A DNA stretch of 64,000 bases from Bacteroidia bacterium (GTDB lineage: Bacteria > Bacteroidota > Bacteroidia > UBA8524): the NCBI GenBank assembly GCA_965222995.1, contig OZ244977.1, forward strand, positions 9,039 to 73,038. Reading direction: 5' to 3'. The position numbers and the translations under genes are program-made. Positions within the stretch are counted from its first letter, which is position 1. Every line of letters begins with the position of its first letter. The notes beneath the pieces are model-generated. The model saw only the letters and a program-made list of their open reading frames with translations, ran no database searches and was not told the DNA's origin. Below, piece by piece: positions 1 to 64,000 of this stretch.

Positions 1-57
1 CCAGTTCCCTATTGCTAAATGCTCATTTAAATACGTTACTACTTGTTGTTCTTCCAT
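1..57 (-). CDS. ccmF: Cytochrome c biogenesis protein CcmF, 5' end only (runs off window)
   Basis: ATG at 57 overlaps the ccmE stop (TAATG); reads MEEQQVVTYLNEHLAIGNW, resembling the Bacteroidota CcmF N-terminus; expected position after ccmC-D-E. Confidence 0.6.
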   Translation of the reverse strand, partial: MEEQQVVTYLNEHLAIGNW

Positions 58-464
58 TAGTATTCTTTAACTGCCTCAGCAGTAACGTCTATTTCGCTCT
101 CGTTATATTTACTAGGACATTTTAGCAAAATCTCTTTTGCTTCAAATACCTCACCTTGCATTTTACCTTTTACCACCACGTTTTCGCTACGCTCAAAATC
201 TTGCGGGCGAGGCTTGCGATATACTACTTTGTTTACATTATCCAAACTGTCTTTCATATAAAATTCAAAGTAGTTAGGGTCTTTAAGCTCATTATATACC
301 TGTGGTTTGGTGCGGTCTAAATGTCCTACCACATGGTATGTAGTACCTTGATTTTTTTGTGCAGTTTCAAAAGAGGCATACTCTGTAGTATTACCATACA
401 TAGAAACAATTATACCTATAAGAGATGCTACTAATATTATAGCTACTATATACGAAGTTTTCAT
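57..464 (-). CDS. ccmE: Cytochrome c maturation heme chaperone CcmE
   Basis: N-terminal TM anchor, OB-fold-like core, C-terminal LLKCPSKY heme-binding motif (CxxxY variant); operon context. Confidence 0.9.
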   Translation of the reverse strand: MKTSYIVAIILVASLIGIIVSMYGNTTEYASFETAQKNQGTTYHVVGHLDRTKPQVYNELKDPNYFEFYMKDSLDNVNKVVYRKPRPQDFERSENVVVKGKMQGEVFEAKEILLKCPSKYNESEIDVTAEAVKEY

Positions 465-481
465 GTGTGTACTCCTTTAAC

Positions 482-694
482 TTAATTACCTTTTTTTTGT
501 TTTTCTAAGCGGCGTATCTTTCTATCTAAAACAATAAGATAAATTACGATACATATAAAAATAACGCTTAAAACGCCAATTACTACATTATACTTGTCTT
601 CACCTGCCAACTCCATTGCTTTGTCTTGCCCAAAAGCAATAGTGCTTAGCAGCAATCCAAATAGTAAACTCAAAAAATGTTTAGTCTTCATCAT
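482..694 (-). CDS. ccmD: CcmD family small membrane protein
   Basis: 70 aa; signal-like N-terminus, one TM helix, basic tail LDRKIRRLEK; between ccmC and ccmE. Confidence 0.8.
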   Translation of the reverse strand: MMKTKHFLSLLFGLLLSTIAFGQDKAMELAGEDKYNVVIGVLSVIFICIVIYLIVLDRKIRRLEKQKKGN

Positions 695-1721
695 TCTCTA
701 AAACTTCTAGTTTTTTAACCCTTATTTTCAAATTCGCTATCCAATAGGCAAATAATATCCATCCTAAAACGGCAGGATAAAAAACCATAGTCATGGTAGC
801 ATCTAAATCGTAACTGCTAAAACCGGGATTACCACCATTACCCGGGTGTAATGAATCGGTGAGCCGTGGTAACACTCCAATTAACACTATAAAAATGGGG
901 AAGAAAAATATATTGGCTACTGCTGATACACGTGCTTTTTTCTCCTCATCATCAATAGCACCACGCAAAATAAAATAGGCACTATACATGAGCATGCCTA
1001 TGGCAACGCTGTTTAGCTTAGGGTCGTTGGGCCACGGCTGCCCCCATGTAAAACGCGCCCAAAGCATACCCGTAAGTATTCCCATAACTCCTAGTAACAT
1101 TGCTACTGCCGTAAGTTGTGATGCGGCTATATCATCCTCTCTTTTACCCTTATTTAAAAAACGGATACTGTAAATCATACCCCCTACCAATATGGCTATC
1201 ATACTAAACCACATAGGCACGTGGTAGAATAAATTACGTATAGTTTGAAACAATATTTTTAAGAAGGGAAAACTAGTTTCTTCTGCATCTTTATTAGTTA
1301 CAGAAACATCGCAGTTGCTAAATTGGGTAACACGCTCTCCTTTATCTTCTGCGTTAAACCAAAAAGCGTTATCTAAAATTACATTTCCGTCTTTATCGTT
1401 ATTAACCACCAAATGGAGTGGCTTCTTACCGTCGAGTGGCGGAACATCAAAAATGGCAGCAACAATATTATTGCTGTTTACGGAAAGCTTTTGAGCACAA
1501 ATAACGTTTTCTCCATGCTTAATCCATACTTTAAGACTGTTTTGTTGCTCGCTAAAATGAGTGCCCTTGCCTGTAATGCGTACAGTATTAGGTCGCCCCT
1601 GTTTTAATTCAGAAGGACTAACCTCCATAATACCCGGCCCTAATGGGATATACAAGCCCGCCACTATAGAATATAGTATTAATGCGGCACCCAAATATTT
1701 CCACCAATTTGCTTTAAACAT
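681..1721 (-). CDS. ccmC: Heme exporter / cytochrome c biogenesis protein CcmC with extra periplasmic Ig-like insertion
   Basis: IRNLFYHVP, TGMLWARFTWG..W..DPKL (WWD domain) and SLHP motifs; about 120-aa soluble insert after TM1. Confidence 0.88.
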   Translation of the reverse strand: MFKANWWKYLGAALILYSIVAGLYIPLGPGIMEVSPSELKQGRPNTVRITGKGTHFSEQQNSLKVWIKHGENVICAQKLSVNSNNIVAAIFDVPPLDGKKPLHLVVNNDKDGNVILDNAFWFNAEDKGERVTQFSNCDVSVTNKDAEETSFPFLKILFQTIRNLFYHVPMWFSMIAILVGGMIYSIRFLNKGKREDDIAASQLTAVAMLLGVMGILTGMLWARFTWGQPWPNDPKLNSVAIGMLMYSAYFILRGAIDDEEKKARVSAVANIFFFPIFIVLIGVLPRLTDSLHPGNGGNPGFSSYDLDATMTMVFYPAVLGWILFAYWIANLKIRVKKLEVLENDED

Positions 1722-1740
1722 AGTGATTTGAAAACGGGTG

Positions 1741-1748
1741 CAAAGTTA
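1741..1748 (-). promoter_or_regulatory. Bacteroidota -7 promoter box (TAACTTTG) for ccm operon
   Basis: Exact TAnnTTTG 19 nt upstream of the ccmC ATG. Confidence 0.65.
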
Positions 1749-1760
1749 GGTAAAAACCCA

Positions 1761-3284
1761 CTATTTACCTGTGTTTTTGGCGTACAATGTAAACTTAGTA
1801 TTATGCCATATTTTACGCCACTTTTCGGGGTGATTTTCAGCATATTGCCGCTCAGTATCTGATGATAGCTCTGAGTGAATCAAGATATAATCAGTTTTAT
1901 AGCTCTCAATATCATCTCTAAAACTGCTATCCGATGGGTTAATGGCGAAAGATTTTCTATGGGTATATAAAACTAGGGCGCGTGGTTTCTTAAATAGAAT
2001 TACCGCCTCTTTTGGAGTACTTTGTTTGATGAAAGCAAAAGCCTCTTCACTCTCATTTTCTTGAGGGCCGGCAAAGTTATTTTTTGCTGTTTTGATGGCA
2101 GAGACCTGTTCAGGTAAAAATTGAAGCAATAAAATAAGCGTTAACCCGACTGCCCATGTTTTCTTAGGCAAAGTGAAACCCCAGTTGATACTTTTAAAAC
2201 CTTCTACAGCAAAGTGTAAAATAATAGGAGCTACAGGTAGCAAAAACCGAAACCCCGAACCTCTGTAAGGGTAAATTAACAGCAAACCTATATAAGCAGC
2301 AAATACCCACAACAAAAGCGGGCGTTTATGTACCACTTGTTTAACAAGACCAATGAAGCAAACGGCTAAAACCAAAGCTTGAGTAAGTAAAGGAAATACC
2401 CTCCAAGTGGGTTTACTGCGCTGGAAAAAGTCTTGCACCAAAAAGGTGTAATAGTTTAAATTTTCACGAATAGACACCCAAATCGGCTCGCCTGAAAAGT
2501 TGTTACTGTAGCTTAGTAAATCGCTTAATCGTATGCCGGCTATAAGGTAGTTTATAATAGTAAAGCAGGTAAGAAAACCTACAATTAAAACCGTTGCAGG
2601 GTTAGTGTACAATTTATTTTTAGGCTCATAAGGTTCTTTTAAGTTTAGAATATTACTCACTACTGTAAAAGCGAAAACGGAGGCAATAACAGCTAAGCCT
2701 TGCATTTTAATGGCCAGTAAAAGCCCTGCTATTAAGCCCATGCTTATGGCTTTAAGTAAAGAGAGTTTACGATTGGTTTTATCGTATTGCATAAAACCCC
2801 GTTGGTGCATTAAAACCAAAGCTCCCAGCAACCCTGTGAAAGGAATATCCGCTACAACTTCTGTTTTAAAATAAAGCGTCCACGGATGCCAACACCAAAT
2901 AAGTGAGAGCAGTACAGCCACTAACTCGCTATGGTAGCGGCGTAATACCAAATACCATATAAACCCTGCCACTATAAGCCACAGCGATATATAGATATTG
3001 AAAACTGTAATATCATTTCCAAAAAAGGCATAAACAGGGCTAAGCAATAACGGAAACCCAGCAGGGTATGCCTTTGGTCCTAACATAGAGTATTTGGGGT
3101 TGAATAGATAGCCAGTTTCTAATGCCGATTTACCCTCTGTAATTTTTTTTGCCTGATGAATGTATTGTGCAAAATCATCGCCCCAATCATGATTCTGACG
3201 AATACCCGTGAAGCACAGCGGGAATAATAGTACTAATAGTACTATACCGCCCTTATGCTTTTGTATAAAAGGTTGTTGCTGCAC
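1761..3284 (-). CDS. Polytopic membrane glycosyltransferase-like protein (GT-C/PMT-like, family 39-like)
   Basis: Acidic loop after TM1 (HDWGDDFAQY), YP.GFP.LL motif, many TM helices, C-terminal soluble domain; -7 box TACTTTTG at 3292-3299. Confidence 0.65.
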   Translation of the reverse strand: MQQQPFIQKHKGGIVLLVLLFPLCFTGIRQNHDWGDDFAQYIHQAKKITEGKSALETGYLFNPKYSMLGPKAYPAGFPLLLSPVYAFFGNDITVFNIYISLWLIVAGFIWYLVLRRYHSELVAVLLSLIWCWHPWTLYFKTEVVADIPFTGLLGALVLMHQRGFMQYDKTNRKLSLLKAISMGLIAGLLLAIKMQGLAVIASVFAFTVVSNILNLKEPYEPKNKLYTNPATVLIVGFLTCFTIINYLIAGIRLSDLLSYSNNFSGEPIWVSIRENLNYYTFLVQDFFQRSKPTWRVFPLLTQALVLAVCFIGLVKQVVHKRPLLLWVFAAYIGLLLIYPYRGSGFRFLLPVAPIILHFAVEGFKSINWGFTLPKKTWAVGLTLILLLQFLPEQVSAIKTAKNNFAGPQENESEEAFAFIKQSTPKEAVILFKKPRALVLYTHRKSFAINPSDSSFRDDIESYKTDYILIHSELSSDTERQYAENHPEKWRKIWHNTKFTLYAKNTGK

Positions 3285-3313
3285 TCCATTTCAAAAGTAA
3301 AGGATTTTTCTAA

Positions 3314-3633
3314 CCTCCCCCAACCCCTCCTTTACCTCTCCTCATGCCCTTGCAAGGAGGGGTGTTAGCGCGCATGGTTTCCCTTCTAAAAAGGAGGGAG
3401 AAAGGGTGGTGTGAATAATTGCTTCAAAAGATTGCTTTGTCGTTCCTCCTCGCAATGACGAGTGCAACTGTCATACTGACAAAGGAAGTATCTTTACTCC
3501 TCCTTGAATAGAGATCCCTCGCTTTGCTTCGGAATGACGGGTGTGGCGGCAGTCATTCTGAACTAGTTTCAGAATCTGAGCGTAGAAGCGAAGATAAGTA
3601 ATCAATATAGATGCTGAAATAAATTCAGCATGA
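3314..3633. repeat. Compound cluster of REP-like palindromic elements
   Basis: CCCCTCC..GGAGGGG type, GATTGCTT..CTCGCAATGAC half-element, GTCATACTGA..GGAATGAC and GTCATTCTGAA..TTCAGCATGA elements; family members recur at 5893, 8088, 62993. Confidence 0.8.
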
Positions 3634-3644
3634 ATAAGAAATAG

Positions 3645-3676
3645 AACCAATAACCAGTAACTATGAGCCAATAACC
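3645..3676. repeat. Degenerate heptamer tandem repeat (AACCAAT/AACCAGT/AGCCAAT)
   Basis: aaccaat aaccagt aactatg agccaat aacc just 3' of dcd. Confidence 0.5.
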
Positions 3677-3679
3677 AAG

Positions 3680-4216
3680 CTAAAACTTATTCTTCCACAT
3701 CATGCTTTCTACAGGTTTCATGGTGCGTTTGTTATACTTAGCAGATTTTTTACTGTCGTAAGTGGTTTCTATATCTCCATCTACATTAAAATATATCAGT
3801 TGCCCAATAGGCATGCCTCTATACACACGCACAGGTTGCGCTGCTGAAATTTCAAGTGTCCAAGTATTGCAAAAACCTACATCGCCTTTACCTGCGGTGG
3901 CATGTATATCTATTCCTAAACGTCCAGTGCTACTTTTACCCTCTAAAAAAGGTATATGCTTATGGGTTTCAGTATATTCTTCTGTAACCCCTAAGTATAA
4001 AGTACCGGGTTGCAACACATAACCTTCCATAGGGATATCGAAAATATCAATCTTATTATGCTCTTTAGCATCTAAAATACGGTTTTTATAGGTGGCTAAA
4101 GATTTGCCCAAATGCACATCGTAAGAGTTACTACCCAAACAGTTTTTTCTAAAAGGTTCTATTAAAATGCTCCCTTTCTCAATCTCTTCTAAAATCTTTT
4201 TGTCTGATAATATCAT
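3680..4216 (-). CDS. dcd: dCTP deaminase
   Basis: MILSDKKI, NSYDVHLG, EGKSSTGRLG, DVGFCNTWTLEI, GMPIGQLIYF motifs. Confidence 0.95.
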   Translation of the reverse strand: MILSDKKILEEIEKGSILIEPFRKNCLGSNSYDVHLGKSLATYKNRILDAKEHNKIDIFDIPMEGYVLQPGTLYLGVTEEYTETHKHIPFLEGKSSTGRLGIDIHATAGKGDVGFCNTWTLEISAAQPVRVYRGMPIGQLIYFNVDGDIETTYDSKKSAKYNKRTMKPVESMMWKNKF

Positions 4217-4230
4217 AAGTTTTTTGCTCT

Positions 4231-4298
4231 TAGCTATTGGCTCTAGGCTGTTAGTTTATTTTTATATTTTTTCCCTAAAAAGCTAATAGTCAAAGACT
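4231..4298. repeat. Imperfect inverted repeat built from TAGCTAT/CTAATAG heptamers
   Basis: ttagctattggctctaggctgttag pairs (with G-U wobble) with ctaatagtcaaagactaatagctaa between WD40 gene and dcd. Confidence 0.55.
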
Positions 4299-4303
4299 AA
4301 TAG

Positions 4304-5212
4304 CTAAACACTTACTCTCCACAGCATAGCTGTTTTGTCATCGCTGCACGAAATAAGTTCATTATCATTAACCCACAAAATCTTATTTACAGATGTGGTA
4401 TGCCCATCGTACTTTTCTTTGTCTAAAACCTTTATCAACTCAAAGTTTTCTGCTCTCCAAATTTTTACGGTTTTGTCCATACTAACCGTAGCAAAAAAGT
4501 TTCCGTTTGGGCTATACTGTATAGCATTTATATGGTACCAATGCGCGTTTATAGTTTGTTGTAATCTATAAGCTTCATTCACCTCCCAAACTTTAAGTAC
4601 TGCATCACGACCCCCAGAAAGTAAATACTTACCATCGGACGAATATGCCAATGCAAATACCGAGTTATCATGCGCTTTTAGCTCTAGTAACAGCTTAAAG
4701 TTCTCCGTATTAAAAATACGGATAGTATTATCGCTATATCCAACAGCTATTTCGGGCAAGGTGGAGTGTTGGGCTATGACCCGTGCACTTTTACCGCTAT
4801 GATTAAGCTCTGCCAAAAGAGCAAAGGTGCCCTTTTCCCAAATCTTCACTTTGCCATCGCCCCCGGCAGTAATAACTTTATTATTAATTAGGGCTATATC
4901 AAAAATACCTGCTGTATGTGCCTCAATATTTCTTTCCTCTTTTCGGGCTTGCATGTCTATACTATGCAAATTACCTGCACGTGAACCGCACAGTATTTTC
5001 TTATCATCTCCCAACAACAAAAAAGAGTAAATAGGTGCGTTTACCTGTACCAGTAATTTACCATCAGCTGGGTTGGCATAGTTCCATTCTACTACCCATC
5101 CATCAGCTCCTCCCGTTACGAAAGTATCAGGCTCAAAGCCTTTACCTAAGCCATAAATACAGTCTTTGTGTCCTGTATAAGTGAATGTTTTGTGAGCGTT
5201 TATTTTTGGCAT
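4304..5212 (-). CDS. WD40 repeat beta-propeller protein
   Basis: Repeated GH/AH...W(D/E) units, e.g. AHDNSVFALAYSSDGKYLLSGGRDAVLKVW. Confidence 0.9.
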   Translation of the reverse strand: MPKINAHKTFTYTGHKDCIYGLGKGFEPDTFVTGGADGWVVEWNYANPADGKLLVQVNAPIYSFLLLGDDKKILCGSRAGNLHSIDMQARKEERNIEAHTAGIFDIALINNKVITAGGDGKVKIWEKGTFALLAELNHSGKSARVIAQHSTLPEIAVGYSDNTIRIFNTENFKLLLELKAHDNSVFALAYSSDGKYLLSGGRDAVLKVWEVNEAYRLQQTINAHWYHINAIQYSPNGNFFATVSMDKTVKIWRAENFELIKVLDKEKYDGHTTSVNKILWVNDNELISCSDDKTAMLWRVSV

Positions 5213-5256
5213 TTTTGTGTATTAGCAATTCAGAAAAACAGTTCTATTTTTGAGGT

Positions 5257-5886
5257 GTGCCAATAGTTTTGCAAAAATACCCTAATGCCGATACAGAATT
5301 GGCAGTGTGGAAAATTACTGAGAGTATTGAGGAGTTAAAAGCTATGTTGTGGATGTTTCCGCAAGAGGAGTTTAAGTTTCAAAGCCGCAATTTGCAATGG
5401 CTGGCAAGCCGAGTGCTTCTACAAGAAATTTTACAAGACAAAACCGAAAACAAACGGTTAAAAGTGCTGAAACAGCCTAACGGAAGGCCCTATATTGATG
5501 ATTTGGGATGGAATTTTAGCATGAGCCATTCCGGCGACTATGCAGCAGTATTATTGAGTAAAACAGGCAGTGTAGGGGTAGATATTGAGCTGATAAGTGA
5601 ACGGATAAAAAAAATTGCCCGAAAATTTATAAACGATTATGAATGGCAATATTTGGAAGGGGAGAACGATTTGCATACCATGTATTTAATATGGAGTGCA
5701 AAAGAGTCTATTTTTAAGTGGTTTGGCGATGGTTCAGTTGATTTTAAAAAGCAAATGCAGGTACTTTTTCCTATAGCAGAAGATGCCACTCAATTTGAAG
5801 CAGTGCTGCTAAAGGAAAAAGAGTACAACCTCACTATCCACACCGAAAAGGTAGATGATAGCTACCGTTTGTGTTGGGTGTATTAA
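5257..5886 (+). CDS. 4'-phosphopantetheinyl transferase (Sfp-like)
   Basis: NGRPY, FSMSHS, VGVDIE, WSAKES motifs; -7 box TATTTTTG at 5245-5252. Confidence 0.9.
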   Translation: MPIVLQKYPNADTELAVWKITESIEELKAMLWMFPQEEFKFQSRNLQWLASRVLLQEILQDKTENKRLKVLKQPNGRPYIDDLGWNFSMSHSGDYAAVLLSKTGSVGVDIELISERIKKIARKFINDYEWQYLEGENDLHTMYLIWSAKESIFKWFGDGSVDFKKQMQVLFPIAEDATQFEAVLLKEKEYNLTIHTEKVDDSYRLCWVY

Positions 5887-5892
5887 CCTACA

Positions 5893-6017
5893 CCGTCATT
5901 GCGAACGAGCTGATACAGAAAGTGGGTTATGGCAACAATGATAAATGAAGCAATTTTTATAAAAATTTAGCAGATTGCTTCAAAAGATTGTTTTGTCGTA
6001 CCTTCTCGCAATGACGG
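5893..6017. repeat. REP-like element (CCGTCATTGCGA...TCGCAATGACGG)
   Basis: Terminal inverted repeats; 3' 43 nt match 3418-3460 at 40/43; between convergent genes. Confidence 0.8.
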
Positions 6018-6028
6018 AAGCCGACACA

Positions 6029-6553
6029 CTAAGCCCGTTCGTAATACATATTTGCTACTCCATCATCATAAACTTTATGTGATGTAAGTTTCAATTTTTG
6101 TTTCAGTTTTATGTTGGGAAATAGCTCAATCCCCTCGCCTAAAATTACAGGAATTAGCGTTAAAAGGTACTCATCAATTAAGCCTTCATCATGCAATAAT
6201 TTTGTAATTTCACCGCCACCTACCAGCCATATATCACCACCCCCTTTTTGCTTTAATTCTTTTACAAACTCTACAGGGTTTTGATTAATTAATGTAACCT
6301 CTTTAATCACCTGTTTATTAGCATCTCTTGAAAATACAAAGCTGGTTTTATCCTTATAGGGCCAATCCCCCAAGCTATTACCAATTTTATAGGTTTTATA
6401 GCCCATAATAGTAGTATCAATGCTTTCATAAAAAGCATAATAACCATAATCTTGTTTAGGGTCATCAGGTTCAGGGAGCCAGTCCAGTTCTTCATTAGGT
6501 CCTGCAATTTTGCCGTCAAGGCTGGTGGCAACGTATAGTTTAAGTTTTCTCAT
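6029..6553 (-). CDS. Dihydrofolate reductase family protein (RibD C-terminal-like)
   Basis: ATSLDGKIA, IMGYKTY, IWLVGGG, PVILGEGIELF motifs. Confidence 0.88.
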   Translation of the reverse strand: MRKLKLYVATSLDGKIAGPNEELDWLPEPDDPKQDYGYYAFYESIDTTIMGYKTYKIGNSLGDWPYKDKTSFVFSRDANKQVIKEVTLINQNPVEFVKELKQKGGGDIWLVGGGEITKLLHDEGLIDEYLLTLIPVILGEGIELFPNIKLKQKLKLTSHKVYDDGVANMYYERA

Positions 6554-6998
6554 GAATGTTGATTTTAGATATTATAGTACACAGTTCTGTGAACTCTTCA
6601 TCAGTAGTACGTTTGTTAGAATTTTTTAATTGAATATAAGTAATGAAGAGTTTAGTCTTATTTTGACCAACAATAAAATGGAAAGTTAATTCATCACTTC
6701 CTTCAAACTGAATATTCCAGTTTAGTAAGCTACTTGAGCCGACTTCAATAATTTCTGTATTTCGATATTCTTTTTTCTGCTCTTCCAGTTCTGATTGTAT
6801 GTTGAAAGTATAATTCTCATTAGGATTAAAACTAGCTGTTATTTGTAGAATACCACTATAACTGGGACTAAAAAAACTGAACGGTTGACGGTTACGTAAT
6901 GAACGAATTTTTCTCCAGCCTTTTGGGAAAGATATATTGTATACTGAAGTTGTAAATGTTTTTTGAGGTTTGGAAAAGAGGTATTTTGATAAACTCAT
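6540..6998 (-). CDS. Hypothetical protein
   Basis: 152-aa ORF packed between Ldh_2 gene and DHFR-like gene with overlapping ends. Confidence 0.6.
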   Translation of the reverse strand: MSLSKYLFSKPQKTFTTSVYNISFPKGWRKIRSLRNRQPFSFFSPSYSGILQITASFNPNENYTFNIQSELEEQKKEYRNTEIIEVGSSSLLNWNIQFEGSDELTFHFIVGQNKTKLFITYIQLKNSNKRTTDEEFTELCTIISKINIHEKT

Positions 6999-6999
6999 T

Positions 7000-8067
7000 T
7001 TACAAGTTTAAATTAAACTTCTTACTCAATTCCTGCAAATCATTCACAACAGCATCGGTTAGTGGTATGCCTTTTTGTACTCGTATCGCTTGTTCAATAG
7101 TTTCAGGCTCTCCGGGTATTAAAACTTCCTTCTCTTCAATAGCAGGAGAAGATTTAAAGCGGTTTATCCATTGCTCAATATTTTTATTGTACTCTTCTAT
7201 AGGCCTGAAACCATCTACACGCATAGCCCCGACAAAATGTCCCAAACCTTCACCGGGCATATCATCTGCTAAAGGTAAAAAACTAACAAAGGGTGGTACC
7301 CAAGGCCCATAATTTGCACCGGATAGCACTGCCGAAAATATATCTACAATAGTAGCCAAAGCATAGCCTTTGTGGCTGGCTTCTTCCATACTACCTAGCG
7401 GAAGCAAAGCCCCTCCTTTTTTTAACTCGCTTGGGTCGGTACTGCTATTGCCTTCTTTATCTTGTACCCAACCCTCAGGAATTTTTTTTCCTAAACGTTG
7501 GGCAATCTCAAGCTTACCATTAGCGGCTGCACTGGTAGCCATATCGGCAACAATGGGGCTGTATTTACCTGCCGGTAAAGCATAACACATAGGGTTAGTT
7601 CCTAACAAACGTTCTTTGCTATATGTGGGGGCAACTAGTGGACTGGCATTAGTCATACTAATGCCTACCATATTTTCTTTTACTGCTAATAATGAGTGGT
7701 AAGCTGCAATACCAAAATGGTTAGAGTTTTTTATGGAAATCCACCCGCTACCAACATCTTTTGCCTTTTCTATAGCAATTTGCATTGCTTTTGGGGCAAC
7801 CACCAAACCCAAACCCGCATCACCATCAATAGTAGCTGTAGAAGGGGTTTCATGTACTATTTTTATATTGGGAGTAGGGTTTATTCTGCCTGCTTCCCAC
7901 AAACGCACATACCCTGTAAGGCGTGCAACACCGTGTGAGTCTATCCCTCGTAAATCAGAACTTACTAGAACGTCAGTTGCCAATTTTGCATCAGCCTCAC
8001 TACAGCCCATCTTACTAAAAACAGCAGCACAAAATATTTCTAATTGTTCTTTGGTAAAGGTGTTCAT
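7000..8067 (-). CDS. Ldh_2 family (type 2 malate/L-lactate dehydrogenase-like) oxidoreductase
   Basis: DLRGIDSHGVARL, NSNHFGIA, GTNPMC, DMATS, HKGYAL motifs. Confidence 0.92.
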   Translation of the reverse strand: MNTFTKEQLEIFCAAVFSKMGCSEADAKLATDVLVSSDLRGIDSHGVARLTGYVRLWEAGRINPTPNIKIVHETPSTATIDGDAGLGLVVAPKAMQIAIEKAKDVGSGWISIKNSNHFGIAAYHSLLAVKENMVGISMTNASPLVAPTYSKERLLGTNPMCYALPAGKYSPIVADMATSAAANGKLEIAQRLGKKIPEGWVQDKEGNSSTDPSELKKGGALLPLGSMEEASHKGYALATIVDIFSAVLSGANYGPWVPPFVSFLPLADDMPGEGLGHFVGAMRVDGFRPIEEYNKNIEQWINRFKSSPAIEEKEVLIPGEPETIEQAIRVQKGIPLTDAVVNDLQELSKKFNLNL

Positions 8068-8087
8068 TTAATTGCTTTTTAGAAATA

Positions 8088-8178
8088 TCGTCATTGCGAA
8101 AAAGCCTTCTTAGGTTTTGAAGCAATCTTTTAAGGAAAAAGAAACAGATTACTTCGTCGTTCCTCCTCGTAATGACGA
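8088..8178. repeat. REP-like element (TCGTCATTGCGA...CTCGTAATGACGA)
   Basis: Same family as 5893 and 3418 elements; internal GAAGCAATCT/AGATTACTTC arms. Confidence 0.8.
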
Positions 8179-8185
8179 AAATTTA

Positions 8186-8929
8186 TTATCCAATAGCTTC
8201 AGCCAGCAAATCTACAATATGTACAGGTTTAAGGGTTAGATTTTTCTTTTTTATGTAGGCTTCTAGTTGTAGTAAACATCCGGGGTCATTACTCACAATA
8301 TAGTCAGCGCCGGTTTGCAAAGCATCTTCAACTTTTTTCTCAGCCAAAGCCACAGAAATAGGTTCGTGGTTTGTAGCAAAAGAACCACCAAAACCACAGC
8401 ATTCTTCGGGGCTTTTCATTTCTATTAATTCTACTCCTCTTATATTTTGCAGCAAAGTTCGCGGAGCAGATTTAATCCCGCATTTTAGTGCCTGGCAACT
8501 ATCGTGGTAGCATACTTTAGCATTAAGGGTTAAGCCCAAATCTTCTTTTTTCAGTTCATCAACAATAAACTCGCACACCTCAAACAAGTTTTTTTGCAAG
8601 CGTTTGCACTTATTGTGGGTCATGGTATTGTAAAACAGGTTGGTATACCAGTCTCGCACCATATTAGTACAAGCCCCTGAAAGAGATATGGCAGGGCGGT
8701 CGTACTGAAACTCACCAATAAACTTCTCGCCTACCAATTTGGCATCATCAAAATATCCGTCGGTATATGCGGGTAAGCCACAGCACGTCTGCTCAGGGTC
8801 GTAGTTTACCTTGCAATCTAAAAACTCCAGCACCTTCACCAAATTAAAGCCCGTTTCAGGTTTAATTTGGTCGGTGAGGCAGGGTATATGTATATCAACC
8901 GAGGTTTTATGGGTACGTACCTGAACCAT
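8186..8929 (-). CDS. (Fe-S)-binding CCG-domain protein, LutA/YkgE-like
   Basis: Two CCG domains: PC..DQ, QTCCGLP, YHDSC, ECCGFGGSF, DPGCL. Confidence 0.85.
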   Translation of the reverse strand: MVQVRTHKTSVDIHIPCLTDQIKPETGFNLVKVLEFLDCKVNYDPEQTCCGLPAYTDGYFDDAKLVGEKFIGEFQYDRPAISLSGACTNMVRDWYTNLFYNTMTHNKCKRLQKNLFEVCEFIVDELKKEDLGLTLNAKVCYHDSCQALKCGIKSAPRTLLQNIRGVELIEMKSPEECCGFGGSFATNHEPISVALAEKKVEDALQTGADYIVSNDPGCLLQLEAYIKKKNLTLKPVHIVDLLAEAIG

Positions 8930-8990
8930 TAGCTACAAACCTACATTTTTTTGGTGTTTGTAAACAGATTACAGAGAAGCATTTTTAAAC

Positions 8991-10424
8991 ATGTCTCCAA
9001 TTCTGTTATTTTTTTGGATTAAAATTGTGATTGTGAGACAACTATTTAAATATCTGCTGTGTTTAATTATCCTTTTGGAAGCATGTCAGCCAAAAGAAAA
9101 ACCAAAAGTTGAAAAAAAATGTACTGCTTATGTTGGAGCTACAGTAATTGATGGAAGGGGAAATAAACCTAATCCCAATCAAGTGCTAATTGTTAAAGAG
9201 GATAAAATTATCAGAATACTATCAGCGGATGATTTTACTGAAACTGATAGTATAGAGGTAGTAAATATCGAAGGCAAATTTATTATACCGGGATTAATTG
9301 ATATGCATGCACATGTAACAGTACTTCCTATAGATGAAAACAATGCCATTAAGGATAGTATGGATATTGATGCTTCAATAAAGTCTTTAAAAACTATACT
9401 TCAATTTGGTATTACTACAGTAAGAAATCCTGCTGCTCCCTTGCATGATGTTTTGAGGCTTAAAATCTTAACACAACAAAAAAACTATATAGGCCCTGAG
9501 GTATATTCAGCAGGAAACCCTCTAAATAAAACTAAAGCAAAGTTTGGTCCTTTGGTAGCAGTAACTACTGAAGAAGAAGTAAGGGAAGAAGTGATACGGC
9601 AGGCAAAAGGAGGGGTTGATTTTATAAAAGTATATGCAACCTTACCGCCTAAATTGACAAAAATAGCCATTGATGAAGCTCATAAACAGGACTTAAAAGT
9701 AATTGGCCATCTTCAACAAACAACCTGGACACAGGGTGCTGAATTTGGTATTGACGCTATTTGTCATGCAGCTCCTTGGAGTGTAGATTATTTGCCTGTA
9801 GACAAAAGAAAGGGGTATCGCCCTACTTTTTTAGGAAGACTATTTTGGCTTGAAAATGTAGACTATCAAAGTGCTCAATTTAAAGAAATGGCAAAGTCAA
9901 TGGTCGAGAATAAAGTGATTTTCGACCCAACATTAATTACTTTTCACACCAAATTTTGGGGTGATGATTCAATGTATACCCACACACCTGATTTAAAACT
10001 GGTGCACCCCACAATTTTAAATGTTTGGAATACGGTTACGTTTACAAGTGGATGGACTGATGAAAATTATACCCGCGCAAAAAAACAATGGGAAAAATTA
10101 TTAGCACTAACAAAGTTACTGTATGATGAAGGGGTAATAATAACTACGGGGTCTGATTTTCCTAACCCGTGGGTATTACCCGGGTTAAGCCTTCACCAAG
10201 AAATGAAACTATTAACAGATGCAGGTATTCCTCCTCTTGAAGTAATAAAATGTGCTACTTACAATGGAGCAGTGGGGATTGGAATTGGCGCTGAAACAGG
10301 GAGTATAGAAGTTGGGAAAAAGGCTGATTTTGTTGTGCTGGAGAAAAATCCTTTGGAGGATATAAATAATACCAAGGGCATACTTTTAACTGTGAAAGAG
10401 GGAAAGCAAATAGTAGAAGATTAG
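8991..10424 (+). CDS. Amidohydrolase family lipoprotein (true start possibly GTG 9027/9033)
   Basis: PGLIDMHAH, FIKVY, GH, GSD, GSIEVGKKADFVVL motifs; lipobox-like LLEAC. Confidence 0.85.
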   Translation: MSPILLFFWIKIVIVRQLFKYLLCLIILLEACQPKEKPKVEKKCTAYVGATVIDGRGNKPNPNQVLIVKEDKIIRILSADDFTETDSIEVVNIEGKFIIPGLIDMHAHVTVLPIDENNAIKDSMDIDASIKSLKTILQFGITTVRNPAAPLHDVLRLKILTQQKNYIGPEVYSAGNPLNKTKAKFGPLVAVTTEEEVREEVIRQAKGGVDFIKVYATLPPKLTKIAIDEAHKQDLKVIGHLQQTTWTQGAEFGIDAICHAAPWSVDYLPVDKRKGYRPTFLGRLFWLENVDYQSAQFKEMAKSMVENKVIFDPTLITFHTKFWGDDSMYTHTPDLKLVHPTILNVWNTVTFTSGWTDENYTRAKKQWEKLLALTKLLYDEGVIITTGSDFPNPWVLPGLSLHQEMKLLTDAGIPPLEVIKCATYNGAVGIGIGAETGSIEVGKKADFVVLEKNPLEDINNTKGILLTVKEGKQIVED

Positions 10425-10455
10425 TTTAACATCGATTCTGTATTTTTGCTCACTT

Positions 10456-12315
10456 ATGAAAAAATTACTCATAATAGCTACATTATTATTTATTGCTCAT
10501 GTTACTGTTAAGGCACAAGGATATGTGCCCCGTATCCATTCTAATGTGTATACCGATAATGGTAAACTGTATATAAAAGATTCTGCAACAAAATATTATC
10601 TGCAAGAAGCAAAATCAAAATATACGCTGAGCCAAGTAATAGGCAACCCCAAAGGAGATAATAAAGGAATAGCCTTTTATTTCGGTAAAGATTTTACAGG
10701 TTGGCTATACTATGGTTTTATTCCATACGGAGACAGCAAGCACCCTATGCCGGTATATTTCAAAAAAGCAGCCCATATTGTTAACGGTGCAGCTTTAATA
10801 AATATACTGGATAACCTTAGTGGTAAATACGATATGATTGGCTGGCAGAAAAAAGGTTATGGAACTATAGGCTACCGTGTAGTAAACGAAGAGGGTGATA
10901 TTTTATATGACGGGAAAGTAAGCTTTACGGGTAAAGGCCCGTTTAAAGTGACTACAACCATTACACAAGGTCCCTTTATAAACTTACTGGAAGATGACGG
11001 TGCTACAATTTCTTTTACTACCAATACCCAAACTAAGGAAAGTGTTAAAATAGGCTCAAAAACATTTAGTGATAGAAAAGCTACCTACAACCACGAAATA
11101 AAAATTAGCGGATTAGAGCCTGCTACTAAATATAACTATACGATAGGTAATGGAAGCAATACCCAAACCTACTCTTTTACAACTGCTCCCAAAAAAGGAA
11201 CACGCAGCGCGTTTGTATTTTCATACGGAAGTGATTCTCGTAACGGAAACGGAGGAGGTGAACGTAGTGTATATGGAGCAAACGCTTATATAATGAAGAA
11301 AATGATGGCGATGAATAGCCATAAAGAGGTTGCCTTTGCACAGTTTTCAGGCGATTTGATAGACGGGTATCTGTCAGACAAAGCTGAAATGGATTTGCAA
11401 TATGCAAACTGGAAAAAAGCTATTGAACCTTTTGCACATTATTTCCCTGTTTATATCAGCATGGGTAATCACGAAGCATTATCATCAGTATTTAAAGCTG
11501 AAGGAAGTGATGAAACTATTGAAATTGATAGATTCCCCTATGCGTTGGAAAGCGCTGAAGCTGTATTTGCTAAAAACTTTGTGAACCCCACTAATGGACC
11601 CAGAAGTGAAGATACTGTGGGTAAGAAAGAGTTTCCAAGCTATAACGAAAATGTATTTTACTATACCTACGATAATGTAGCTATGGTAGTGCTAAACAGT
11701 AACTATTGGTATTCGCCCACAAGAAACAGAGTAGGTATAAGTAGCGGGAATATTCATGCCTACATAATGGACGAACAATTAAAATGGCTGCAACAAACCA
11801 TACAAATATTGGAAGAAGACAAAGCAATAGATCATGTATTTATTACGCTGCATACTCCGTTTTTCCCTAATGGGGGACATATAGGAGACGATATGTGGTA
11901 TGGTGGAAACAATGAACCCAGACCAGTTATTAAAGGAAGACCTGTAGAGAAAGGAATAATAGAACGCCGCGACCAATTGTTGGACGCTATTGTAAATAAA
12001 AGTACCAAAACTGTGGCCATACTTACAGGAGATGAGCACAACTATTGCAAAACAGAAATAAGCGAACAAGTGCAACGCTACCCTGAAGGGTGGACTAAAC
12101 CCCGTTTAAAACTGGAGAGAAGCATTTACCAAATAAATAATGGTGCTGCGGGAGCACCTTACTATGCACAACAAAAAGCACCATGGAGTGACTATACAAC
12201 AGGTTTTACAACACAAAATGCAGTAGTATATTTCTTTGTTGAAGGAAATAGTATTGAGGTGCAAGTGGTAAACCCCGATACATTGGAAGAGATTGAGAGT
12301 TTTGTGCTGAAATAG
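10456..12315 (+). CDS. Secreted metallophosphoesterase with FN3/purple-acid-phosphatase-like N-terminal domain
   Basis: Signal peptide; H..KISGLEPATKYNY FN3 motif; GDLIDGY, GNHE, LHTP, GDEH metal motifs; -7 box at 10441-10448. Confidence 0.8.
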   Translation: MKKLLIIATLLFIAHVTVKAQGYVPRIHSNVYTDNGKLYIKDSATKYYLQEAKSKYTLSQVIGNPKGDNKGIAFYFGKDFTGWLYYGFIPYGDSKHPMPVYFKKAAHIVNGAALINILDNLSGKYDMIGWQKKGYGTIGYRVVNEEGDILYDGKVSFTGKGPFKVTTTITQGPFINLLEDDGATISFTTNTQTKESVKIGSKTFSDRKATYNHEIKISGLEPATKYNYTIGNGSNTQTYSFTTAPKKGTRSAFVFSYGSDSRNGNGGGERSVYGANAYIMKKMMAMNSHKEVAFAQFSGDLIDGYLSDKAEMDLQYANWKKAIEPFAHYFPVYISMGNHEALSSVFKAEGSDETIEIDRFPYALESAEAVFAKNFVNPTNGPRSEDTVGKKEFPSYNENVFYYTYDNVAMVVLNSNYWYSPTRNRVGISSGNIHAYIMDEQLKWLQQTIQILEEDKAIDHVFITLHTPFFPNGGHIGDDMWYGGNNEPRPVIKGRPVEKGIIERRDQLLDAIVNKSTKTVAILTGDEHNYCKTEISEQVQRYPEGWTKPRLKLERSIYQINNGAAGAPYYAQQKAPWSDYTTGFTTQNAVVYFFVEGNSIEVQVVNPDTLEEIESFVLK

Positions 12316-12324
12316 TTTTATTAA

Positions 12325-12717
12325 TTGGTAACATCACAAAAAATCATACAATACCTGTTGCGCTTAGGTGTAGCAGGTATTTTTGCTTCTCATGGCTGGT
12401 TGGCATATCAGTTAAAACCGCAGTGGTTTAATTATTTATCAACCGTATGGATAAAGGGGGATACAGCAATAACGGTAATGCAAGCCATCGGTATAATGGA
12501 TTTAAGTATTGCCATAGTTACCCTTATAAAACCGATAAGGCCTGTGTTGTTATGGGCTACAATTTGGGCCTTTAGTACAGCATTGATACGACCAATTTCT
12601 GGTGAGGCATGGGTGGAGTTTTTTGAACGTACAGGCAACTGGGTTTGTCCTTTGGTTTTGTTTTTTATTCTTCACTACAAAGCTCATTCTTCCACTATAC
12701 CTGCCTCAACTAAATAG
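12325..12717 (+). CDS. Small membrane protein (DoxX-like)
   Basis: TTG start 9 nt after previous gene; 3-4 hydrophobic helices; LLRLGVAGIFASHG. Confidence 0.6.
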   Translation: MVTSQKIIQYLLRLGVAGIFASHGWLAYQLKPQWFNYLSTVWIKGDTAITVMQAIGIMDLSIAIVTLIKPIRPVLLWATIWAFSTALIRPISGEAWVEFFERTGNWVCPLVLFFILHYKAHSSTIPASTK

Positions 12718-14171
12718 TGACAGTCTTCCTTCTCAAAATAGTAGCCTGCATATTCTGTTATTACAGAATCAGGATTTTGTAGTCGTTCAGTAGGGTTTAC
12801 ACCTTCCCACAACGTTTCATCGGTAATTACCATGCGGGGTTGCTGCCAAGCATTATACGCACTACTAATCCATATAAAATCATGTTTATGAAAATACCTA
12901 AATAAACGATAAGGTGGAGCAACCGGGTAATTGTATGGGAGTACTTCAGCCACCTTTCTTATAGCTGCATAATAGGGTTTTTCTTTTTCAGGATGGGGCT
13001 TTGAAAAAATGCCTATAGCATTATCTCTATAAGAATATTTAGTTGTAGCTTTTAATAACTCAATTTGAGCTATAAACAACCCAACCAATACAACAAGTGC
13101 AAAAACTATATTAAGTTTTTTAGTTTTAAACCACTCTTTGTTTCCCTGTAGCATTGTATAACAGCTAATGGCTAGAAACAAACTAAATGTAAGCGAAAAA
13201 CGTGGTACCCAAGTAAGTGAAAAGGTATTGTGCGGCAAATACACTAAACCCGATACTAAATTAACTACAGTAATAGGCAATAGTAGTAAAAACCACCAAA
13301 GCAGCAATTTAGGTTTCACTTTTATGTATACCAGCCAAGCAACTAAAGGCAATAACAGTAGTCCGAAATTTTTGAAAATGGTAATGAAATAATTAATACT
13401 TACCTCATCTTTTGTTTCTGCTAATTGTGCAAAGGCTTTGTCAAGTCGGGTTTCTGCAAAATTGTTTTTATACTTTAAATAAATTACACCCAATATAAAC
13501 ACTACAATATAAACGCTTCCCCAAACAGCCGCCTTTTTGAGCCAGTTTTTTTGAGTGATTTGGTTTGAAACCCATTGCCAAGTGAAATATAAAATATGCA
13601 GGCAGGCTAGCAGTACAGCCCCGTCTTCTTTTACCGAAATAATTAAAATACCGCTAAGTATAGAAAGCCAATGTTGTTTTTTATAAAGCGATAATGAAAA
13701 AATTATTCCTAAAGGGATGTACAGCATTTCTATATGAAACCCGAACCAGGTATCATCATACAGCCAAAAGGCATAAGCACCGCAAAAAATAGTGATATAA
13801 AAAACTGTAACTACCCACTTTTGAGATACTTTTTTATAAATAATAGGGAATGAATACAACAGGGCTAAAACATACAGGGTAAACTGAGTAATAAAAATGC
13901 CAAAGCCACCCCACCAATAAACTAAAGGACCCATAAGCAGGTTGAAAAAATAGTTGTGGTACTTAGCATGGTTGCCATAGTTATTCTCAAACATGGCGGT
14001 ACGCCCTTCCAGCCAGCTGCGGCTTATTTGTATATGTGAAAATAAATCTGACTGGTAGGCTAGCCTATTAAACAAAGCCAGTTTAACGGCAAAAAACCAT
14101 ACCAACATGCCTAATGCTATTGTAAAAACAGCAATACCAAAATAATCTCTTTTTTTAAAAAGCTCAATCAT
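12684..14171 (-). CDS. Polytopic membrane protein, DUF2079/GT-C-like, paralog 1
   Basis: YQSDLF after TM1, FHIEMLYIP, VKEDG, WVPRFSL shared with next gene. Confidence 0.65.
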   Translation of the reverse strand: MIELFKKRDYFGIAVFTIALGMLVWFFAVKLALFNRLAYQSDLFSHIQISRSWLEGRTAMFENNYGNHAKYHNYFFNLLMGPLVYWWGGFGIFITQFTLYVLALLYSFPIIYKKVSQKWVVTVFYITIFCGAYAFWLYDDTWFGFHIEMLYIPLGIIFSLSLYKKQHWLSILSGILIISVKEDGAVLLACLHILYFTWQWVSNQITQKNWLKKAAVWGSVYIVVFILGVIYLKYKNNFAETRLDKAFAQLAETKDEVSINYFITIFKNFGLLLLPLVAWLVYIKVKPKLLLWWFLLLLPITVVNLVSGLVYLPHNTFSLTWVPRFSLTFSLFLAISCYTMLQGNKEWFKTKKLNIVFALVVLVGLFIAQIELLKATTKYSYRDNAIGIFSKPHPEKEKPYYAAIRKVAEVLPYNYPVAPPYRLFRYFHKHDFIWISSAYNAWQQPRMVITDETLWEGVNPTERLQNPDSVITEYAGYYFEKEDCHYLVEAGIVEE

Positions 14172-15670
14172 TGGGTAGATGATATGCCCGCCTTTTCAAT
14201 ATAGTGGCGGTCTTCCTTTTCAAAATAAATCCAAAGCTTATCGGTGACTACAGAATCAGGATTTTGTAGCAGGTCTTTGGGTACTACATTAGCAATGTTA
14301 GTTTCATCACAAATAATCATGCGGGGTGGTGTCCAAGCATTATAAATGCGCTCCGTCCAAATAACATCTTTTTTATGAAATACCCCAAACAAAGCATGGG
14401 GAGGAGAAACGGGGTACATATTCGGCAATACCTTAGCAATATCTCCCATTTGTTTCCAGTGTGGGTAATACTCAAAAGGGTGCTGTTCCTTAAAAATTTT
14501 CTGTGTGGTATAGTGATATGAGTACCCTTTTTCTGATTGTATTAAATCTTTTTGCCAGCTAAACAACCACCAGCTTATAGATATAGCTACTAAAAGGCTC
14601 ATAAACTTTGGACGGAACCAAGGACGGGAAAACAATATCAAACTAAAGCTACCCATAGCTAAAAATAAACTTAGTGTGAGCGAAAACCTCGGTACCCAAG
14701 TAAGCGAAAAATATTGTGAGGGGAAGTACACAAAACCTGATATGAAATTAACCACCGTTATGGGAAGCATAAAAGCTAACCACCACAACCATGCTTTGTA
14801 GTTTATCTGCTTCATGAGTAAAAGCACTACAACAAAAGGCAGTAACAGTAAACCAAATGATTGCAATATGGGTAAAAAGTAATCCAGCTTTTCAGCGGTA
14901 GTAAATTCAGCAAAATGTTCAAAAGCTTCAGTTAATCGGTCTTTACCGGGCTCCGACTGACTTTTTAGATACACCATGCCGACAACAAATACCACTACCC
15001 AAACAGCTCCCCACAGCAAGGACTGTAGTAGCCATCTTTTTTTTGTGATTTTCTCAGCCGTCCATTGCAAAGCAATAAATAAAAGATGTATGGAAGCTAC
15101 TAATACAGCTCCGTCCTCTTTTACACTTACTATAAATACAGCAAAAAGTATGGAAACCCAGTGTTGTTTTTTATATAAGGAAACGGCAAAAACAAACCCT
15201 AGGGGTATGTATAACATTTCGGTATGAAAACCGTAATGCGGGTTATCGTATAACCAAAAAGCGTATGGACCGCAGAAAATTACAATATAAAAAATACCTA
15301 CCAGCAGCTTGTGATTTAAGGTTTCTTTATGCTTATATAAAACGGGGAAAGTATAAAACAATGCAATTATATATAGTAGAAACTGCATACTAAATAAACC
15401 GTAAACCCCATAGGGTTTCACGGCAAACCCCAATAATAAATCAAAAAAATAATTGTGGTATTGGCTGTGGTAACCGTAGCAGTTTTCGTGCATTATTGGG
15501 CGACCTTGTAGCCAACCTCTGCAAATTTCAAGGTGGGTAAATAAATCACTTTGGTAGCCCAGTTTATCAAAAGTGGTAAGCTTGGCAATAAAGTACCAAA
15601 TCAGCATACCTATTGCGGCAAATAGAATGCTTAGCCCCAAATAATCCCTATTTCTAAACAACGAAATCAC
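14168..15670 (-). CDS. Polytopic membrane protein, DUF2079/GT-C-like, paralog 2
   Basis: YQSDLF, FHTEMLYIP, VKEDG, WVPRFSL; 4-nt ATGA overlaps on both sides. Confidence 0.65.
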   Translation of the reverse strand: MISLFRNRDYLGLSILFAAIGMLIWYFIAKLTTFDKLGYQSDLFTHLEICRGWLQGRPIMHENCYGYHSQYHNYFFDLLLGFAVKPYGVYGLFSMQFLLYIIALFYTFPVLYKHKETLNHKLLVGIFYIVIFCGPYAFWLYDNPHYGFHTEMLYIPLGFVFAVSLYKKQHWVSILFAVFIVSVKEDGAVLVASIHLLFIALQWTAEKITKKRWLLQSLLWGAVWVVVFVVGMVYLKSQSEPGKDRLTEAFEHFAEFTTAEKLDYFLPILQSFGLLLLPFVVVLLLMKQINYKAWLWWLAFMLPITVVNFISGFVYFPSQYFSLTWVPRFSLTLSLFLAMGSFSLILFSRPWFRPKFMSLLVAISISWWLFSWQKDLIQSEKGYSYHYTTQKIFKEQHPFEYYPHWKQMGDIAKVLPNMYPVSPPHALFGVFHKKDVIWTERIYNAWTPPRMIICDETNIANVVPKDLLQNPDSVVTDKLWIYFEKEDRHYIEKAGISSTQ

Positions 15671-17058
15671 TTTTGCGATGTTTTAGTTTTTCGCAATAAT
15701 ACCCATTGCCAAACTAATAAAGTAGCCGCCATGGGAATGAGCCAAATCATACGTGCCATATACCTATCAACAACCCCTGAGAATGAAGCGCAAACTACTC
15801 CGTTTATTATACAGCCCAGTATTACTATTACTGCAAAAGCCACAGTAGCATTGTACTGTTTTGTGCGATAATTGAGAAAAACAAAAAATACTATTACAAG
15901 TAGCGACAAATAAACAGCCCAACGCTGTATTACAGACTCGGTTTCAAAACTTACTGTTTGGTGGTATTGTATAGCATTTTGATACATAGTCCAATCGGCG
16001 CTCATAAAATCTTTTATTGGGCCATATACCGGAGAACCTTCTGCCATGGGTACTAAATAACCCAAATCAAACTGAGATAGTTGTTTCCAACTATCATTAA
16101 TGCAATGTTCTATCAACACACTTCGTGAAGGACCATAGGCAACAATATTTTTCACAAAACTACCATACTCTTCATTTTTACTTGTCCAGCAATTTCCCCA
16201 ATCTCCGTTTTCGGCACATTCATCATAAAAAGGACTGCTACCAAACTCCCATAAAAAAGCTACCGCGTGGGGAGGTAAACTGTCTTTTACCTTACATAAA
16301 TCTTTTGGGGCATTAGGGCAATGTTTGTCTAAGTACACTTTTGCGGCACCCGTTTCAATAGTTCTTGCTACTAAAAAAATATTGCCTGCTTTTGATGGTT
16401 TAAAGCCTACCCCCAACCAAAAGTTAAACAAGCTTACCAACAGCCATGAGGCCACACTCCAAAAAATAAGGCTTTTGTGAGCAGACTTTCGTTCTTTAAA
16501 AAAAGAGTTCTTTTTGAAAATTAACCGAATAAGCCAAAGTAAAATGGCTAGTAAACTAAAAATAAGCAGATGAGAACTGTGCACCGAAAGTGCAAACAAA
16601 AATATAACGGTTAAAGAAAACCTATGTCCTCGAGGTATGTATTTAGCTGCCAGTAAAATCCCAAAACAAAGTAAGGCAACGGGTGAAAAAGCATCGGCAA
16701 TAATTTGGCTGTTGTTATGCGCCAAACCTGTAGCAAAACTTAAACCTACAGCAACTCCACAAGCATAAAAAAAAGGTTGCTTTATACCCACCACATATTT
16801 AAGAGCCATCCGAATGGCATAAAACAATAGTAAAGATTGTGCTATAAGTGAAAACCAAAGTGTAAACCCCATACTGGTATGGCGCACAAACCACGAATAA
16901 AAATAAGGGCGGTCTACCGGTACATAACCCAGAAATCCGGCTACTATGTAGGTACCTGAGTCTGAATAGAGCAATGGGTAGCCATTTACCAAAGCAGGGT
17001 AATTCATGGCTGCCAAAGCCCCCATTAAAGCTAAAATTTTCAGTACCCAAAGCCTCAT
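15667..17058 (-). CDS. Polytopic membrane protein, GT-C-like
   Basis: NGYPLLYSDSGTY after TM1, DRPYFY, C-terminal DRYMAR; -7 box TATATTTG at 17064-17071 (minus). Confidence 0.6.
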   Translation of the reverse strand: MRLWVLKILALMGALAAMNYPALVNGYPLLYSDSGTYIVAGFLGYVPVDRPYFYSWFVRHTSMGFTLWFSLIAQSLLLFYAIRMALKYVVGIKQPFFYACGVAVGLSFATGLAHNNSQIIADAFSPVALLCFGILLAAKYIPRGHRFSLTVIFLFALSVHSSHLLIFSLLAILLWLIRLIFKKNSFFKERKSAHKSLIFWSVASWLLVSLFNFWLGVGFKPSKAGNIFLVARTIETGAAKVYLDKHCPNAPKDLCKVKDSLPPHAVAFLWEFGSSPFYDECAENGDWGNCWTSKNEEYGSFVKNIVAYGPSRSVLIEHCINDSWKQLSQFDLGYLVPMAEGSPVYGPIKDFMSADWTMYQNAIQYHQTVSFETESVIQRWAVYLSLLVIVFFVFLNYRTKQYNATVAFAVIVILGCIINGVVCASFSGVVDRYMARMIWLIPMAATLLVWQWVLLRKTKTSQK

Positions 17059-17124
17059 CGTGCCAAATATACAGTTATAAACTAACAGCTAGTATTTTTG
17101 AGTATTTTTGGCGCAAAAATGAGG

Positions 17125-17146
17125 ATAGCAAACCATGGTTTGCTAT
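17125..17146. promoter_or_regulatory. Perfect 22-bp palindrome in divergent promoter region
   Basis: ATAGCAAACCATGGTTTGCTAT; tandem -7 boxes TATTTTTG at 17093-17100 and 17103-17110. Confidence 0.5.
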
Positions 17147-18871
17147 TGGACAGAGGGCATGAACATTAACAAGGTGTATAAGTGGTTGGCAATGGTACTG
17201 TTTTTCGGGGCGGTATATTTGGTGTATACACCTGAAATAACAGGAAGCTATTCTACTAAAATATTGGGCAGGCTTGATATGCAGAGCGATGTGCCTGTTT
17301 TCTACAACAACATCTATCATTTTGAAAAAAAGGTTGGTGCGGGACAAAGCCCTTTAAAAAATGACATGGAAATGCACCCTGTTGGAGTAAATATGCTAAT
17401 GAACTCCCATAACATGGTCATGGGCTTGTTTTGCTTGCCATTTAAAAATAATATGCTGGGAGTAAACATAGGTTTGTTACTAAGCTTCATACTTTCAGGC
17501 TTGGGGGCCGCTATATTGTGTTATCGCTTTACACCCAATATTTGGTTGGCTGCATTAGTAGGTTTTGTATTTGCTTTTTCACCATGGAAAATGATAAAAC
17601 TGCAAGACCATTTTTGGTTCGCACTCACAGCTACAATACCTTTTTATATATATCATTTTATAGATGTTTTTAGGTTCAGGGAGAAGCGATGGCTACCCAC
17701 AATAGCCAGTTACAAAAAACTGATATATTGCTTGTTGCTAGGCTTTATTACCGCTTTATCTGAGTATTATCTTACCTTTTTTCTCATCTATTTCTCATTG
17801 TTCTATGTGTTGTTTAGGCAATATATACAACCGTGGAACTTTAATTTTAAAGCAGTAAAAACATGGCTAATTATAGCCGCTTCTGTAGCAGGCTTAAGTG
17901 TGCTGGTGGCTTACTTAGACGGTATCGGTTTTGACAATAAAGGCGCATTTTTTTGGGGAGGCGATATATTAGCCTATTTCTTGCCTGTATATAAACAATG
18001 GGTGAAAGACGGTTTAGAGCTATTGGGCATGGAAATACCAGCTTACCAAGAAAATTTTTTCTTTTTAGGTTTTTCCTTTTTGGTTTTTAGTGTTGTAGCA
18101 TTCTTTTTAGCTAAAAAACAGAAAATAAGCCCTTCAATTGAAATGAAAACCTTTGCTTGGCTGGCACTGGTATTTATGCTGTTTTCATTGCCTATTTTAA
18201 AAGTAGCAGGGCACTTCTTTTTCTATTTACCCACAGCAATATTGCACTATGTTCCCTTTTTTAATAATGTAAGAGTTATTACACGCATTTTCGTCCTGTT
18301 TAGCCTAGTGTTCCCCATTGTGGCGGTTTGGTTTTATTACAACTCTGCAAGTTTTAAGTACAAAAACCTAATCCCAATACTTGTACTACTTCTTTTATTA
18401 GTTGAGTTTAAAGCACCGCACTACGATGTGATTGATAAAAAACAGATACCTGATGAAGTATATGCAGTAAAAGAAATGACAGGAGATGTGGTACTACCCA
18501 TGCCTGTGGGTATACGAGACGGATTTAACCAAATAGGCATCAATAATTCTGATATGTTAGTATATCAAACCGTATTCGATAAAAAAATGATTGGTGGTTA
18601 TACTGCAAGAATAACGGGTGATGTGGAAAAGCGATATACTGAAGATGTGGTAATGAACCAACTAATGAAACTTTCAGAGGATAGGCGAGCAGATTATACA
18701 CTCCCAACAACTTATGAGGTAAATAAATTCTACAAAATGTTTAATCCTGATATTATTCTGATGGATGCTACATATACCGAAACCAATGCAGAGAGGTTTA
18801 TCAGAACTTTAGTAGAAAAAGGAGAGCAAGTAGGCTACAAAACCAAGATTGTTATATATTCAAAAAAATAA
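17135..18871 (+). CDS. Polytopic membrane protein, YfhO/GT-C-like (start probably ATG 17159)
   Basis: QSD acidic motif, AFSPW, R..TRI motif, C-terminal soluble domain with MIGGYTAR. Confidence 0.6.
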   Translation: MVCYWTEGMNINKVYKWLAMVLFFGAVYLVYTPEITGSYSTKILGRLDMQSDVPVFYNNIYHFEKKVGAGQSPLKNDMEMHPVGVNMLMNSHNMVMGLFCLPFKNNMLGVNIGLLLSFILSGLGAAILCYRFTPNIWLAALVGFVFAFSPWKMIKLQDHFWFALTATIPFYIYHFIDVFRFREKRWLPTIASYKKLIYCLLLGFITALSEYYLTFFLIYFSLFYVLFRQYIQPWNFNFKAVKTWLIIAASVAGLSVLVAYLDGIGFDNKGAFFWGGDILAYFLPVYKQWVKDGLELLGMEIPAYQENFFFLGFSFLVFSVVAFFLAKKQKISPSIEMKTFAWLALVFMLFSLPILKVAGHFFFYLPTAILHYVPFFNNVRVITRIFVLFSLVFPIVAVWFYYNSASFKYKNLIPILVLLLLLVEFKAPHYDVIDKKQIPDEVYAVKEMTGDVVLPMPVGIRDGFNQIGINNSDMLVYQTVFDKKMIGGYTARITGDVEKRYTEDVVMNQLMKLSEDRRADYTLPTTYEVNKFYKMFNPDIILMDATYTETNAERFIRTLVEKGEQVGYKTKIVIYSKK

Positions 18872-18874
18872 AGG

Positions 18875-20233
18875 GTGAGTAACTTAAAATCATATAGCTT
18901 CTGGGGTTTTGTAGGCATGGTGGTGCTATATGTGTTGCTGTTTTTAAGTAATAAAGAGTGGTTGCGTGAAGATGCTTTGCGGCATGATATGACCGCATAT
19001 TATGCGTATTTACCCGCTGTTTTTGTTGAGGATGATATCACCCTTAACAGTGAAGAATCAAGGCAAAGCAAGTTTTATTGGTGGACGGTTGAAGCAACTG
19101 CAAAAGAAGGACGCATAATCCGTATGACAATGGGTGTATCCTACCTGCACCTGCCTTTTTTTCTTATAGCACATTCAACAGCTAATTTGGCAGGGTATGA
19201 AGCAACTGGTTTTAACAGCTATTATTTTGTTTGGATATTAATAGGCACATTATTTTATGTGTTTTGCGGTTTTTTAATTCTAAGGAAACTACTGCTGCAC
19301 TTTTTTAATGATAAAATAGCCTTGCTGGCAATGCTTTTGGTAGGTTGTGCCACAAACTTGTTGTACTACACCATTTACGAGGGATCAATGAGCCACGCAT
19401 ATTCCTTTTTTTTAGTAAATAGTTTGTTGTGGCTCACCGTAAAGTGGCATCAAAATCCCAAATGGCAAAGCACAGTACTTTTAGGTTTAGTAGCAGGGGT
19501 AATAACCCTTATCCGTCCTACCAACATACTAATACTACTTGTACCTATACTGTATAATGTGTTTTCAAAAGAAAGTTTCAGGCAAAAAATAAGCTTAGTA
19601 AGCAAGCACTGGTATTTTGTACTTTTGGCTGCTATTTGTGCATTTTTAGTCGGCTTCCCACAACTGCTTTATTGGAAATACCTTTCAGGCAAATGGCTGT
19701 TTTATAGTTATAACGATGAAGGCTTCTTTTTCAATAATCCTCATATATACTATGGTTTACTAAGTTATCGTAAAGGCTGGCTGGTATATACCCCTGCAAT
19801 GGTTTTAGCTATAGCTGGGATAATATTTTTTACTCGCAAATACATAAAACAATGGGCTTGGGCTTTATATGTGTTGACACCCATATACATTTATGTGGTA
19901 TACAGTTGGTGGACATGGTGGTATGGGGGCGGCTTCGGTTCGCGCCCTATGATTGATATATACGGTTTATTAGCTCTCCCGCTTGCTGCCTTTATAGCTT
20001 GGGCTATCAAAATACTGTGGCGGCGTGCAACGTTTTTAGGCATAGGTGCATTCTTTATCTACCTAAATGGGTTTCAAACGTGGCAATATAAAAAACCCAT
20101 AATACACTGGGATAGCATGACCAAGGAAGCCTACTGGGCAATTTTTCTAAAGAAAAACTACCCCGAAGGATATGATAAAATGCTAAAATCTCCTGATTAC
20201 GAAAAGGCAAAAAAAGGTGAGGAAGAATATTAA
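18875..20233 (+). CDS. Polytopic membrane glycosyltransferase-like protein (GT-C)
   Basis: D...YYAYLPA, MSHAYSFF, IRPTN, GWLVYTP, WWYGGGFGSRPMID motifs. Confidence 0.65.
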   Translation: MSNLKSYSFWGFVGMVVLYVLLFLSNKEWLREDALRHDMTAYYAYLPAVFVEDDITLNSEESRQSKFYWWTVEATAKEGRIIRMTMGVSYLHLPFFLIAHSTANLAGYEATGFNSYYFVWILIGTLFYVFCGFLILRKLLLHFFNDKIALLAMLLVGCATNLLYYTIYEGSMSHAYSFFLVNSLLWLTVKWHQNPKWQSTVLLGLVAGVITLIRPTNILILLVPILYNVFSKESFRQKISLVSKHWYFVLLAAICAFLVGFPQLLYWKYLSGKWLFYSYNDEGFFFNNPHIYYGLLSYRKGWLVYTPAMVLAIAGIIFFTRKYIKQWAWALYVLTPIYIYVVYSWWTWWYGGGFGSRPMIDIYGLLALPLAAFIAWAIKILWRRATFLGIGAFFIYLNGFQTWQYKKPIIHWDSMTKEAYWAIFLKKNYPEGYDKMLKSPDYEKAKKGEEEY

Positions 20234-21401
20234 ACAAAACGTATTAAAAATACTTATAGTAGTACTGTTCGCACTTGGTTTCACTACCGCCAAAGCAGTT
20301 GAAGGGCGTTTGATGATAACTACTTTTCCAAACTTTTTCGAGCGTTGGTATAACAGTCATACCGAGTTGCCCATGGCGCATATACCCACTACAAACCATA
20401 TTTATAAGCGGCAAAAGTTTTATATGCTTCCCGTTATTACCGGTTTCAAAACTAATGAGGGGGAAGCCAATGTGAAGTATAATATCACTGTGAAGTATGG
20501 CAATGAGGTGGTTTTTAGCCGAAAAGCGGTTACAGCAGTTGACAAAAAAGTAATAAATACATCAAGTGTTTTCTTGTGTAAAACAATACTTAACTATGGG
20601 TTTGGGGGGAAAGCTACAGAGGGAGAATATAGTATTGAAACTGAAATAATAGACTATGTAGCCAATGATACCGCTACTATTACTGAAAAAATACAGGTAA
20701 GTGATTACGCTTTCAACGAACAAAGATTTACTTCGGCAGACAGTTTTTTTGTATGGCAAAACTATTACTACGAAGGTATAGGTAGTGGTAGAGAAATTGA
20801 CGGGCTGATGTTTTTCTCATTTCCCCAAATGCAAACCAATGCTGAAAAAACGTTGGCGCTACTGGCTTTCTTTTCCGAAGTTTTTAAAGAAAAACAATAC
20901 CTGCTTCAAGAGCTTGAAAACATTTTTTTAGCAAGAAATGAAAACGAGCGGCTAACCATGATACATATAATGCATTTGGCGGGGTATATACCTAAAAGTT
21001 TCAGAAAGAAGTTTAATGAGAAAGAGAAGAAATATTATGCTGATTTAAAAGGATATGGTTTACCCATTATTCCCAATGAGGGTATACAAAACCACATATT
21101 GTTAAATATGCAATGGGCAAGGTTTTTTGCAACGGGCGAATTACAATATGCCAAAAGTATAGCCAAAACCTGCGAGCTGGCTAAATACGGAGGCTCACTA
21201 GCCCGCTTTAACGAATCGGAAAAAACAGAAAAAGATAAACAAGAGGCATTTTTAGAAACTGTATACCAAAAAAACCAGGAGCATTTATTTAAGCGTTTAC
21301 CCAACCATCCATTATTCAACGGGTATTGTATATACCTTTTAAAAACTGATGAGTTAAGCGATTTGGCAAAAAAAGAACTTGAAACGGTTATAATTAAATA
21401 A
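20217..21401 (+). CDS. Hypothetical exported protein
   Basis: Signal peptide ending TAKA; helical C-terminus with QWARFFATGE; overlaps upstream gene by 17 nt. Confidence 0.6.
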   Translation: MRKNIKQNVLKILIVVLFALGFTTAKAVEGRLMITTFPNFFERWYNSHTELPMAHIPTTNHIYKRQKFYMLPVITGFKTNEGEANVKYNITVKYGNEVVFSRKAVTAVDKKVINTSSVFLCKTILNYGFGGKATEGEYSIETEIIDYVANDTATITEKIQVSDYAFNEQRFTSADSFFVWQNYYYEGIGSGREIDGLMFFSFPQMQTNAEKTLALLAFFSEVFKEKQYLLQELENIFLARNENERLTMIHIMHLAGYIPKSFRKKFNEKEKKYYADLKGYGLPIIPNEGIQNHILLNMQWARFFATGELQYAKSIAKTCELAKYGGSLARFNESEKTEKDKQEAFLETVYQKNQEHLFKRLPNHPLFNGYCIYLLKTDELSDLAKKELETVIIK

Positions 21402-21428
21402 GCAACCGTAAAACCGGTAAAGCCATCT
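21400..21428 (+). promoter_or_regulatory. ECF-sigma-like promoter AAGCAAC-N17-CATC
   Basis: Same -35 octamer (AAGCAACC) and 17-nt spacing as the elements at 44925-44952 and 48433-48460; upstream of GT87-like gene. Confidence 0.45.
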
Positions 21429-21480
21429 GTTATAAAAGATATTTCGGTTATTTGTAGCAAAACTACCTGCACACTATTTA

Positions 21481-22656
21481 ATGGACGATACAAAAAACGG
21501 TTTTTGGCAGCGTCTTTGGGCTTTTCTCACCCCATCGCGTATAGGTATATTATACCTGGTAGCTTTTGTAGGTGCATCCATAGCGCAATACTACAAACCC
21601 GAAACAGGAGAATATACCAACTACAATAACTATATAATATTTAAACAAGCCTTTTACCACCTCATACACGGTAAAGACTTATACATAATGTACCCTGCTG
21701 AGTGTTGGGATTTGTTTAAATACAGCCCTGCATTTGCACTTTTTATGGGTGTTTTTGCTTGGATGCCTGATATTGTTGGGCTTACCTTGTGGAATTTGCT
21801 AAATGCCATGGTACTATGGTATGCTTTTACAACACTGCCCAAAGTAGATAATAAGCTAAAAGCTTTTATGCTGCTTTTTGTGTTTTTAGAGCTGCTTACC
21901 AGTATACAAAATGCACAAAGCAACGGGCTTATTGCCGGGTTAATAGTATTGGCATTTAATAGGCTGGAAAAGAGAGACGTAATTTGGTCTTCACTTTTTA
22001 TAGCGTTAACAGTATTTATAAAAATATTTGGGATTGTAGCATTTGCTCTATTCCTGTTATATAAAGCGAAACCAAAGTTTATACTGTATAGTTTATTATG
22101 GTCAGTATTATTACTGGTGCTGCCCATAGTGGTTACAGGGTATGACGGGCTTGTGATGCAGTATAAAAGCTGGTGGAATATGTTACAGCAAGACCATTCA
22201 GCATCCATTGGCTTGTCCGTTATGGGTTGGTTAGAGACATGGTTCGGGTATACGGGGAGTAAAACACTAATTACCTTACTGGGGGTTATACTGTTTTGCT
22301 TACCGCTTATTCGCACAAAATACTATGCTGATTATATGTATCGTGTACTATTGCTGGCATCGGTATTGCTGTGGGTTATTATATTCAACCATAAAGCAGA
22401 GTCGCCCACATTTGTTATTGCAATAGCGGGTGTGGCATTATGGTTTTTTACCCAAAAGAAAGCGGTATGGAAAATTGTGTTGGTAGTGCTGGCATTCGTA
22501 TTTACCTCACTATCGCCAACAGATTTATTCCCATACGTTGTTAGAAAAGAGTGGGTAGAACCTTATGTATTAAAGGCAGTGCCTTGCATACTAATTTGGG
22601 GGGTAATTATTTACGAAATGATGTTTAGAAAATATACTTTTTATGAAAATGAGTAG
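21481..22656 (+). CDS. GT87/DUF2029-like membrane glycosyltransferase
   Basis: NNYIIF, DLFKYSP.FA, QNAQSN, IKIFG, NHKAESPT motifs. Confidence 0.8.
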   Translation: MDDTKNGFWQRLWAFLTPSRIGILYLVAFVGASIAQYYKPETGEYTNYNNYIIFKQAFYHLIHGKDLYIMYPAECWDLFKYSPAFALFMGVFAWMPDIVGLTLWNLLNAMVLWYAFTTLPKVDNKLKAFMLLFVFLELLTSIQNAQSNGLIAGLIVLAFNRLEKRDVIWSSLFIALTVFIKIFGIVAFALFLLYKAKPKFILYSLLWSVLLLVLPIVVTGYDGLVMQYKSWWNMLQQDHSASIGLSVMGWLETWFGYTGSKTLITLLGVILFCLPLIRTKYYADYMYRVLLLASVLLWVIIFNHKAESPTFVIAIAGVALWFFTQKKAVWKIVLVVLAFVFTSLSPTDLFPYVVRKEWVEPYVLKAVPCILIWGVIIYEMMFRKYTFYENE

Positions 22657-23761
22657 AGTATTATATATAGTGTTGTTTACTTGTATATCGCTAGCGGTTA
22701 CAGCACAAGAACTAAAAGAAAAAGAATACAATAACAACCAAAAACTAATTGCCGAAGGTGAAACTTATGTAGAGGGTAAGCGACACGGTAAATGGTTGCT
22801 TTATGGAGCTAACGGTAAAGTAGAGCAAGAAGGGCGCTATGAAAACGGGTTGAAACAAGGAGCATGGAAGCGCTACGATATAAACACCGGAAAAATAGTT
22901 GAAGATGTAAACTATAAAAACGATAAAGCGCATGGAGAATATAAAAGCTACTATGGTAACGGTACACGGGCAGAAGTGGGTGAGTTTAATGAGGGACTAC
23001 AAACAGGTACTTGGAAACTATATTTCGGTAATGAAACCAATTACCTAGCCTCAGTGGGAAACTATGTAAATGGGAAAAAAACAGGCAAATGGATTTATTA
23101 CCACGATGCACCCAAAAAACCAATAAAGGAAGTAGGTACATATAGTAACGATTTGCGAATGGGTACTTGGAAATATTATTTTGAGAACTCAAAAAAAGAA
23201 CTTTTAAGAGCTGAGGGAAATTTTGACAGAGGCAGAAAATCGGGTGTTTGGACATTTTACCATCAAAAACCTAATACGGTTTATTCTCGTATAAAATACA
23301 TTGCTGATTTAGAGCAAGATACCTTTTCAACCTATTACCCCAACGGAAAACTTCACGAGCATAGCAATTATGTAAATGGGGCTTACCACGGTTTGTATCA
23401 GGAGTATTATGAGAATGGAAATATTAAGCAAGAAGGCAGCTATATTAATGGTTTGAGAGCAGATGAATGGAGGATATACTACGACAATAAGATTTTGAAA
23501 ATTTTAGGAAACTATTATAAAAACAAAGCAAATGGTATGTGGAAGTATTATAGGGACAACGGCTCGCTTGAAAAAGAGCAGCAGTATATGGATGGGCAGG
23601 CAAACGGAAAGTATAAAGAGTATTTTTTTAACGGTAAAATTTATAAAGAGGGGCAAGTGCTAGACAATAAAATTGAAGGAAAATGGACGTACTATGACAT
23701 TACCGGAAATATTAATAAAGTTGAGATTTGGAAAGACAATCAGTTAGTGGACACCCAGTAG
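22643..23761 (+). CDS. Exported MORN-variant repeat protein (YwqK-like)
   Basis: Signal peptide then many G.Y.NG.K.G.W..Y...G repeats. Confidence 0.85.
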   Translation: MKMSRVLYIVLFTCISLAVTAQELKEKEYNNNQKLIAEGETYVEGKRHGKWLLYGANGKVEQEGRYENGLKQGAWKRYDINTGKIVEDVNYKNDKAHGEYKSYYGNGTRAEVGEFNEGLQTGTWKLYFGNETNYLASVGNYVNGKKTGKWIYYHDAPKKPIKEVGTYSNDLRMGTWKYYFENSKKELLRAEGNFDRGRKSGVWTFYHQKPNTVYSRIKYIADLEQDTFSTYYPNGKLHEHSNYVNGAYHGLYQEYYENGNIKQEGSYINGLRADEWRIYYDNKILKILGNYYKNKANGMWKYYRDNGSLEKEQQYMDGQANGKYKEYFFNGKIYKEGQVLDNKIEGKWTYYDITGNINKVEIWKDNQLVDTQ

Positions 23762-23762
23762 T

Positions 23763-26036
23763 TTATATTCCCAGCCAGTACACCAGCTTCACCACTAAGC
23801 CTCGGTCTCTTATTCTAAAATTAGGTAAAAAACGGTCTTGAGGGGTAGGTAAGTAGTTATCTCCCCAAACTACAAACAAATCACTCATTGGGGCAAAACG
23901 CCACTGCAATCGGGTATTAATGTTTACATTATCAACTTGTGTATTGTATTGGATAAACGAAGTAAAAAACAAGTTTCTGGTAAAAGTAAACTCCAATTTA
24001 GGACCAATCAAAGTAAGGTTAGTATAACCGTACGGCGAGGGTAAATCCACCTCATCGGTTCTATAGTCTAAACTAAAATTACCCCAAGGTTGTACACGGT
24101 AATTAATACTACCTCCATAAGCAATACGTCTTCCGTTAAAAAAAGTTCCAACAGATACAAAAGAGTAAAAGTTGAACAATTTTCTTCGGTTTGATGAGAA
24201 AGCAACCTCAGTATTACCGTAGTTATATCCGCCCACCGGTAATGCAGTATTACCGGTACCTGTTACATCAATAGGGAAATATAAATAGGTATAGTTATTT
24301 ACATACTTCACACTAAACTCTGCCGTATTTAAAAAAGAAAGCTGTATGTATGGCACGGTAGCAACATCATTAGCACTAAAAGAAGAATCGGCATAGGCAC
24401 TAAAATACACACCTAGTTTTACAGTATATATAGGGCTGTTTTTTGGGTAAAAAGCTCGGGTAATTTCGGGCTCAAGCCTCCAGTAAGTCATAGGTACATT
24501 TATACCTCTGCTACCGTCAAAAACAGATTGGCGGGGAACAAACCCAACTTCGGCATTGTAATTATTACCCACATACTCATGGTTCCACATTATAAACCAT
24601 TCGGGCGTGCTATACCTTAACCACGAAGCATGGGCGTAGGCATTTTTAGGTTGGTTAGGCGAAAACGAGTGATGAAAAAAGAACTTTCCCTGCCACTTAT
24701 TATCAGCACTGGCAAGGTCATAGTCAACACCTACCACACGATTAAAAGGGCTGCTTGAGCTATCCTTGCCCCCTAAGTTTTGTTTATTAACAACAATAGC
24801 AGCAATATTACTACGGGTAAATACTTGGCGTTGAACGGCAGCAACAGTAAAGTTTTCAGCATTAAAATTTTGCCCTTCGTTTTCAAACTCACGCGTTTGA
24901 ATATTCATAGCCCCTATGCGCCAGTTTTTGTTTAGCTTCCCGCTTAGTCTTGCTCCTGCTAAAATGGGTATATTGGTATTTGCTCCCCCCGGCTTTCTGC
25001 TTAAGCCTATTCTACGAGAGAAAAACGGGCGAATTTTACTGAACCCGAAACGGGCAAATAAATCGGAGTTTTCAATAAAAAACTGTCGGCGCTCAGGAAA
25101 AAATAAACTAAAGCGAGTAAGGTTAGTAACCTGCCTGTCTACCTCCACCTGAGAAAAATCAGGGTTCATGGTCAAATCCAGGTTTAGTGAGGGGGTTACA
25201 GATACCTTAGCATCAAAACCTGCATCAACCTCTCTATTCACATCACTATTATCATAGTCTTCACTATAGCTGGTTATTACATAAGGTATTAGTGAGATAT
25301 TTAACCCCGCCTTTGGAGGTAATTTATCCCAAACAAGCTTACCCGTATAGGCTAAGGTAGATATACCAAAATTCAGAGGTACACGGTTCCAGGTACTTCT
25401 TTCGTTTATTTTTTGGTTGTTGCGCGAAAAATTCACACCCCATTCTGCTATATCTTCTTTATAGCGAATGGTTTTAAAAGGTATTTTAAACTCAGCAACC
25501 CAATAACCGTCATAACGTGTAGTGCTGGAAAACCATTTATTATCCCAGTCATCGTTAGTGCCAAAACCGCCTCCGTTTTGTATTAATCCTTCAAGCTGAG
25601 CACCATAAGGGTTCACAGCAAAACTAAACCCATTAATTTTATCATTAAAAGGGTCTAGGTAAATAGCAAAAGCATCATTTGCAGAGAAGGCAAAATCTCG
25701 TTTTAGTGATGTTACTACGTGTTCTTTTTCAGAGTTTTCGTAGCAAATGGCAGCAACATAAATGTTTTTGCTGTCATAGGTCATCATAACTTCTGTTTTG
25801 GTAAATGCTAATAACGTATCGTAAGGAAACTGCTGCCAAAAATTGCCCGTTTTTGGGGTACTTTGCCAAACAGCCTCATCAAGCTTACCATCAATGGTTA
25901 TTTTTTCAGTAGTTTGTTTCAGGGGGTACCTTCGGGCACCATCTGTTAAGGTTTGTGCTGTTGCAGCAAACCCAAGCACATTAAAAAGAATAAAAAAAAT
26001 TATATACCTGCCCAAAACGAGGGCGAAATTAAGCAA
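23763..26036 (-). CDS. DUF5916-type outer membrane protein with N-terminal CBM9-like domain
   Basis: IDGKLDE..W, AEFKIPFKTIRY, NPDFSQVEVD, FFPERRQFF, FFSRRIG; ends in aromatic beta-strand. Confidence 0.85.
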   Translation of the reverse strand: MLNFALVLGRYIIFFILFNVLGFAATAQTLTDGARRYPLKQTTEKITIDGKLDEAVWQSTPKTGNFWQQFPYDTLLAFTKTEVMMTYDSKNIYVAAICYENSEKEHVVTSLKRDFAFSANDAFAIYLDPFNDKINGFSFAVNPYGAQLEGLIQNGGGFGTNDDWDNKWFSSTTRYDGYWVAEFKIPFKTIRYKEDIAEWGVNFSRNNQKINERSTWNRVPLNFGISTLAYTGKLVWDKLPPKAGLNISLIPYVITSYSEDYDNSDVNREVDAGFDAKVSVTPSLNLDLTMNPDFSQVEVDRQVTNLTRFSLFFPERRQFFIENSDLFARFGFSKIRPFFSRRIGLSRKPGGANTNIPILAGARLSGKLNKNWRIGAMNIQTREFENEGQNFNAENFTVAAVQRQVFTRSNIAAIVVNKQNLGGKDSSSSPFNRVVGVDYDLASADNKWQGKFFFHHSFSPNQPKNAYAHASWLRYSTPEWFIMWNHEYVGNNYNAEVGFVPRQSVFDGSRGINVPMTYWRLEPEITRAFYPKNSPIYTVKLGVYFSAYADSSFSANDVATVPYIQLSFLNTAEFSVKYVNNYTYLYFPIDVTGTGNTALPVGGYNYGNTEVAFSSNRRKLFNFYSFVSVGTFFNGRRIAYGGSINYRVQPWGNFSLDYRTDEVDLPSPYGYTNLTLIGPKLEFTFTRNLFFTSFIQYNTQVDNVNINTRLQWRFAPMSDLFVVWGDNYLPTPQDRFLPNFRIRDRGLVVKLVYWLGI

Positions 26037-26066
26037 AACCTTTAGCTTATTGCAGCTATTATACGG

Positions 26067-26801
26067 CTAAGCAAATAAGTTATATTTAAGTATAGAGAAG
26101 ATGGCTCTAAAACCGTCTTTCCAGCCTATTTTCTTGCCTTCTTCATACGTACGCCCATAGTATGATATACCCACCTCATATATACGTATTTTGGGTATAC
26201 GCGAAACTTTAGCGGTTACTTCAGGCTCAAAACCAAAACGTTTTTCTTTCAAGTCCAAACTTTGTATGGTTTCTCTGTGAAACATTTTGTAACAAGTCTC
26301 CATATCTGTAAGATTCAGATTGGTAAACATATTACTCAATGCAGTAAGAAATTTATTACCTATAGTATGCCAAAAGAATAAAATACGGTGGGGATTTCCT
26401 CCCATAAAGCGGCTGCCGTATACCACATCGGCAAAGCCGTCTAAAAAAGGTTTTAAAAGAATGTTAAACTCTTCAGGGTCATACTCCAAGTCAGCGTCTT
26501 GTATCACTAATATGTCTCCGGTAGCTTCTTTTATGCCGGTATGCAAAGCAGCACCTTTTCCCTGATTAACTTTGTGCGAGTGGAATGCAATGTTTAAATC
26601 GGGGTTAGCTTTCATATAGTTTTCTACCGCCTCAACCGTATTGTCTTTGCTGCAATCGTTCACAATAATCACCTCCTTTTCTATGTCGCCAATAAGCTTC
26701 ACAGCCTTCACTTTATCCAAAATCAAGTGTATTGTTTTTCCTTCGTTGTAGGCAGGTATAACTATAGAAAGTGTTTTAAACATTACGAAAAATTTGTGCA
26801 A
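26067..26801 (-). CDS. GT2 glycosyltransferase, polyprenol-phosphate glycosyltransferase (DPM1-like); start probably ATG 26783
   Basis: [43 protein letters not shown]. Confidence 0.9.
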
Positions 26802-26874
26802 AGAAACTAAATAAACACTAAAAGGCAGTCTTTAGAAAACGTAAGCATAGTTTTTATAGTATTTTTGCTTACGT

Positions 26875-27621
26875 ATGAAAAAGATAGTAGTAGTAGCTTT
26901 TTTACTTGTTAGCACACTCGCTTTCGGGCAGAAAAAAAAGCAAGCAACACCCTCACAGCTTGAAACGTATAAAAAAGTATATACCATGGCTTTAAGAAAC
27001 GGCGATGCTTCAGTTGCTTTAAATAGCCTGTACTTTATTGTAGCCGTAGAGGGAAATAAAAGCCAATACAAAGACAGTTTAGCCTTTTTATATTTCGATA
27101 TGGGTTCTTTTATCCAATGTGAGCGAGTTGCAAGTGAAATTGTGAGAGACAATCCTGATTCTATAGAAAATAAACAAAAGCTTACTATGCTTGAAATTAT
27201 GGCACTTTCTCAAGCATCACTGGGTAAAACAAAAGAAGCCATTAGTTCTTTTGAACGGTTACTTTCAAAAACCAACGAAATGTATCACGCATACCGTTTG
27301 GCAGAACTGCAGTTTGCCTATAAACGTATTGGCGAAGCTTTTGAGAGCATTAGCAAAGCTGAAAAACTAAGCAACAGTATGCAAGCCCCTGTGCGTATAG
27401 ATATGGGGAACAAGCAAATACAAGAAGTAAAATTAGAGGCTGCAATACAAAACCTAAAAGGTTATATTTTATTGCAGGAGTACCCTGAAAGAAAAGCAGA
27501 AGCCATTACTGCTTTTTCAAAAGCACTTGAAATACAGCCCGATTTTATTTTAGCTAAAAATAACTTGGCATTTGCTACTACTAAGGATAAAAAAGAAGAA
27601 AAACCGATTGAAAAAAAATAA
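26875..27621 (+). CDS. Exported TPR-like protein
   Basis: Signal peptide; helical repeats, e.g. AITAFSKALEIQPDFILAKNNL; -7 box at 26860-26867. Confidence 0.7.
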   Translation: MKKIVVVAFLLVSTLAFGQKKKQATPSQLETYKKVYTMALRNGDASVALNSLYFIVAVEGNKSQYKDSLAFLYFDMGSFIQCERVASEIVRDNPDSIENKQKLTMLEIMALSQASLGKTKEAISSFERLLSKTNEMYHAYRLAELQFAYKRIGEAFESISKAEKLSNSMQAPVRIDMGNKQIQEVKLEAAIQNLKGYILLQEYPERKAEAITAFSKALEIQPDFILAKNNLAFATTKDKKEEKPIEKK

Positions 27622-27714
27622 ACACAGAGTATTAGTTTTAATCTCTTAAAAACTTTCAACTCCCGTTTATCCTGCTATTTTTGTTGTTTTTAACCGCTAG
27701 CAACAAAATTTACT

Positions 27715-30510
27715 ATGAGCGATGATAAAAAGCTGTTTCTGCTTGATGGAATGGCATTAATATACCGTGCTTTTTTTGCTTTTAACCAAAATCCACGGAT
27801 AACATCTTTTGGTTTAAATACCAATGCACCTTACGGATTTACCAATACACTTTTAGATATTCTTAAACGTGAAAACCCTACCCATATAGCGGTGGTTTTT
27901 GATACCGATAAACCAACTCCGCGACACATAGAGTATGAAGAGTATAAAGCCAATAGGGAGGCTATGCCTGAAGACCTATCACGTTCAATACCCTATGTAT
28001 TTAAAATAATTGAAGGATTTAATATACCCGTAATAACCCTTGATGGGTACGAAGCTGATGATATTATAGGTACACTAGCCAAAAAAGCCGAAAAGAAAGG
28101 GTATACCACTTATATGATGACTCCCGATAAAGATTTCGGGCAATTGGTGAGTGAGAAAATATTTATGTATAAGCCCGGTAGGCAAGGCAAAGAATTTGAA
28201 ATACTAGGGGTGCCGGAAGTGCTTGAAAAATGGGGAGGTATTGAAAGTGTGGAGCAGGTAATAGACATTTTAGGTTTAATGGGTGATGCGGTTGATAATA
28301 TTCCCGGTATACAAGGCGTGGGAGAAAAAACAGCCATAAAGCTGGTAAAGCAATTTGGTAGTGTTGAAAATTTGGTAGCCAATACAGACCAACTTAAAGG
28401 AAAGCAAAAAGAGAAAGTAGAAGAACAGTCTGATATGGCTATACTTTCTAAAAAATTAGCAACTATTATTATAGATGTTCCTATAGATTTAGATGAAAAA
28501 GGTTTGGTAAAAGAAGAGCCTAATGAAGAAGCTCTAAAGGAAATTTTTACCGAATTAGAATTCAGAACCATGGCGAAACGGCTTTTTAATGAGGAATTGC
28601 CGGCAGGAGAAGAGAAAGGAAGCCAACAGAGCCTTTTTGGAGGTAATGGTACCCCCACACAAAATGCAGCCCAACCCGCTCAAAGCGATGGGGCTTTTAA
28701 AACAGCGGCAACTACACCGCACCACTATGAAATAAGTGATACCAAAGAAAAAAGAGCAGCTTTAATACAGTTGCTAAACACAACACCCGAGTGGTGTTTT
28801 GATACTGAAACCACATCGTTAAATGCTATTGATGCCGATGTTGTGGGGATGTCTTTTGCTTTAAAACCGCATGAAGCATACTACGTACCTGTACCAAAAG
28901 AAAGAGAAGAAGCCCAAGCCATTTTAGATGAGTTTAAAACCGCATTTGAAAACCCGGCGAGTACCAAAATAGGGCAAAACATCAAATACGATTTACTGGT
29001 GCTTCAAAACTATAATATACAACTGCAAGGCACTTTGTTTGATACCATGCTAACCCACTATTTACTTGAGCCTGATAAAAGGCACAATATGGATGCGCTG
29101 GCAGAAAATTATTTAAACTATAAAACCATCTCTATAGAAACACTTATAGGGAAAAAGGGTAAGAACCAACTAAATATGCGCGATGTTGAGGTAGAGAAAG
29201 TAGCCGAGTATGCAGCCGAAGATGCTGATATTACATTGCGTTTAAAAAAAATCCTTGCACCACAATTGGATGAGAAAAATGCCCGCTATGTACTTGAAAA
29301 AGTAGAATCTCCATTAATTACCGTATTGGCTGATATGGAGCGCGAGGGTGTTAGAATAGATAAAGAAATGCTTGCCAACTTTTCTGGCGAACTGGAAAAA
29401 GATATTGCCCAACTTGAAAAGGATATTTATAAACTGGCAGGCGTAGAGTTTAATATAGCATCTCCTAAACAATTAGGCGAGGTATTATTTGATAAGCTAC
29501 AATTGGATGCAAAAGCTAAGAAAACTAAAACCGGGCAATACAAAACCGATGAGGAGGTATTAACTAACTTAGCCCGTGAGCACGAAATAGCCCAAAAAAT
29601 TATTGATTTTCGCCAACTGCAAAAGCTAAAATCTACCTATGTGGATGCATTGCCACTGCTTATTAATCAAAAATCAGGCAGGGTACATACCTCTTTCAAT
29701 CAGGCAGTAGCAGCTACAGGTAGGCTAAGCAGTACCGACCCTAACTTGCAAAATATACCAATTCGTACGGATAGGGGTAGAGAAGTTCGTAAAGCATTTA
29801 TCCCTCGCGATGAAAACCATGTTTTGCTTAGTGCAGATTATTCGCAAATAGAGTTACGTATTGTAGCTGCCATAAGCAATGATAAAGGGATGATAGAAGA
29901 CTTTAAAAAAGGCTTAGACATCCACACGGCTACCGCAGCAAAAGTATTTGGAGTAAGCTTTGAAGATGTTGATAGGGATATGCGCCGAAAAGCCAAAATG
30001 GTGAACTTTGGTATTATTTACGGTATATCAGCCTTTGGTTTATCGCAACGTCTTGAAATACCGCGTAAAGAAGCAGCATCAATTATAGAAAGTTATTTCA
30101 TTCAGTATCCTGATATTAAACGTTACATGAATGATACTATAGAGAGTGCAAAAGAGAAAGGCTATGTAGAAACATTGCTGGGAAGAAGGAGGTATTTAAG
30201 AGACATAAACTCATCAAACCATACAGTACGTGGGTTTGCCGAGCGAAATGCCATTAATGCCCCTATACAGGGAAGTGCGGCAGATATGATAAAACTGGCA
30301 ATGATAAGCATCCATCAACAACTGAAAGAGAAAGCACTACAATCAAAAATGATTTTGCAGGTGCATGACGAATTGCTGTTTGATGTATATAAGCCCGAGT
30401 TGGAAGACTTAAAGCCTATTATTAAAAAGGAAATGATGGGAGCTATGGATTTAGAAGTACCCTTAGAAGTAGAAATGGGGGTTGGGCAAAATTGGTTGGA
30501 AGCCCACTAA
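27715..30510 (+). CDS. polA: DNA polymerase I
   Basis: 5'-3' exonuclease (LLDG...YRAFF, EADD), 3'-5' exonuclease (FDTET, YAAEDAD), polymerase (ADYSQIELR, AKMVNFGIIYG, QVHDEL); -7 box 27676-27683. Confidence 0.98.
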   Translation: MSDDKKLFLLDGMALIYRAFFAFNQNPRITSFGLNTNAPYGFTNTLLDILKRENPTHIAVVFDTDKPTPRHIEYEEYKANREAMPEDLSRSIPYVFKIIEGFNIPVITLDGYEADDIIGTLAKKAEKKGYTTYMMTPDKDFGQLVSEKIFMYKPGRQGKEFEILGVPEVLEKWGGIESVEQVIDILGLMGDAVDNIPGIQGVGEKTAIKLVKQFGSVENLVANTDQLKGKQKEKVEEQSDMAILSKKLATIIIDVPIDLDEKGLVKEEPNEEALKEIFTELEFRTMAKRLFNEELPAGEEKGSQQSLFGGNGTPTQNAAQPAQSDGAFKTAATTPHHYEISDTKEKRAALIQLLNTTPEWCFDTETTSLNAIDADVVGMSFALKPHEAYYVPVPKEREEAQAILDEFKTAFENPASTKIGQNIKYDLLVLQNYNIQLQGTLFDTMLTHYLLEPDKRHNMDALAENYLNYKTISIETLIGKKGKNQLNMRDVEVEKVAEYAAEDADITLRLKKILAPQLDEKNARYVLEKVESPLITVLADMEREGVRIDKEMLANFSGELEKDIAQLEKDIYKLAGVEFNIASPKQLGEVLFDKLQLDAKAKKTKTGQYKTDEEVLTNLAREHEIAQKIIDFRQLQKLKSTYVDALPLLINQKSGRVHTSFNQAVAATGRLSSTDPNLQNIPIRTDRGREVRKAFIPRDENHVLLSADYSQIELRIVAAISNDKGMIEDFKKGLDIHTATAAKVFGVSFEDVDRDMRRKAKMVNFGIIYGISAFGLSQRLEIPRKEAASIIESYFIQYPDIKRYMNDTIESAKEKGYVETLLGRRRYLRDINSSNHTVRGFAERNAINAPIQGSAADMIKLAMISIHQQLKEKALQSKMILQVHDELLFDVYKPELEDLKPIIKKEMMGAMDLEVPLEVEMGVGQNWLEAH

Positions 30511-31028
30511 GACGACTTCTTTTTTCGGGAAGACTTTTTGTTAAACTCAAACCAGTTGTAACAACCTTTCGCAATAAGGGTTTTCACAATATCACCCAGT
30601 TTAGGTTTACTCCACCCAATAGAGCTACCCGAAAGGGTTACCCATTTTTTATTATTTCTGTATAAAGTAAGCAAAGAGCTTCTTTTAAAAACCCCTTTTT
30701 TCTTTTGTAACGACTGTTTGTTGAACCTGTATTTAATTCTGGTATAATCAACTGTGGTTTTAAACGGCACAAACAGAAACTTTTTTCCTCTAACAGTAAT
30801 TTTACCGTTTTCAAAATGTACTTTCTCAGCTTCGCGTTTAGGCAAATAAATTAATAAGCTTAAGGCTACTATAGCTATTTCAGCCATATAAAACTTATCT
30901 AAACCAAGTTTTAAATAAAACAATGGAAAAGCAATAAGGTTAAGTATAAACAGCATACGGAACAGCCTAAAAAGAAGCGATGCTGTTGCTCCTCCACCCG
31001 ATTCGTTTAATTTAAATGTCTCAGCCAT
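30507..31028 (-). CDS. Hypothetical membrane protein
   Basis: Two N-terminal TM helices and basic soluble domain; last gene of a three-gene run. Confidence 0.6.
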   Translation of the reverse strand: MAETFKLNESGGGATASLLFRLFRMLFILNLIAFPLFYLKLGLDKFYMAEIAIVALSLLIYLPKREAEKVHFENGKITVRGKKFLFVPFKTTVDYTRIKYRFNKQSLQKKKGVFKRSSLLTLYRNNKKWVTLSGSSIGWSKPKLGDIVKTLIAKGCYNWFEFNKKSSRKKKSS

Positions 31029-31033
31029 TAAGC

Positions 31034-32035
31034 CTAATTAATTGTGGCAACTTTTGCAATTATAAGTATAATGAAAAAGAGAGCAAAGAGAGTTTCTCTC
31101 CAAAAAGCTCTTTTTGTTTTCAAAAAATAATATGAAAGGAAAACCGAAAAGGGTAAAGCCAGTAAGGTAAGCGACTGGTTTAAAGGAGAAGAACTGAAAA
31201 TTACACCAGCAATACCGCTAAGTAAAAAAAGTAGTAAAAGCTGCTGAGACCTTCTTGTTCTTATAGTATTTTTTGAAAAGTTTACTTGCAAGGTTAAAAG
31301 TCCAATTAGCAATACAAACAATATGTAGCCCCAAATCATATAATCGGTTACACTAATAGAAGTAAAACGTTCGATATTGAAGACTAAAAAATCAAAGTTA
31401 AAAAACTTTGCATAGTTCACCCAGTCTCCATCAACCAAATAATAACCTATTGCCAAAAAATAAATGGGTATAGACATGCCTGTGAGCAGTAGCAAAAAGT
31501 TTCTAAACGTTAAATACCCGGCAACTACAAGCGCAATTATCAATGAAGGGAAGAACCAAATAGACTCCGGCAAAATGCAAAAAGCAGATGCCACAAAAAA
31601 ACCCATATCCAGAAACGGAGTGGTTTTAATATTTCTGGGGTCTAATGAAAGGTACTTGAATACTAATAACATACAAAATATTGAGGCTAATAGCTGAGGA
31701 GTTATAATATTTTGCACACCATATATATGACAGAGATAAAAAAAGAAAAATGCCGGGAATACGGATTGTCTAAACAGCACCTCTTTGTCATTAATAAGAA
31801 AATTAAGAACAAAGCCAATACTAAGTGAAAGTATAAATGCAATGGCTATTGAAATATAAAAACCGTTTATGTTTTGATGAAAAGCAGGCAACCAACTTGA
31901 AAGAAGCGGGCTAGAGCTAAAAACAGTAGTAGTGGAACTATTTATAAAAAAAATGTTTAATGCTTGTATGCCTAATGCAAAAAGCACAACCCAAACCAGG
32001 TTGCCGAATAACTTATTTCTGAAGAGGTTTAACAA
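31034..32035 (-). CDS. Conserved Bacteroidota polytopic membrane protein (DUF6427-like)
   Basis: About 9 TM segments; recognised pattern only. Confidence 0.55.
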   Translation of the reverse strand: MLNLFRNKLFGNLVWVVLFALGIQALNIFFINSSTTTVFSSSPLLSSWLPAFHQNINGFYISIAIAFILSLSIGFVLNFLINDKEVLFRQSVFPAFFFFYLCHIYGVQNIITPQLLASIFCMLLVFKYLSLDPRNIKTTPFLDMGFFVASAFCILPESIWFFPSLIIALVVAGYLTFRNFLLLLTGMSIPIYFLAIGYYLVDGDWVNYAKFFNFDFLVFNIERFTSISVTDYMIWGYILFVLLIGLLTLQVNFSKNTIRTRRSQQLLLLFLLSGIAGVIFSSSPLNQSLTLLALPFSVFLSYYFLKTKRAFWRETLFALFFIILIIAKVATIN

Positions 32036-32039
32036 CAGC

Positions 32040-33515
32040 TTAGTTAAGCATCAGTTTTACAAAGGCAAATTTACGGTCTTTTGCTGCAGGAAATAAAATT
32101 GTTGCAGCGTCAAGTTGTTGCGCTTCGCGAGGTACTACTGCAATACTAATATTTTGAGTTTTAAAAAGCAGTTCGCTATCCATATTGCCGTTATTGTCTA
32201 AAGTATATTTGGTTACTTCAGAGTTCCCCCTATCCTCGTCATTATAAAAAATAGCAACGTTTGTTTTAGAGGGTATAACATAGATTGAACTGTAATACCC
32301 TAAATCTTGTGATGAACTTTGGTTTTTGTTTATCACCTTAGTCCACTCAATTTCTCCTTTTTTGTTAACCAGCAGAACAGCTATTTTCCCGTAATTAAAA
32401 ATATCGCGGCTACCTACCTGCATCATTCCGTTAATAGAGAAAGTATAGGTTTGGGTGGTAGTATAAAACTCTTCAGCAACAAAAAGGTATCCGCTATCGC
32501 TATGTGGTACTATTTTTCGCACATACAAATTTCTAAGTTCTTCTCCTCTTTCTGCAGCATATTTACCAATTACATCAGCTACAAAATTTTGAGGATAAGG
32601 GATAAATGAATGATACAGTTTTGTATGCGAAGTAGCATCAATAGCAAAATCAAGTAAGCCTTTGCTATATCCTGCATTTTTTAGCGAGTAAAACCCTGCT
32701 ACAATTACTTTGTTGCCTAGTCTGTCTATACTCAATGAGGGACGACTAAGGTAAGTGTCTTTATTATTTAAGTAGAAATTACTAAGCTTATTAGAATTTA
32801 AATCATAAGCAAACAAATAGTATCCAAAACGCTCAAACTCTCTTTTTTTCTTAGTATCATCTTCTGCTCTAAAAATAAAATAAGCATTGCCATTATTAGC
32901 AACTTTAAAATCTAACCTGTGAAACCGCTTGTATTTAAATGGAAGCTCTACCCTTTTCCGCCCGATTTCTGTCATATCGGGGGCATTAAGAATTAATATC
33001 TCTATGATGATATTCTTATTTGAAGCAATTTCAGTGTGGAAACATAATAGCTTTTTCTTATCGTTAGATAAATCTAAAATATAGTCTCCCTCATCAGAAT
33101 AATCTCTTTGCGGGCTGGTCATAACTACTTTTTCTTTACCTTTTGGTTCTGCCTCAATAGAGTATGATTGATGGATTAAATTAATAGTACGTGTTTTACG
33201 GCTGTATTTGCTTTTAAAAACCTCCAAACCGTGTTCGTAAACAAAAGCATCCTCAAGTTGTGCCCTTTTTAAACCCGGTAAAAGCTTATTATACATTTGC
33301 CCCATGTTTTCACGAAACATTTGCACATAAACCTTACGGTTTACAAAGCGGCTTTTGCTCCTAAGCGTATAAATACCGCTTGAGTTTTGCCCTAAAACAC
33401 GGGTAAACGCAGTTCTGTTTCTAAACTTTTCAGCATTAGACCATTCAGCATCCTGAGCGAAGGTTGCTGTTGTAAAAAACAGAGCAGAGAAAACTATATA
33501 TAAACTTCTTTTCAC
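32040..33515 (-). CDS. Hypothetical exported beta-rich protein
   Basis: Signal peptide ending TFA; beta-strand-rich body. Confidence 0.65.
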   Translation of the reverse strand: MKRSLYIVFSALFFTTATFAQDAEWSNAEKFRNRTAFTRVLGQNSSGIYTLRSKSRFVNRKVYVQMFRENMGQMYNKLLPGLKRAQLEDAFVYEHGLEVFKSKYSRKTRTINLIHQSYSIEAEPKGKEKVVMTSPQRDYSDEGDYILDLSNDKKKLLCFHTEIASNKNIIIEILILNAPDMTEIGRKRVELPFKYKRFHRLDFKVANNGNAYFIFRAEDDTKKKREFERFGYYLFAYDLNSNKLSNFYLNNKDTYLSRPSLSIDRLGNKVIVAGFYSLKNAGYSKGLLDFAIDATSHTKLYHSFIPYPQNFVADVIGKYAAERGEELRNLYVRKIVPHSDSGYLFVAEEFYTTTQTYTFSINGMMQVGSRDIFNYGKIAVLLVNKKGEIEWTKVINKNQSSSQDLGYYSSIYVIPSKTNVAIFYNDEDRGNSEVTKYTLDNNGNMDSELLFKTQNISIAVVPREAQQLDAATILFPAAKDRKFAFVKLMLN

Positions 33516-33573
33516 TTACTAGTTATAACTATATAACGCTAATTTTAGTGTACAAGTTTACTAAGATAAACAA

Positions 33574-34590
33574 TTAATACCGCCATTTATTAGCTATTGC
33601 CACTAAAGATAGCATTATAGGTACTTCAGTAAGTACACCGACAACAGTAGTTAAAGCAGCACCGGAATTTAAGCCGAACAAAGAAATAGCAACAGCAACA
33701 GCTAACTCAAAGAAATTGCTTGCGCCAATCATAGCAGAGGGAGCACATATTGTATGGGGCAACTTAAGCCACTTTCCTGAAAACCAAGCAACAAAAAAAA
33801 TGAAATACGTTTGTATGGTTAGCGGGATAGCAATTAATACAATTACAAGCGGGTTGTTTAAAATTACCTTTCCTTGTAAGGCAAATAAAATTACTAAAGT
33901 TAAAAGCAAAGTAAGTATGGATAAGGGTTTTAGCGAGGGTAAAAACTTTTGCTTAAACCAGGCTTCTCCCTTGCTTTTAATGAGTACTTTGTTTGATAAC
34001 CAACCGGTTACTAGCGGTACAACCACAAAAAGAATTACCGAGCTAAGAAGAGTATTGTATGGAATACTAATGTTTGTTATTCCCAACAACAAGCCAACTA
34101 TTGGCACAAAAAGTAATAGAATTAAAATATCATTTATAGAAACTTGTACAAGCGTATACAAAGCGTTTCCTTTACTAAGGTACGACCACACAAAAACCAT
34201 TGCTGTACATGGAGCAGCCCCAAGCAATATAGCTCCCGCGATATAATCGTTTGCCAAGGGAAGATTAAAAACTTTGCTTAAGAAAAGCCAAGCAAACAAT
34301 GCCATGCTAAAAGGTTTAACCAGCCAGTTTATTACCAACGTAAGCCCTAAACCTTTGGGAAACTGCTTAAAGCTTTTTATGCTGCCAAAGTCTATTTGCA
34401 CCATCATAGGGTATATCATACCCCAAACCAAAACAGCTATAACTAAATTTATTTCATAAACCTCAAATGTGCTTATCAGGACAAAAAAATCAGGAAACAG
34501 CTTACCCAATACTATACCTGTGGCAATACAAAGCAGTACCCATAGGCTTAAGTACTTTTCAAAGAAACCAAGCGGAGAGTTATTTTCCAT
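33574..34590 (-). CDS. acr3: Arsenite efflux transporter Acr3
   Basis: FFEKYLSLWV, MIYPMM, LVINWLVKPF, APCTAMVFVWS, ASNFFELAVA, GVLTEVP. Confidence 0.95.
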   Translation of the reverse strand: MENNSPLGFFEKYLSLWVLLCIATGIVLGKLFPDFFVLISTFEVYEINLVIAVLVWGMIYPMMVQIDFGSIKSFKQFPKGLGLTLVINWLVKPFSMALFAWLFLSKVFNLPLANDYIAGAILLGAAPCTAMVFVWSYLSKGNALYTLVQVSINDILILLLFVPIVGLLLGITNISIPYNTLLSSVILFVVVPLVTGWLSNKVLIKSKGEAWFKQKFLPSLKPLSILTLLLTLVILFALQGKVILNNPLVIVLIAIPLTIQTYFIFFVAWFSGKWLKLPHTICAPSAMIGASNFFELAVAVAISLFGLNSGAALTTVVGVLTEVPIMLSLVAIANKWRY

Positions 34591-35286
34591 TTACTTTATG
34601 TTGGCAAACACATAAAACACTTCTCTGGCTATTTGGCGGCAACGTTCATCGTATTTTTCAGCTTCTTGTGGTGTGCCATCAAAGGCTTTTGGGTCGTCAT
34701 AGGGCAATGAGATACGTTCTTCAGCACCTTGAACCAAAGGGCACTTTTCATCAGCGTCGCTGCACACCATAATTGCTGCAAAACCACCTCTAGGGTTACT
34801 AAAATCTCCATATAGTTTAGAGTATAGCGTGCTACCCGTTTCTTTCTCTGTACTTTTAACTTCGTACTGTGGGTTAATACCTTCAGATTTTTTAACAATC
34901 GAAAAACCGGCACGCTTCAAAGCAGCTATTGTACGAGGGTTACATGCAGTTACCTCAATACCTCCTGAATATGTTTTAGCTCCCTCTATTCCGTAATATT
35001 TTGCTGCGGTAGCAGCCCAAACCTGTCCAAATTGGCTACGACGTGAATTATGCGTACAAATAAACATGAGTTGTACACTGCTTTCGGCTTCTAGCTTTTT
35101 TTTGGCGTAAGCTATTATTTCTGTTAAGGTTTTTTTGCGCTCTTGGGGTATTTGGTTAAACTCATTAGCTATACTATCACAATAGCCTTTAAGCTTAGGG
35201 GTAAAGGTAGTTTGTTTGCTGTCTTGCATGGCAAAAACTATAATTAAGAAGAGGGTTAGTGCTATAGATAAAAATATACTTCGCAT
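34591..35286 (-). CDS. LMW-PTP-fold arsenate reductase-like protein (start re-called at ATG 35286, 4 nt after arsR stop)
   Basis: FICTHNSRRSQ P-loop (CX5R), MVCSDADEKCP, YDDPK; between arsR and acr3. Confidence 0.8.
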   Translation of the reverse strand: MRSIFLSIALTLFLIIVFAMQDSKQTTFTPKLKGYCDSIANEFNQIPQERKKTLTEIIAYAKKKLEAESSVQLMFICTHNSRRSQFGQVWAATAAKYYGIEGAKTYSGGIEVTACNPRTIAALKRAGFSIVKKSEGINPQYEVKSTEKETGSTLYSKLYGDFSNPRGGFAAIMVCSDADEKCPLVQGAEERISLPYDDPKAFDGTPQEAEKYDERCRQIAREVFYVFANIK

Positions 35287-35290
35287 GGGC

Positions 35291-35620
35291 TTAACAACAA
35301 TTATTATTAGGGACATGGCCTTCTAGCAACAAGTTTAGCTCAGCCTTCATCATATTCCAAGTAGAGGTATTTATGCAATAATTTATTTTAGTTCCTTCAA
35401 CATCACCCTTAATAATACCAGCTTCTTTCAGTTCTTTAAGATGTTGTGATATGGTAGCTTGTGCTAAAGGAAGTTCATCCAATAAATCAGTACCTACACA
35501 ACTGTTGGTTTTAAGCATATGCTGGATAATAGCTATACGGGCAGGGTGTGCCAAAGCCTTTAACCAAGTGGCTACTTGGTTTTGGTTTTCAGTAAAATAT
35601 TCCGTTTTGCTGCTTCCCAT
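35291..35620 (-). CDS. arsR: ArsR/SmtB family repressor
   Basis: KALAHPARI, LPLAQATISQHLKELK.AGII wHTH; C-terminal CC. Confidence 0.92.
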   Translation of the reverse strand: MGSSKTEYFTENQNQVATWLKALAHPARIAIIQHMLKTNSCVGTDLLDELPLAQATISQHLKELKEAGIIKGDVEGTKINYCINTSTWNMMKAELNLLLEGHVPNNNCC

Positions 35621-35623
35621 TGT

Positions 35624-35645
35624 TTCATCGCAATATTACGATGAA
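35624..35645. promoter_or_regulatory. Likely ArsR operator
   Basis: TTCATCGcAATATTaCGATGAA: 22-bp palindrome with one mismatched pair, 3 nt upstream of arsR ATG. Confidence 0.75.
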
Positions 35646-35707
35646 TAAGAAGAAACTATGTTAAATTAATTAAAAGTAGAAGTGAAGAGAATGTAAAATC
35701 ATTTGTT

Positions 35708-36247
35708 TTAAGCAAAAACCTTTTCCATCAGTTTATCTATGCCTTTTTCTTTCTGCATCAGTCTGTCGCTGTAATAATTACAAGTAAGTTTCAACAGTTG
35801 TGGCTTATCTTCTTCCAAAAAAACTTCAATAGTTACATTACCAAATTTGCGGTCTATCTGTCCATTTTTAGTAAGAGGGGTGTATATTGAAGGTTTTAAA
35901 TAATGCCGTTCCACATTCTGCTTAGAGCCTCCGTCAAGCGTGATTTTCTTGCGGTCGCTCATATAATTCTTATAACCGTTTTTCAACAAAACCTCTTGTA
36001 TATGGTCCATCAGATAAGCAAAGTCACTCTCAAAAAAATCATCGCCATAATGCAATATCAGCATATTGTACTGTGGCTGTCGTATTATATCACAGCGCAT
36101 ATCACCATCACCAAAAAAAGAGGCTTCATAAACCAGTTTAAAAGTCTCTAATACCTGGGTTTTGCGGTTGCTGTTTTTCCACTCATTAAATGCATGTAAA
36201 TATTCTTCAGTTCTAGTTAAAGAAACGGGTTGCATAATATCCATCAT
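35708..36247 (-). CDS. Hypothetical protein
   Basis: 179-aa ORF with plausible composition; ERHYLKP motif; no function recognised. Confidence 0.65.
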   Translation of the reverse strand: MMDIMQPVSLTRTEEYLHAFNEWKNSNRKTQVLETFKLVYEASFFGDGDMRCDIIRQPQYNMLILHYGDDFFESDFAYLMDHIQEVLLKNGYKNYMSDRKKITLDGGSKQNVERHYLKPSIYTPLTKNGQIDRKFGNVTIEVFLEEDKPQLLKLTCNYYSDRLMQKEKGIDKLMEKVFA

Positions 36248-36379
36248 TGGCTAAACAGTGTTATAACTTTAAAGTTATACATTTTGGTATAAATGTGGAT
36301 GAATAAAATGTGCAAAAGGTTTGTTACAAAAGGAAATTCTACATTTTTCTTACATTTTAAGTAACGAGCCAATAAAGAA

Positions 36380-36434
36380 TTAGTGAAATTTTTTCACTAA
36401 AACTGCCGTTATGGCAGTAAAATATTTAATTTTG
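36380..36434 (+). promoter_or_regulatory. Two palindromes followed by -7 box upstream of sigma54-type activator
   Basis: TTAGTGAAA-ttt-TTTCACTAA (36380-36400), ACTGCC-gttat-GGCAGT (36403-36419), TAATTTTG (36427-36434). Confidence 0.55.
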
Positions 36435-36448
36435 AAGATAGTAAATCT

Positions 36449-37702
36449 ATGAATCTACAATCGGTAAAACAGCGGTTTGAAATTATAGGAAATTCAACCA
36501 TGCTAAACCTGGCATTGGAAACCGCAATGAAAGTTGCACCAACAGATATAACCGTACTTATAAACGGAGAAAGTGGGGTAGGAAAAGAAGCATTCTCAAA
36601 AATTATTCATCAACTAAGCAATAGAAAACACGGAAATTTTATAGCCATAAACTGCGGGGCTATACCTGAGGGAACTATAGATAGTGAATTGTTTGGACAC
36701 GAAAAAGGAGCATTTACAGGAGCACACGATACACGCAAAGGGTATTTTGAAACTGTTAGTGGGGGGACAATTTTTTTAGATGAAGTTGGTGAATTGCCTT
36801 TAGAAACACAGGCAAGGCTACTACGTGTTTTAGAAACGGGAGAGTTTATAAAAGTAGGCTCATCAAAAGCACAGAAAACAGATGTACGTGTTGTAGCTGC
36901 AACCAATAAAGATTTAAATGAGGCTACGGAAAAAGGAAAATTTAGGGAAGATTTATATTACCGCCTTTCAACGGTACCTATTAAAGTGCCTCCTTTGCGA
37001 GAAAGGGGAAATGATATTTACCTGCTGTTTCTGAAATTTAGCGATGTGTTTTCTGAAAAATATCGTACAGAACCCATTCAATTAAATGAAGAAGCTAAAC
37101 ATGTTTTGATGAATTACCGCTGGCCGGGGAATATTCGCCAGATGCGGAATTTAGTTGAGCAACTTAGCGTATTAGAAGCCGGTGAAACTATTGATGCAGC
37201 TACATTACTGAAATATTTGCCCAGTGATAGTAACAGCTTACCTGTATTGGCAAAAGAAAGTGCTAATGGAGGAAGTAATAACTTTAGTGAGCGTGATATC
37301 TTTTACAAAGTACTTTTTGATTTGCGAAACGATGTAATGGACTTGAAAAAGGTAGTGCTAGGCTTAGTAGAAAATGCTGATAACGGAAGTGAGTTTGTAG
37401 AGCACAATCAAGAATTGATAAAAAATGTGCTTGATGTAGACGATATTGATGTGCAAACTGCATCTGTTTCACGCAGCCCTGTGGTTTATTCGCCAACACA
37501 AACTAATGTAAGCAATAAAGAGGTTTTTGTAGAAGCTACCGATGCTAGTGAAGAAGAAAACTTATCATTAGAGCAAAAAGAGAAAGAAATGATAGTAAAA
37601 GCACTGGCAAAGCACAAGGGTAGGCGCAAAAAAGCAGCTAATGAGCTTGGTATTTCGGAACGGACATTGTACAGGAAGATAAAACAGTATGACATTGAGT
37701 AA
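36449..37702 (+). CDS. Sigma54-interacting AAA+ transcriptional regulator with Fis-type HTH, no receiver domain
   Basis: GESGVGKE, ELFGHEKGAFTGA, FLDEVGE, FREDLYYRL, WPGNIR, ELGISERTLYRK. Confidence 0.95.
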   Translation: MNLQSVKQRFEIIGNSTMLNLALETAMKVAPTDITVLINGESGVGKEAFSKIIHQLSNRKHGNFIAINCGAIPEGTIDSELFGHEKGAFTGAHDTRKGYFETVSGGTIFLDEVGELPLETQARLLRVLETGEFIKVGSSKAQKTDVRVVAATNKDLNEATEKGKFREDLYYRLSTVPIKVPPLRERGNDIYLLFLKFSDVFSEKYRTEPIQLNEEAKHVLMNYRWPGNIRQMRNLVEQLSVLEAGETIDAATLLKYLPSDSNSLPVLAKESANGGSNNFSERDIFYKVLFDLRNDVMDLKKVVLGLVENADNGSEFVEHNQELIKNVLDVDDIDVQTASVSRSPVVYSPTQTNVSNKEVFVEATDASEEENLSLEQKEKEMIVKALAKHKGRRKKAANELGISERTLYRKIKQYDIE

Positions 37703-38219
37703 AACCGTTTCAAAATATAAATATGTAGCCATTGCACTTATAGTGCTTCTTTCATTTCCTCTATTACAATCGTGTGGTATTTATACCTTTAGCGGAGCAC
37801 AGGTAGGCAACGCTAAAACCATAAGTATTGGTTTTATTCAAAACAAAGCAAACCTGGTATCTCCAACACTTAGCCAGGTTTTTACTGAAAAGCTAAAAGA
37901 TAAGTTTATAAGAGAAACCACCCTAAAACTGGTAGATAGTGATGGGGATATGCATATAGAGGGCACTATTGTTGATTATGCCATAGCTCCTGTAGCCTTG
38001 CAGGGTACAACTCAAAGCTCACAAAACAGGTTAACCATTAAGTCAAACATTAAGTTTGTTAATAAAACAGCAGAAAAATATGATTTTGATGAAGTTTTTC
38101 AGAACTTTACAGACTTTGATGCCAATATAAACTTCTCATCAGAAGAAACAACGCTGAATGAAGTTGTAATTGATAGATTGGTACAGGATATTTTTAATAA
38201 AGCTGTAATAAATTGGTAA
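37689..38219 (+). CDS. lptE: LptE family lipoprotein
   Basis: Lipobox LLQSCG, CGIYTFSG, LVQDIFNKAVINW; usual Bacteroidota position after the activator. Confidence 0.8.
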   Translation: MTLSKTVSKYKYVAIALIVLLSFPLLQSCGIYTFSGAQVGNAKTISIGFIQNKANLVSPTLSQVFTEKLKDKFIRETTLKLVDSDGDMHIEGTIVDYAIAPVALQGTTQSSQNRLTIKSNIKFVNKTAEKYDFDEVFQNFTDFDANINFSSEETTLNEVVIDRLVQDIFNKAVINW

Positions 38220-39751
38220 ACCCGCAACAAATTTCATCGTATATACGCAAACCATACGCACTTGATGCTGAGGCAGAAGCTAACTTGCGTGAAATAATAA
38301 AAGAATACCCTTATTTTAATAATGCCTGGTTGTTACTTGCCCGTAGCCTTCACAATCAAAACCATTCAAGCTTTGATGAGGTACTGAAACAAGCCGGCAT
38401 GTATGGAGGCGATAGAAGCCTATTATACAAATTGGTGAATATTACTGCCGAAGAAGCGGACGAAAAAACAACCCTTGCTGATAATAAGGTAGTTGAGCCA
38501 CCACTAACTGAAGCTGAACAGGAGGTTATAGCCACCACTACTTTGGAAGAAGAACCAAAAGAACAGCATACAGAAACAGTTGAAGAAGTGTTAGCTGTAG
38601 AAAAAGAACAAGAGCATGATGCATTACTAACCGAAGAAGAAAAGCTTGAAGAAATTAAACACGATAGAGGTGAGCCAATAGAAGAGGCAGAGGGCTTTAC
38701 AGAGGAGGGGAAACAAATTGAGAAAGTTGATGAACAAGAAGAAACTGCTAAAAGTATGGCTGAGGAGGATAAGGTAAAATCTACTTTTGAAGAAATATTT
38801 AGCAATGCAGAAAATAGTGAAGGTGAAAATAATGTAAGCAACGAGTTTGAAACCTTTGATATTAATGAGAACATTGAAAAAGAGCCGATTTTACCAAATT
38901 TTGATGATGAGGACGATTTTGTATTGCAGGTAGAGGATAATGACGAGAGTGCTGATATTATGGCCGATGCTACTGTAACTGCTGATGATACTGGAGAGGA
39001 AGTAATAAGTGAAAAAGAAAATACTAATGCAGAGCTTGAGCAAAGTATAGACGAACCCGAGGAATCAGCATCGGTTAACTCAAACTATATTGATAGTGAT
39101 AAAAATATTGAGGCTATAGCTGATAATAACGAACAGCAAACCAGCACAGTAGAAGGGCAGAAAGAAACTCAACCTGAAGAGTCTGAGCAAAGTGAGGAGC
39201 TAAAAGAGAGAGAAGCAGTAGGTGAAGCCATAGCCTTTAAACTAAATTCATCCCCTGCAGAGATAGTTGAAAATAATCCTGAATCCAAGTCTGTAGCTGA
39301 TACCAATGAGTTATTAGCTCCCTCAACTTTTTTTGAGTGGCTTACACAACTAAAAAACCCACAAAGCGAAACTACAGAGAGTAGCGAAAAAAAAAACGAA
39401 TTAACTAAACAGGAGCAAGTTGCTGAAAGTGAGTATAATATCGTTAATGAATCCCAAGCCGAAAGCAGCACGCCACCACAAAAATCATCATCGGTAGATG
39501 ATATTATTGAAAGGTTTATTCAGGTAAACCCTACTATATCACGTCCTAAGACAGAGTTTTATAATCCGGAAGTAAAATCTAAAGAAAGTGATACAGAAAG
39601 TGATGACTTAGCTACTGAAACACTAGCCAAAATTTATCTGCAACAAAACCTAAAAGATAAGGCTATAGAAGTGTATGATAGACTAAAAAAAGTACACCCA
39701 AAAAGAGAAGCAGAGTTTAATGCTATTATTGCTGAAATAGAAAGCGAGTAA
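38213..39751 (+). CDS. TPR-terminated conserved protein with very long acidic linker
   Basis: N-term EYPYF...LLLA, C-term IIERFI..NP and ETLAKIYLQQ...KAIEVY; Glu/Asp-rich middle. Confidence 0.75.
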   Translation: MVNPQQISSYIRKPYALDAEAEANLREIIKEYPYFNNAWLLLARSLHNQNHSSFDEVLKQAGMYGGDRSLLYKLVNITAEEADEKTTLADNKVVEPPLTEAEQEVIATTTLEEEPKEQHTETVEEVLAVEKEQEHDALLTEEEKLEEIKHDRGEPIEEAEGFTEEGKQIEKVDEQEETAKSMAEEDKVKSTFEEIFSNAENSEGENNVSNEFETFDINENIEKEPILPNFDDEDDFVLQVEDNDESADIMADATVTADDTGEEVISEKENTNAELEQSIDEPEESASVNSNYIDSDKNIEAIADNNEQQTSTVEGQKETQPEESEQSEELKEREAVGEAIAFKLNSSPAEIVENNPESKSVADTNELLAPSTFFEWLTQLKNPQSETTESSEKKNELTKQEQVAESEYNIVNESQAESSTPPQKSSSVDDIIERFIQVNPTISRPKTEFYNPEVKSKESDTESDDLATETLAKIYLQQNLKDKAIEVYDRLKKVHPKREAEFNAIIAEIESE

Positions 39752-39752
39752 T

Positions 39753-40670
39753 TTAACTTTTCTGGGTAAGCTGCTGGAAAACATCTTCCAGTCGCTGTGT
39801 TTCTTGGGTCAACTCTAAAATCACCAAATTATTTTCAACAGCAAAACGGAAAAGCAACTCTTTAATATCATCAGGATTGTTGGCAGTAATTTGCCATTTA
39901 TTGGCACCTAAGTGTCTTGCATTTGATACCCCGGCTACAGTTTTTAGTTGTTTTTCATTCACCTCACCCTTAAACTCAGCTTGAATAATAGCTTGTCCTG
40001 CTTTAAATCTTGTTTTTAGGTTTTGGGTATCATCATTAGCAACAATTTGCCCTTTATTTATAATAATAACACGGTCGCAAAGAGCTTCAACCTCTTGCAT
40101 AATATGTGTTGATAGTAATACAGTACGGTCTTTACCCGTTTCCTTAATCAGGTTACGAATTTCACTTATCTGGTTAGGGTCTAGTCCACTGGTAGGCTCA
40201 TCTAAAATTAGCACTTTTGGGTTATGTAAAAGTGCTTGAGCAAGCCCTACACGCTGGCGGTAGCCTTTTGATAGTTGCCCAATTTTTTTCTTCCGTTCCG
40301 GAGTAATACCCGTTTTTTCAATAATCTCATCAACTCTACTACTTACTTTACCGTTTAGCCCGTGCATTTTAGCGGTAAACTGCAAATACTCTCGCACATA
40401 CATATCTAAGTACAAGGGGTTATGTTCTGGTAAATAACCAATGTTTTTTCGTACTTCTATGGGGTCTTCAGTTACATCAAAACCACACACTTCTGCCTTT
40501 CCATATGTTTGAGGTATAAAGCATGTTAAAATCTTCATAGTGGTAGATTTTCCAGCCCCGTTAGGACCTAAAAAACCTACTATTTCACCAGGTTCAACAT
40601 TAAAGCTAATATTATTTACCGCCTTTTGGCTACCATATTGTTTGGTTATGTTTTGTACAAGTATAGACAA
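39753..40670 (-). CDS. gldA: Gliding motility ABC transporter ATP-binding subunit GldA
   Basis: GFLGPNGAGKSTTMKILT, GYLPEHNPLYLDMYVREY, LSKGYRQRVGLAQALLHNP, ILDEPT. Confidence 0.9.
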   Translation of the reverse strand: MSILVQNITKQYGSQKAVNNISFNVEPGEIVGFLGPNGAGKSTTMKILTCFIPQTYGKAEVCGFDVTEDPIEVRKNIGYLPEHNPLYLDMYVREYLQFTAKMHGLNGKVSSRVDEIIEKTGITPERKKKIGQLSKGYRQRVGLAQALLHNPKVLILDEPTSGLDPNQISEIRNLIKETGKDRTVLLSTHIMQEVEALCDRVIIINKGQIVANDDTQNLKTRFKAGQAIIQAEFKGEVNEKQLKTVAGVSNARHLGANKWQITANNPDDIKELLFRFAVENNLVILELTQETQRLEDVFQQLTQKS

Positions 40671-40714
40671 GTGTAACTCCTGTTTTTAATTCAAAACCTC
40701 AAAATTACACCATA

Positions 40715-40742
40715 AACGTATGCAAAAACAGTTTTGTTGTAA
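40715..40742 (-). promoter_or_regulatory. ECF-like promoter TTACAAC-N17-CGTT facing gldA
   Basis: Minus strand ACAAC (40740-40736), 17-nt spacer, CGTT (40718-40715). Confidence 0.35.
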
Positions 40743-40773
40743 TTGCCTTTTTATTTTGTAACTTAGTTGTTTA

Positions 40774-43701
40774 ATGGTTGCATTAAAGTACATAAAAAGC
40801 CTTTTTTTACTTTCTTTATTTCTTCTAAGTAATCAAATATATGCTACGAATGTAATGGGTAGTGATATTACGTATAAATGCCTGGGTAATAATAAATATG
40901 AAATTACATTAGCTGTTTATCGTGATTGCAATGGTTTAAACCTAGCTAACCCACCGCTTAAAGCTAGTTGTGGTAACAACTCAAAGAATTTTACTTTAAA
41001 TCTCTATAGTAAAACAGATGTTACAGGCTTAAACCCTAAATGTCAAATTTTTAGCAGGTGTAGCGGTAATTATAAATACGGTATCGAAGAGCATGTATTT
41101 AAAGGTGTTATAAACTTGGATTCTCTTAATTGTTGCAATGTTACATTAAGTATAAGTATATGTTGCCGCAATCATACTATAACTACCGGTGCTGCAGGTG
41201 CAAACTTTTATACTGAAGCAATAATAAATAAGTGTATAACTCCTTGCAATAGCTCTCCTTCTATTAGCTCAAAGCCGGTTTTTATTATTCCGGTAGGAGA
41301 AAACTTTATATTCAATAATAATGTATCTGATACTGTGGATGTTGGAGATTCATTATCCTTTAAACTAGTTAATCCTTTAAGTGGACAAGGTTCTAAAATC
41401 ACCTATATTAATAACTGGAGTGCAGAGAAGCCATTATCATACTTAGGATTTCCAAATAATGCAGGTTTTGTTTTTCCGGCAGGGTTTCACCTGGATGGTA
41501 GCACAGGAAATATAAGTTTCCGTCCTACGGTAAAAGACCAGATAACTGCTACAGCACTAGAGGTTACTGAATGGAGAAAAATAAATGGGGTAACAACCAA
41601 AGTAGGAGTTACAAGGCGCGATATGCAAATTATTGTTATAGGGAGTAATAACAAGCCTAAAGCCACCTTTGAAAATGTACTTGACGAAATAGCAGTTTGT
41701 AAACTTTCGGGAACTTTGTGTAAAGATATTGCTTTAACAAGACCTTTGGGCTATACTGATACAGTTGAGCTTACTTATGAGCATAACTTGCAAAATATTT
41801 CATTTATAAATGTGGGTTCGTTTTCAAATCCTGTAATCAGAGTATGTTATACCCCAACAATAGCGGAGGTAAACTCAAATAAAGCACTGAAGTTCACTAT
41901 AAAAGCTACAACAAATAGTTGCCCGTTTAAAGGGGTAGCTGAGAAAACTATTCAGTGGGTTGAGAGACCACCATTGCCAGATAGTTTTGCAATACAAAAA
42001 ACACTAACCTGTAGAAACTTAAAGCTTGTATTACTAAATAACTCATTAAATGTAAACAATGCTAGTGCAGTTTTTGAGGTGAAATCGCCTATTTCAACCA
42101 TTACAAAAGCATCTAATGCAATAGATATAAAAGACTTGAATTATGCAGGTTGGCATTATATTACTATGACAGTTGAAGACCAAAAATATTGCAGTAAGCA
42201 AGTTTACTACGATTCTATATACTTGCCACAAAGTAGTTTTTTAAAAGTTCAGATTCCTAAGGACACCATGTTGTGCAATACAAATTCATTCTCTCTACCC
42301 GCAAATACACAAAATGGTATGCTTCCTTTTGTATATGAGTGGAGTGGAGATGATACTGGCTCACAGCAAGTATTGCATACTACTGTTAGTAAAACAAGAA
42401 GTAAATTTATTATAAAAGTAACGGATGCGAATAGCTGTAAGTTTTCGGATACAATAAATGTTAGGTATTATAACCCTACGGTAGATATTAGCGGAGATAA
42501 AGTAGCGTGTGCAGGTGATGAGGTAGAAGTTAATGCAATTCTTAAAAACACTATAAAACCTAACTACCAATGGGTAGGATTTGCAAATGGACAAACCCGT
42601 TTTAAAGCAAAAGTTACACAAAACAGTCTTTTATCATTTCAGTTGGTAGATAGTTCAGGTTGTGTAATAAACAAAACTCACTTTATTAGGGTATATGCAC
42701 CAAAAGCAATATACGGGCATAATAAGGTGTATTGCGAGAGCGACTCCATAGTGCTTTCTGCAACAGAATCAGGCGGATTAGCACCTTACACTACAAAATG
42801 GCTGCCCTATAATGCTACAGGGAATATTGTTCCGCTAGGCTTTAAAAAGCGGGGCTTTTTAAATATAAGTACTATAACAACTGACGCCTTTGGTTGTGTA
42901 GACACACAAAAACAAGTTATACGCATAAATCCAACTCCTGATTTTAAGTTCACTGGGCTACCCACATTATGCGAAAGTTCACCTGAAATTTTCCTTACGA
43001 ATTATATTCAGCCAAAAAAAGGGATATGGAGTGGAGAGGGAGTTAGCAGCAATTATTTTAGACCTTATAGCGTAACACCGGGCAAAAAGAAACTTACTTA
43101 TTTTTATATGGATAGTGTCTTTTTTTGTTCCAATGAATTAAGTGCTGAAGTTGAGGTAGATGTTCATCCGGTTGCCGATTTTATTGCTGACTCTGTAGTA
43201 GGTGAATATACTCGTACTTTTAATTTTACCAATACGTCAAGGTATGGAGATAAGCATACATTTATATGGGATTTTGGCGACCCAAACTCCGGCAATGCCA
43301 ATATAGAAACTACCTTAAACAGTAAACACATATTTTCTGATACTGGAACTTACACTATTAAATTAAAGGTAAGTGGAGGAACTTGCCCTGATGATTCAAT
43401 AGTAAAAACAGGTTATATAAGAGCGTATAAAAACAACAAACCTGATTCAACTACCACTTCTATTAAAACTATTAATAACAACTCCTTAATTATATACCCA
43501 AACCCTGCATATAATGAATTGATTGTTGAAAGTAAAAGTAGAATAAGCAAGGCAATTATTTATAATACATTGGGGCAAGTTGTTGTGCAAAAGGAAAATA
43601 TTGCTGAGAATAGTATAAAATTAAATATAGAAAATCTAAGTAAAGGGCTATATATTCTCAGTATAGAAGGCACAAAATCAATCCCCTTCATTAAAAAATA
43701 G
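40774..43701 (+). CDS. T9SS type A CTD protein, array member 1 (Cys-rich N-domain, Ig-like repeats, PKD)
   Basis: Signal peptide; YRDCNG, CCRN, EWRKING; PKD WDFGD; CTD IYPNP...GLYIL. Confidence 0.85.
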   Translation: MVALKYIKSLFLLSLFLLSNQIYATNVMGSDITYKCLGNNKYEITLAVYRDCNGLNLANPPLKASCGNNSKNFTLNLYSKTDVTGLNPKCQIFSRCSGNYKYGIEEHVFKGVINLDSLNCCNVTLSISICCRNHTITTGAAGANFYTEAIINKCITPCNSSPSISSKPVFIIPVGENFIFNNNVSDTVDVGDSLSFKLVNPLSGQGSKITYINNWSAEKPLSYLGFPNNAGFVFPAGFHLDGSTGNISFRPTVKDQITATALEVTEWRKINGVTTKVGVTRRDMQIIVIGSNNKPKATFENVLDEIAVCKLSGTLCKDIALTRPLGYTDTVELTYEHNLQNISFINVGSFSNPVIRVCYTPTIAEVNSNKALKFTIKATTNSCPFKGVAEKTIQWVERPPLPDSFAIQKTLTCRNLKLVLLNNSLNVNNASAVFEVKSPISTITKASNAIDIKDLNYAGWHYITMTVEDQKYCSKQVYYDSIYLPQSSFLKVQIPKDTMLCNTNSFSLPANTQNGMLPFVYEWSGDDTGSQQVLHTTVSKTRSKFIIKVTDANSCKFSDTINVRYYNPTVDISGDKVACAGDEVEVNAILKNTIKPNYQWVGFANGQTRFKAKVTQNSLLSFQLVDSSGCVINKTHFIRVYAPKAIYGHNKVYCESDSIVLSATESGGLAPYTTKWLPYNATGNIVPLGFKKRGFLNISTITTDAFGCVDTQKQVIRINPTPDFKFTGLPTLCESSPEIFLTNYIQPKKGIWSGEGVSSNYFRPYSVTPGKKKLTYFYMDSVFFCSNELSAEVEVDVHPVADFIADSVVGEYTRTFNFTNTSRYGDKHTFIWDFGDPNSGNANIETTLNSKHIFSDTGTYTIKLKVSGGTCPDDSIVKTGYIRAYKNNKPDSTTTSIKTINNNSLIIYPNPAYNELIVESKSRISKAIIYNTLGQVVVQKENIAENSIKLNIENLSKGLYILSIEGTKSIPFIKK

Positions 43702-43856
43702 ATAGTATCATTAAATATCTTTTGATGCTTTATGTCTTAACAATCACCTCACTTTTTTGTTAAGAAATTTAAACAAAGTTGAATAGCTAACACTCATTAG
43801 TTATATTGGTGGTATATTTGCCGCTTCTAAAAAAGCACTTAAAAAGTAAGAAAGCT

Positions 43857-44921
43857 ATGCAAAAAGTAACTTTTGCTAATAAAAAAAGCCCCTTTTACAC
43901 GGCCCTTCGTAAAGAAGTGAATGCATATTTCAAAGAAAAAAATATTTCACAACAAGGTAATTGGAGCCTATATATAAAAACAATAATTTTTTTATCGGTA
44001 ACAGTAATGCTATATACGTGGCTGGTATTCTATACCCCTGTGTGGTATATAGCCTTACCAATGGCAGCATTATTGGGTATGAACCAAGCTTTTATTGGTT
44101 TTAATATTATGCACGATGCTTGCCACGGCAGTTATAGCGAAAAAAAATGGGTAAATGATTTATTTGGTTACAGCATGAACTTTTTAGGGAGTAATGCTTT
44201 TTTATGGAAAACCAAGCACAATGTAGTGCACCATACGTTTACCAATATTGATGGTATTGATGATGATATCATGAAAATACCGGTACTACGTCATTGCGAA
44301 ACGCAAAAGAAACTAAAAATGCACCGCTACCAATATATCTATAGCGTGTTAATCTATTTCTTAACAATCCATTTTTGGGTTTGGCTAATGGATTTTATTA
44401 AATACTTTACCGGAAAAGTGGTGGTTACTCCACTAAAGAACTTCACTGTAAAAGAGCACATAGTATTTTGGGTAAGTAAACTTTGGTATGTAGTGGCATA
44501 TATAATTATCCCTATATATTTTGTTGGTTTCACTCCTTTTATTATCGGTTTTTTAGTTATGAATGCACTATTTGGATTTACAATGTCAGTAGTATTTCAA
44601 TTAGCACATGTAGTAGAAAAAGTGCAATTTGAGGAAGCCTTGCACGGTGATAAGATAATTGATAAGGAGTGGGCAGAACATCAAGTGCTTACCACGTGTA
44701 ACTTCTCTACAAGAAATAAAATTATCTCATGGTTTTTAGGGGGGTTAAATTTTCAAATAGAACACCACTTATTCCCTAAAGTTAGCCACATCCACTATCC
44801 TGAAATTAGTGGTATTGTAGAGCGTGTTTGCAAACAGTTTAACATTAGCTACAATTACTACCCTACTATGGGGCAAGCTGTTGCCTCGCACTTTAAGGTA
44901 ATGCGCGATTTGGGAAGATAG
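43857..44921 (+). CDS. Membrane acyl-lipid/acyl-CoA desaturase (start re-called at ATG 43857)
   Basis: His boxes HDACH, HNVVHH, QIEHH; -7 box TATATTTG at 43813-43820 lies inside the longer TTG-start ORF. Confidence 0.9.
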   Translation: MQKVTFANKKSPFYTALRKEVNAYFKEKNISQQGNWSLYIKTIIFLSVTVMLYTWLVFYTPVWYIALPMAALLGMNQAFIGFNIMHDACHGSYSEKKWVNDLFGYSMNFLGSNAFLWKTKHNVVHHTFTNIDGIDDDIMKIPVLRHCETQKKLKMHRYQYIYSVLIYFLTIHFWVWLMDFIKYFTGKVVVTPLKNFTVKEHIVFWVSKLWYVVAYIIIPIYFVGFTPFIIGFLVMNALFGFTMSVVFQLAHVVEKVQFEEALHGDKIIDKEWAEHQVLTTCNFSTRNKIISWFLGGLNFQIEHHLFPKVSHIHYPEISGIVERVCKQFNISYNYYPTMGQAVASHFKVMRDLGR

Positions 44922-44924
44922 GCC

Positions 44925-45057
44925 GACGCGCTTTTCTTTTTAAAGGTTGCTTCCAAATGTCATATTTTATACAAAAAACAAAATATGACATTAGATAAAG
45001 CAACGTAAGCACATTTTTATGGTTTCTTTATTCAGAACAAACCATAAAAGTGTGCTT
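44925..45057. promoter_or_regulatory. Conserved intergenic element copy 1 (antisense ECF-like promoter plus sense motif and hairpins)
   Basis: Homologous to 48433-48551; minus AAGCAAC-N17-CGTC; plus GCAAC-N16-GGTTTCTT; 13-bp and 20-bp stems. Confidence 0.7.
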
Positions 45058-48000
45058 ATGAAAAAACACTACTATCTAAACAAAAAAACTGTCCTCTTCT
45101 TCTTTTTTATTTTATGCATAGTCTCAAGTAAAGCCAGTGTAATGGGATCTGTTATAACCTATAAAGCTATTGATTCTGTAAAATATGAAGTTACTTTAAC
45201 TGTATTTCGTGATTGCAACGGGGCAACCATGCCCACTACTATAGATTTAGACGTTACAGGTAAACCAACGGGAGTTTTTGCAGTTACTTTACCAAAAATT
45301 TCAAGCAGAGATGTTACAGGGATTAACCCTAATTGTAAAATATTCAAAAGCAAATGCAATGGCGGGAATTATCAGTATGGTATTGAGGAGATAGTTTATA
45401 GAGGTGTGGTAAATATTAGTGGAGGGGCATGCCAATATACTTTTGCATTCGACTATTGTTGCAGATCTTCAAGTATCACTACCGGAGCAGCAAATCAAAA
45501 CCATTATAATTTTGCTATGGTAAATAAATGCTATGGTGAAAATAATTCGGTATTAGCTGAAACGCCATCGTTTTTAATTGGTTGGGGTAGAAATTTTAGT
45601 ACTGTAATTTTTAAAGGTGATACAATAAATACACAAGATTCAATAGCATATTCTTTAGCCAAACCAATGTCGGGAGCAACCACATTTAACTCATATTCCG
45701 GTTCATGGTCATACTTACGTCCCCTTTCTTTTCTGGGTTTTCCAAATACAACCCTTAGCCCTCCGGCTGGTTTTCATTTTAATGCTGCATCCAGTGAATT
45801 ATCATTTAGACCTACTACCAATAATCAACAAACTGTGCTATGCGTTGAAGCTAAAGAATACAGGAGAATAAACGGAAAAATGGAGGTTGCAGGGATTTCA
45901 CGCATGGACTATTCAGCCAGCTTTGTTTATACAGGCTTTAACCGAGCACCAACAATACAAGGACAAAATTTTGTAAGGGTTTGTATTGGTGATACAACCG
46001 AAATAGAAATAACAACTAATGATATCGACTTTAGTGATACTACATTTTTAGATGTTGCTAATATACCCACCGGGGCAACCGTTATTTTTTCAAGGATAGG
46101 AAAGCATGCCAAGGCTATTATTAAGTGGGTTCCCAAATTAAGTGATGTTAACCCTAACCCTTATTCAATTATAGTAACTGCTACTGATGATGAATGTCTC
46201 ATAGTAGGTAAAAGTGTCAAAGCATTTAGTATACTGGTGCAAAAAATACCTGATGCCGGAGATATAAAAATCCTCTCTAAGGCCCCTCAATGCAATTCTG
46301 CCGAAGTAGTACTTTCCGTTAGTAATAAATTACAAAATCCAATAATTTCAATGGTTGATGAGGATAGTATGGCTTTTTTAAGCAACGATACATCACGTTT
46401 ATACTTTAAAAATAGTGGATGGAGTAAGTTTCATATAACAGTAAAAAGTGATAATTTTTGTGATTACATACAAACAGATTCCGTTTTAGTTACTCCTCAA
46501 TACAGCATTCAATTGAACACTAAAAAAGATACGGTGGTTTGTAAAAATGAAAATGTTGCATTTTTTACCACCCCTTTAACAGGTACAGCACCCTATACCT
46601 ATAAGTGGGTAGATAGAGGTACACGAACAACTAAACACAATACGGCATCATTTAGCCAAAAAATGCTGGCATCTCAACTGCATAGTATATTAGTTGTTGA
46701 TGCAAACTATTGTGCAGGTATTGATAGTGTGGATATAACAGTTAATGATTTGCCTATTGTTGACCTCGGATATGGGCCGACAGTTTGCCCTAATGATAGC
46801 TTTAAACTAACTGCAAAGCACGTTTCAGGGGCAGTACCTGCAAAATATAATTGGTTTGGAAAAGATACCCTGCAATCAATAAAAACTGCGATATCCTCAA
46901 CTCGTAAGTTTTATGTTGAGGGAATAAGCCAACAGGGCTGTATATCACCATTAGATTCTATTGAAATCAAAGTACACTCCATTGAAGTTGATGCAGGGAC
47001 ATATTATGGAAACTGTGTAGGCTGGCCGGTAACATTAGTGGCATTTCCGCTAGGCGGTCTCAAACCATTTAACTACAGTTGGGTAAATAGTAACAGTAAC
47101 ACAAATGTTATATCAATTTATCCCTCAAAAGATACTTCACTAGTTGTGCGGATGGAAGATTTCAGAGGGTGTGTGGTATACGACACTGCATTTGTACCCG
47201 TTTTTGTGCCCACAAGCTTTCAAGCCCCTTCAAATGTAAGTACATGCAGTGGTGTTAGTACTAATATTAAACTTACCAATATTATTGGCGATGGTCCTTT
47301 TTCTTTCTTTTGGAATGGAGTACAAGGAGTAGATAGCTTAGGTATTGCACCCAACAAAACCGAGAGTATAAAAGCTGAAATAATGGATATAAATGGTTGT
47401 GTGGTAGAAAAAGATATAACCGTAACTGTTTATCAAAACCCTAGGGTAAAACTGGGGCAAGATAAAACCGTGTGTAGAGGAAGTAAACAAAATTTAATAG
47501 CTTCAGTGTCGCAAGGTAAACAACCATACAACTACTTATGGTCTGATGGAAGCACAGGTTCAATTTTTTCAACAACGGTAAATGCAAAAAGACAAATTAC
47601 TTTAAAGGTTGAAGACGCAAACGGTTGCAAAGGAGATGATATTATACTATTAGACACATTACCTTCACAAAGAGCTATTTTAACTCCGTTTACAGAACCG
47701 TTTTGTGAAGAAGACCCTCCGGTAAGCTTGCAAAGTATACCTGTTATTGGTACTTGGACAGGCGCAGGGGTTAACGGAAAAATATTTAACCCTAACACTG
47801 CAGATGCAGGCGTACATACCTTAAAGTTTAATTTTATTAGCCAATATAATTGCCCTGAGCAAGGCGAGATTTATGCAGTAGTAAAACAAGTTCCAAAAGT
47901 GGGTTTTACTGTTGACAAAACTAAAGGATTGCTGAATACAGTATTTAACTTCACAAATACCACACAGGCTGATACCACTTATACTAGTGAGTGGAGCATG

Positions 48001-48402
48001 GGAGACGGAAATATACTTACCGCACAAAATCCTAGCTACACATACTCAAAAGCAGGGAAGTATACGGTAATACTTAAAGTAGATAATGGAGTATGCGCAG
48101 TGCAAAGCATCCAAAAATCGGGATATATTCAAGTTGACAGCATGATTACTTCAGTTTTTCAATTTAAAAAAGAGGGAATAAAAGTTTATCCCAATCCGAT
48201 AAGTGATAAGTTTACAATAAAATCAGAAAGTGAAATAAATAAAGTTACTCTTCATAATATCTTTGGCAAACAAGTTATTGCACAGGAAATAAATGCCTTA
48301 ATAACTAATATTAATGTTGGCAGACTAAGTAAAGGCATATATACATTAACCATAGAATTAAATACTGGTGTAACTAAAATTGCGAAAATAGTTGTAAACT
48401 AA
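45058..48402 (+). CDS. T9SS type A CTD protein, array member 2 (in-frame ATG at 45019 also possible)
   Basis: Signal peptide MKKHYY...SSKA; FRDCNG, CCRS, EYRRING; repeated D.NGC Ig-like units; PKD; CTD VYPNP. Confidence 0.85.
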   Translation: MKKHYYLNKKTVLFFFFILCIVSSKASVMGSVITYKAIDSVKYEVTLTVFRDCNGATMPTTIDLDVTGKPTGVFAVTLPKISSRDVTGINPNCKIFKSKCNGGNYQYGIEEIVYRGVVNISGGACQYTFAFDYCCRSSSITTGAANQNHYNFAMVNKCYGENNSVLAETPSFLIGWGRNFSTVIFKGDTINTQDSIAYSLAKPMSGATTFNSYSGSWSYLRPLSFLGFPNTTLSPPAGFHFNAASSELSFRPTTNNQQTVLCVEAKEYRRINGKMEVAGISRMDYSASFVYTGFNRAPTIQGQNFVRVCIGDTTEIEITTNDIDFSDTTFLDVANIPTGATVIFSRIGKHAKAIIKWVPKLSDVNPNPYSIIVTATDDECLIVGKSVKAFSILVQKIPDAGDIKILSKAPQCNSAEVVLSVSNKLQNPIISMVDEDSMAFLSNDTSRLYFKNSGWSKFHITVKSDNFCDYIQTDSVLVTPQYSIQLNTKKDTVVCKNENVAFFTTPLTGTAPYTYKWVDRGTRTTKHNTASFSQKMLASQLHSILVVDANYCAGIDSVDITVNDLPIVDLGYGPTVCPNDSFKLTAKHVSGAVPAKYNWFGKDTLQSIKTAISSTRKFYVEGISQQGCISPLDSIEIKVHSIEVDAGTYYGNCVGWPVTLVAFPLGGLKPFNYSWVNSNSNTNVISIYPSKDTSLVVRMEDFRGCVVYDTAFVPVFVPTSFQAPSNVSTCSGVSTNIKLTNIIGDGPFSFFWNGVQGVDSLGIAPNKTESIKAEIMDINGCVVEKDITVTVYQNPRVKLGQDKTVCRGSKQNLIASVSQGKQPYNYLWSDGSTGSIFSTTVNAKRQITLKVEDANGCKGDDIILLDTLPSQRAILTPFTEPFCEEDPPVSLQSIPVIGTWTGAGVNGKIFNPNTADAGVHTLKFNFISQYNCPEQGEIYAVVKQVPKVGFTVDKTKGLLNTVFNFTNTTQADTTYTSEWSMGDGNILTAQNPSYTYSKAGKYTVILKVDNGVCAVQSIQKSGYIQVDSMITSVFQFKKEGIKVYPNPISDKFTIKSESEINKVTLHNIFGKQVIAQEINALITNINVGRLSKGIYTLTIELNTGVTKIAKIVVN

Positions 48403-48432
48403 TTTGTTATAAGCTATTATAAAATGTGTCGA

Positions 48433-48551
48433 GACGGACTTTACCTTAAAAAGGTTGCTTATACAAAATGAATTTTGTATAAAAACTAATATTTTAGGCA
48501 ACAGTGAAGCGGCATTATGGTTTCTTAAAAGCAACCTAAAAGCAAATTCCT
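48433..48551. promoter_or_regulatory. Conserved intergenic element copy 2
   Basis: Minus AAGCAAC-N17-CGTC; plus GCAAC-N16-GGTTTCTT; palindrome TTATACAAAAT-ga-ATTTTGTATAA (48459-48482). Confidence 0.7.
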
Positions 48552-51500
48552 ATGAAATATTTTATCTATCAACTAAGTAAAAAAACTCTTTTTATTATAA
48601 CTTTTTGTATTAGCTGTTTTGCTGCAAAAGCGCAATTTGGCTCTTATATTAGCTATACAGCTATTGATTCGATAAAATACGAAGTAGTATTAACTGTTTT
48701 CAGGGATTGTAACGGTTCACCAGCGGGGAATACTGCAACTGTGGAAGTTTTTGGAAAATCAAGCGGTCCTTTCAAAGCCACGTTAAATAAAGTTTCAACC
48801 AAAGATATAACAGGAATAAACCCCAAGTGTCCTCAAAAATCAAAATGTAGTGGTAGCTATGCATACGGTGTAGAAGAAATAGTTTACAAAGACACTGTGG
48901 ATATTAGCGGCGGAAGTTGTAATTATGAGTTTAGATATAGCAACTGTTGCAGACCTAGCAGCATAACTAACGGTCCTGCAAATACTAACCACTTTAATAT
49001 TGCTACAATAAACAAGTGTTATGGGTTAAATACTGCTGCACAATTATCAAAAATTAGAATTCTAATTGCATCAGGGCAAGATTTTAAAGGAAAGATATTT
49101 ATTGGTGATACGATAAATACACAAGACTCTATTGTTTATTCACTGGTAAGAGTTTTAACAGATATTGGTAAACCTGCTTCCTATAGTGGGGTATACGACC
49201 ATACCAGACCTATTACATTTTTAGGGTTCCCAAATAAGAGTTTAAATCTACCTGCCGGTTTCCATTTCGATAGGGAAACCAGCGAGTTTGCGTTTAGACC
49301 CACAAAAAATAATCAAGTAGCAGTGTTTTGTGTTGAAGCCAAAGAGTTCAGGAAAATTAATGGAGTGATGCAAGTAATAGGAACATCACGTGTAGAATAT
49401 GTAAATGCTGTTATCTCTTCACCAAATAATAAAACACCATATATAAGCGGACAATCAGTAATAGCATGTGCAGGGGCAACCACCAGCATTACTTTAGAAG
49501 CAAAAGACATTGATAAAAAAGACACTACCTTTTTAGATGTTGTAGGATTACCTCAGGGAGCTACAGTTACCTACTCAAGAAAGGGTAATAATGCATTGGC
49601 AACTGTTACTTGGACACCCAAGCAAAGTGATATAAGTAATATCCCATATACTTTCACTGCAACAGCATCAGACGATGCTTGCCCGTTAAGCGGGTTTTCA
49701 TCAAAAGGATTTAGCTTTACTGTAAGAAAAGCACCTAAGGCAAATGATGTTAAGGTAGTGTCTAAACAGGCTAGTTGTAGTTCAGCAGAAATTATAATTG
49801 AGATTGACTCAAGCATAAAGAAGCCGATAATTAGCATGACGGATGAGGATAGTCTTTCTTTTGGAACAAACGATACCTCACGACTATACTTTAAAGGCAG
49901 TGGCTGGAAGAAGTTTTTTGTTAAAGTAAAAAACCAAAGTTTTTGCGATTACACATTGGTAGACTCTGTTTTTATTAACCCCCAATATAACCTGCAACTT
50001 AACACAAAAAACGACTCAACAGTTTGTCCTAACCAAAGCTTTATGTTTTTTACCAACGCTTTAAATGGTACTGCGTCATATTCTTATTTATGGCAAGATA
50101 TTAATACTAACAATACGGTATCAACTGCATCAACATTTAGTGTTACAATGGGCATAAAAAATTTACATTATAAGCTTCTTGTAGCAGACAGTAATTACTG
50201 TATAGGGTATGATAGTGTGAAAATGAGTGCTTATGAACTTTCTATAATAAAAGTAGGAAATAAAGAAATTGAAAAATGTCCCAACAAACCGTTTCAGTTA
50301 AGTGCTTCGCATGTTTCAGGACCGCCTATAAAACAGTTTCATTGGGTTGGAGTTGATACACTACCTATAGTTACGGCACAATTATCAAAACCGGGAACAT
50401 TTACAGTAGTAGCAATAAACACTGATGGGTGTAGAGTATTGGGTCGTACAAGTGTGAAGCTATATCCAATAGGGGTAAATGGCGGGCAATACACGTCTTG
50501 TAAAAATGCATCAATACAATTAGTAGCAAAAAGCACTGCGGGAAATTTACCTTTCAAGTATTCATGGTTGAGTAATAGCGTTAAAAACGATTCAACAATA
50601 GTTAATATTAAAAACAACGATACTTCTTTTGTTGTGAGAATAGAAGACGGCAGGGGCTGTATTGCTTATGATACAGCTAAAGTTATTACCTTTCCCTCAG
50701 TAAAATATCAGTTGCCATTAAACCCCGCAACATGTGCAGGAATACCCATAAACATTAAACTAAATAATATACAAGGTGCAGCACCGTTTACCTTTGTTTG
50801 GGATGGAAAGACAAGTACTGATAGCAGTAATGTTTTTACTTTACAACAAACTAAAAATGTTGCAGTTGATATTATAGACAGTAATAATTGTAAAGTATCA
50901 GACCATATAAATATTACAATAAACCAAAACCCCGAACCCCGTTTGGGTAACGACAAAAAAGAGTGCAAGGGCACTAAAAAAGTATTAAAGGCTTTTGTAG
51001 TAAGTGGAACAAAACCATTTAATTATTTATGGACAGACGGCAGCACTAACGATAGCTTTACAACAACAATAAATACAGTAACAAAAATAGGATTGCAGGT
51101 TACCGATGTTAATGGTTGTGTAGGGGTTGATACTATAACTTTTGATACCATTCAATCTCAAAATGCTGTTTTAACGCCATTAGCTAATCCATTTTGTGAA
51201 GAGGACGCACCTGTTTCACTTAAAAGCACTCCCACAATTGGTACTTGGACAGGAGCCGGTGTAAACGGAAAAATATTCAACCCTAAATCAGCAGGGGCTG
51301 GAGTACACCCTTTAAAGTTTAACTTTACCAGTATTTATAACTGTCCTGAAGAGGGAGAGATTTATGCAGTAGTAAAACAAACACCGCAGCCTGATTTTAC
51401 AGTAGATAAAACCAAAGGCACGCTTAGTACAGTATTTAACTTTACAAATACTACACAAGCTGATACTACTTATACCAGCGAATGGAATATGGGCGATGGA

Positions 51501-51890
51501 AGCATACTTACTGCACAAAACCCCAGTTATACATATCCAAAAGTTGGAACGTATACAGTTACACTAAAAGTAGATAATGGAGTGTGTTCAGTAAAAACGA
51601 TTACTAAAAGCAACTTTATTGAGGTTGACAGCATCATTAATTTTATACCAACCAGCGGAAAAGACAGACTAAATATATTTCCTAACCCGGTAAGTGAAAT
51701 TTTAACAATTGTAGCAGAGCAAGAGATAAAAGAGGTTGAAATAATTGATTTACAAGGCAAACAAGTACCGGTAGAGAACTTAAAAACAACGGAAATAAAT
51801 GTAAAAAACATCCCTCAAGGGCTGTACATACTTATTACAAAACTTAAAAGTGGCGCAGAAATAAAAACTAAATTATTAATAACCCATTAA
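48552..51890 (+). CDS. T9SS type A CTD protein, array member 3
   Basis: FRDCNG, CCRP, EFRKING; closely collinear with member 2; CTD IFPNP. Confidence 0.85.
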   Translation: MKYFIYQLSKKTLFIITFCISCFAAKAQFGSYISYTAIDSIKYEVVLTVFRDCNGSPAGNTATVEVFGKSSGPFKATLNKVSTKDITGINPKCPQKSKCSGSYAYGVEEIVYKDTVDISGGSCNYEFRYSNCCRPSSITNGPANTNHFNIATINKCYGLNTAAQLSKIRILIASGQDFKGKIFIGDTINTQDSIVYSLVRVLTDIGKPASYSGVYDHTRPITFLGFPNKSLNLPAGFHFDRETSEFAFRPTKNNQVAVFCVEAKEFRKINGVMQVIGTSRVEYVNAVISSPNNKTPYISGQSVIACAGATTSITLEAKDIDKKDTTFLDVVGLPQGATVTYSRKGNNALATVTWTPKQSDISNIPYTFTATASDDACPLSGFSSKGFSFTVRKAPKANDVKVVSKQASCSSAEIIIEIDSSIKKPIISMTDEDSLSFGTNDTSRLYFKGSGWKKFFVKVKNQSFCDYTLVDSVFINPQYNLQLNTKNDSTVCPNQSFMFFTNALNGTASYSYLWQDINTNNTVSTASTFSVTMGIKNLHYKLLVADSNYCIGYDSVKMSAYELSIIKVGNKEIEKCPNKPFQLSASHVSGPPIKQFHWVGVDTLPIVTAQLSKPGTFTVVAINTDGCRVLGRTSVKLYPIGVNGGQYTSCKNASIQLVAKSTAGNLPFKYSWLSNSVKNDSTIVNIKNNDTSFVVRIEDGRGCIAYDTAKVITFPSVKYQLPLNPATCAGIPINIKLNNIQGAAPFTFVWDGKTSTDSSNVFTLQQTKNVAVDIIDSNNCKVSDHINITINQNPEPRLGNDKKECKGTKKVLKAFVVSGTKPFNYLWTDGSTNDSFTTTINTVTKIGLQVTDVNGCVGVDTITFDTIQSQNAVLTPLANPFCEEDAPVSLKSTPTIGTWTGAGVNGKIFNPKSAGAGVHPLKFNFTSIYNCPEEGEIYAVVKQTPQPDFTVDKTKGTLSTVFNFTNTTQADTTYTSEWNMGDGSILTAQNPSYTYPKVGTYTVTLKVDNGVCSVKTITKSNFIEVDSIINFIPTSGKDRLNIFPNPVSEILTIVAEQEIKEVEIIDLQGKQVPVENLKTTEINVKNIPQGLYILITKLKSGAEIKTKLLITH

Positions 51891-51901
51891 ATCCCGTATG
51901 T

Positions 51902-54900
51902 ATGGAAGCGTTAAAAAAAGGTTTCATCCTTCTCACACTTTTAATTTTTTTTCAATTCAGTGCCAAAGCGGGGCATGCAGAATTAGGCTCTCATGTAGGC
52001 TATAAAGCAATAGACTCAACAACCTATGAGGTAACTGTAACCATTTACAGGGACTGTAACGGTATTGTTCCTGCAACAATTAAGTTGGGTATTACCGGAA
52101 AAACTACAGGCTTTTTTGAGGTAGTACTTACTGAAGTTTCCACTACAGATATAACCGGGGCATATTTAAACTGCAACTTTATAAGTAGATGTACAGGGTC
52201 ATTTGCCTACGGTATACAGAAGGTAATTTATAAAGATACAGTTGATATTTCGGGTGGGGCATGTGAGTATAGGTTTAGTTATAAAGACTGTTGTAGAAAT
52301 AGTAATATTACTACAGGTTCAGCAAACACTGGGCACTATAACTATGCGATGGTAAACAAGTGCTTTGGCATAAACAACTCTGTACAAGCAAACCTCGAGC
52401 CTAGAATATTAATTCCTGTTGGACAAGATATTTTTATGACCACTTTTAATGGTGATAAAATAGACAAACAAGACTCAGTAGTTTATAGCCAGGCAGATGT
52501 TTATGAAGATAGTGTAACCAGTTCTTCCTACTCGGGATCTTGGACAGCGCAAAGACCAATATCATTTTTAGGGTTCCCAAACAATGGTCTCAACTCTCCT
52601 GCAGGTTTTAAGTTTGATGAAACAACCAGTGCTCTAAGGTTTAGACCCACAGTACAAAACCAAGTAACACTCTTTTGTCATGAAGCAAGAGAGTATAGAA
52701 AGATTAATGGTAAAATGGAACTTGTAGGTCTTACCCGTATGGAGCATGAAGTAATTGTTATAGGAGGGCCTAATAACAAAACACCCACTATAAAAGGAAG
52801 TTCAGCAGTGGCTTGTGTGGGGCAAAAAACGTGTATTGATTTTGAGACCGACGATGTAGACAAGAATGATAGTACTTTTTTAACTTTCAAAGGATTACCA
52901 CAAGGTGCTACCGTAACTTATAGCCGTAAAGGAAGATTGGCTACTGCACAAGTTTGTTATGTTCCCACAAAAGCAGATGTAAGCAATAATCCTTACCAAT
53001 TTACTGTGTTTGTTAGCGATAATTCATGTGAAATAAGTGGTAGAAGTTCGTCATCGTTTACTTACATTGTAGATAATTCTCCTGACTCAACTAATATTGA
53101 AGTACTTTCAAAAACAACTAGTTGCAGCTCGACAGATATTATTGTGAACTTGAAAAATACTTCAGGTTTAACAGGATTATCGTGGGAAATATTTGATGAG
53201 GATAATTTGTCCAAATCAACCAATGATACTGCTAAACTATTTTTTAAAGGCAGCGGTTGGAAGAAGTTTTTTGTGATACTTAAGGCAACCAACTCGCTTT
53301 GCACATTTACCTTAGAAGATTCAGTTTTTATAGCTCCACAATACAGCTTAAATCTAAATACAATAAAAGATTCAACACTATGTACTCAGAGTGCACTTTC
53401 AATATTCACAACACCACTTAACGGAACAGCACCTTATAATTATTTATGGTCTTCTAATGTTGGCAATAACCTTTCTACACAATCTTCTTTCACACAAAAT
53501 ATCAATACTGTCGGTAAATCTAAGTATTATGTTTTTGTTAGTGATGACAATGGCTGTATAGGCAACGATTCAACAGAGATTACACTTACCGACCCACTAA
53601 TTATTAGTGCAGGCAATTACCCTTCAATTTGTGGTAATTCTGTATCAGTACAATTAAAAGCAAACGTTACTGCGGGTAAAACACCTTTTAAATATACGTG
53701 GCTCCCAAATAATGTAACTACTGATACATTTACAGTTGCCCCAACAACTTCAACAAATTACATACTAAAGGTTGAAGATGGTACAGGTTGTATAGCTTAT
53801 GATACCGCAAAAATTATAGTAGCCCCGCAGGTAAGCTTCACACCACCTCCAACAACTACAACTTGTGAGGGTAACTCGGTAACCCTCCAAGCCATTAATA
53901 TTGTAGGTGTTGCACCTATCACTTTTACTTGGGACAGTATTTCTGCTACTGACAAATTCACTATAAGTAATCCTACACAAAGTAAAGCTATAACTATAGA
54001 AATGAGAGATAGCAACAATTGTGTAGCTACGCGTTTTGTGCAGCTTGTTGTAAACCAGAATCCTGAAGTTTCCGCAGGAGCCAATAAAACGGTTTGTAGG
54101 GGAGTTCCTTTATTTGTTCAAGCTACAGCTACCAAGGGAAAATCACCGTATAGCTTCAAATGGTCTAACAATGTTAGTACTGATAGCTTTACTACAGTTT
54201 TAAATGCACCCAGACAGTTTATAGTTGAAGTAACCGATGATAACGGTTGTAAAGCAACAGATAACGTTACATTCCAACTACATCCGAAAGATAATATTAC
54301 CATAACCCAATTAGCCCCCCAATGCGAAACGGGTAACCCTATAGCATTAACAGCAAACCCAAATACAGGCATTTGGAGTGGAAATGGTGTAGGTACAGGT
54401 AATTTGTTCATCCCACAGCTTGCAGGTATAGGGGTGCATAAGGCTACATATAACTATACAAGCAGTAAAGGGTGCACTGAAACTGACGATATGTATATAG
54501 TAGTGAAACAGGTGCCTGATGTGAAATTTACAGTAGATAAGGTAAAAGGAGTGCCCAATGACCAGTTTAATTTTACAAACCAAACAACAGCAGATACCAA
54601 CTATACGGTAGTGTGGAACTTTGGTGATTTAGGAGCACCTGGAAATATCAGCCAACTGGCAAACCCCAGTTACACCTATACCAAAAAAGGATTGTATACG
54701 GTTAAGCTAACAGTTTATAATGGGGTGTGCAGCCCACAAACAGAAACTAAAGCAGACTATATTTTAGTAGATAGTGCTACAGTTTCTACACCTGAAATTA
54801 ATAAAACAAGTATTAAGGTTTACCCAAACCCTGCTAATGAAAACATTTTTATAGAGTCGGAAAATACAATTTCTGTTATCTCTATTTACGATGTAGCAGG

Positions 54901-55042
54901 AAGAGAGGTTTACCAATTAACAGACAACAACAACCCCAATATAATTATAGATATTGCTACACTTAAAAACGGAGTGTACTGGATTAAAGCAAGCTTTAAA
55001 GAGGGTGCATCAGCGTATAAAAAAATTGTAATAAGTCATTAA
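51902..55042 (+). CDS. T9SS type A CTD protein, array member 4
   Basis: YRDCNG, CCRN, EYRKING; PKD WNFGD; CTD VYPNP; 11 nt after member 3. Confidence 0.85.
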   Translation: MEALKKGFILLTLLIFFQFSAKAGHAELGSHVGYKAIDSTTYEVTVTIYRDCNGIVPATIKLGITGKTTGFFEVVLTEVSTTDITGAYLNCNFISRCTGSFAYGIQKVIYKDTVDISGGACEYRFSYKDCCRNSNITTGSANTGHYNYAMVNKCFGINNSVQANLEPRILIPVGQDIFMTTFNGDKIDKQDSVVYSQADVYEDSVTSSSYSGSWTAQRPISFLGFPNNGLNSPAGFKFDETTSALRFRPTVQNQVTLFCHEAREYRKINGKMELVGLTRMEHEVIVIGGPNNKTPTIKGSSAVACVGQKTCIDFETDDVDKNDSTFLTFKGLPQGATVTYSRKGRLATAQVCYVPTKADVSNNPYQFTVFVSDNSCEISGRSSSSFTYIVDNSPDSTNIEVLSKTTSCSSTDIIVNLKNTSGLTGLSWEIFDEDNLSKSTNDTAKLFFKGSGWKKFFVILKATNSLCTFTLEDSVFIAPQYSLNLNTIKDSTLCTQSALSIFTTPLNGTAPYNYLWSSNVGNNLSTQSSFTQNINTVGKSKYYVFVSDDNGCIGNDSTEITLTDPLIISAGNYPSICGNSVSVQLKANVTAGKTPFKYTWLPNNVTTDTFTVAPTTSTNYILKVEDGTGCIAYDTAKIIVAPQVSFTPPPTTTTCEGNSVTLQAINIVGVAPITFTWDSISATDKFTISNPTQSKAITIEMRDSNNCVATRFVQLVVNQNPEVSAGANKTVCRGVPLFVQATATKGKSPYSFKWSNNVSTDSFTTVLNAPRQFIVEVTDDNGCKATDNVTFQLHPKDNITITQLAPQCETGNPIALTANPNTGIWSGNGVGTGNLFIPQLAGIGVHKATYNYTSSKGCTETDDMYIVVKQVPDVKFTVDKVKGVPNDQFNFTNQTTADTNYTVVWNFGDLGAPGNISQLANPSYTYTKKGLYTVKLTVYNGVCSPQTETKADYILVDSATVSTPEINKTSIKVYPNPANENIFIESENTISVISIYDVAGREVYQLTDNNNPNIIIDIATLKNGVYWIKASFKEGASAYKKIVISH

Positions 55043-55077
55043 AAAAAATTCGATGAACGGCAGTTATAAATAATGGG

Positions 55078-55110
55078 CAAAGGTAGTGTATACACTACCT
55101 TTGTTGTTTT
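55078..55110. terminator. Perfect 26-bp palindrome plus T-tract; terminator-like and carrying a -7 box on each arm
   Basis: CAAAGGTAGTGTA|TACACTACCTTTG followed by TTGTTTT; TACCTTTG on both strands. Confidence 0.5.
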
Positions 55111-57045
55111 ATGAAAAAACTATTTCATTACTTAGCCGTAGCTTTTTTACTAATCGGTTTAGTTAAGAGTACTTGTGCTACCCATGTAATGGGGGGTGAA
55201 ATTACCTATAAAAATTTAGGGTCAAATAAACTGGAAATAACAGTTTCAGTATATAGAGATTGTAATGGCATTGCTTTAAGTAATTCTCCTTTACAAGTTA
55301 GAAGTGATAGTGGTTTTTATTCATTTACACTTAATAAAGTTTCTGTAATAGATATTACAGGTATTAACCTCAACTGTCCTGTGCAAAGTAGATGCAAGGA
55401 TACAGCAACATATGGTATCGAGGAGCATATTTTCAGAGATACAATAGACATGTCGGCATTAAAGGGTTGCAAGTTTGTATTTAGCTGGATGCAATGTTGT
55501 AGAAACGCTAACATTTCAACCGGAGCAGCGAATCATAACTATTATATGGAAACCACCTATAATAAATGCTTAACACCTAACAATTCATCGCCTTCCTTCT
55601 TAAGCTATCCGGTATTGTTGTTAGGTAGGGGACATGATATTAGCGTTTCTCATACAGCAGTTGATACTGTTGATAACGATGAAATTACCTATGAACTTAC
55701 GGAACCCTTATCGGCACAAGGGGCTAAAATTGGTTATTCAGGTTCATGGAGTGTTTCACGCCCGCTAACCTTTTTGGGTTATCCCAACGCAGGATTAAAT
55801 TTTCCTGCAGGCTTTAGGTTCGACTCTTTAACCAGCAATATGAGTTTTCGCCCTACTATAACAAACCAATCAACAGTTATTTCTTTAAAGGTGAAAGAGT
55901 GGCGAAAAATTAACGGTATCAGAACTCAAATAAGTGAAACCCATAGGGACATACAGCTAATAATTATTAATGCAGGCAATAATAATGCCCCAAGAATTGA
56001 CAGCACATTTAGCAGTATAGTAAAAGCATGCACACCGGGAACATATTGTGTGACGATACCCATTGAAGATAAAGACACAAGCGACACGCTTAGCATACAG
56101 ATTAAACATAATTTCAAAAATCTAACGTATACCAAAGACACAATCTCTCCCAATAAAATTAACTTAAAAGTTTGCTATACAGTTGACTCTAATGTTTTTA
56201 ATAATTCAGGCAGTTATTATTTTAAGATAATTGCAGAAGACGGTGCGTGTCCATTCACAGTGCGCTCAGAAAAAACTTACTTCTTTAGGCGGGATAGTCC
56301 CCAAAAAATAGTTATACCATCGTTGCCTTTATTTTGCGAAAATGATTCCCCTCTATTATTACTGACAAGTCCAAACTTTGGCACATGGAGTGGTTCCGGT
56401 ATAAGTGGCGGTACATTTTCACCATCATTAGCCGGAAAAGGAATACACAATATTGTATATAGTTTTAAAGATAGTATAACAGGCTGCTCTAATAAAGATA
56501 GTGTGTGGGTTAGGGTTTTACAACAGCCTAAAGCAAGTTTTACTGCCAACAAGAATATTGGATTATCTACAGATACATTTAAGTTTACCAACACAACCAC
56601 CGCCGACACTGCATTTCTAAGCTTATGGAATATGGGGCAAAACGGGGCTGCGGGTAATACACAGAACACTAAAGATGCCAGCCATGTATATAATGATTCA
56701 GGCAAGTTTATTATCAGCCTAATTATTAATAATGGAGTTTGTAAAGCCGATAGTACCCAAGATACTGTGGTACTTAGCTTCCCATTATCACTAAGAAAAC
56801 TTCCTCAAATAGTATTAAAATTATATCCAAATCCTGCGAAGGATAAACTTACCGTTGAAGCTGAAAGAGAAGTAGTGAGCATTAAACTGACTGATGTTTT
56901 AGGTAGGGTGTATAAGGTAGAAGGTATAAATAGAAGCACCAAACAAGAAATAGATTTAAGTAATTGCTCAGAAGGTGTTTATACAGTTGTAGTGAGAGAC
57001 GCTGAAGGAAGTGTTTTTATAAGTAAGGTGCTGATAAGGCGTTGA
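55111..57045 (+). CDS. T9SS type A CTD protein, array member 5 (short)
   Basis: THVMGGEITY, YRDCNG, CCRN, EWRKING; lacks most Ig-like repeats; PKD; CTD LYPNP. Confidence 0.85.
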   Translation: MKKLFHYLAVAFLLIGLVKSTCATHVMGGEITYKNLGSNKLEITVSVYRDCNGIALSNSPLQVRSDSGFYSFTLNKVSVIDITGINLNCPVQSRCKDTATYGIEEHIFRDTIDMSALKGCKFVFSWMQCCRNANISTGAANHNYYMETTYNKCLTPNNSSPSFLSYPVLLLGRGHDISVSHTAVDTVDNDEITYELTEPLSAQGAKIGYSGSWSVSRPLTFLGYPNAGLNFPAGFRFDSLTSNMSFRPTITNQSTVISLKVKEWRKINGIRTQISETHRDIQLIIINAGNNNAPRIDSTFSSIVKACTPGTYCVTIPIEDKDTSDTLSIQIKHNFKNLTYTKDTISPNKINLKVCYTVDSNVFNNSGSYYFKIIAEDGACPFTVRSEKTYFFRRDSPQKIVIPSLPLFCENDSPLLLLTSPNFGTWSGSGISGGTFSPSLAGKGIHNIVYSFKDSITGCSNKDSVWVRVLQQPKASFTANKNIGLSTDTFKFTNTTTADTAFLSLWNMGQNGAAGNTQNTKDASHVYNDSGKFIISLIINNGVCKADSTQDTVVLSFPLSLRKLPQIVLKLYPNPAKDKLTVEAEREVVSIKLTDVLGRVYKVEGINRSTKQEIDLSNCSEGVYTVVVRDAEGSVFISKVLIRR

Positions 57046-57103
57046 TAAAAATTGAGTTTTCTGTTTCTTGGTAAAGTATATATTGATATTTGTTATTTAA
57101 GGT

Positions 57104-60016
57104 ATGATTTCCAAAACACGGTTTTTTATTCTTTGTATTTATTTGCTTGGTGCAAAAACTCTTTTAAGTGTCCACATTCGCGGTGCTGAGATTAGTTATA
57201 AATATTTGGGTAATAATAAATATGAACTAGAGGTAATAACATATAGAGAATGCAATGGACCTGGCTCATTTCCTGTTGGTCCCCCAATAAATTTAAAAGT
57301 TGAATCTTCTTGTGGAACCTCAACTTTTAGTATTACTAATTTAATTCAGGTAAGTGATGCAACAGGGATAGGCAAAAATTGTAGTTTAAAAACACGATGT
57401 AATGGAGGAGGCTCAATTTACGGGGTCGAAAAAAGAATATTTAAAGATACTATCGATCTATCAAATGATACATGTTCTATTTATGAAATATCATATGAAG
57501 GATGTTGTAGGGTTTTAACAACAACTTTTAATATAGCAACAGACACTGAAGTAAAAGTTAAAATTAATAAATTACTCAAAGAGTCATCACCCAAATTCTT
57601 GAACCCACCAGTCTTTTTTTATCCAGTTTCAGAACAACAGTTTCTATCATTCGAAGCAACTGGAAACTCTGATAGTACTTTTGTTTCTTACGAACAATTA
57701 ACTCCAATTACAAAATCTAATCTACAGTATATAAATCCATGGTCGGCAACTAGACCTTTAACATTTCAAACATTCCCAAGAAATTGGGATCAATTCCCGG
57801 GTGGTATTAGATTTGATACTACAGTTGGAAATTTGAGCTTTAAGCCAGTTGTTGTTAATCAAGTTACTCCAATAGTTATTCGAGCAAAAAAATGGAAATT
57901 TATAAATGGCAAGAAACAAATAGTTTCTGAGTCAATAAGAGAGATTATCGTTACAACTACACCCAATGTAAATTCACTACCTAATTTTAATACCTACGAT
58001 AATACTTATATATTTTGTCCCGATACGGGAAGAAAAAGTATAGATATAAATATTCACGATAATGATAGTACTGATAGTTTAAGCTTGCGTTACTACCATA
58101 ATCTTGGAAGTAACTTAATAAGTATAAATGATTCAGGTAGTAGAAATAGTAAAGTCTTAAGGTTAGAATATCTAATTGATTCAAACGTTATTAAAAGAAC
58201 AAAAATTTCTACCTTTACTGTAGAGGCTAACGACAATGTTTGTGATTATAATGGTACTGCAACTAAAGCGTTTATAATAAAGATATTACCTTACCTTCAA
58301 GATAGTTTTTCAATTACTAAAAATTTGAGATGTAGACTTTTAAAGCTAGAAGCAAATAACAATAGTTCAGTAAATAAGCCTATTATAAGTTGGGAGATAG
58401 CTTCAACAAAGGACACTATAATTAGGAGCCAACCCATCACTTCATTTGATTTACCTGATACAGGTTGGTATAAAATACGATTAGAGGTGAGTAGTGATGA
58501 ACATTGCTCAAAAAGGCTCTATTACGACTCTATATACCTATCTCAAGCAGCTTTTTTAGAAATGAAAGCTCCTGCTGATACGTCATTATGTTTCAATCCC
58601 TCAATAAACATACAACCCACAGTTATTAATGGAACTCCACCCATAAACTACAACTGGTCTACAGGCGATACAACACCAACAATTACAGTTTTAGCAACAG
58701 CTCAAGCCAATCAATATTGGGTATCAGTTACAGATGCTAATAATTGTTCAGTCGCTCAAGACACAGTTAATATTTTTTACTACAACCCAAAAGTTAGCCT
58801 TAGTGGTAATAGCGAAGTATGTATAAGAGATACTATTCAGCTTCAAGCCATATTATCAGATACCACAAAGCCCACTTTTGGCTGGGTAGGTTTTAATTCA
58901 AGCACACAGCTAAGCGATAACCCTACCAATAATAAAATCTATACGTTTAGCTTAACAGACTTTGCAGGTTGTAAAATAGATACTACGTGGAATGTCAAGG
59001 TCTACAATCCTAAAATAAAGTTTACACATAATGCGGATGTATGCAGAGGTGATAGTCTTACTTTTTCTGCCCAAGCGGATAGTGGTAAACCCCCTTATTC
59101 TTATAATTGGGTTACTCTTAATAAAATGGGGCAAAGTGTAAAAATAGCTACTCAAGGACTTGGTTTAGGCTTTGTAAATGCTACATTAGAAGTAACGGAT
59201 AGTTTTGGGTGTATGGTTACAGGCTCAACAAAAGCCTTTGTAAAACCTAAACCAACAGTGAGCACAAGTGCTATAGCTTCTAAGTGTATAGCGATCGGGC
59301 AAATAAGCTTAATACCTTATGGTACACCGGCTGGCGGATTTTGGATTGGAAAGGGCGTAGATAGTGCCAGTAGTAATTTAAACCCTCAAATATCTGATAC
59401 GGGAGTGCACTTGTTAGTGTATGTTTATACAAATAATTTTAATTGTACTGATTCATCTGGAACAACAATAAAAATTGAACAAGAAAACAAAGCTGATTTT
59501 GTTGCAAACAAAACTGTTGCAGAGGAAGGGGATACAGTAAAGTTTACCAATATATCGACAGCAAAAGATATAAATAACAGTAAATGGGATTTTGGCGATC
59601 CTAACTCAAGCAATAACACCTTTACAGGCAAAGATGCCAGTCATACTTATAATGACTCTGGCTTATATACCATACAGCTTATTGTAAGCGGGGGAGTTTG
59701 CCCAGATGATACTCTGATAAAAGTAGATTATACCACTATTAATAAAAAATCTACTATTTCTGTAAAGGAGCTTAGCAAAAACGTACTTAAACTTTATCCC
59801 AATCCAGCAAAAGACAAACTCACTATTGAGGCTGAAACGGAAATAGTGAGTATTAAGCTTATTGATGCATTGGGTAGAGAGTATAGGGTGAAGGATGTTA
59901 AACCAGAAACTAAACAAGAAATTAATTTAAGCTCATTTGCTATGGGGGTATATATTATTAAAGCTAAAGATAGTGAAGGATATATATACACTAGCAAAGT
60001 ACAGATAAGTCGCTAA
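57104..60016 (+). CDS. T9SS type A CTD protein, array member 6 (divergent N-domain)
   Basis: VHIRGAEISY, YRECNG, CCRV; middle collinear with member 1; PKD WDFGD; CTD LYPNP. Confidence 0.85.
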   Translation: MISKTRFFILCIYLLGAKTLLSVHIRGAEISYKYLGNNKYELEVITYRECNGPGSFPVGPPINLKVESSCGTSTFSITNLIQVSDATGIGKNCSLKTRCNGGGSIYGVEKRIFKDTIDLSNDTCSIYEISYEGCCRVLTTTFNIATDTEVKVKINKLLKESSPKFLNPPVFFYPVSEQQFLSFEATGNSDSTFVSYEQLTPITKSNLQYINPWSATRPLTFQTFPRNWDQFPGGIRFDTTVGNLSFKPVVVNQVTPIVIRAKKWKFINGKKQIVSESIREIIVTTTPNVNSLPNFNTYDNTYIFCPDTGRKSIDINIHDNDSTDSLSLRYYHNLGSNLISINDSGSRNSKVLRLEYLIDSNVIKRTKISTFTVEANDNVCDYNGTATKAFIIKILPYLQDSFSITKNLRCRLLKLEANNNSSVNKPIISWEIASTKDTIIRSQPITSFDLPDTGWYKIRLEVSSDEHCSKRLYYDSIYLSQAAFLEMKAPADTSLCFNPSINIQPTVINGTPPINYNWSTGDTTPTITVLATAQANQYWVSVTDANNCSVAQDTVNIFYYNPKVSLSGNSEVCIRDTIQLQAILSDTTKPTFGWVGFNSSTQLSDNPTNNKIYTFSLTDFAGCKIDTTWNVKVYNPKIKFTHNADVCRGDSLTFSAQADSGKPPYSYNWVTLNKMGQSVKIATQGLGLGFVNATLEVTDSFGCMVTGSTKAFVKPKPTVSTSAIASKCIAIGQISLIPYGTPAGGFWIGKGVDSASSNLNPQISDTGVHLLVYVYTNNFNCTDSSGTTIKIEQENKADFVANKTVAEEGDTVKFTNISTAKDINNSKWDFGDPNSSNNTFTGKDASHTYNDSGLYTIQLIVSGGVCPDDTLIKVDYTTINKKSTISVKELSKNVLKLYPNPAKDKLTIEAETEIVSIKLIDALGREYRVKDVKPETKQEINLSSFAMGVYIIKAKDSEGYIYTSKVQISR

Positions 60017-60504
60017 AAAACAGGTTTAAACTGCTCAAAGGCTTGCATGCAGTTATTGCAATAATGCATGGCACGGCATAGGGTAGGACCAAAGGGAGTT
60101 TTCATTTCAGTATTGCGGCTTTTGCAATGTGGGCATTCTACATCACTAAGCACGTCAAGTTCTATATAACCTTCTTTTTTCTCTACCGGAGGGGCTAAAC
60201 CGTGTTTTAATAAGGCTTGTTTACCTTTTTCAGTAATTCTATCAGTAGTCCAAGCGACATCAAAAGTGGTTTCTACCTCAATATTCGGTATCTCCATTTT
60301 TTGGAGGCGTTCTTTAACCATATCCTCCATAATACGTAGTGCCGGACAACCGGAAAATGTAGGGGTCATATTCACCTTCACACTTTCACCATTGTCTTTT
60401 ACACTCACGCCTGTAATAATCCCTAAGTCTACCATAGAAATAGTAGGTATTTCAGGGTCCATCACTTCTTCAAGTGCATTCCATATGTCTTTCTCGGTTA
60501 CCAC
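60013..60504 (-). CDS. paaD: Phenylacetyl-CoA epoxidase subunit PaaD (PaaJ)
   Basis: V.DPEIP.IS..DLG, TPTFSGCPA, WTTD.IT..G, CPHC.S..T....FGPTLCR..HYC..C...FEQFK. Confidence 0.93.
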   Translation of the reverse strand: MVTEKDIWNALEEVMDPEIPTISMVDLGIITGVSVKDNGESVKVNMTPTFSGCPALRIMEDMVKERLQKMEIPNIEVETTFDVAWTTDRITEKGKQALLKHGLAPPVEKKEGYIELDVLSDVECPHCKSRNTEMKTPFGPTLCRAMHYCNNCMQAFEQFKPVF

Positions 60505-60585
60505 TGGATTAATGATTATCTTTTATAAGTAACTTTTTAAGTAGTAAAAAGTTCAAATCAGAAAATCTATAAATTAAAAATTCTA

Positions 60586-61344
60586 CTACCACTCTGCACC
60601 GGGGTCAATGCGGAATACTTCCGTCATCTCATCCAATAGCGGTTGTAAATGTTCTGTATGTTGCCCTTTGCGTCCGTCATAAGCAGGTTGCCAAGTACTC
60701 TCAGCAGGCATTTCTAGATTTGCCTTTTTTATTACGGGTGCTATAGCTTCAAGCCAGCGTTCTTGCAAGGCTTTTTCGCCAATAAATACACCATCCGCAA
60801 TTAGTTGGTCTTCGTATTCAGAAGGCTCAAAAATTCCCAAGGCAAGGTTAAAAGTTTCATTCAGTGCAGTTTGCATACGTGCATGGCTTTCTTCGTTACC
60901 TGTACCCAATTTCATTAGGAAGGTATCTGCGTGAAAAACATGGTATTTAACCTCTCCTTTAAATTTACGCACTACTTTACCCAAGGGAGGAAATTTTGTA
61001 TTCGCTAAAGCTTCGAAGCGTAATAAATCGGCGTTATCGTATAAGAAATGGCGTATTAAACTAAAATCATACTCGCCAATAGGATATTCTACTAACTGTG
61101 AGCAGTGATATTGGTTAGCGTTACGCATAAAGGCAACTGTATCAGGATCTTGCTCACCCATTTGGTTTAAAATGGTAAATAATGCTAACGACTGACCAAT
61201 TTTATCCTGAGCCATACTAGAGAAAGCAATATCTTCTTCTAACAAAGGACCAAAACCTGTCCACTCGCTGTTACGGTGACCTAAAATTAGCAGGTCGTCC
61301 GCCATTTTATATAAAAGTTCTTTTATGTGTAGTTGCTCGCTCAT
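60586..61344 (-). CDS. paaC: Phenylacetyl-CoA epoxidase subunit PaaC
   Basis: ADDLLILGHRNSEW.G.GP.LEEDIA, KGEVKYH, G.HTEHL..LL.EM. Confidence 0.93.
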   Translation of the reverse strand: MSEQLHIKELLYKMADDLLILGHRNSEWTGFGPLLEEDIAFSSMAQDKIGQSLALFTILNQMGEQDPDTVAFMRNANQYHCSQLVEYPIGEYDFSLIRHFLYDNADLLRFEALANTKFPPLGKVVRKFKGEVKYHVFHADTFLMKLGTGNEESHARMQTALNETFNLALGIFEPSEYEDQLIADGVFIGEKALQERWLEAIAPVIKKANLEMPAESTWQPAYDGRKGQHTEHLQPLLDEMTEVFRIDPGAEW

Positions 61345-61348
61345 GGTT

Positions 61349-61729
61349 TTATTTGTTGGCTTGTTCTTCTTTATATTTACTAATACGGTCTACCACTTTA
61401 TATACACCCGGCTCGCGATATTGTTTATCAGGTACGGTAGAAAAAATATCATCATCGTCGTAGTCTGTAGCGAAAATATCAGAGGTTTTGGCTACCCACA
61501 TGTTTACGCATACCCCACGGCGACCGTATTGTTCTTTGGCAAAAAGTAACGCCATTTCTGGGTTAGGGGCGTGAAGTGAACCTACATGCTCGTGGTGAGT
61601 TCCACGTTTTTTTTGGGCAAAAACTTCAAAAGTTTGAAACTGATCCATCTCTTGCAAGGGTTGCTCAAACTCTTTATCTCCATCTATTTGTGCGCGTGAG
61701 ACACGCGGGTCTAACGATTTGATTATCAT
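61349..61729 (-). CDS. paaB: Phenylacetyl-CoA epoxidase subunit PaaB, with N-terminal extension
   Basis: FEVF...G..HEHVGSLHAP..EMAL..AKEQYGRR....NMWV, DKQYR. Confidence 0.88.
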   Translation of the reverse strand: MIIKSLDPRVSRAQIDGDKEFEQPLQEMDQFQTFEVFAQKKRGTHHEHVGSLHAPNPEMALLFAKEQYGRRGVCVNMWVAKTSDIFATDYDDDDIFSTVPDKQYREPGVYKVVDRISKYKEEQANK

Positions 61730-61738
61730 AATGCAGTA

Positions 61739-61762
61739 TTAAACTAACGCAAGTTAGTTTAA
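61739..61762. promoter_or_regulatory. Perfect 10-bp hairpin upstream of paaB
   Basis: TTAAACTAAC-gcaa-GTTAGTTTAA, 9 nt upstream of paaB ATG. Confidence 0.4.
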
Positions 61763-61840
61763 CAAAAGTGGAATTGCAAGAATTGTAAAATGTTACTAAT
61801 TGGTTAAGTAAAAACTCTATTTTGCATAAAATAGATTGCA

Positions 61841-62614
61841 ATGAAAAGAGGCGAGAAATTATGGACGAGAGACCAACTAATTATTGCGTTATACTATTAC
61901 TGTAAAACTCCTTTTAATAAAGTAACAGATAGGCATCCATTTGTAATTGAAGCGGCTAATTTGGTAGGTAGAAGTACAGGGGCAATAAAAAGGAAAATGG
62001 GAAACTTAGGAAGTCTCGACCCTGAATTAAAGAAAAGGGGTATAAGAGGGCTTGGCAATAGAAGCAAACTTGATGAGGAGGTTTGGAATTATTATTATCA
62101 AGTAAAATGGTATGGGTTAGCAGAAGATGCAGAACAGTTGATTTCTAATATTAAGGGCGTAGAATTAGAGAAAAGTATAAATATTGATGTATCAGACTTA
62201 ACTGAAGGAAAAGAGAAATTAAGAGAAATAAAGGTTAGAATAAATCAAAATTTTTTTCGTGATACAATATTAGCCTCGTATAATAATAAATGTGCCATAA
62301 CAGGCTTGCCAGCAAAGGAGTTGTTGATAGCAAGCCATATTAAGCCTTGGGGAAAAGATGAGAAAAATAGGCTTAACCCTTCAAATGGAATCTGCTTAAA
62401 TGCTTTACATGATAAAGCATTTGATAGGGGGTTAATTACGATAACACCCGACTATAAAATCAAAGTTTCAGAAAGTATTTTTGATTTAGAAAAAGAAAAA
62501 TCTGTCAAAAGGGATTTTATAAAATACCAAGATAAGAAAATAGTTCTACCTAAAAAGTTTTTTCCAGAGCAAGAGTTTTTAGAGTATCACAACCAAAATA
62601 TATTTAAAGGATGA
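61841..62614 (+). CDS. HNH endonuclease (putative restriction-type)
   Basis: FFRD.IL..Y...CAITGL....LLIASHIKPW......RLNPSNGICLNALHDKAFDRGLI. Confidence 0.9.
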   Translation: MKRGEKLWTRDQLIIALYYYCKTPFNKVTDRHPFVIEAANLVGRSTGAIKRKMGNLGSLDPELKKRGIRGLGNRSKLDEEVWNYYYQVKWYGLAEDAEQLISNIKGVELEKSINIDVSDLTEGKEKLREIKVRINQNFFRDTILASYNNKCAITGLPAKELLIASHIKPWGKDEKNRLNPSNGICLNALHDKAFDRGLITITPDYKIKVSESIFDLEKEKSVKRDFIKYQDKKIVLPKKFFPEQEFLEYHNQNIFKG

Positions 62615-62910
62615 ATAATATAAAAGCCCTACAAGTAGAATATTTAAGACCCAATAGAACAATAGAAACTATTTTGATTACCGATAGAGATGATGAAAAC
62701 TTATCAAAACTTGTTTATGTATATAATTATGAAGGAGTGCATTTCAGAGTTTTTAATGAAATAGCAGAGATTGCAAGTTTTTTAAACGGCAACTATGATT
62801 ATGAACTACTTGCTGAATATTCAACTGAAAGGGGATTAGACAATTTTTTAGAACGGTTTAAACTTGATTTTAAAATCATGCAATCGCTAAGTCCTTTACA
62901 ATTAATGTAA
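62611..62910 (+). CDS. Hypothetical protein coupled to HNH gene
   Basis: ATGA overlap with HNH stop; 99 aa, acidic, no TM. Confidence 0.6.
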   Translation: MNNIKALQVEYLRPNRTIETILITDRDDENLSKLVYVYNYEGVHFRVFNEIAEIASFLNGNYDYELLAEYSTERGLDNFLERFKLDFKIMQSLSPLQLM

Positions 62911-62916
62911 GTAGCC

Positions 62917-62992
62917 TCACTCCACCCACTTCTTAAATAGGGGTGCTTTCGCGGCTAATGTCTATTTGTATTTCGGGTAAGGGTTTTAGGTG
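62917..62992 (-). pseudogene. Relic of the last 26 codons of a LytTR regulator gene
   Basis: 68/78 identical to 63257-63334, with a 2-nt deletion. Confidence 0.85.
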
Positions 62993-63240
62993 CGGTTGCC
63001 AGTCATTCAGAATTTAGTTCGGAATCTGCGGGCAGACAAAACACCTCCCTTTCTCCCTCATTAGTCCTTACATAACCATAGCAAGGAGGGAAACCTCACC
63101 CACAAGCCCTCGTCATTGAGAGGTCTTTCCGAAGAAATCTTTTAACATAATAGGTAACTGATTGCTTCATCAGCCTAAGAATGCTGCTTCGCAATGACGG
63201 TGGGGGTGGTGTCATACTGAACGGAGTCGAAGTATGGAAG
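62993..63240. repeat. Compound cluster of REP-like elements
   Basis: GTCATTCAGAA..GGAATCTG, CCTCCC..GGAGGG, CGTCATTGAG..GCAATGACG, GTCATACTGA: same families as 3314-3633. Confidence 0.75.
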
Positions 63241-63256
63241 TGTTGGAAAAAATAAA

Positions 63257-64000
63257 TCACTCTATCCACTTCTTGAATAGGGGGGCTTTTTCACGGCTAA
63301 TGTCTATTTGTACATCGGGTAGGGGTTTTAGGTGTAGATGTAGTTTGCCTGTGTAGTCGCTTCGGTAATTATCTACAGCATTTATATGTATTATACTTTG
63401 GCGGTTACTGCGGAAAAACTTTTCAGGCGGTAGTAGCTTTTCTATTTCTTCTAGTGCTTCGTAGTGGTTTACAATATAGCGTTTCCCCTCAAAGGTGTGG
63501 GCGTATATTAGTTCATCTCGCATAAATAAGGCAATCTCATCTATCGCCAAAGGCATTAGCGTGTTTTTATAGTGTACGGTAAAACGCTCTTTGTGTTTGG
63601 GTTTGTATAGTTGTTGTACCAAGCCCTCTAGCTGTTGTGTAAGCTGCGGATTAGCTTCGTTCTTGTATATTTTTCGGTATTTTTCTACTGCGTTTTTAAG
63701 GTCTTCTTCTTCTATGGGTTTTAGCAAATAATCTACACTGTTTACTTTAAAAGCTTTAAGAGCATACTCGTTATAAGCTGTGGTAAATATTATGGGACAC
63801 TGTAAATCTGTTTTCTCAAAAATTTCAAAACTGGTGCCGTCACTTAGTTGTATGTCCATAAACACTAAATCGGGAGCAGGGTTATTGTTAAACCATTCTA
63901 CTGCTGTTTTTAAACTATGCAGTATAGTAAGTAGTTCCACATCAGGGCAGCAGCGTGCCAGTTGATTTTTAAGGTCTGTGGCTATAAGTTTTTCGTCTTC
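63257..64000 (-). CDS. LytTR family response regulator (5' end beyond window)
   Basis: Frame open to the edge (EDEKLIATDLK); DLVFMDIQLSDG, IIFTTAY, DYLLKP; LytTR FFRSNRQSII. Confidence 0.93.
   Translation of the reverse strand, partial: EDEKLIATDLKNQLARCCPDVELLTILHSLKTAVEWFNNNPAPDLVFMDIQLSDGTSFEIFEKTDLQCPIIFTTAYNEYALKAFKVNSVDYLLKPIEEEDLKNAVEKYRKIYKNEANPQLTQQLEGLVQQLYKPKHKERFTVHYKNTLMPLAIDEIALFMRDELIYAHTFEGKRYIVNHYEALEEIEKLLPPEKFFRSNRQSIIHINAVDNYRSDYTGKLHLHLKPLPDVQIDISREKAPLFKKWIE

What the first reader, a model, noticed from the sequence alone, without database searches (positions are those of the whole stretch)
40774..60016. 19-kb array of six T9SS-secreted paralogs built on an unassigned Cys-rich N-terminal domain
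Seen: each has signal peptide + ~300-aa domain with R(D/E)CNG, C-x5/6-C, a further Cys, vicinal CCR, NKC (missing in member 6), RP(L/I)xFLG(F/Y)PN...PAGFxF and E(W/Y/F)R(K/R)ING; then a stalk of variable numbers of Cys-containing Ig-like repeats, one PKD domain and a type A CTD. Lengths are 644-1114 aa. No catalytic motif is recognisable. Known: type A CTDs route cargo through the T9SS to the surface; PKD/Ig stalks typify adhesins. Inference: a diversified surface-displayed receptor/adhesin family with different tip specificities and stalk lengths, encoded back-to-back with gldA; possibly an undescribed adhesion or prey/particle-recognition system.
Basis: partly seen in the sequence, partly recalled or inferred. 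Interest (0 to 1): 0.7.

Follow-up and report, generated by a model that had tools for sequence, protein, structure and literature searches.

The report
Tandem T9SS surface-protein paralogs, uncharacterised cap
Six neighbouring genes of an uncultured Bacteroidia bacterium encode secreted, probably sugar-coated stalk proteins built only of immunoglobulin-like modules and capped by a widespread but never-described N-terminal domain; this is an ordinary kind of adhesin-like surface protein, not a new system.

Summary
Six colinear paralogs (644-1127 aa) lie at 40774-60016, each with a signal peptide, a conserved ~272-aa N-terminal module, a PKD domain and a type A T9SS C-terminal domain (CTD). The ~77-aa two-Cys stalk repeat occurs 0, 3, 3, 4, 5 or 5 times. 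The array is not contiguous: a fatty-acid desaturase gene separates member 1 from members 2-6.

The "unassigned Cys-rich domain" is two beta-sandwiches. Sub-domain A (~135 aa) is Ig-like, has no Pfam, NCBIfam or PDB relative, and usually has an odd number of Cys. Sub-domain B is cadherin-like and homologous to the domain that follows it. No enzyme fold was found.

The module is not rare. The profile hit 11,475 cluster representatives, 3,268 of them at E<=1e-30. Among the best hits it sits directly after the signal peptide, on proteins with type A or type B CTDs.

Tandem arrays recur in other uncultured-genome assemblies. In two syntenic relatives the flanking genes are 83-86% identical but array members only 31-44%.

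The cap is the best-conserved part, so "different tip specificities" is not supported. The gldA adjacency looks incidental.

The Bacteroidota O-glycosylation sequon is about four-fold enriched.

Verdict: a new member of a known kind. The proteins are probably glycosylated T9SS adhesin-like fibrils. No expression data exist.

The parts
40774..43701 (+). Paralog m1 (975 aa): signal peptide, N-terminal module, Ig-like domains C and D, 3 stalk repeats, pre-PKD Ig, PKD (43162-43380), type A CTD (43492-43677)
   Evidence: identical to library protein P0016
45019..48402 (+). Paralog m2 (1127 aa as the longest ORF; the real start is probably ATG 45058, giving 1114 aa): same build with 5 stalk repeats, PKD 47935-48093, CTD 48184-48396
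   Evidence: The ATG at 45019 lies in a leader sequence shared with the region upstream of m3, where it is followed by a stop
48552..51890 (+). Paralog m3 (1112 aa): 5 stalk repeats, PKD 51381-51581, CTD 51675-51881
   Evidence: 50% identical to m2 overall and 77-79% in the pre-PKD Ig and PKD domains
51902..55042 (+). Paralog m4 (1046 aa): 4 stalk repeats, PKD 54563-54736, CTD 54818-55033
55111..57045 (+). Paralog m5 (644 aa): shortest member, with no domain D and no stalk repeat; PKD 56524-56763 (below the Pfam cut-off: 21.6 bits against 27), CTD 56821-57036
   Evidence: used as the model for structure prediction
57104..60016 (+). Paralog m6 (970 aa): most divergent cap (NKL instead of NKC), 3 stalk repeats, PKD 59495-59689, CTD 59792-60004; its 3' end overlaps the convergent paaD by 4 bp
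55177..55584 (+). Sub-domain A of m5 (136 aa): Cys-rich Ig-like beta-sandwich of 7 strands with no sequence family. Equivalents: m1 40843-41250, m2 45130-45546, m3 48627-49034, m4 51974-52378, m6 57167-57583
   Evidence: AF2 pLDDT 82.9. Foldseek best E 0.011, TM 0.34-0.48 normalised to the query, to Ig constant domains. No Pfam hit at E<=10 for the m5 segment. Odd Cys count in 125 of 143 family members
55585..55992 (+). Sub-domain B of m5 (136 aa): cadherin-like beta-sandwich carrying DxxDxD, the RPLTFLGYPN loop, PAGFRFD..T..SFRPT and EWRKING. The A+B modules of the others end at m1 41658, m2 45951, m3 49439, m4 52786, m6 57982
   Evidence: Profile hit to the SraP cadherin-like modules 4m03_A, E 3e-4. 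hhalign against the following domain C: prob 82%, E 1.1e-5, 99 columns. AF2 model of A+B: pLDDT 86.6, pTM 0.86
42256..42948 (+). Stalk repeats of m1 (3 x ~77 aa, two Cys each). Others: m2 46522-47676 (5), m3 50007-51167 (5), m4 53366-54301 (4), m6 58574-59263 (3)
   Evidence: An m2 stalk segment matches PF19081 Ig_7 (CHU_C-associated Ig-like) at 29.5 bits against a cut-off of 27.3; SprB repeat is below threshold
43806..44921 (+). Fatty-acid desaturase gene inside the array; not a family member
   Evidence: PF00487 1.3e-38; 85.6% identical to its L025 counterpart, which there lies directly beside gldA
39753..40670 (-). gldA, divergent neighbour of m1 (context, probably not functionally linked)
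   Evidence: TIGR03522 2.6e-134, above cut-off; synteny in L025
55076..55105 (+). 13-bp stem hairpin followed by a T run between m4 and m5 (terminator-like)
   Evidence: The scan as a whole is not above chance (13 found against 11.9 expected), so this is only a pointer

Best explanation
The six genes encode non-enzymatic, fibril-like cargo of the type IX secretion system.

Proposed path. Each protein is exported by Sec. It folds in the periplasm into a chain of Ig-like beta-sandwiches and forms disulfides there. It is probably O-glycosylated at many D-(S/T)-(A/I/L/M/T/V) sequons. Its type A CTD is recognised by the PorV shuttle and the protein passes the SprA/Sov translocon. It is then either anchored by its C-terminal end to the cell surface or released.

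Geometry. The CTD is the proximal end, so the invariably N-terminal two-lobed cap (Cys-rich Ig-like sub-domain A plus cadherin-like sub-domain B) is the distal tip. It is held 0 to 5 extra stalk repeats away from the cell. The cap is most likely a binding head for a conserved ligand, or a protein-protein contact surface.

The locus. It is a fast-evolving island of surface-protein genes that changes by duplication, loss and divergence.

Shown: domain content, fold class, family size, N-terminal position of the cap among the best hits, synteny and divergence, and sequon enrichment.

Inferred: secretion route, surface display, glycosylation, and binding function.
For: - PKD is above its curated cut-off in five of six members; the type A CTD is above its cut-off in all six.
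- Every member has a Sec-type N-terminus: basic residues, a hydrophobic stretch, then a small-x-small site before the conserved first strand.
- AF2 predicts the cap as all-beta, with pLDDT 86.6 and pTM 0.86. Foldseek returns only Ig-like, cadherin, Rib or FnIII-type sandwiches and no enzyme fold.
- Sub-domain B matches the SraP cadherin-like modules and is homologous to the next domain.
- The stalk repeats are Ig_7/SprB-like.
- The profile hit 11,475 representatives. Of the best 150, nearly all start at residues ~1-95 of the protein.
- Of 45 close homologs, 26 have a type A CTD and 13 have a type B CTD.
- Tandem arrays of 3-5 copies occur in six other loci.
- Flanking genes are 83-86% identical to L024/L025, but array members only 31-44%.
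- The sequon occurs 85 times against 22.0 +/- 4.7 expected. The other 38 ORFs of the window have 21 against 26.2 expected. The motif and its periplasmic use are described in PMC12871550.
- GhpA is a precedent for a T9SS substrate with an N-terminal distal adhesin module and a glycosylated, disulfide-containing Ig-like stem (bioRxiv 10.1101/2024.01.29.577165).
- Type A CTD routing through PorV is described in PMC12618676.
Against: - There is no expression or localisation evidence; no RNA run holds the locus.
- No T9SS core gene lies in the window. gldA belongs to the gliding ABC transporter, not to the secretion machine.
- T9SS effectors can be released into the medium instead of anchored (PMC10202324 abstract).
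- No ligand can be inferred. The cap resembles no characterised lectin or adhesin head. Being the most conserved part, it could instead serve assembly or self-association.
- Part of the sequon enrichment comes from structural motifs such as the cadherin-like DxDxDS(L/I).
Confidence: 0.55

Rival explanations
1. The proteins form a structural or cohesive coat rather than ligand-specific adhesins. They would make a glycoprotein layer, or act as homophilic cadherin-like cell-cell connectors. The conserved cap would contact a copy of itself or a conserved cell-surface partner. Rapid divergence would reflect pressure from phages or grazers on an exposed antigen.
For: The cap is the best-conserved segment. 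Sub-domains B and C are cadherin-like and carry a conserved acidic DxxDxD cluster. Sequon density is very high. The locus diverges far faster than its flanks. Sub-domain A usually has an odd Cys count, which would allow an intermolecular disulfide.
Against: There is no evidence of oligomerisation. Stalk length varying from 0 to 5 repeats fits poorly with a regular layer. Nothing distinguishes self-binding from foreign-ligand binding in silico.
Confidence: 0.2
2. The proteins are gliding-motility adhesins that work with the neighbouring gldA. In this reading they are SprB- or RemA-like mobile surface adhesins propelled by the gliding machinery.
For: gldA lies 103 bp away on the other strand. 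The stalk repeats are weakly SprB/Ig_7-like. Some public sources call homologs 'gliding motility-associated-like'. 13 of 45 close homologs carry the type B CTD typical of SprB and RemA.
Against: All six window members carry type A, not type B, CTDs. No sprF/porP-like gene is adjacent. In the syntenic relative L025, gldA abuts the desaturase with no paralog between them, so the adjacency is not conserved. The proteins are 6-10 times shorter than SprB.
Confidence: 0.07
3. The proteins are secreted and have a cryptic chemical activity in sub-domain A. A near-invariant Cys (YRDC, 99%) would lie near a conserved His at the mature N-terminus (83%) and act as a nucleophile or metal ligand, for example for covalent attachment, redox chemistry or metal capture.
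For: Sub-domain A has an odd number of Cys in 125 of 143 members, and the minimal members keep just three: C29 plus two loop Cys. The vicinal C107-C108 pair co-varies as a unit with no other partner (phi 0.97). In the predicted hairpin of strands 4-15 and 18-28, residues 3-4 face residues 29-30 (the register is inferred).
Against: The His is replaced by N, S and Q in m1-m3. C29 sits at the position of the canonical buried B-strand Cys of Ig folds. No known catalytic or metal-site family matches. Single Cys also occur in the PKD and CTD domains of these proteins.
Confidence: 0.08
4. The genes are silent or decaying relics of a duplicated surface-protein family.
For: No transcript data exist. 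The paralogs are strongly diverged.
Against: All six ORFs are intact over 644-1127 codons, and every domain and the conserved core residues are retained. The sequence is identical in three independent assemblies. Equivalent intact arrays occur in relatives.
Confidence: 0.03

Closest known systems
T9SS type A CTD cargo with PKD/Ig-like spacers (general class; TIGR04183 / PF18962)
   Same: Sec signal peptide, modular beta-sandwich body, a PKD domain just before a ~70-aa type A CTD, Bacteroidota host. CTD above the curated cut-off in all six; PKD in five of six.
   Different: Characterised members usually carry an enzyme or a known binding domain. Here the only non-stalk part is an N-terminal A+B cap with no curated family.
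GhpA grappling-hook protein of Aureispira (bioRxiv 10.1101/2024.01.29.577165)
   Same: T9SS substrate. The N-terminal adhesin-like module is the distal end. The stem is made of Ig-like repeats with intramolecular disulfides and O-glycans. The C-terminal sorting domain lies at the cell.
   Different: GhpA has 5,898 aa and 52 repeats, forms heptamers, and is anchored through downstream PorP/PorE-like GhpB/C. Its head resembles Antigen I/II adhesins. The window proteins have 644-1127 aa, a type A CTD, no partner genes and an unrelated head.
SprB / RemA gliding adhesins and CHU_C-type proteins (PF13573 SprB repeat, PF19081 Ig_7, PF13585 CHU_C)
   Same: The stalk repeats score as Ig_7 (29.5 bits against 27.3) and weakly as SprB repeat. 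13 of 45 close homologs of the cap carry a CHU_C (type B) CTD.
   Different: The window members have type A CTDs and no SprF-like shuttle gene, and they are far smaller. The SprB repeat is below threshold.
Cadherin-like (CDHL) modules of S. aureus SraP (PDB 4m03) and the He_PIG / Big_9 Ig families
   Same: Sub-domain B shares the 'LP.G..FD..T..I.GTP' strand-loop-strand motif (E 3e-4). Domain C gives sub-threshold He_PIG and Big_9 hits.
   Different: Matches are partial or below the curated cut-offs. B carries a ~20-aa insert (the RPLTFLGFPN loop). The organism and secretion route are different.

Membership tests
T9SS type A cargo | C-terminal type A sorting domain (TIGR04183 / PF18962) above the curated cut-off | tested here: met
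   All six: PF18962 41-53 bits against a cut-off of 27; TIGR04183 33-43 bits against 23
T9SS type A cargo | N-terminal Sec signal peptide | tested here: met
   Read directly from the sequence: basic n-region, hydrophobic h-region of 10-15 residues, and a small-x-small site before the conserved first strand in all six. No predictor was run
T9SS type A cargo | T9SS core machinery (SprA/Sov, PorV, GldKLMN, PorU/Z) in the same genome | not testable with these tools
   Only a 64-kb window is available, and it holds gldA but no T9SS core gene
T9SS type A cargo | T9SS-dependent export, CTD cleavage, and surface attachment or release | not testable with these tools
   Needs proteomics or mutants
PKD domain proteins (PF18911/PF00801) | PKD domain above the gathering score | tested here: met
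   m1-m4 and m6: 35-52 bits against 27. m5 is below the cut-off (21.6 bits) but aligns colinearly with the others
SprB-type gliding adhesins | Type B CTD (TIGR04131 / CHU_C) with a cognate SprF/PorP-like shuttle gene | tested here: not met
   No CHU_C or type B hit in any of the six, and no SprF-like neighbour
SprB-type gliding adhesins | SprB repeats (PF13573) above the cut-off | tested here: not met
   Best 23.5 bits against a cut-off of 28
CHU_C-associated Ig-like repeat (PF19081 Ig_7) | Repeat matches the model above the gathering score | tested here: inconclusive
   An m2 stalk segment scores 29.5 bits against 27.3, but full-length proteins score 19.7-20.2 bits
Cadherin-like / He_PIG Ig domains | Match to the family model above the cut-off | tested here: inconclusive
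   Sub-domain B: PDB profile hit to SraP CDHL, E 3e-4, over ~40-55 residues only. Domain C: He_PIG in 6 of 18 and Big_9 in 4 of 18 sequences, all sub-threshold. B and C are homologous at hhalign prob 82%
Any characterised enzyme or lectin head | Sequence or fold match of the N-terminal module | tested here: not met
   Pfam and NCBIfam: none. PDB sequences: only SraP CDHL. Foldseek against PDB: no hit at E<=1e-3, and the best hits are generic Ig sandwiches

The most novel reading that the evidence does not exclude
Sub-domain A would be a previously unrecognised, phylum-wide 'cap' domain of T9SS fibrils whose conserved unpaired cysteine (with the vicinal Cys-Cys pair) performs chemistry at the distal tip. 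The chemistry could be covalent or metal-dependent capture of a target, or disulfide-mediated coupling between fibrils. The tandem, fast-diverging, heavily glycosylated arrays would then be an antigenic-variation-like answer to phage or grazer pressure on that exposed tip.
Probability: 0.1. Interest if true: 0.6.

Novelty: new member of a known kind. Interest (0 to 1): 0.33.

Why it matters
The type of protein is familiar: T9SS cargo made of Ig-like modules. The analysis nevertheless shows three things worth recording.

1. A very large, environmentally widespread set of such proteins shares an N-terminal two-lobed cap that no curated library models. A Pfam or InterPro entry for it would name thousands of "hypothetical" or "PKD domain" proteins in aquatic Bacteroidia.
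2. These genes sit in tandem arrays that diverge much faster than their chromosomal surroundings.
3. They are unusually rich in the Bacteroidota O-glycosylation sequon.

Together this makes the family a reasonable target for studying how uncultured Bacteroidia build and vary their glycoprotein surface. It does not reveal a new mechanism.

Tried and rejected
- LPMO-like histidine brace. The conserved 'A-T-H-V-M-G' suggested an N-terminal His. The canonical signal-peptidase site (A-x-A before [ST]-H) puts His at mature position 2, the His is N/S/Q in m1-m3, and no LPMO fold was returned. Rejected.
- Type V pilin or another two-domain Bacteroidia surface fold. No Foldseek support.
- Programmed variation (invertible promoters, cassette recombination). 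There are no inverted repeats >=30 nt and no long near-identical direct repeats in 40500-60300; the longest repeat is 300 nt at 68%. Rejected.
- Conserved accessory or partner genes. Clustering all flanking ORFs of 80 related loci gave only lineage-specific housekeeping synteny (radical-SAM enzyme, metK, WD40 protein and others) and no PorP/SprF or OmpA-type neighbour.
- Sub-domain A as a diverged copy of B or C. hhalign probability 1-2%.
- Sigma-70 promoter and terminator scans were at chance level. A Bacteroidetes -7 box (TAnnTTTG) was found upstream of m5 only. Transcription units remain unresolved.
- Searches that returned nothing useful: exact look-ups of m1 (P0016) and P0001 in the contig index found no record. 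The first genome scan with the 14-sequence alignment failed for lack of conserved words. The word-indexed protein searches returned only 14 and 47 mostly fragmentary, unnamed hits. No RNA run holds the locus.
Full report
**1. What is in the sequence**

Between 40774 and 60016 the + strand carries six long ORFs:

| Member | Coordinates | Length (aa) |
|---|---|---|
| m1 | 40774-43701 | 975 |
| m2 | 45019-48402 | 1127 |
| m3 | 48552-51890 | 1112 |
| m4 | 51902-55042 | 1046 |
| m5 | 55111-57045 | 644 |
| m6 | 57104-60016 | 970 |

BLASTP shows that they are colinear paralogs over their whole length. m2/m3 are 50% identical, m2/m4 34%, m1/m6 34% and m1/m5 36%.

Pfam and NCBIfam place a PKD domain and a type A T9SS sorting domain at the C-terminus of each. 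The sorting domain is above its curated cut-off in all six; the PKD domain is above its cut-off in five, and m5 scores 21.6 bits against 27.

The divergent upstream gene at 39753-40670 is gldA at equivalog level (TIGR03522, 447 bits).

- An unrelated fatty-acid desaturase gene (43806-44921, PF00487 1.3e-38) lies between m1 and m2.
- The ATG at 45019 sits in a leader that m2 shares with the region upstream of m3, where it is followed by a stop.
- m1 and m6 deviate from some of the quoted motifs.

The 19.8 kb lie on single 68-70 kb contigs with no difference in three independent public runs. The tandem arrangement is therefore not an assembly artefact.

**2. Anatomy of the proteins**

After the signal peptide comes a ~272-aa module that gives no Pfam or NCBIfam hit, even at E<=10. 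AlphaFold2 on a 14-sequence alignment predicts it confidently (pLDDT 86.6, pTM 0.86) as all-beta with two lobes.

- **Sub-domain A (m5 residues 23-158).** It is a seven-strand sandwich. Modelled alone (pLDDT 82.9), its best Foldseek matches in the PDB are TCR and other Ig constant domains, with E >= 0.011 and TM 0.34-0.48 normalised to the query. That is a generic Ig-like fold with no specific relative.
- **Sub-domain B (residues 159-294).** A profile of the module hits only the cadherin-like modules of S. aureus SraP among PDB sequences (4m03_A, E 3e-4), through the 'P.G..FD..T..SF.PT' motif. hhalign shows that B is homologous to the next domain, C (prob 82%, E 1.1e-5, 99 columns). A is related to neither B nor C.
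- **Domain C.** It gives sub-threshold He_PIG and Big_9 hits.
- **Domain D and the stalk.** A further two-Cys sandwich (D, absent in m5) follows. Then comes a ~77-aa repeat with consensus C..A..G..P..Y.W...D..GC...D, present in 3, 5, 5, 4, 0 and 3 copies in m1-m6. On a stalk segment it scores as Ig_7, the CHU_C-associated Ig-like domain (29.5 bits against 27.3), and weakly as SprB repeat.
- **C-terminal end.** A last Ig-like domain, PKD and the CTD close the chain.

The whole protein is thus a string of beta-sandwiches, and no catalytic family or fold was detected anywhere.

**3. Cysteines**

I aligned 143-144 non-identical family modules drawn from the window, 80 related loci and 45 library proteins. 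Cys columns co-occur in pairs:

| Pair | phi |
|---|---|
| C98-C131 | 0.98 |
| C13-C135 | 0.89 |
| C150-C266 | 0.92 |
| C43/45-C97 | 0.53 / 0.27 |

The vicinal C107-C108 appear and vanish together (phi 0.97) and have no other covarying partner. C29 (in YRDC) is 99% conserved and C73 is 97% conserved.

Sub-domain A has an odd number of Cys in 125 of 143 sequences. The poorest members keep exactly three: C29 and two loop Cys.

One Cys per cap is therefore probably unpaired, or the CC pair forms a vicinal disulfide and one of the trio is free. I could not read the model coordinates, so which Cys is free remains open.

**4. How common the module is**

An exhaustive HMMER search of 1.84 billion cluster representatives with the module profile found 11,475 proteins at E<=1e-3, 8,287 at E<=1e-10 and 3,268 at E<=1e-30. 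Of the best 150, nearly all match the full profile starting at residues ~1-95 of the protein, directly after the signal peptide. Some weaker hits are only cadherin-like repeats (for example P0146).

Of 45 close homologs, 26 end in a type A CTD, 13 end in a type B (CHU_C) CTD, and 30 have PKD.

Names given by public sources are 'PKD repeat protein', 'gliding motility-associated-like protein', 'PKD domain-containing protein' or 'hypothetical protein'.

A pattern-limited scan of species-representative genomes found 242 relatives. All 80 listed came from uncultured-genome assemblies, mostly labelled Bacteroidia or Bacteroidota: Crocinitomicaceae, Cryomorphaceae, Parvicellaceae, Vicingus, Saprospiraceae, Chitinophagaceae and Sphingobacteriales. 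A few bins carry evidently wrong labels. The best match was 63% identical, so the window's genome itself is not among the representatives.

**5. The locus in relatives**

Tandem arrays recur: five copies in L024, four each in L025, L026, L022 and L032, and three in L023.

L025 is syntenic with the window: gldA, desaturase, four paralogs, paaD, paaC. L024 shows five paralogs, paaD, paaC.

GldA, the desaturase, PaaD and PaaC are 83-86% identical to the window's proteins. The array members reach only 31-44% to their best counterparts, and both copy number and gene order differ. The array is therefore a fast-evolving island at a fixed chromosomal site.

In L025, gldA abuts the desaturase. m1's position beside gldA in the window is therefore a local rearrangement, not a conserved linkage.

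Segment by segment, the cap (A and B, 43-60% in most comparisons) is the best conserved part. Domain C, the stalk repeats and the CTD are mostly 24-37%. The exception is the m2/m3 pair, where the pre-PKD Ig and PKD domains are 77-79% identical, a likely recent duplication or conversion tract.

There are no inverted repeats and no long near-identical repeats that would point to programmed switching. No partner gene is conserved across the 80 loci.

**6. Glycosylation signal**

The Bacteroidota O-glycosylation sequon is D-(S/T)-(A/I/L/M/T/V). It is used on non-cytoplasmic proteins and is generally nearly fully occupied (PMC12871550).

| Set | Observed | Expected from shuffles | Density per 1000 aa |
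|---|---|---|---|
| Six paralogs | 85 | 22.0 +/- 4.7 | 14.5 |
| Other 38 ORFs of the window | 21 | 26.2 | 1.5 |

Many sequons sit at fixed places of the stalk repeat, just before Cys1 and just after Cys2. One (DS[LI], position 168 of the module) is present in 81% of the family. Part of this enrichment may be structural, but it fits heavy O-glycosylation of the stalk, as seen on every Ig-like repeat of the T9SS substrate GhpA.

**7. Interpretation**

The best-supported reading is a family of non-enzymatic, probably glycosylated, fibril-like T9SS cargo proteins. The C-terminal end is handled by PorV and the attachment complex, or is released (PMC12618676; PMC10202324 abstract). The conserved N-terminal cap is the distal end.

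Three specifics are not supported:
- The tips are not the diversified part.
- gldA is an incidental neighbour.
- This is one locus of a very large, already sequenced but uncharacterised family, not a distinct system.

Rivals that cannot be excluded are a cohesive or protective glycoprotein coat, a cryptic thiol- or metal-based activity in sub-domain A, and, much less likely, gliding adhesins or silent genes. Expression, localisation and ligand are untested; no RNA run holds the locus.

**8. Verdict**

The novelty class is a new member of a known kind: T9SS-dependent Ig-repeat surface proteins.

The useful by-products are a definable, unmodelled cap domain (sub-domain A plus a cadherin-like B), evidence that the array is a hypervariable island, and the sequon enrichment. 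Interest is modest.

Noticed in passing
window 12684-22656: Five consecutive ORFs (12684-14171, 14168-15670 and 15667-17058 on the - strand; 17135-18871 and 18875-20233 on the +) each have 7-8 hydrophobic segments and no Pfam or NCBIfam hit. The first two are 50% identical paralogs. They lie next to a 394-aa ORF (20217-21401) with no family hit and one hydrophobic segment, and a GT87-like membrane glycosyltransferase (21481-22656). The cluster looks like uncharacterised polytopic (GT-C-like?) glycosyltransferases. The oligosaccharyltransferase of the Bacteroidota O-glycosylation system is still unknown (PMC12871550).
   Followed up: partly
window 40774-60016: The O-glycosylation sequon D-(S/T)-(A/I/L/M/T/V) is about 4-fold over-represented in the six paralogs (85 against 22 expected). 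It is about 10-fold denser than in the other 38 ORFs of the window.
   Followed up: yes
window 44922-45057 and 48403-48551: The regions upstream of m2 and m3 share 'AAAGGTTGCTT' and 'ATTATGGTTTCTT' and each contains an A/T-rich palindrome (for example ATGTCATATTTTATACAAAAAACAAAATATGACAT). These leaders were duplicated with the genes. They could be regulatory or terminator elements.
   Followed up: partly
window 61841-62614: A solitary HNH_2 endonuclease gene (PF13391, 2e-13) lies just beyond paaC/paaD at the distal edge of the variable island. It is followed by a LytTR response regulator at 63257-63940.
   Followed up: no
window 38213-39751: A 512-aa ORF is extremely acidic (E/D/S-rich, low complexity) and has a single C-terminal TPR. 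It overlaps the end of an LptE-like gene and ends 1 bp before gldA's stop.
   Followed up: no
window 4304-5212: A bacterial WD40 beta-propeller protein (PF00400, 1.9e-41). In several Chitinophagales-like assemblies (L048-L057, L064) its homolog and two neighbours lie directly upstream of a family member. In the window it is 35 kb away, so this is lineage synteny and not linkage.
   Followed up: partly
L004/L006/L024 (CALRQL02...), L018/L020/L021/L027 (CAZUIT01, CAZOZL01): Public genome bins labelled 'Agrobacterium sp.' and 'uncultured Burkholderiales' carry these Bacteroidia-type T9SS cargo genes. L024 also has flanks 83-85% identical to the window. The taxonomic labels of those bins look wrong.
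   Followed up: no

Follow-up and report, generated by a model that had tools for sequence, protein, structure and literature searches.

The duplicated intergenic element in the window (the whole 64-kb stretch of DNA that was analysed) is, with a probability of roughly 0.55, the 5' regulatory region of the first gene in an operon for T9SS-secreted, adhesin-like proteins, which would comprise a sense ECF core and a backward ECF promoter and would have been copied by tandem duplication. The predicted core is a sense promoter of the ECF sigma type, GCAAC-N15/16-(G/T)GTT(T)CT, which would place the transcription start some 20-30 nt ahead of the ATG. Upstream of this putative core lies the AT-rich block TTTTGTATAAAAA, followed by an inverted second GCAAC box, and in the window's clade this inverted GCAAC would form, together with a T-tract and CGTC at 17 nt, a canonical backward ECF promoter. 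We infer that a T9SS/gliding-associated ECF sigma factor stands behind both motifs; one sigma factor would then activate gldA, a machinery gene, jointly with the cargo operon. The backward promoter would fire simultaneously and send a non-coding transcript into whichever gene lies upstream, and this transcript may, more tentatively, insulate the operon from read-through or interfere with the operon. The two copies in the window would be explained by tandem duplication, and a device for choosing between paralogs would be unnecessary. Promoter activity, transcription start sites (TSSs), sigma factor identity and the role of the backward transcript are predictions from sequence.

Both motif pairs were confirmed by direct reading at the coordinates of the initial annotation. 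On the minus strand, AAGCAAC-N17-CGTC is present at 44925-44952 (copy 1) and 48433-48460 (copy 2), which reads GACG-N17-GTTGCTT on the plus strand, and the -35 box AAGCAAC is followed by a CTTT T-tract in copy 1 and by CTTTTT in copy 2. The sense pattern, GCAAC-N16-GGTTTCTT, is found on the plus strand at 45000-45028 and 48498-48526. Neither pattern has an exact match elsewhere in the 64-kb window; when one mismatch was allowed, five matches were obtained for the backward pattern (0.59 expected from shuffles) and two for the sense pattern (0.07 expected). The regions upstream of family members 2 and 3 (m2 and m3) are homologous, as had been claimed. Since the window's two copies share a common descent, their mutual agreement is not independent evidence; the real evidence for the element is its conservation across species. 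The 17-nt spacers, described earlier as diverged, are so in part, but a T-rich run and AAAG are common to both.

Copy 1 is preceded by a fatty-acid desaturase gene (43857..44921, plus strand), the upstream neighbour targeted by its backward motif, and followed by m2 (45058..48402, plus strand), which encodes a T9SS type A cargo protein of 1,114 aa with a PKD domain and a Por_Secre_tail. Copy 2 precedes m3 (48552..51890, plus strand), encoding a T9SS cargo protein of 1,112 aa. The start codon of m2 is 45058 and not the in-frame ATG at 45019, as a stop codon separates the two in the ortholog of the sister locus L055. Using the geometry of the Flavobacterium psychrophilum SM6 promoters, backward TSSs are expected near 44916-44918 for copy 1, at the desaturase stop codon, and near 48424-48426 for copy 2, some 22 nt beyond the stop codon of m2. 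For the sense promoter-like motifs GCAAC-N16-GGTTTCT (45000..45027 and 48498..48525, plus strand), TSSs would lie near 45032-45033 with a 5'UTR of about 25 nt, and near 48530-48531 with a 5'UTR of about 21 nt.

Fifteen distinct element copies were recovered from relatives and are the basis of all counts given per 15 elements; a scan of the genome collection returned four loci, the window's own genome not being among them. Every recovered copy is located directly upstream of a T9SS-cargo gene of ~1,110 aa, and GCAAC-N15/16-(G/T)GTT(T)CT is present in all 15, about 45-60 nt before the ATG. Even the minimal versions in L060 and L062, which have no left half, still carry this sense motif, which is likely the promoter of the operon. 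Its AAC -35 box, fixed spacing and distance to the start codon are those of an ECF promoter, with a predicted 5'UTR of 20-30 nt. The -10 box fits less well, reading GGT (TGT in L062) with only the GT core in common; GGTT or TGTT instead of the CGT of mapped ECF promoters is a point against the ECF reading.

The backward motif, GCAACCTTT-N-CGTC, combines three ECF hallmarks, namely AAC in the -35 box, a T-tract adjoining it and a CGTC -10 box at 17 nt. GCAAC is found on the minus strand in 13/15 elements, the T-tract (AACnTTT) is part of GCAACCTTT, the reverse complement of the conserved block AAAGGTTGC, and CGTC at 17 nt occurs in both window copies and in nine of the 15 elements overall. The motif is of the classic ECF type, as the initial annotation had recognized, and matches a gldA promoter shared by all related loci. 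It points at the 3' end of a co-directional gene, which varies among genomes, and not at a gene or defined RNA that it would express; a consensus scan found no terminator-like site downstream of it on the minus strand. No variation of the CGTC box was seen in the clade of the window or in L002, but the box is degenerate or absent in six more distant relatives (L001 and L059, both with CATC; L056 with AGTC; L061; L060; L062). Since these six keep the sense motif, the antisense promoter is not essential to the module, and since the -35 box and T-tract AAAGGTTGC are kept in four of them, GGTTGC may serve other than as a -35 box. For the close clade (six independent sequences), all positions of GACG (4/4), GTTGC (5/5) and GCAAC (5/5) are invariant, compared to just 3/17 and 3/16 positions of the two spacers. 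The earlier claim that boxes and spacing are conserved therefore stands for the close clade, where boxes are invariant and spacers vary, and does not hold for the CGTC box of the six distant relatives. Between the window and L055, the 28-nt left unit has no substitution in either copy, whereas 2/16 and 6/16 positions are changed in the sense spacers.

A reference example for the backward motif type is provided in the same genome by the predicted gldA promoter. Upstream of member 1 (m1), the minus-strand motif facing gldA noted before is real and reads ACAAC-N17-CGTT (40740-40715); conservation of [G/A]CAAC-N17-CGTT extends to all loci that comprise gldA. GldA was identified by a match to the equivalog TIGR03522. 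After the ECF motif of gldA, a sigma-A-type box TAATTTTG begins at 40707 on the minus strand. For the pattern [AG]CAAC-N16/17-CGT[CT], three of four matches in the window are intergenic, and these are gldA and the two elements. TSS-mapped ECF promoters of F. psychrophilum (SM6, SigECF) read GTAAC-N16-CGTA, ACAAC-N16-CGTT and GTAAC-N16-CGTC and drive gldN, porU and an ABC ATPase (PMC9723704). The motifs described here share the xxAAC -35 box, the 16-17-nt spacer and the CGT(A/T/C) -10 box with SM6, and the ECF and sigma-A starts of gldN, about 20 nt apart, appear to have a parallel at gldA (PMC9723704). Some SM6 promoters drive non-coding RNAs (PMC9723704). However, SM6 has mapped TSSs, and its promoters face genes or sRNAs, while the present ones are predicted from sequence, one of them is directed at the 3' end of a co-directional gene, and GGT/TGT replaces CGT in the sense motif. 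The AACnTTT plus CGTC architecture is also that of Bacillus subtilis ECF promoters, where sigma W, M, X and V recognize tGAAACnTTTt ... CGTC/CGTA including the -35-proximal T-tract (PMC5758882). The ECF-dependent yabE antisense RNA is a precedent for ECF-driven cis-antisense transcription (Eiamphungporn & Helmann 2009, cited in PMC5758882); B. subtilis belongs to another phylum, though, and the yabE antisense RNA overlaps a defined target gene, whereas here the facing gene changes between genomes. None of the ten small ORFs tested in the window is an ECF sigma gene.

Two element copies are found in the window and in its sister L055 only; other relatives have a single element per locus, located immediately 5' of the ~1,110-aa gene in every case and irrespective of the gene that precedes it. 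This preceding gene mostly encodes the desaturase; L002 and L060 have an m1-like gene at this place, and L001 a 291-aa ORF. In five relatives (L051, L052, L053, L057 and L058), two ~1,110-aa genes follow the single element at a distance of 2 nt from each other and hence form one operon. The ortholog of the first operon gene in the relatives is m3 (58-67% identity), whereas m2 is only about 50% identical to the first-gene class of the relatives; m1 and m2 share just 28% identity. The element and its gene were apparently duplicated in tandem in this lineage, hence the two copies. A consensus scan found no terminator-like site between m2 and m3, so that m2 transcripts would probably continue into m3.

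The central part of the element separates the two GCAAC boxes by 38-40 nt in 11 elements and by 49 nt in m2 and its L055 ortholog, a difference of one helical turn. The AT-rich block TTTTGTATAAAAA is recognisable in 14/15 elements, reduced to a remnant GTCATAAAAAC in L062, and palindromic in the window's clade. Copy 1 has an m2-specific AT-rich palindrome (44956..44992, no strand) with a 13-bp stem, AAATGTCATATTT.../...AAATATGACATTT, whose DNA fold has -9.5 kcal/mol (z -6.0); this palindrome accounts for the longer gap of 49 nt. In copy 2, the palindrome TTATACAAAA-N4-TTTTGTATAA (48459-48482) overlaps the block TTTTGTATAAAAA (48473-48485), together 48459..48485 without strand; its fold has a z of -4.0 and shows compensatory changes compared to L055b. 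A near-perfect 57-nt hairpin specific to m2 (45004..45060, plus strand) covers the spacer and -10 box of the sense promoter, the 5'UTR and the AUG; the RNA fold has -29.6 kcal/mol (z about -9), and that of the L055 ortholog -18.8 kcal/mol (z about -5). For the region from GCAAC to AUG, z values are -8.8 (m2), -5.4 (L055a), -2.9 (L062), -2.4 (L053) and about -1.5 in four others; across the remaining lineages the mean z of hairpins over the sense promoter is about -1, and m3 is unstructured (z +0.2). These promoter-overlapping hairpins hint at a role at the RNA level, which would require transcripts begun upstream.

The initial annotation had proposed that the divergent promoter pair activates one paralog while antisense RNA silences the upstream paralog, which would make m2 and m3 mutually exclusive. 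In favour of this, both in the window and in L055 the 3' end of m2 does lie in the path of the m3 element's backward motif, and close relatives have kept the boxes. Nevertheless, such a switch is very unlikely, as most relatives have a single element whose backward promoter faces a desaturase, an m1-like gene or an unrelated ORF and no adhesin paralog, the ~1,110-aa genes of five relatives form one operon, and the m2-m3 interval has no terminator-like site. Furthermore, the same motif pair is present on both copies; thus, one sigma factor would fire both, and co-regulation is likelier than mutual exclusion. The hairpins could instead mean that all 130 nt belong to a structured 5' leader RNA produced by upstream read-through, with a sequestered start codon and controlled translation. 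The four strongest GCAAC-to-AUG folds given above, the pairing of the spacer with the AUG region through different sequences in different lineages and the upstream genes without a terminator-like site after them are in favour of this, but RNAalifold (13 sequences) gave only five invariant pairs (GUUGC/GCAAC) with zero compensatory changes, Rfam has no family at gathering score (sub-threshold matches with E ≤ 1 are miRNA-hairpin look-alikes), m3 is unstructured, rigid box spacing with free spacer sequence is the signature of a promoter, and L060 and L062 retain the promoter-like part alone. We consider the leader RNA improbable, and a structured cis-regulatory RNA or riboswitch was rejected for lack of covariation and of an Rfam match at gathering score. 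On a similarly low footing, the outward-facing, phase-locked ECF promoter pair and the hairpin could act as a combined transcriptional and translational insulator built from promoter parts: the AT-rich block would be common to both promoters, backward firing into the upstream gene would block incoming read-through whenever the T9SS/gliding ECF sigma factor is active, the hairpin around the sense promoter (extreme in m2) would keep a read-through transcript untranslatable, and the operon would be expressed only from its own ECF start.

Gap phase and palindrome also fit a protein bound across the region. The element might accordingly be an operator whose regulator, possibly a response regulator like PorX in concert with an ECF sigma factor, spans the inverted repeat GGTTGC...GCAAC and the AT-rich palindrome, the backward "promoter" being a by-product of symmetry and producing no functional RNA. 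This is possible, if rather doubtful. It agrees with the invariance of GTTGC and GCAAC in sequence at zero covariation, the preserved helical phase of the gap, the persistence of GGTTGC where CGTC was lost, TTTTGTATAAAA being conserved as sequence, and the unchanged left unit next to changed sense spacers. In Porphyromonas gingivalis, T9SS genes are under an ECF sigma factor and a response regulator which footprints AT-rich upstream sites (PMC4800418, PMC8265659); at the porT and sigP promoters, PorX covers AT-rich stretches that precede the sigma-P-dependent starts (PMC8265659). The ECF-type motif with a conserved AT-rich block upstream resembles this PorX/PorY-sigma P layout as given there, although the PorX sites described resemble TTTTGTATAAAA only loosely, and the consulted parts of both papers contained no sigma P consensus. 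Two observations weigh against the operator: the left unit has AAC, T-tract and CGTC at 17 nt and is of the gldA promoter type, which is hard to obtain by accident, and the sequence of the m2 palindrome is unlike the others, contrary to what is expected of a sequence-specific dimer site. That the backward motif is a decaying, functionless relic of the gldA promoter, copied as the paralogs multiplied from the divergent gldA-m1 region, is highly improbable. The gldA-m1 region does have the same layout (ACG-N17-GTTG(C/T), then the paralog start) and CGTC has decayed in distant relatives, but similarity is confined to the boxes, these are invariant in the close clade between scrambled spacers, and at 28% identity of m1 and m2, neutral boxes of 4 nt and 9 nt would not have survived at exact spacing. 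Invertible promoter switches such as E. coli fimS or the Bacteroides capsule promoters have inverted repeats flanking a regulatory segment. Likewise, the GTTGCTT/AAGCAAC inverted repeats enclose a regulatory segment ahead of surface-protein genes, and inspection showed a 12-nt core of the m2 centre to be the exact reverse complement of the m3 centre. Phase variation by flipping of the AT-rich block between these 5-7-bp repeats is very improbable, however: the m2 centre aligns with low and similar scores both ways (means of 0.35 in direct and 2.7 in reverse orientation), the remaining elements are all oriented alike, both the repeats and the segment of 39 nt (39-49 bp across elements) are far shorter than in known switches, no recombinase is among the called genes of related loci, and the assemblies, whose depth is flat, contain no alternative junction, whereby contigs drop rare variants.

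Several further candidates were rejected. A sigma-A promoter lacks its TAnnTTTG box, which is absent from both strands of both intergenic regions, as annotated before. For a sigma-54 promoter, the GG is not conserved (AAAGCAAC in m2, GAGCAAC in L051 and L056). A terminator of the upstream gene (GACG plus T-run) was not detected in the consensus scan, and 70-nt folds ending at GTTGC share no hairpin. An RNA-guide target as for dCas12f-sigma E (PMC13472631) was dismissed, the variable spacers having no second copy in the window except two chance 13-mers. A metagenome scan for AAAGGTTGC-N30-60-GCAAC-N16-GGTTYYT gave 46 matches, by inspection all apparently due to chance; most are GC-rich or apparently coding, and none has the other blocks of the element. 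One match with an nhmmer E-value of 6e-5 reads as protein-coding and was discarded.

To our knowledge, almost nothing is known of how genes for T9SS cargo and adhesins are regulated beyond Porphyromonas and Flavobacterium. The element would offer a testable, sequence-defined link from gldA to a cargo operon, both served by one family of ECF-type promoters in an uncultured lineage of Bacteroidia, and the putative, conserved backward ECF promoter and promoter-embedded hairpins are candidate cases of antisense transcription or insulation under ECF control in Bacteroidota. Should the promoters prove ordinary, the promoter consensus and operon structure are a useful annotation without a new mechanism. 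Sense motifs related to that of the element were also found for two other paralogs, AAGCAAC-N15-GGTATCT in the 812-aa class and GCAAC-N17-CGTT in the 647-aa paralog of L061.

The window (G+C content 36.6%) contains gldA (39753-40670, minus strand; TIGR03522 equivalog match) and a series of six genes, m1 to m6, for paralogous proteins that all combine a PKD domain with a T9SS type A sorting domain. Between m1 and m2 stands a gene for a fatty-acid desaturase (43857-44921). For m2, the start codon was placed at 45058, and an in-frame ATG at 45019 is cut off by a stop codon in the ortholog of the window's sister locus, L055.

A control region, here called the element, precedes both m2 and m3. Direct reading of both regions confirmed the two motif pairs described in the initial annotation: plus-strand GACG-N17-GTTGCTT at 44925-44952 and 48433-48460, which on the minus strand reads AAGCAAC-N17-CGTC (backward motif), and plus-strand GCAAC-N16-GGTTTCTT at 45000-45028 and 48498-48526 (sense motif). 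The TAnnTTTG box, reported as absent, was indeed found on neither strand of either intergenic region. In a pattern search of the 64-kb window, exact matches to either pattern occurred at these two sites only. With one mismatch allowed, GACG-N17-GTTGCTT gave five matches compared to 0.59 expected from shuffles, and GCAAC-N16-GGTTTCTT two compared to 0.07. The relaxed pattern [AG]CAAC-N16/17-CGT[CT] matched four times in the window, three times between genes (upstream of gldA and in the two elements).

The two window copies are homologous and their agreement is not independent evidence, hence, the element was sought in other genomes. Two usable loci, L001 and L002, came from a scan of a genome collection; with m3 as protein query, some twenty homologs of roughly 1,110 AA were retrieved, and twelve contig look-ups provided loci L051 to L062. 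With an nhmmer profile, the element was found once per locus, except for two occurrences each in the window and L055, and in all loci directly 5' of a roughly 1,110-AA gene. In most loci, a desaturase gene precedes the element; in L002 and L060 this place is taken by an m1-like gene, in L001 by an ORF of 291 AA. Since this neighbor varies, the element belongs to the downstream gene. L001 (CAZOZL010000001.1) is titled 'uncultured Burkholderiales bacterium', yet has the T9SS-cargo homolog and upstream element as in Bacteroidia loci; its label or bin looks wrong.

All 15 distinct elements contain the sense motif, GCAAC-N15/16-(G/T)GTT(T)CT, even those of L060 and L062, in which the left half is missing. 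The block TTTTGTATAAAA can be recognised in 14 of the 15, being reduced in L062 to a GTCATAAAAAC remnant nearer to GCAAC, and AAAGGTTGC is found in 13. GACG stands exactly 17 nt upstream of GTTGC in 9/15 elements; it shows no variation within the window's clade (both copies of the window and of L055, L051, L052, L053 and L054) and in L002, and elsewhere the position reads GATG (L001, L059), GACT (L056) or GCTT (L061). Among six independent close-clade sequences, all positions of GACG (4/4), GTTGC (5/5) and GCAAC (5/5) are invariant, compared to three positions in each of the 17-nt and 16-nt spacers. Invariant boxes with varied spacers had been predicted by the initial annotation, and the proposed selection on a divergent ECF-like pair is borne out for the window's clade, where the pair is, as sequence, real and under selection.

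We infer promoter activity throughout from sequence and the cited promoter families. A map of transcription starts in Flavobacterium psychrophilum defines the ECF motif SM6, characterised by CGT in its -10 box; gldN, porU and an ABC ATPase are among the genes of its regulon, and Table S2 lists GTAAC-N16-CGTA, ACAAC-N16-CGTT, ACAAT-N16-CGTT and GTAAC-N16-CGTC, from which transcription starts some 11-12 nt past the C (PMC9723704). ECF promoters of Bacillus subtilis have AAC with a -35-proximal T-tract and CGTC or CGTA -10 boxes (PMC5758882). On the minus strand, the AAAGGTTGC block reads GCAACCTTT, which is AAC plus a T-tract as in B. subtilis. Together with CGTC, this gives the backward motif three ECF hallmarks at the right spacing, in agreement with the promoter layout first assigned to it. 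The sense motif likewise has the GCAAC box and the spacing, but GGT instead of CGT. By SM6 geometry, starts are predicted near 45033 and 48531 (plus) and near 44917 and 48425 (minus). In F. psychrophilum, SM6 promoters are induced when nutrients are scarce or during growth on surfaces.

A similar minus-strand motif had been noticed facing gldA. It is present and kept as [G/A]CAAC-N17-CGTT in every locus containing gldA, followed by a sigma-A-type box (TAATTTTG or TACTTTTG). In the window (40700-40740, minus strand), ACAAC-N17-CGTT precedes TAATTTTG, and both are kept in relatives. Thus gldA appears to have tandem promoters, ECF-type and sigma-A-type, and this predicted pair mirrors F. psychrophilum gldN with its SM6 and SM1 starts. 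One ECF sigma factor, or close relatives of it, would serve both gldA and the cargo operon and would also read the backward motif. AAGCAAC-N15-GGTATCT precedes the 812-AA paralog class; across the 806-812-AA class, a sense motif (C)AAGCAAC(C/T)CTTTAT-N-GGTATCT is conserved about 30 nt before the ATG (L002, 14930-14990; L059, 13400-13463; L060, 16370-16429; L061, 15570-15632) and is a second member of the predicted GCAAC-type promoter family. In L061, GCAAC-N17-CGTT (18084-18124) precedes a 647-AA paralog. Upstream of m1, TATTTTGT (40752-40759) matches the TAnnTTGY (SM5) box, which is linked to gliding-motility genes (PMC9723704), and there is no GCAAC-type motif; the paralogs would therefore use different promoter classes.

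Five loci (L051, L052, L053, L057 and L058) have two roughly 1,110-AA genes 2 nt apart with a single element ahead, and L054 has one such gene. The second class of these operons is 42-46% identical to m2/m3; the window and L055 are without it and have m2 in its stead. The first gene shares 58-67% identity with m3. For m2, identity reaches 93% with its L055 ortholog, but only about 50% with m3 and with the class of these first genes. A second element was found in the window and L055 only, and the simplest history would be a tandem duplication of element and lead gene in this lineage. In the window, m3 and m4 are separated by 12 nt. The sole convincing terminator-like hairpin of the paralog run is a two-way structure of 13 pairs at 55076-55105, between m4 and m5; hence, m2-m3-m4 look like a single transcription unit. 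The initial annotation had further proposed that antisense RNA from the backward promoter may make m2 and m3 mutually exclusive. Such a paralog-choice switch found no support, since most genomes have a single element, the backward promoter faces different genes in different genomes, mostly not a paralog, the two window copies have identical motifs, m2 and m3 have no terminator-like site between them, and the relatives show an operon organisation.

Some features of the element sit poorly with a mere pair of promoters. GGTTGC is still conserved in four relatives that lost CGTC. As an inverted repeat, GTTGC and GCAAC are invariant; eleven elements have a gap of 38-40 nt between them, and in m2 and its L055 ortholog the gap is 49 nt, one helical turn more. 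The close-clade center is a significant palindrome, TTATACAAAA-N4-TTTTGTATAA (z between -3 and -4), which shows a compensatory change between window and L055 at m3; m2 has a different 13-bp palindrome instead (z -6), and in the distant clade the close-clade type was not found. Comparison of window and L055 gave no substitution in the 28-nt left unit of either copy, while 2/16 and 6/16 positions of the sense spacers are different. On account of these features, a regulator may be bound across the region. In Porphyromonas gingivalis, PorX footprints lie on AT-rich sequence upstream of starts that depend on sigma P (PMC8265659), which for this element gives only a lead.

At the RNA level, Rfam returned nothing at gathering score and only hairpin look-alikes below it, and RNAalifold recovered only the invariant five-pair stem, free of covariation. 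The stretch from GCAAC to AUG tends toward structure (z -8.8 in m2, -5.4 in L055a, the first L055 copy, -2.9 in L062 and -2.4 in L053), with z about -1.5 in four other elements and near 0 in m3. In m2, a near-perfect hairpin of 57 nt (45004-45060; RNA -29.6 kcal/mol, z about -9) covers the sense promoter spacer, -10 box and 5'UTR and buries the AUG; it is kept in the L055 ortholog (-18.8, z about -5), and m3 has nothing comparable. A transcript from the predicted sense start would be without the 5' arm, so the hairpin would act on read-through transcripts only. An Rfam hit to the Listeria sRNA rli49 stayed below threshold (35.4 bits, gathering score 40; E 9e-4 for a 3.9-kb search); it lies at 47891-48030 (minus strand), inside the m2 coding sequence and 400-530 nt downstream from the predicted backward start of the m3 element, and is probably due to chance.
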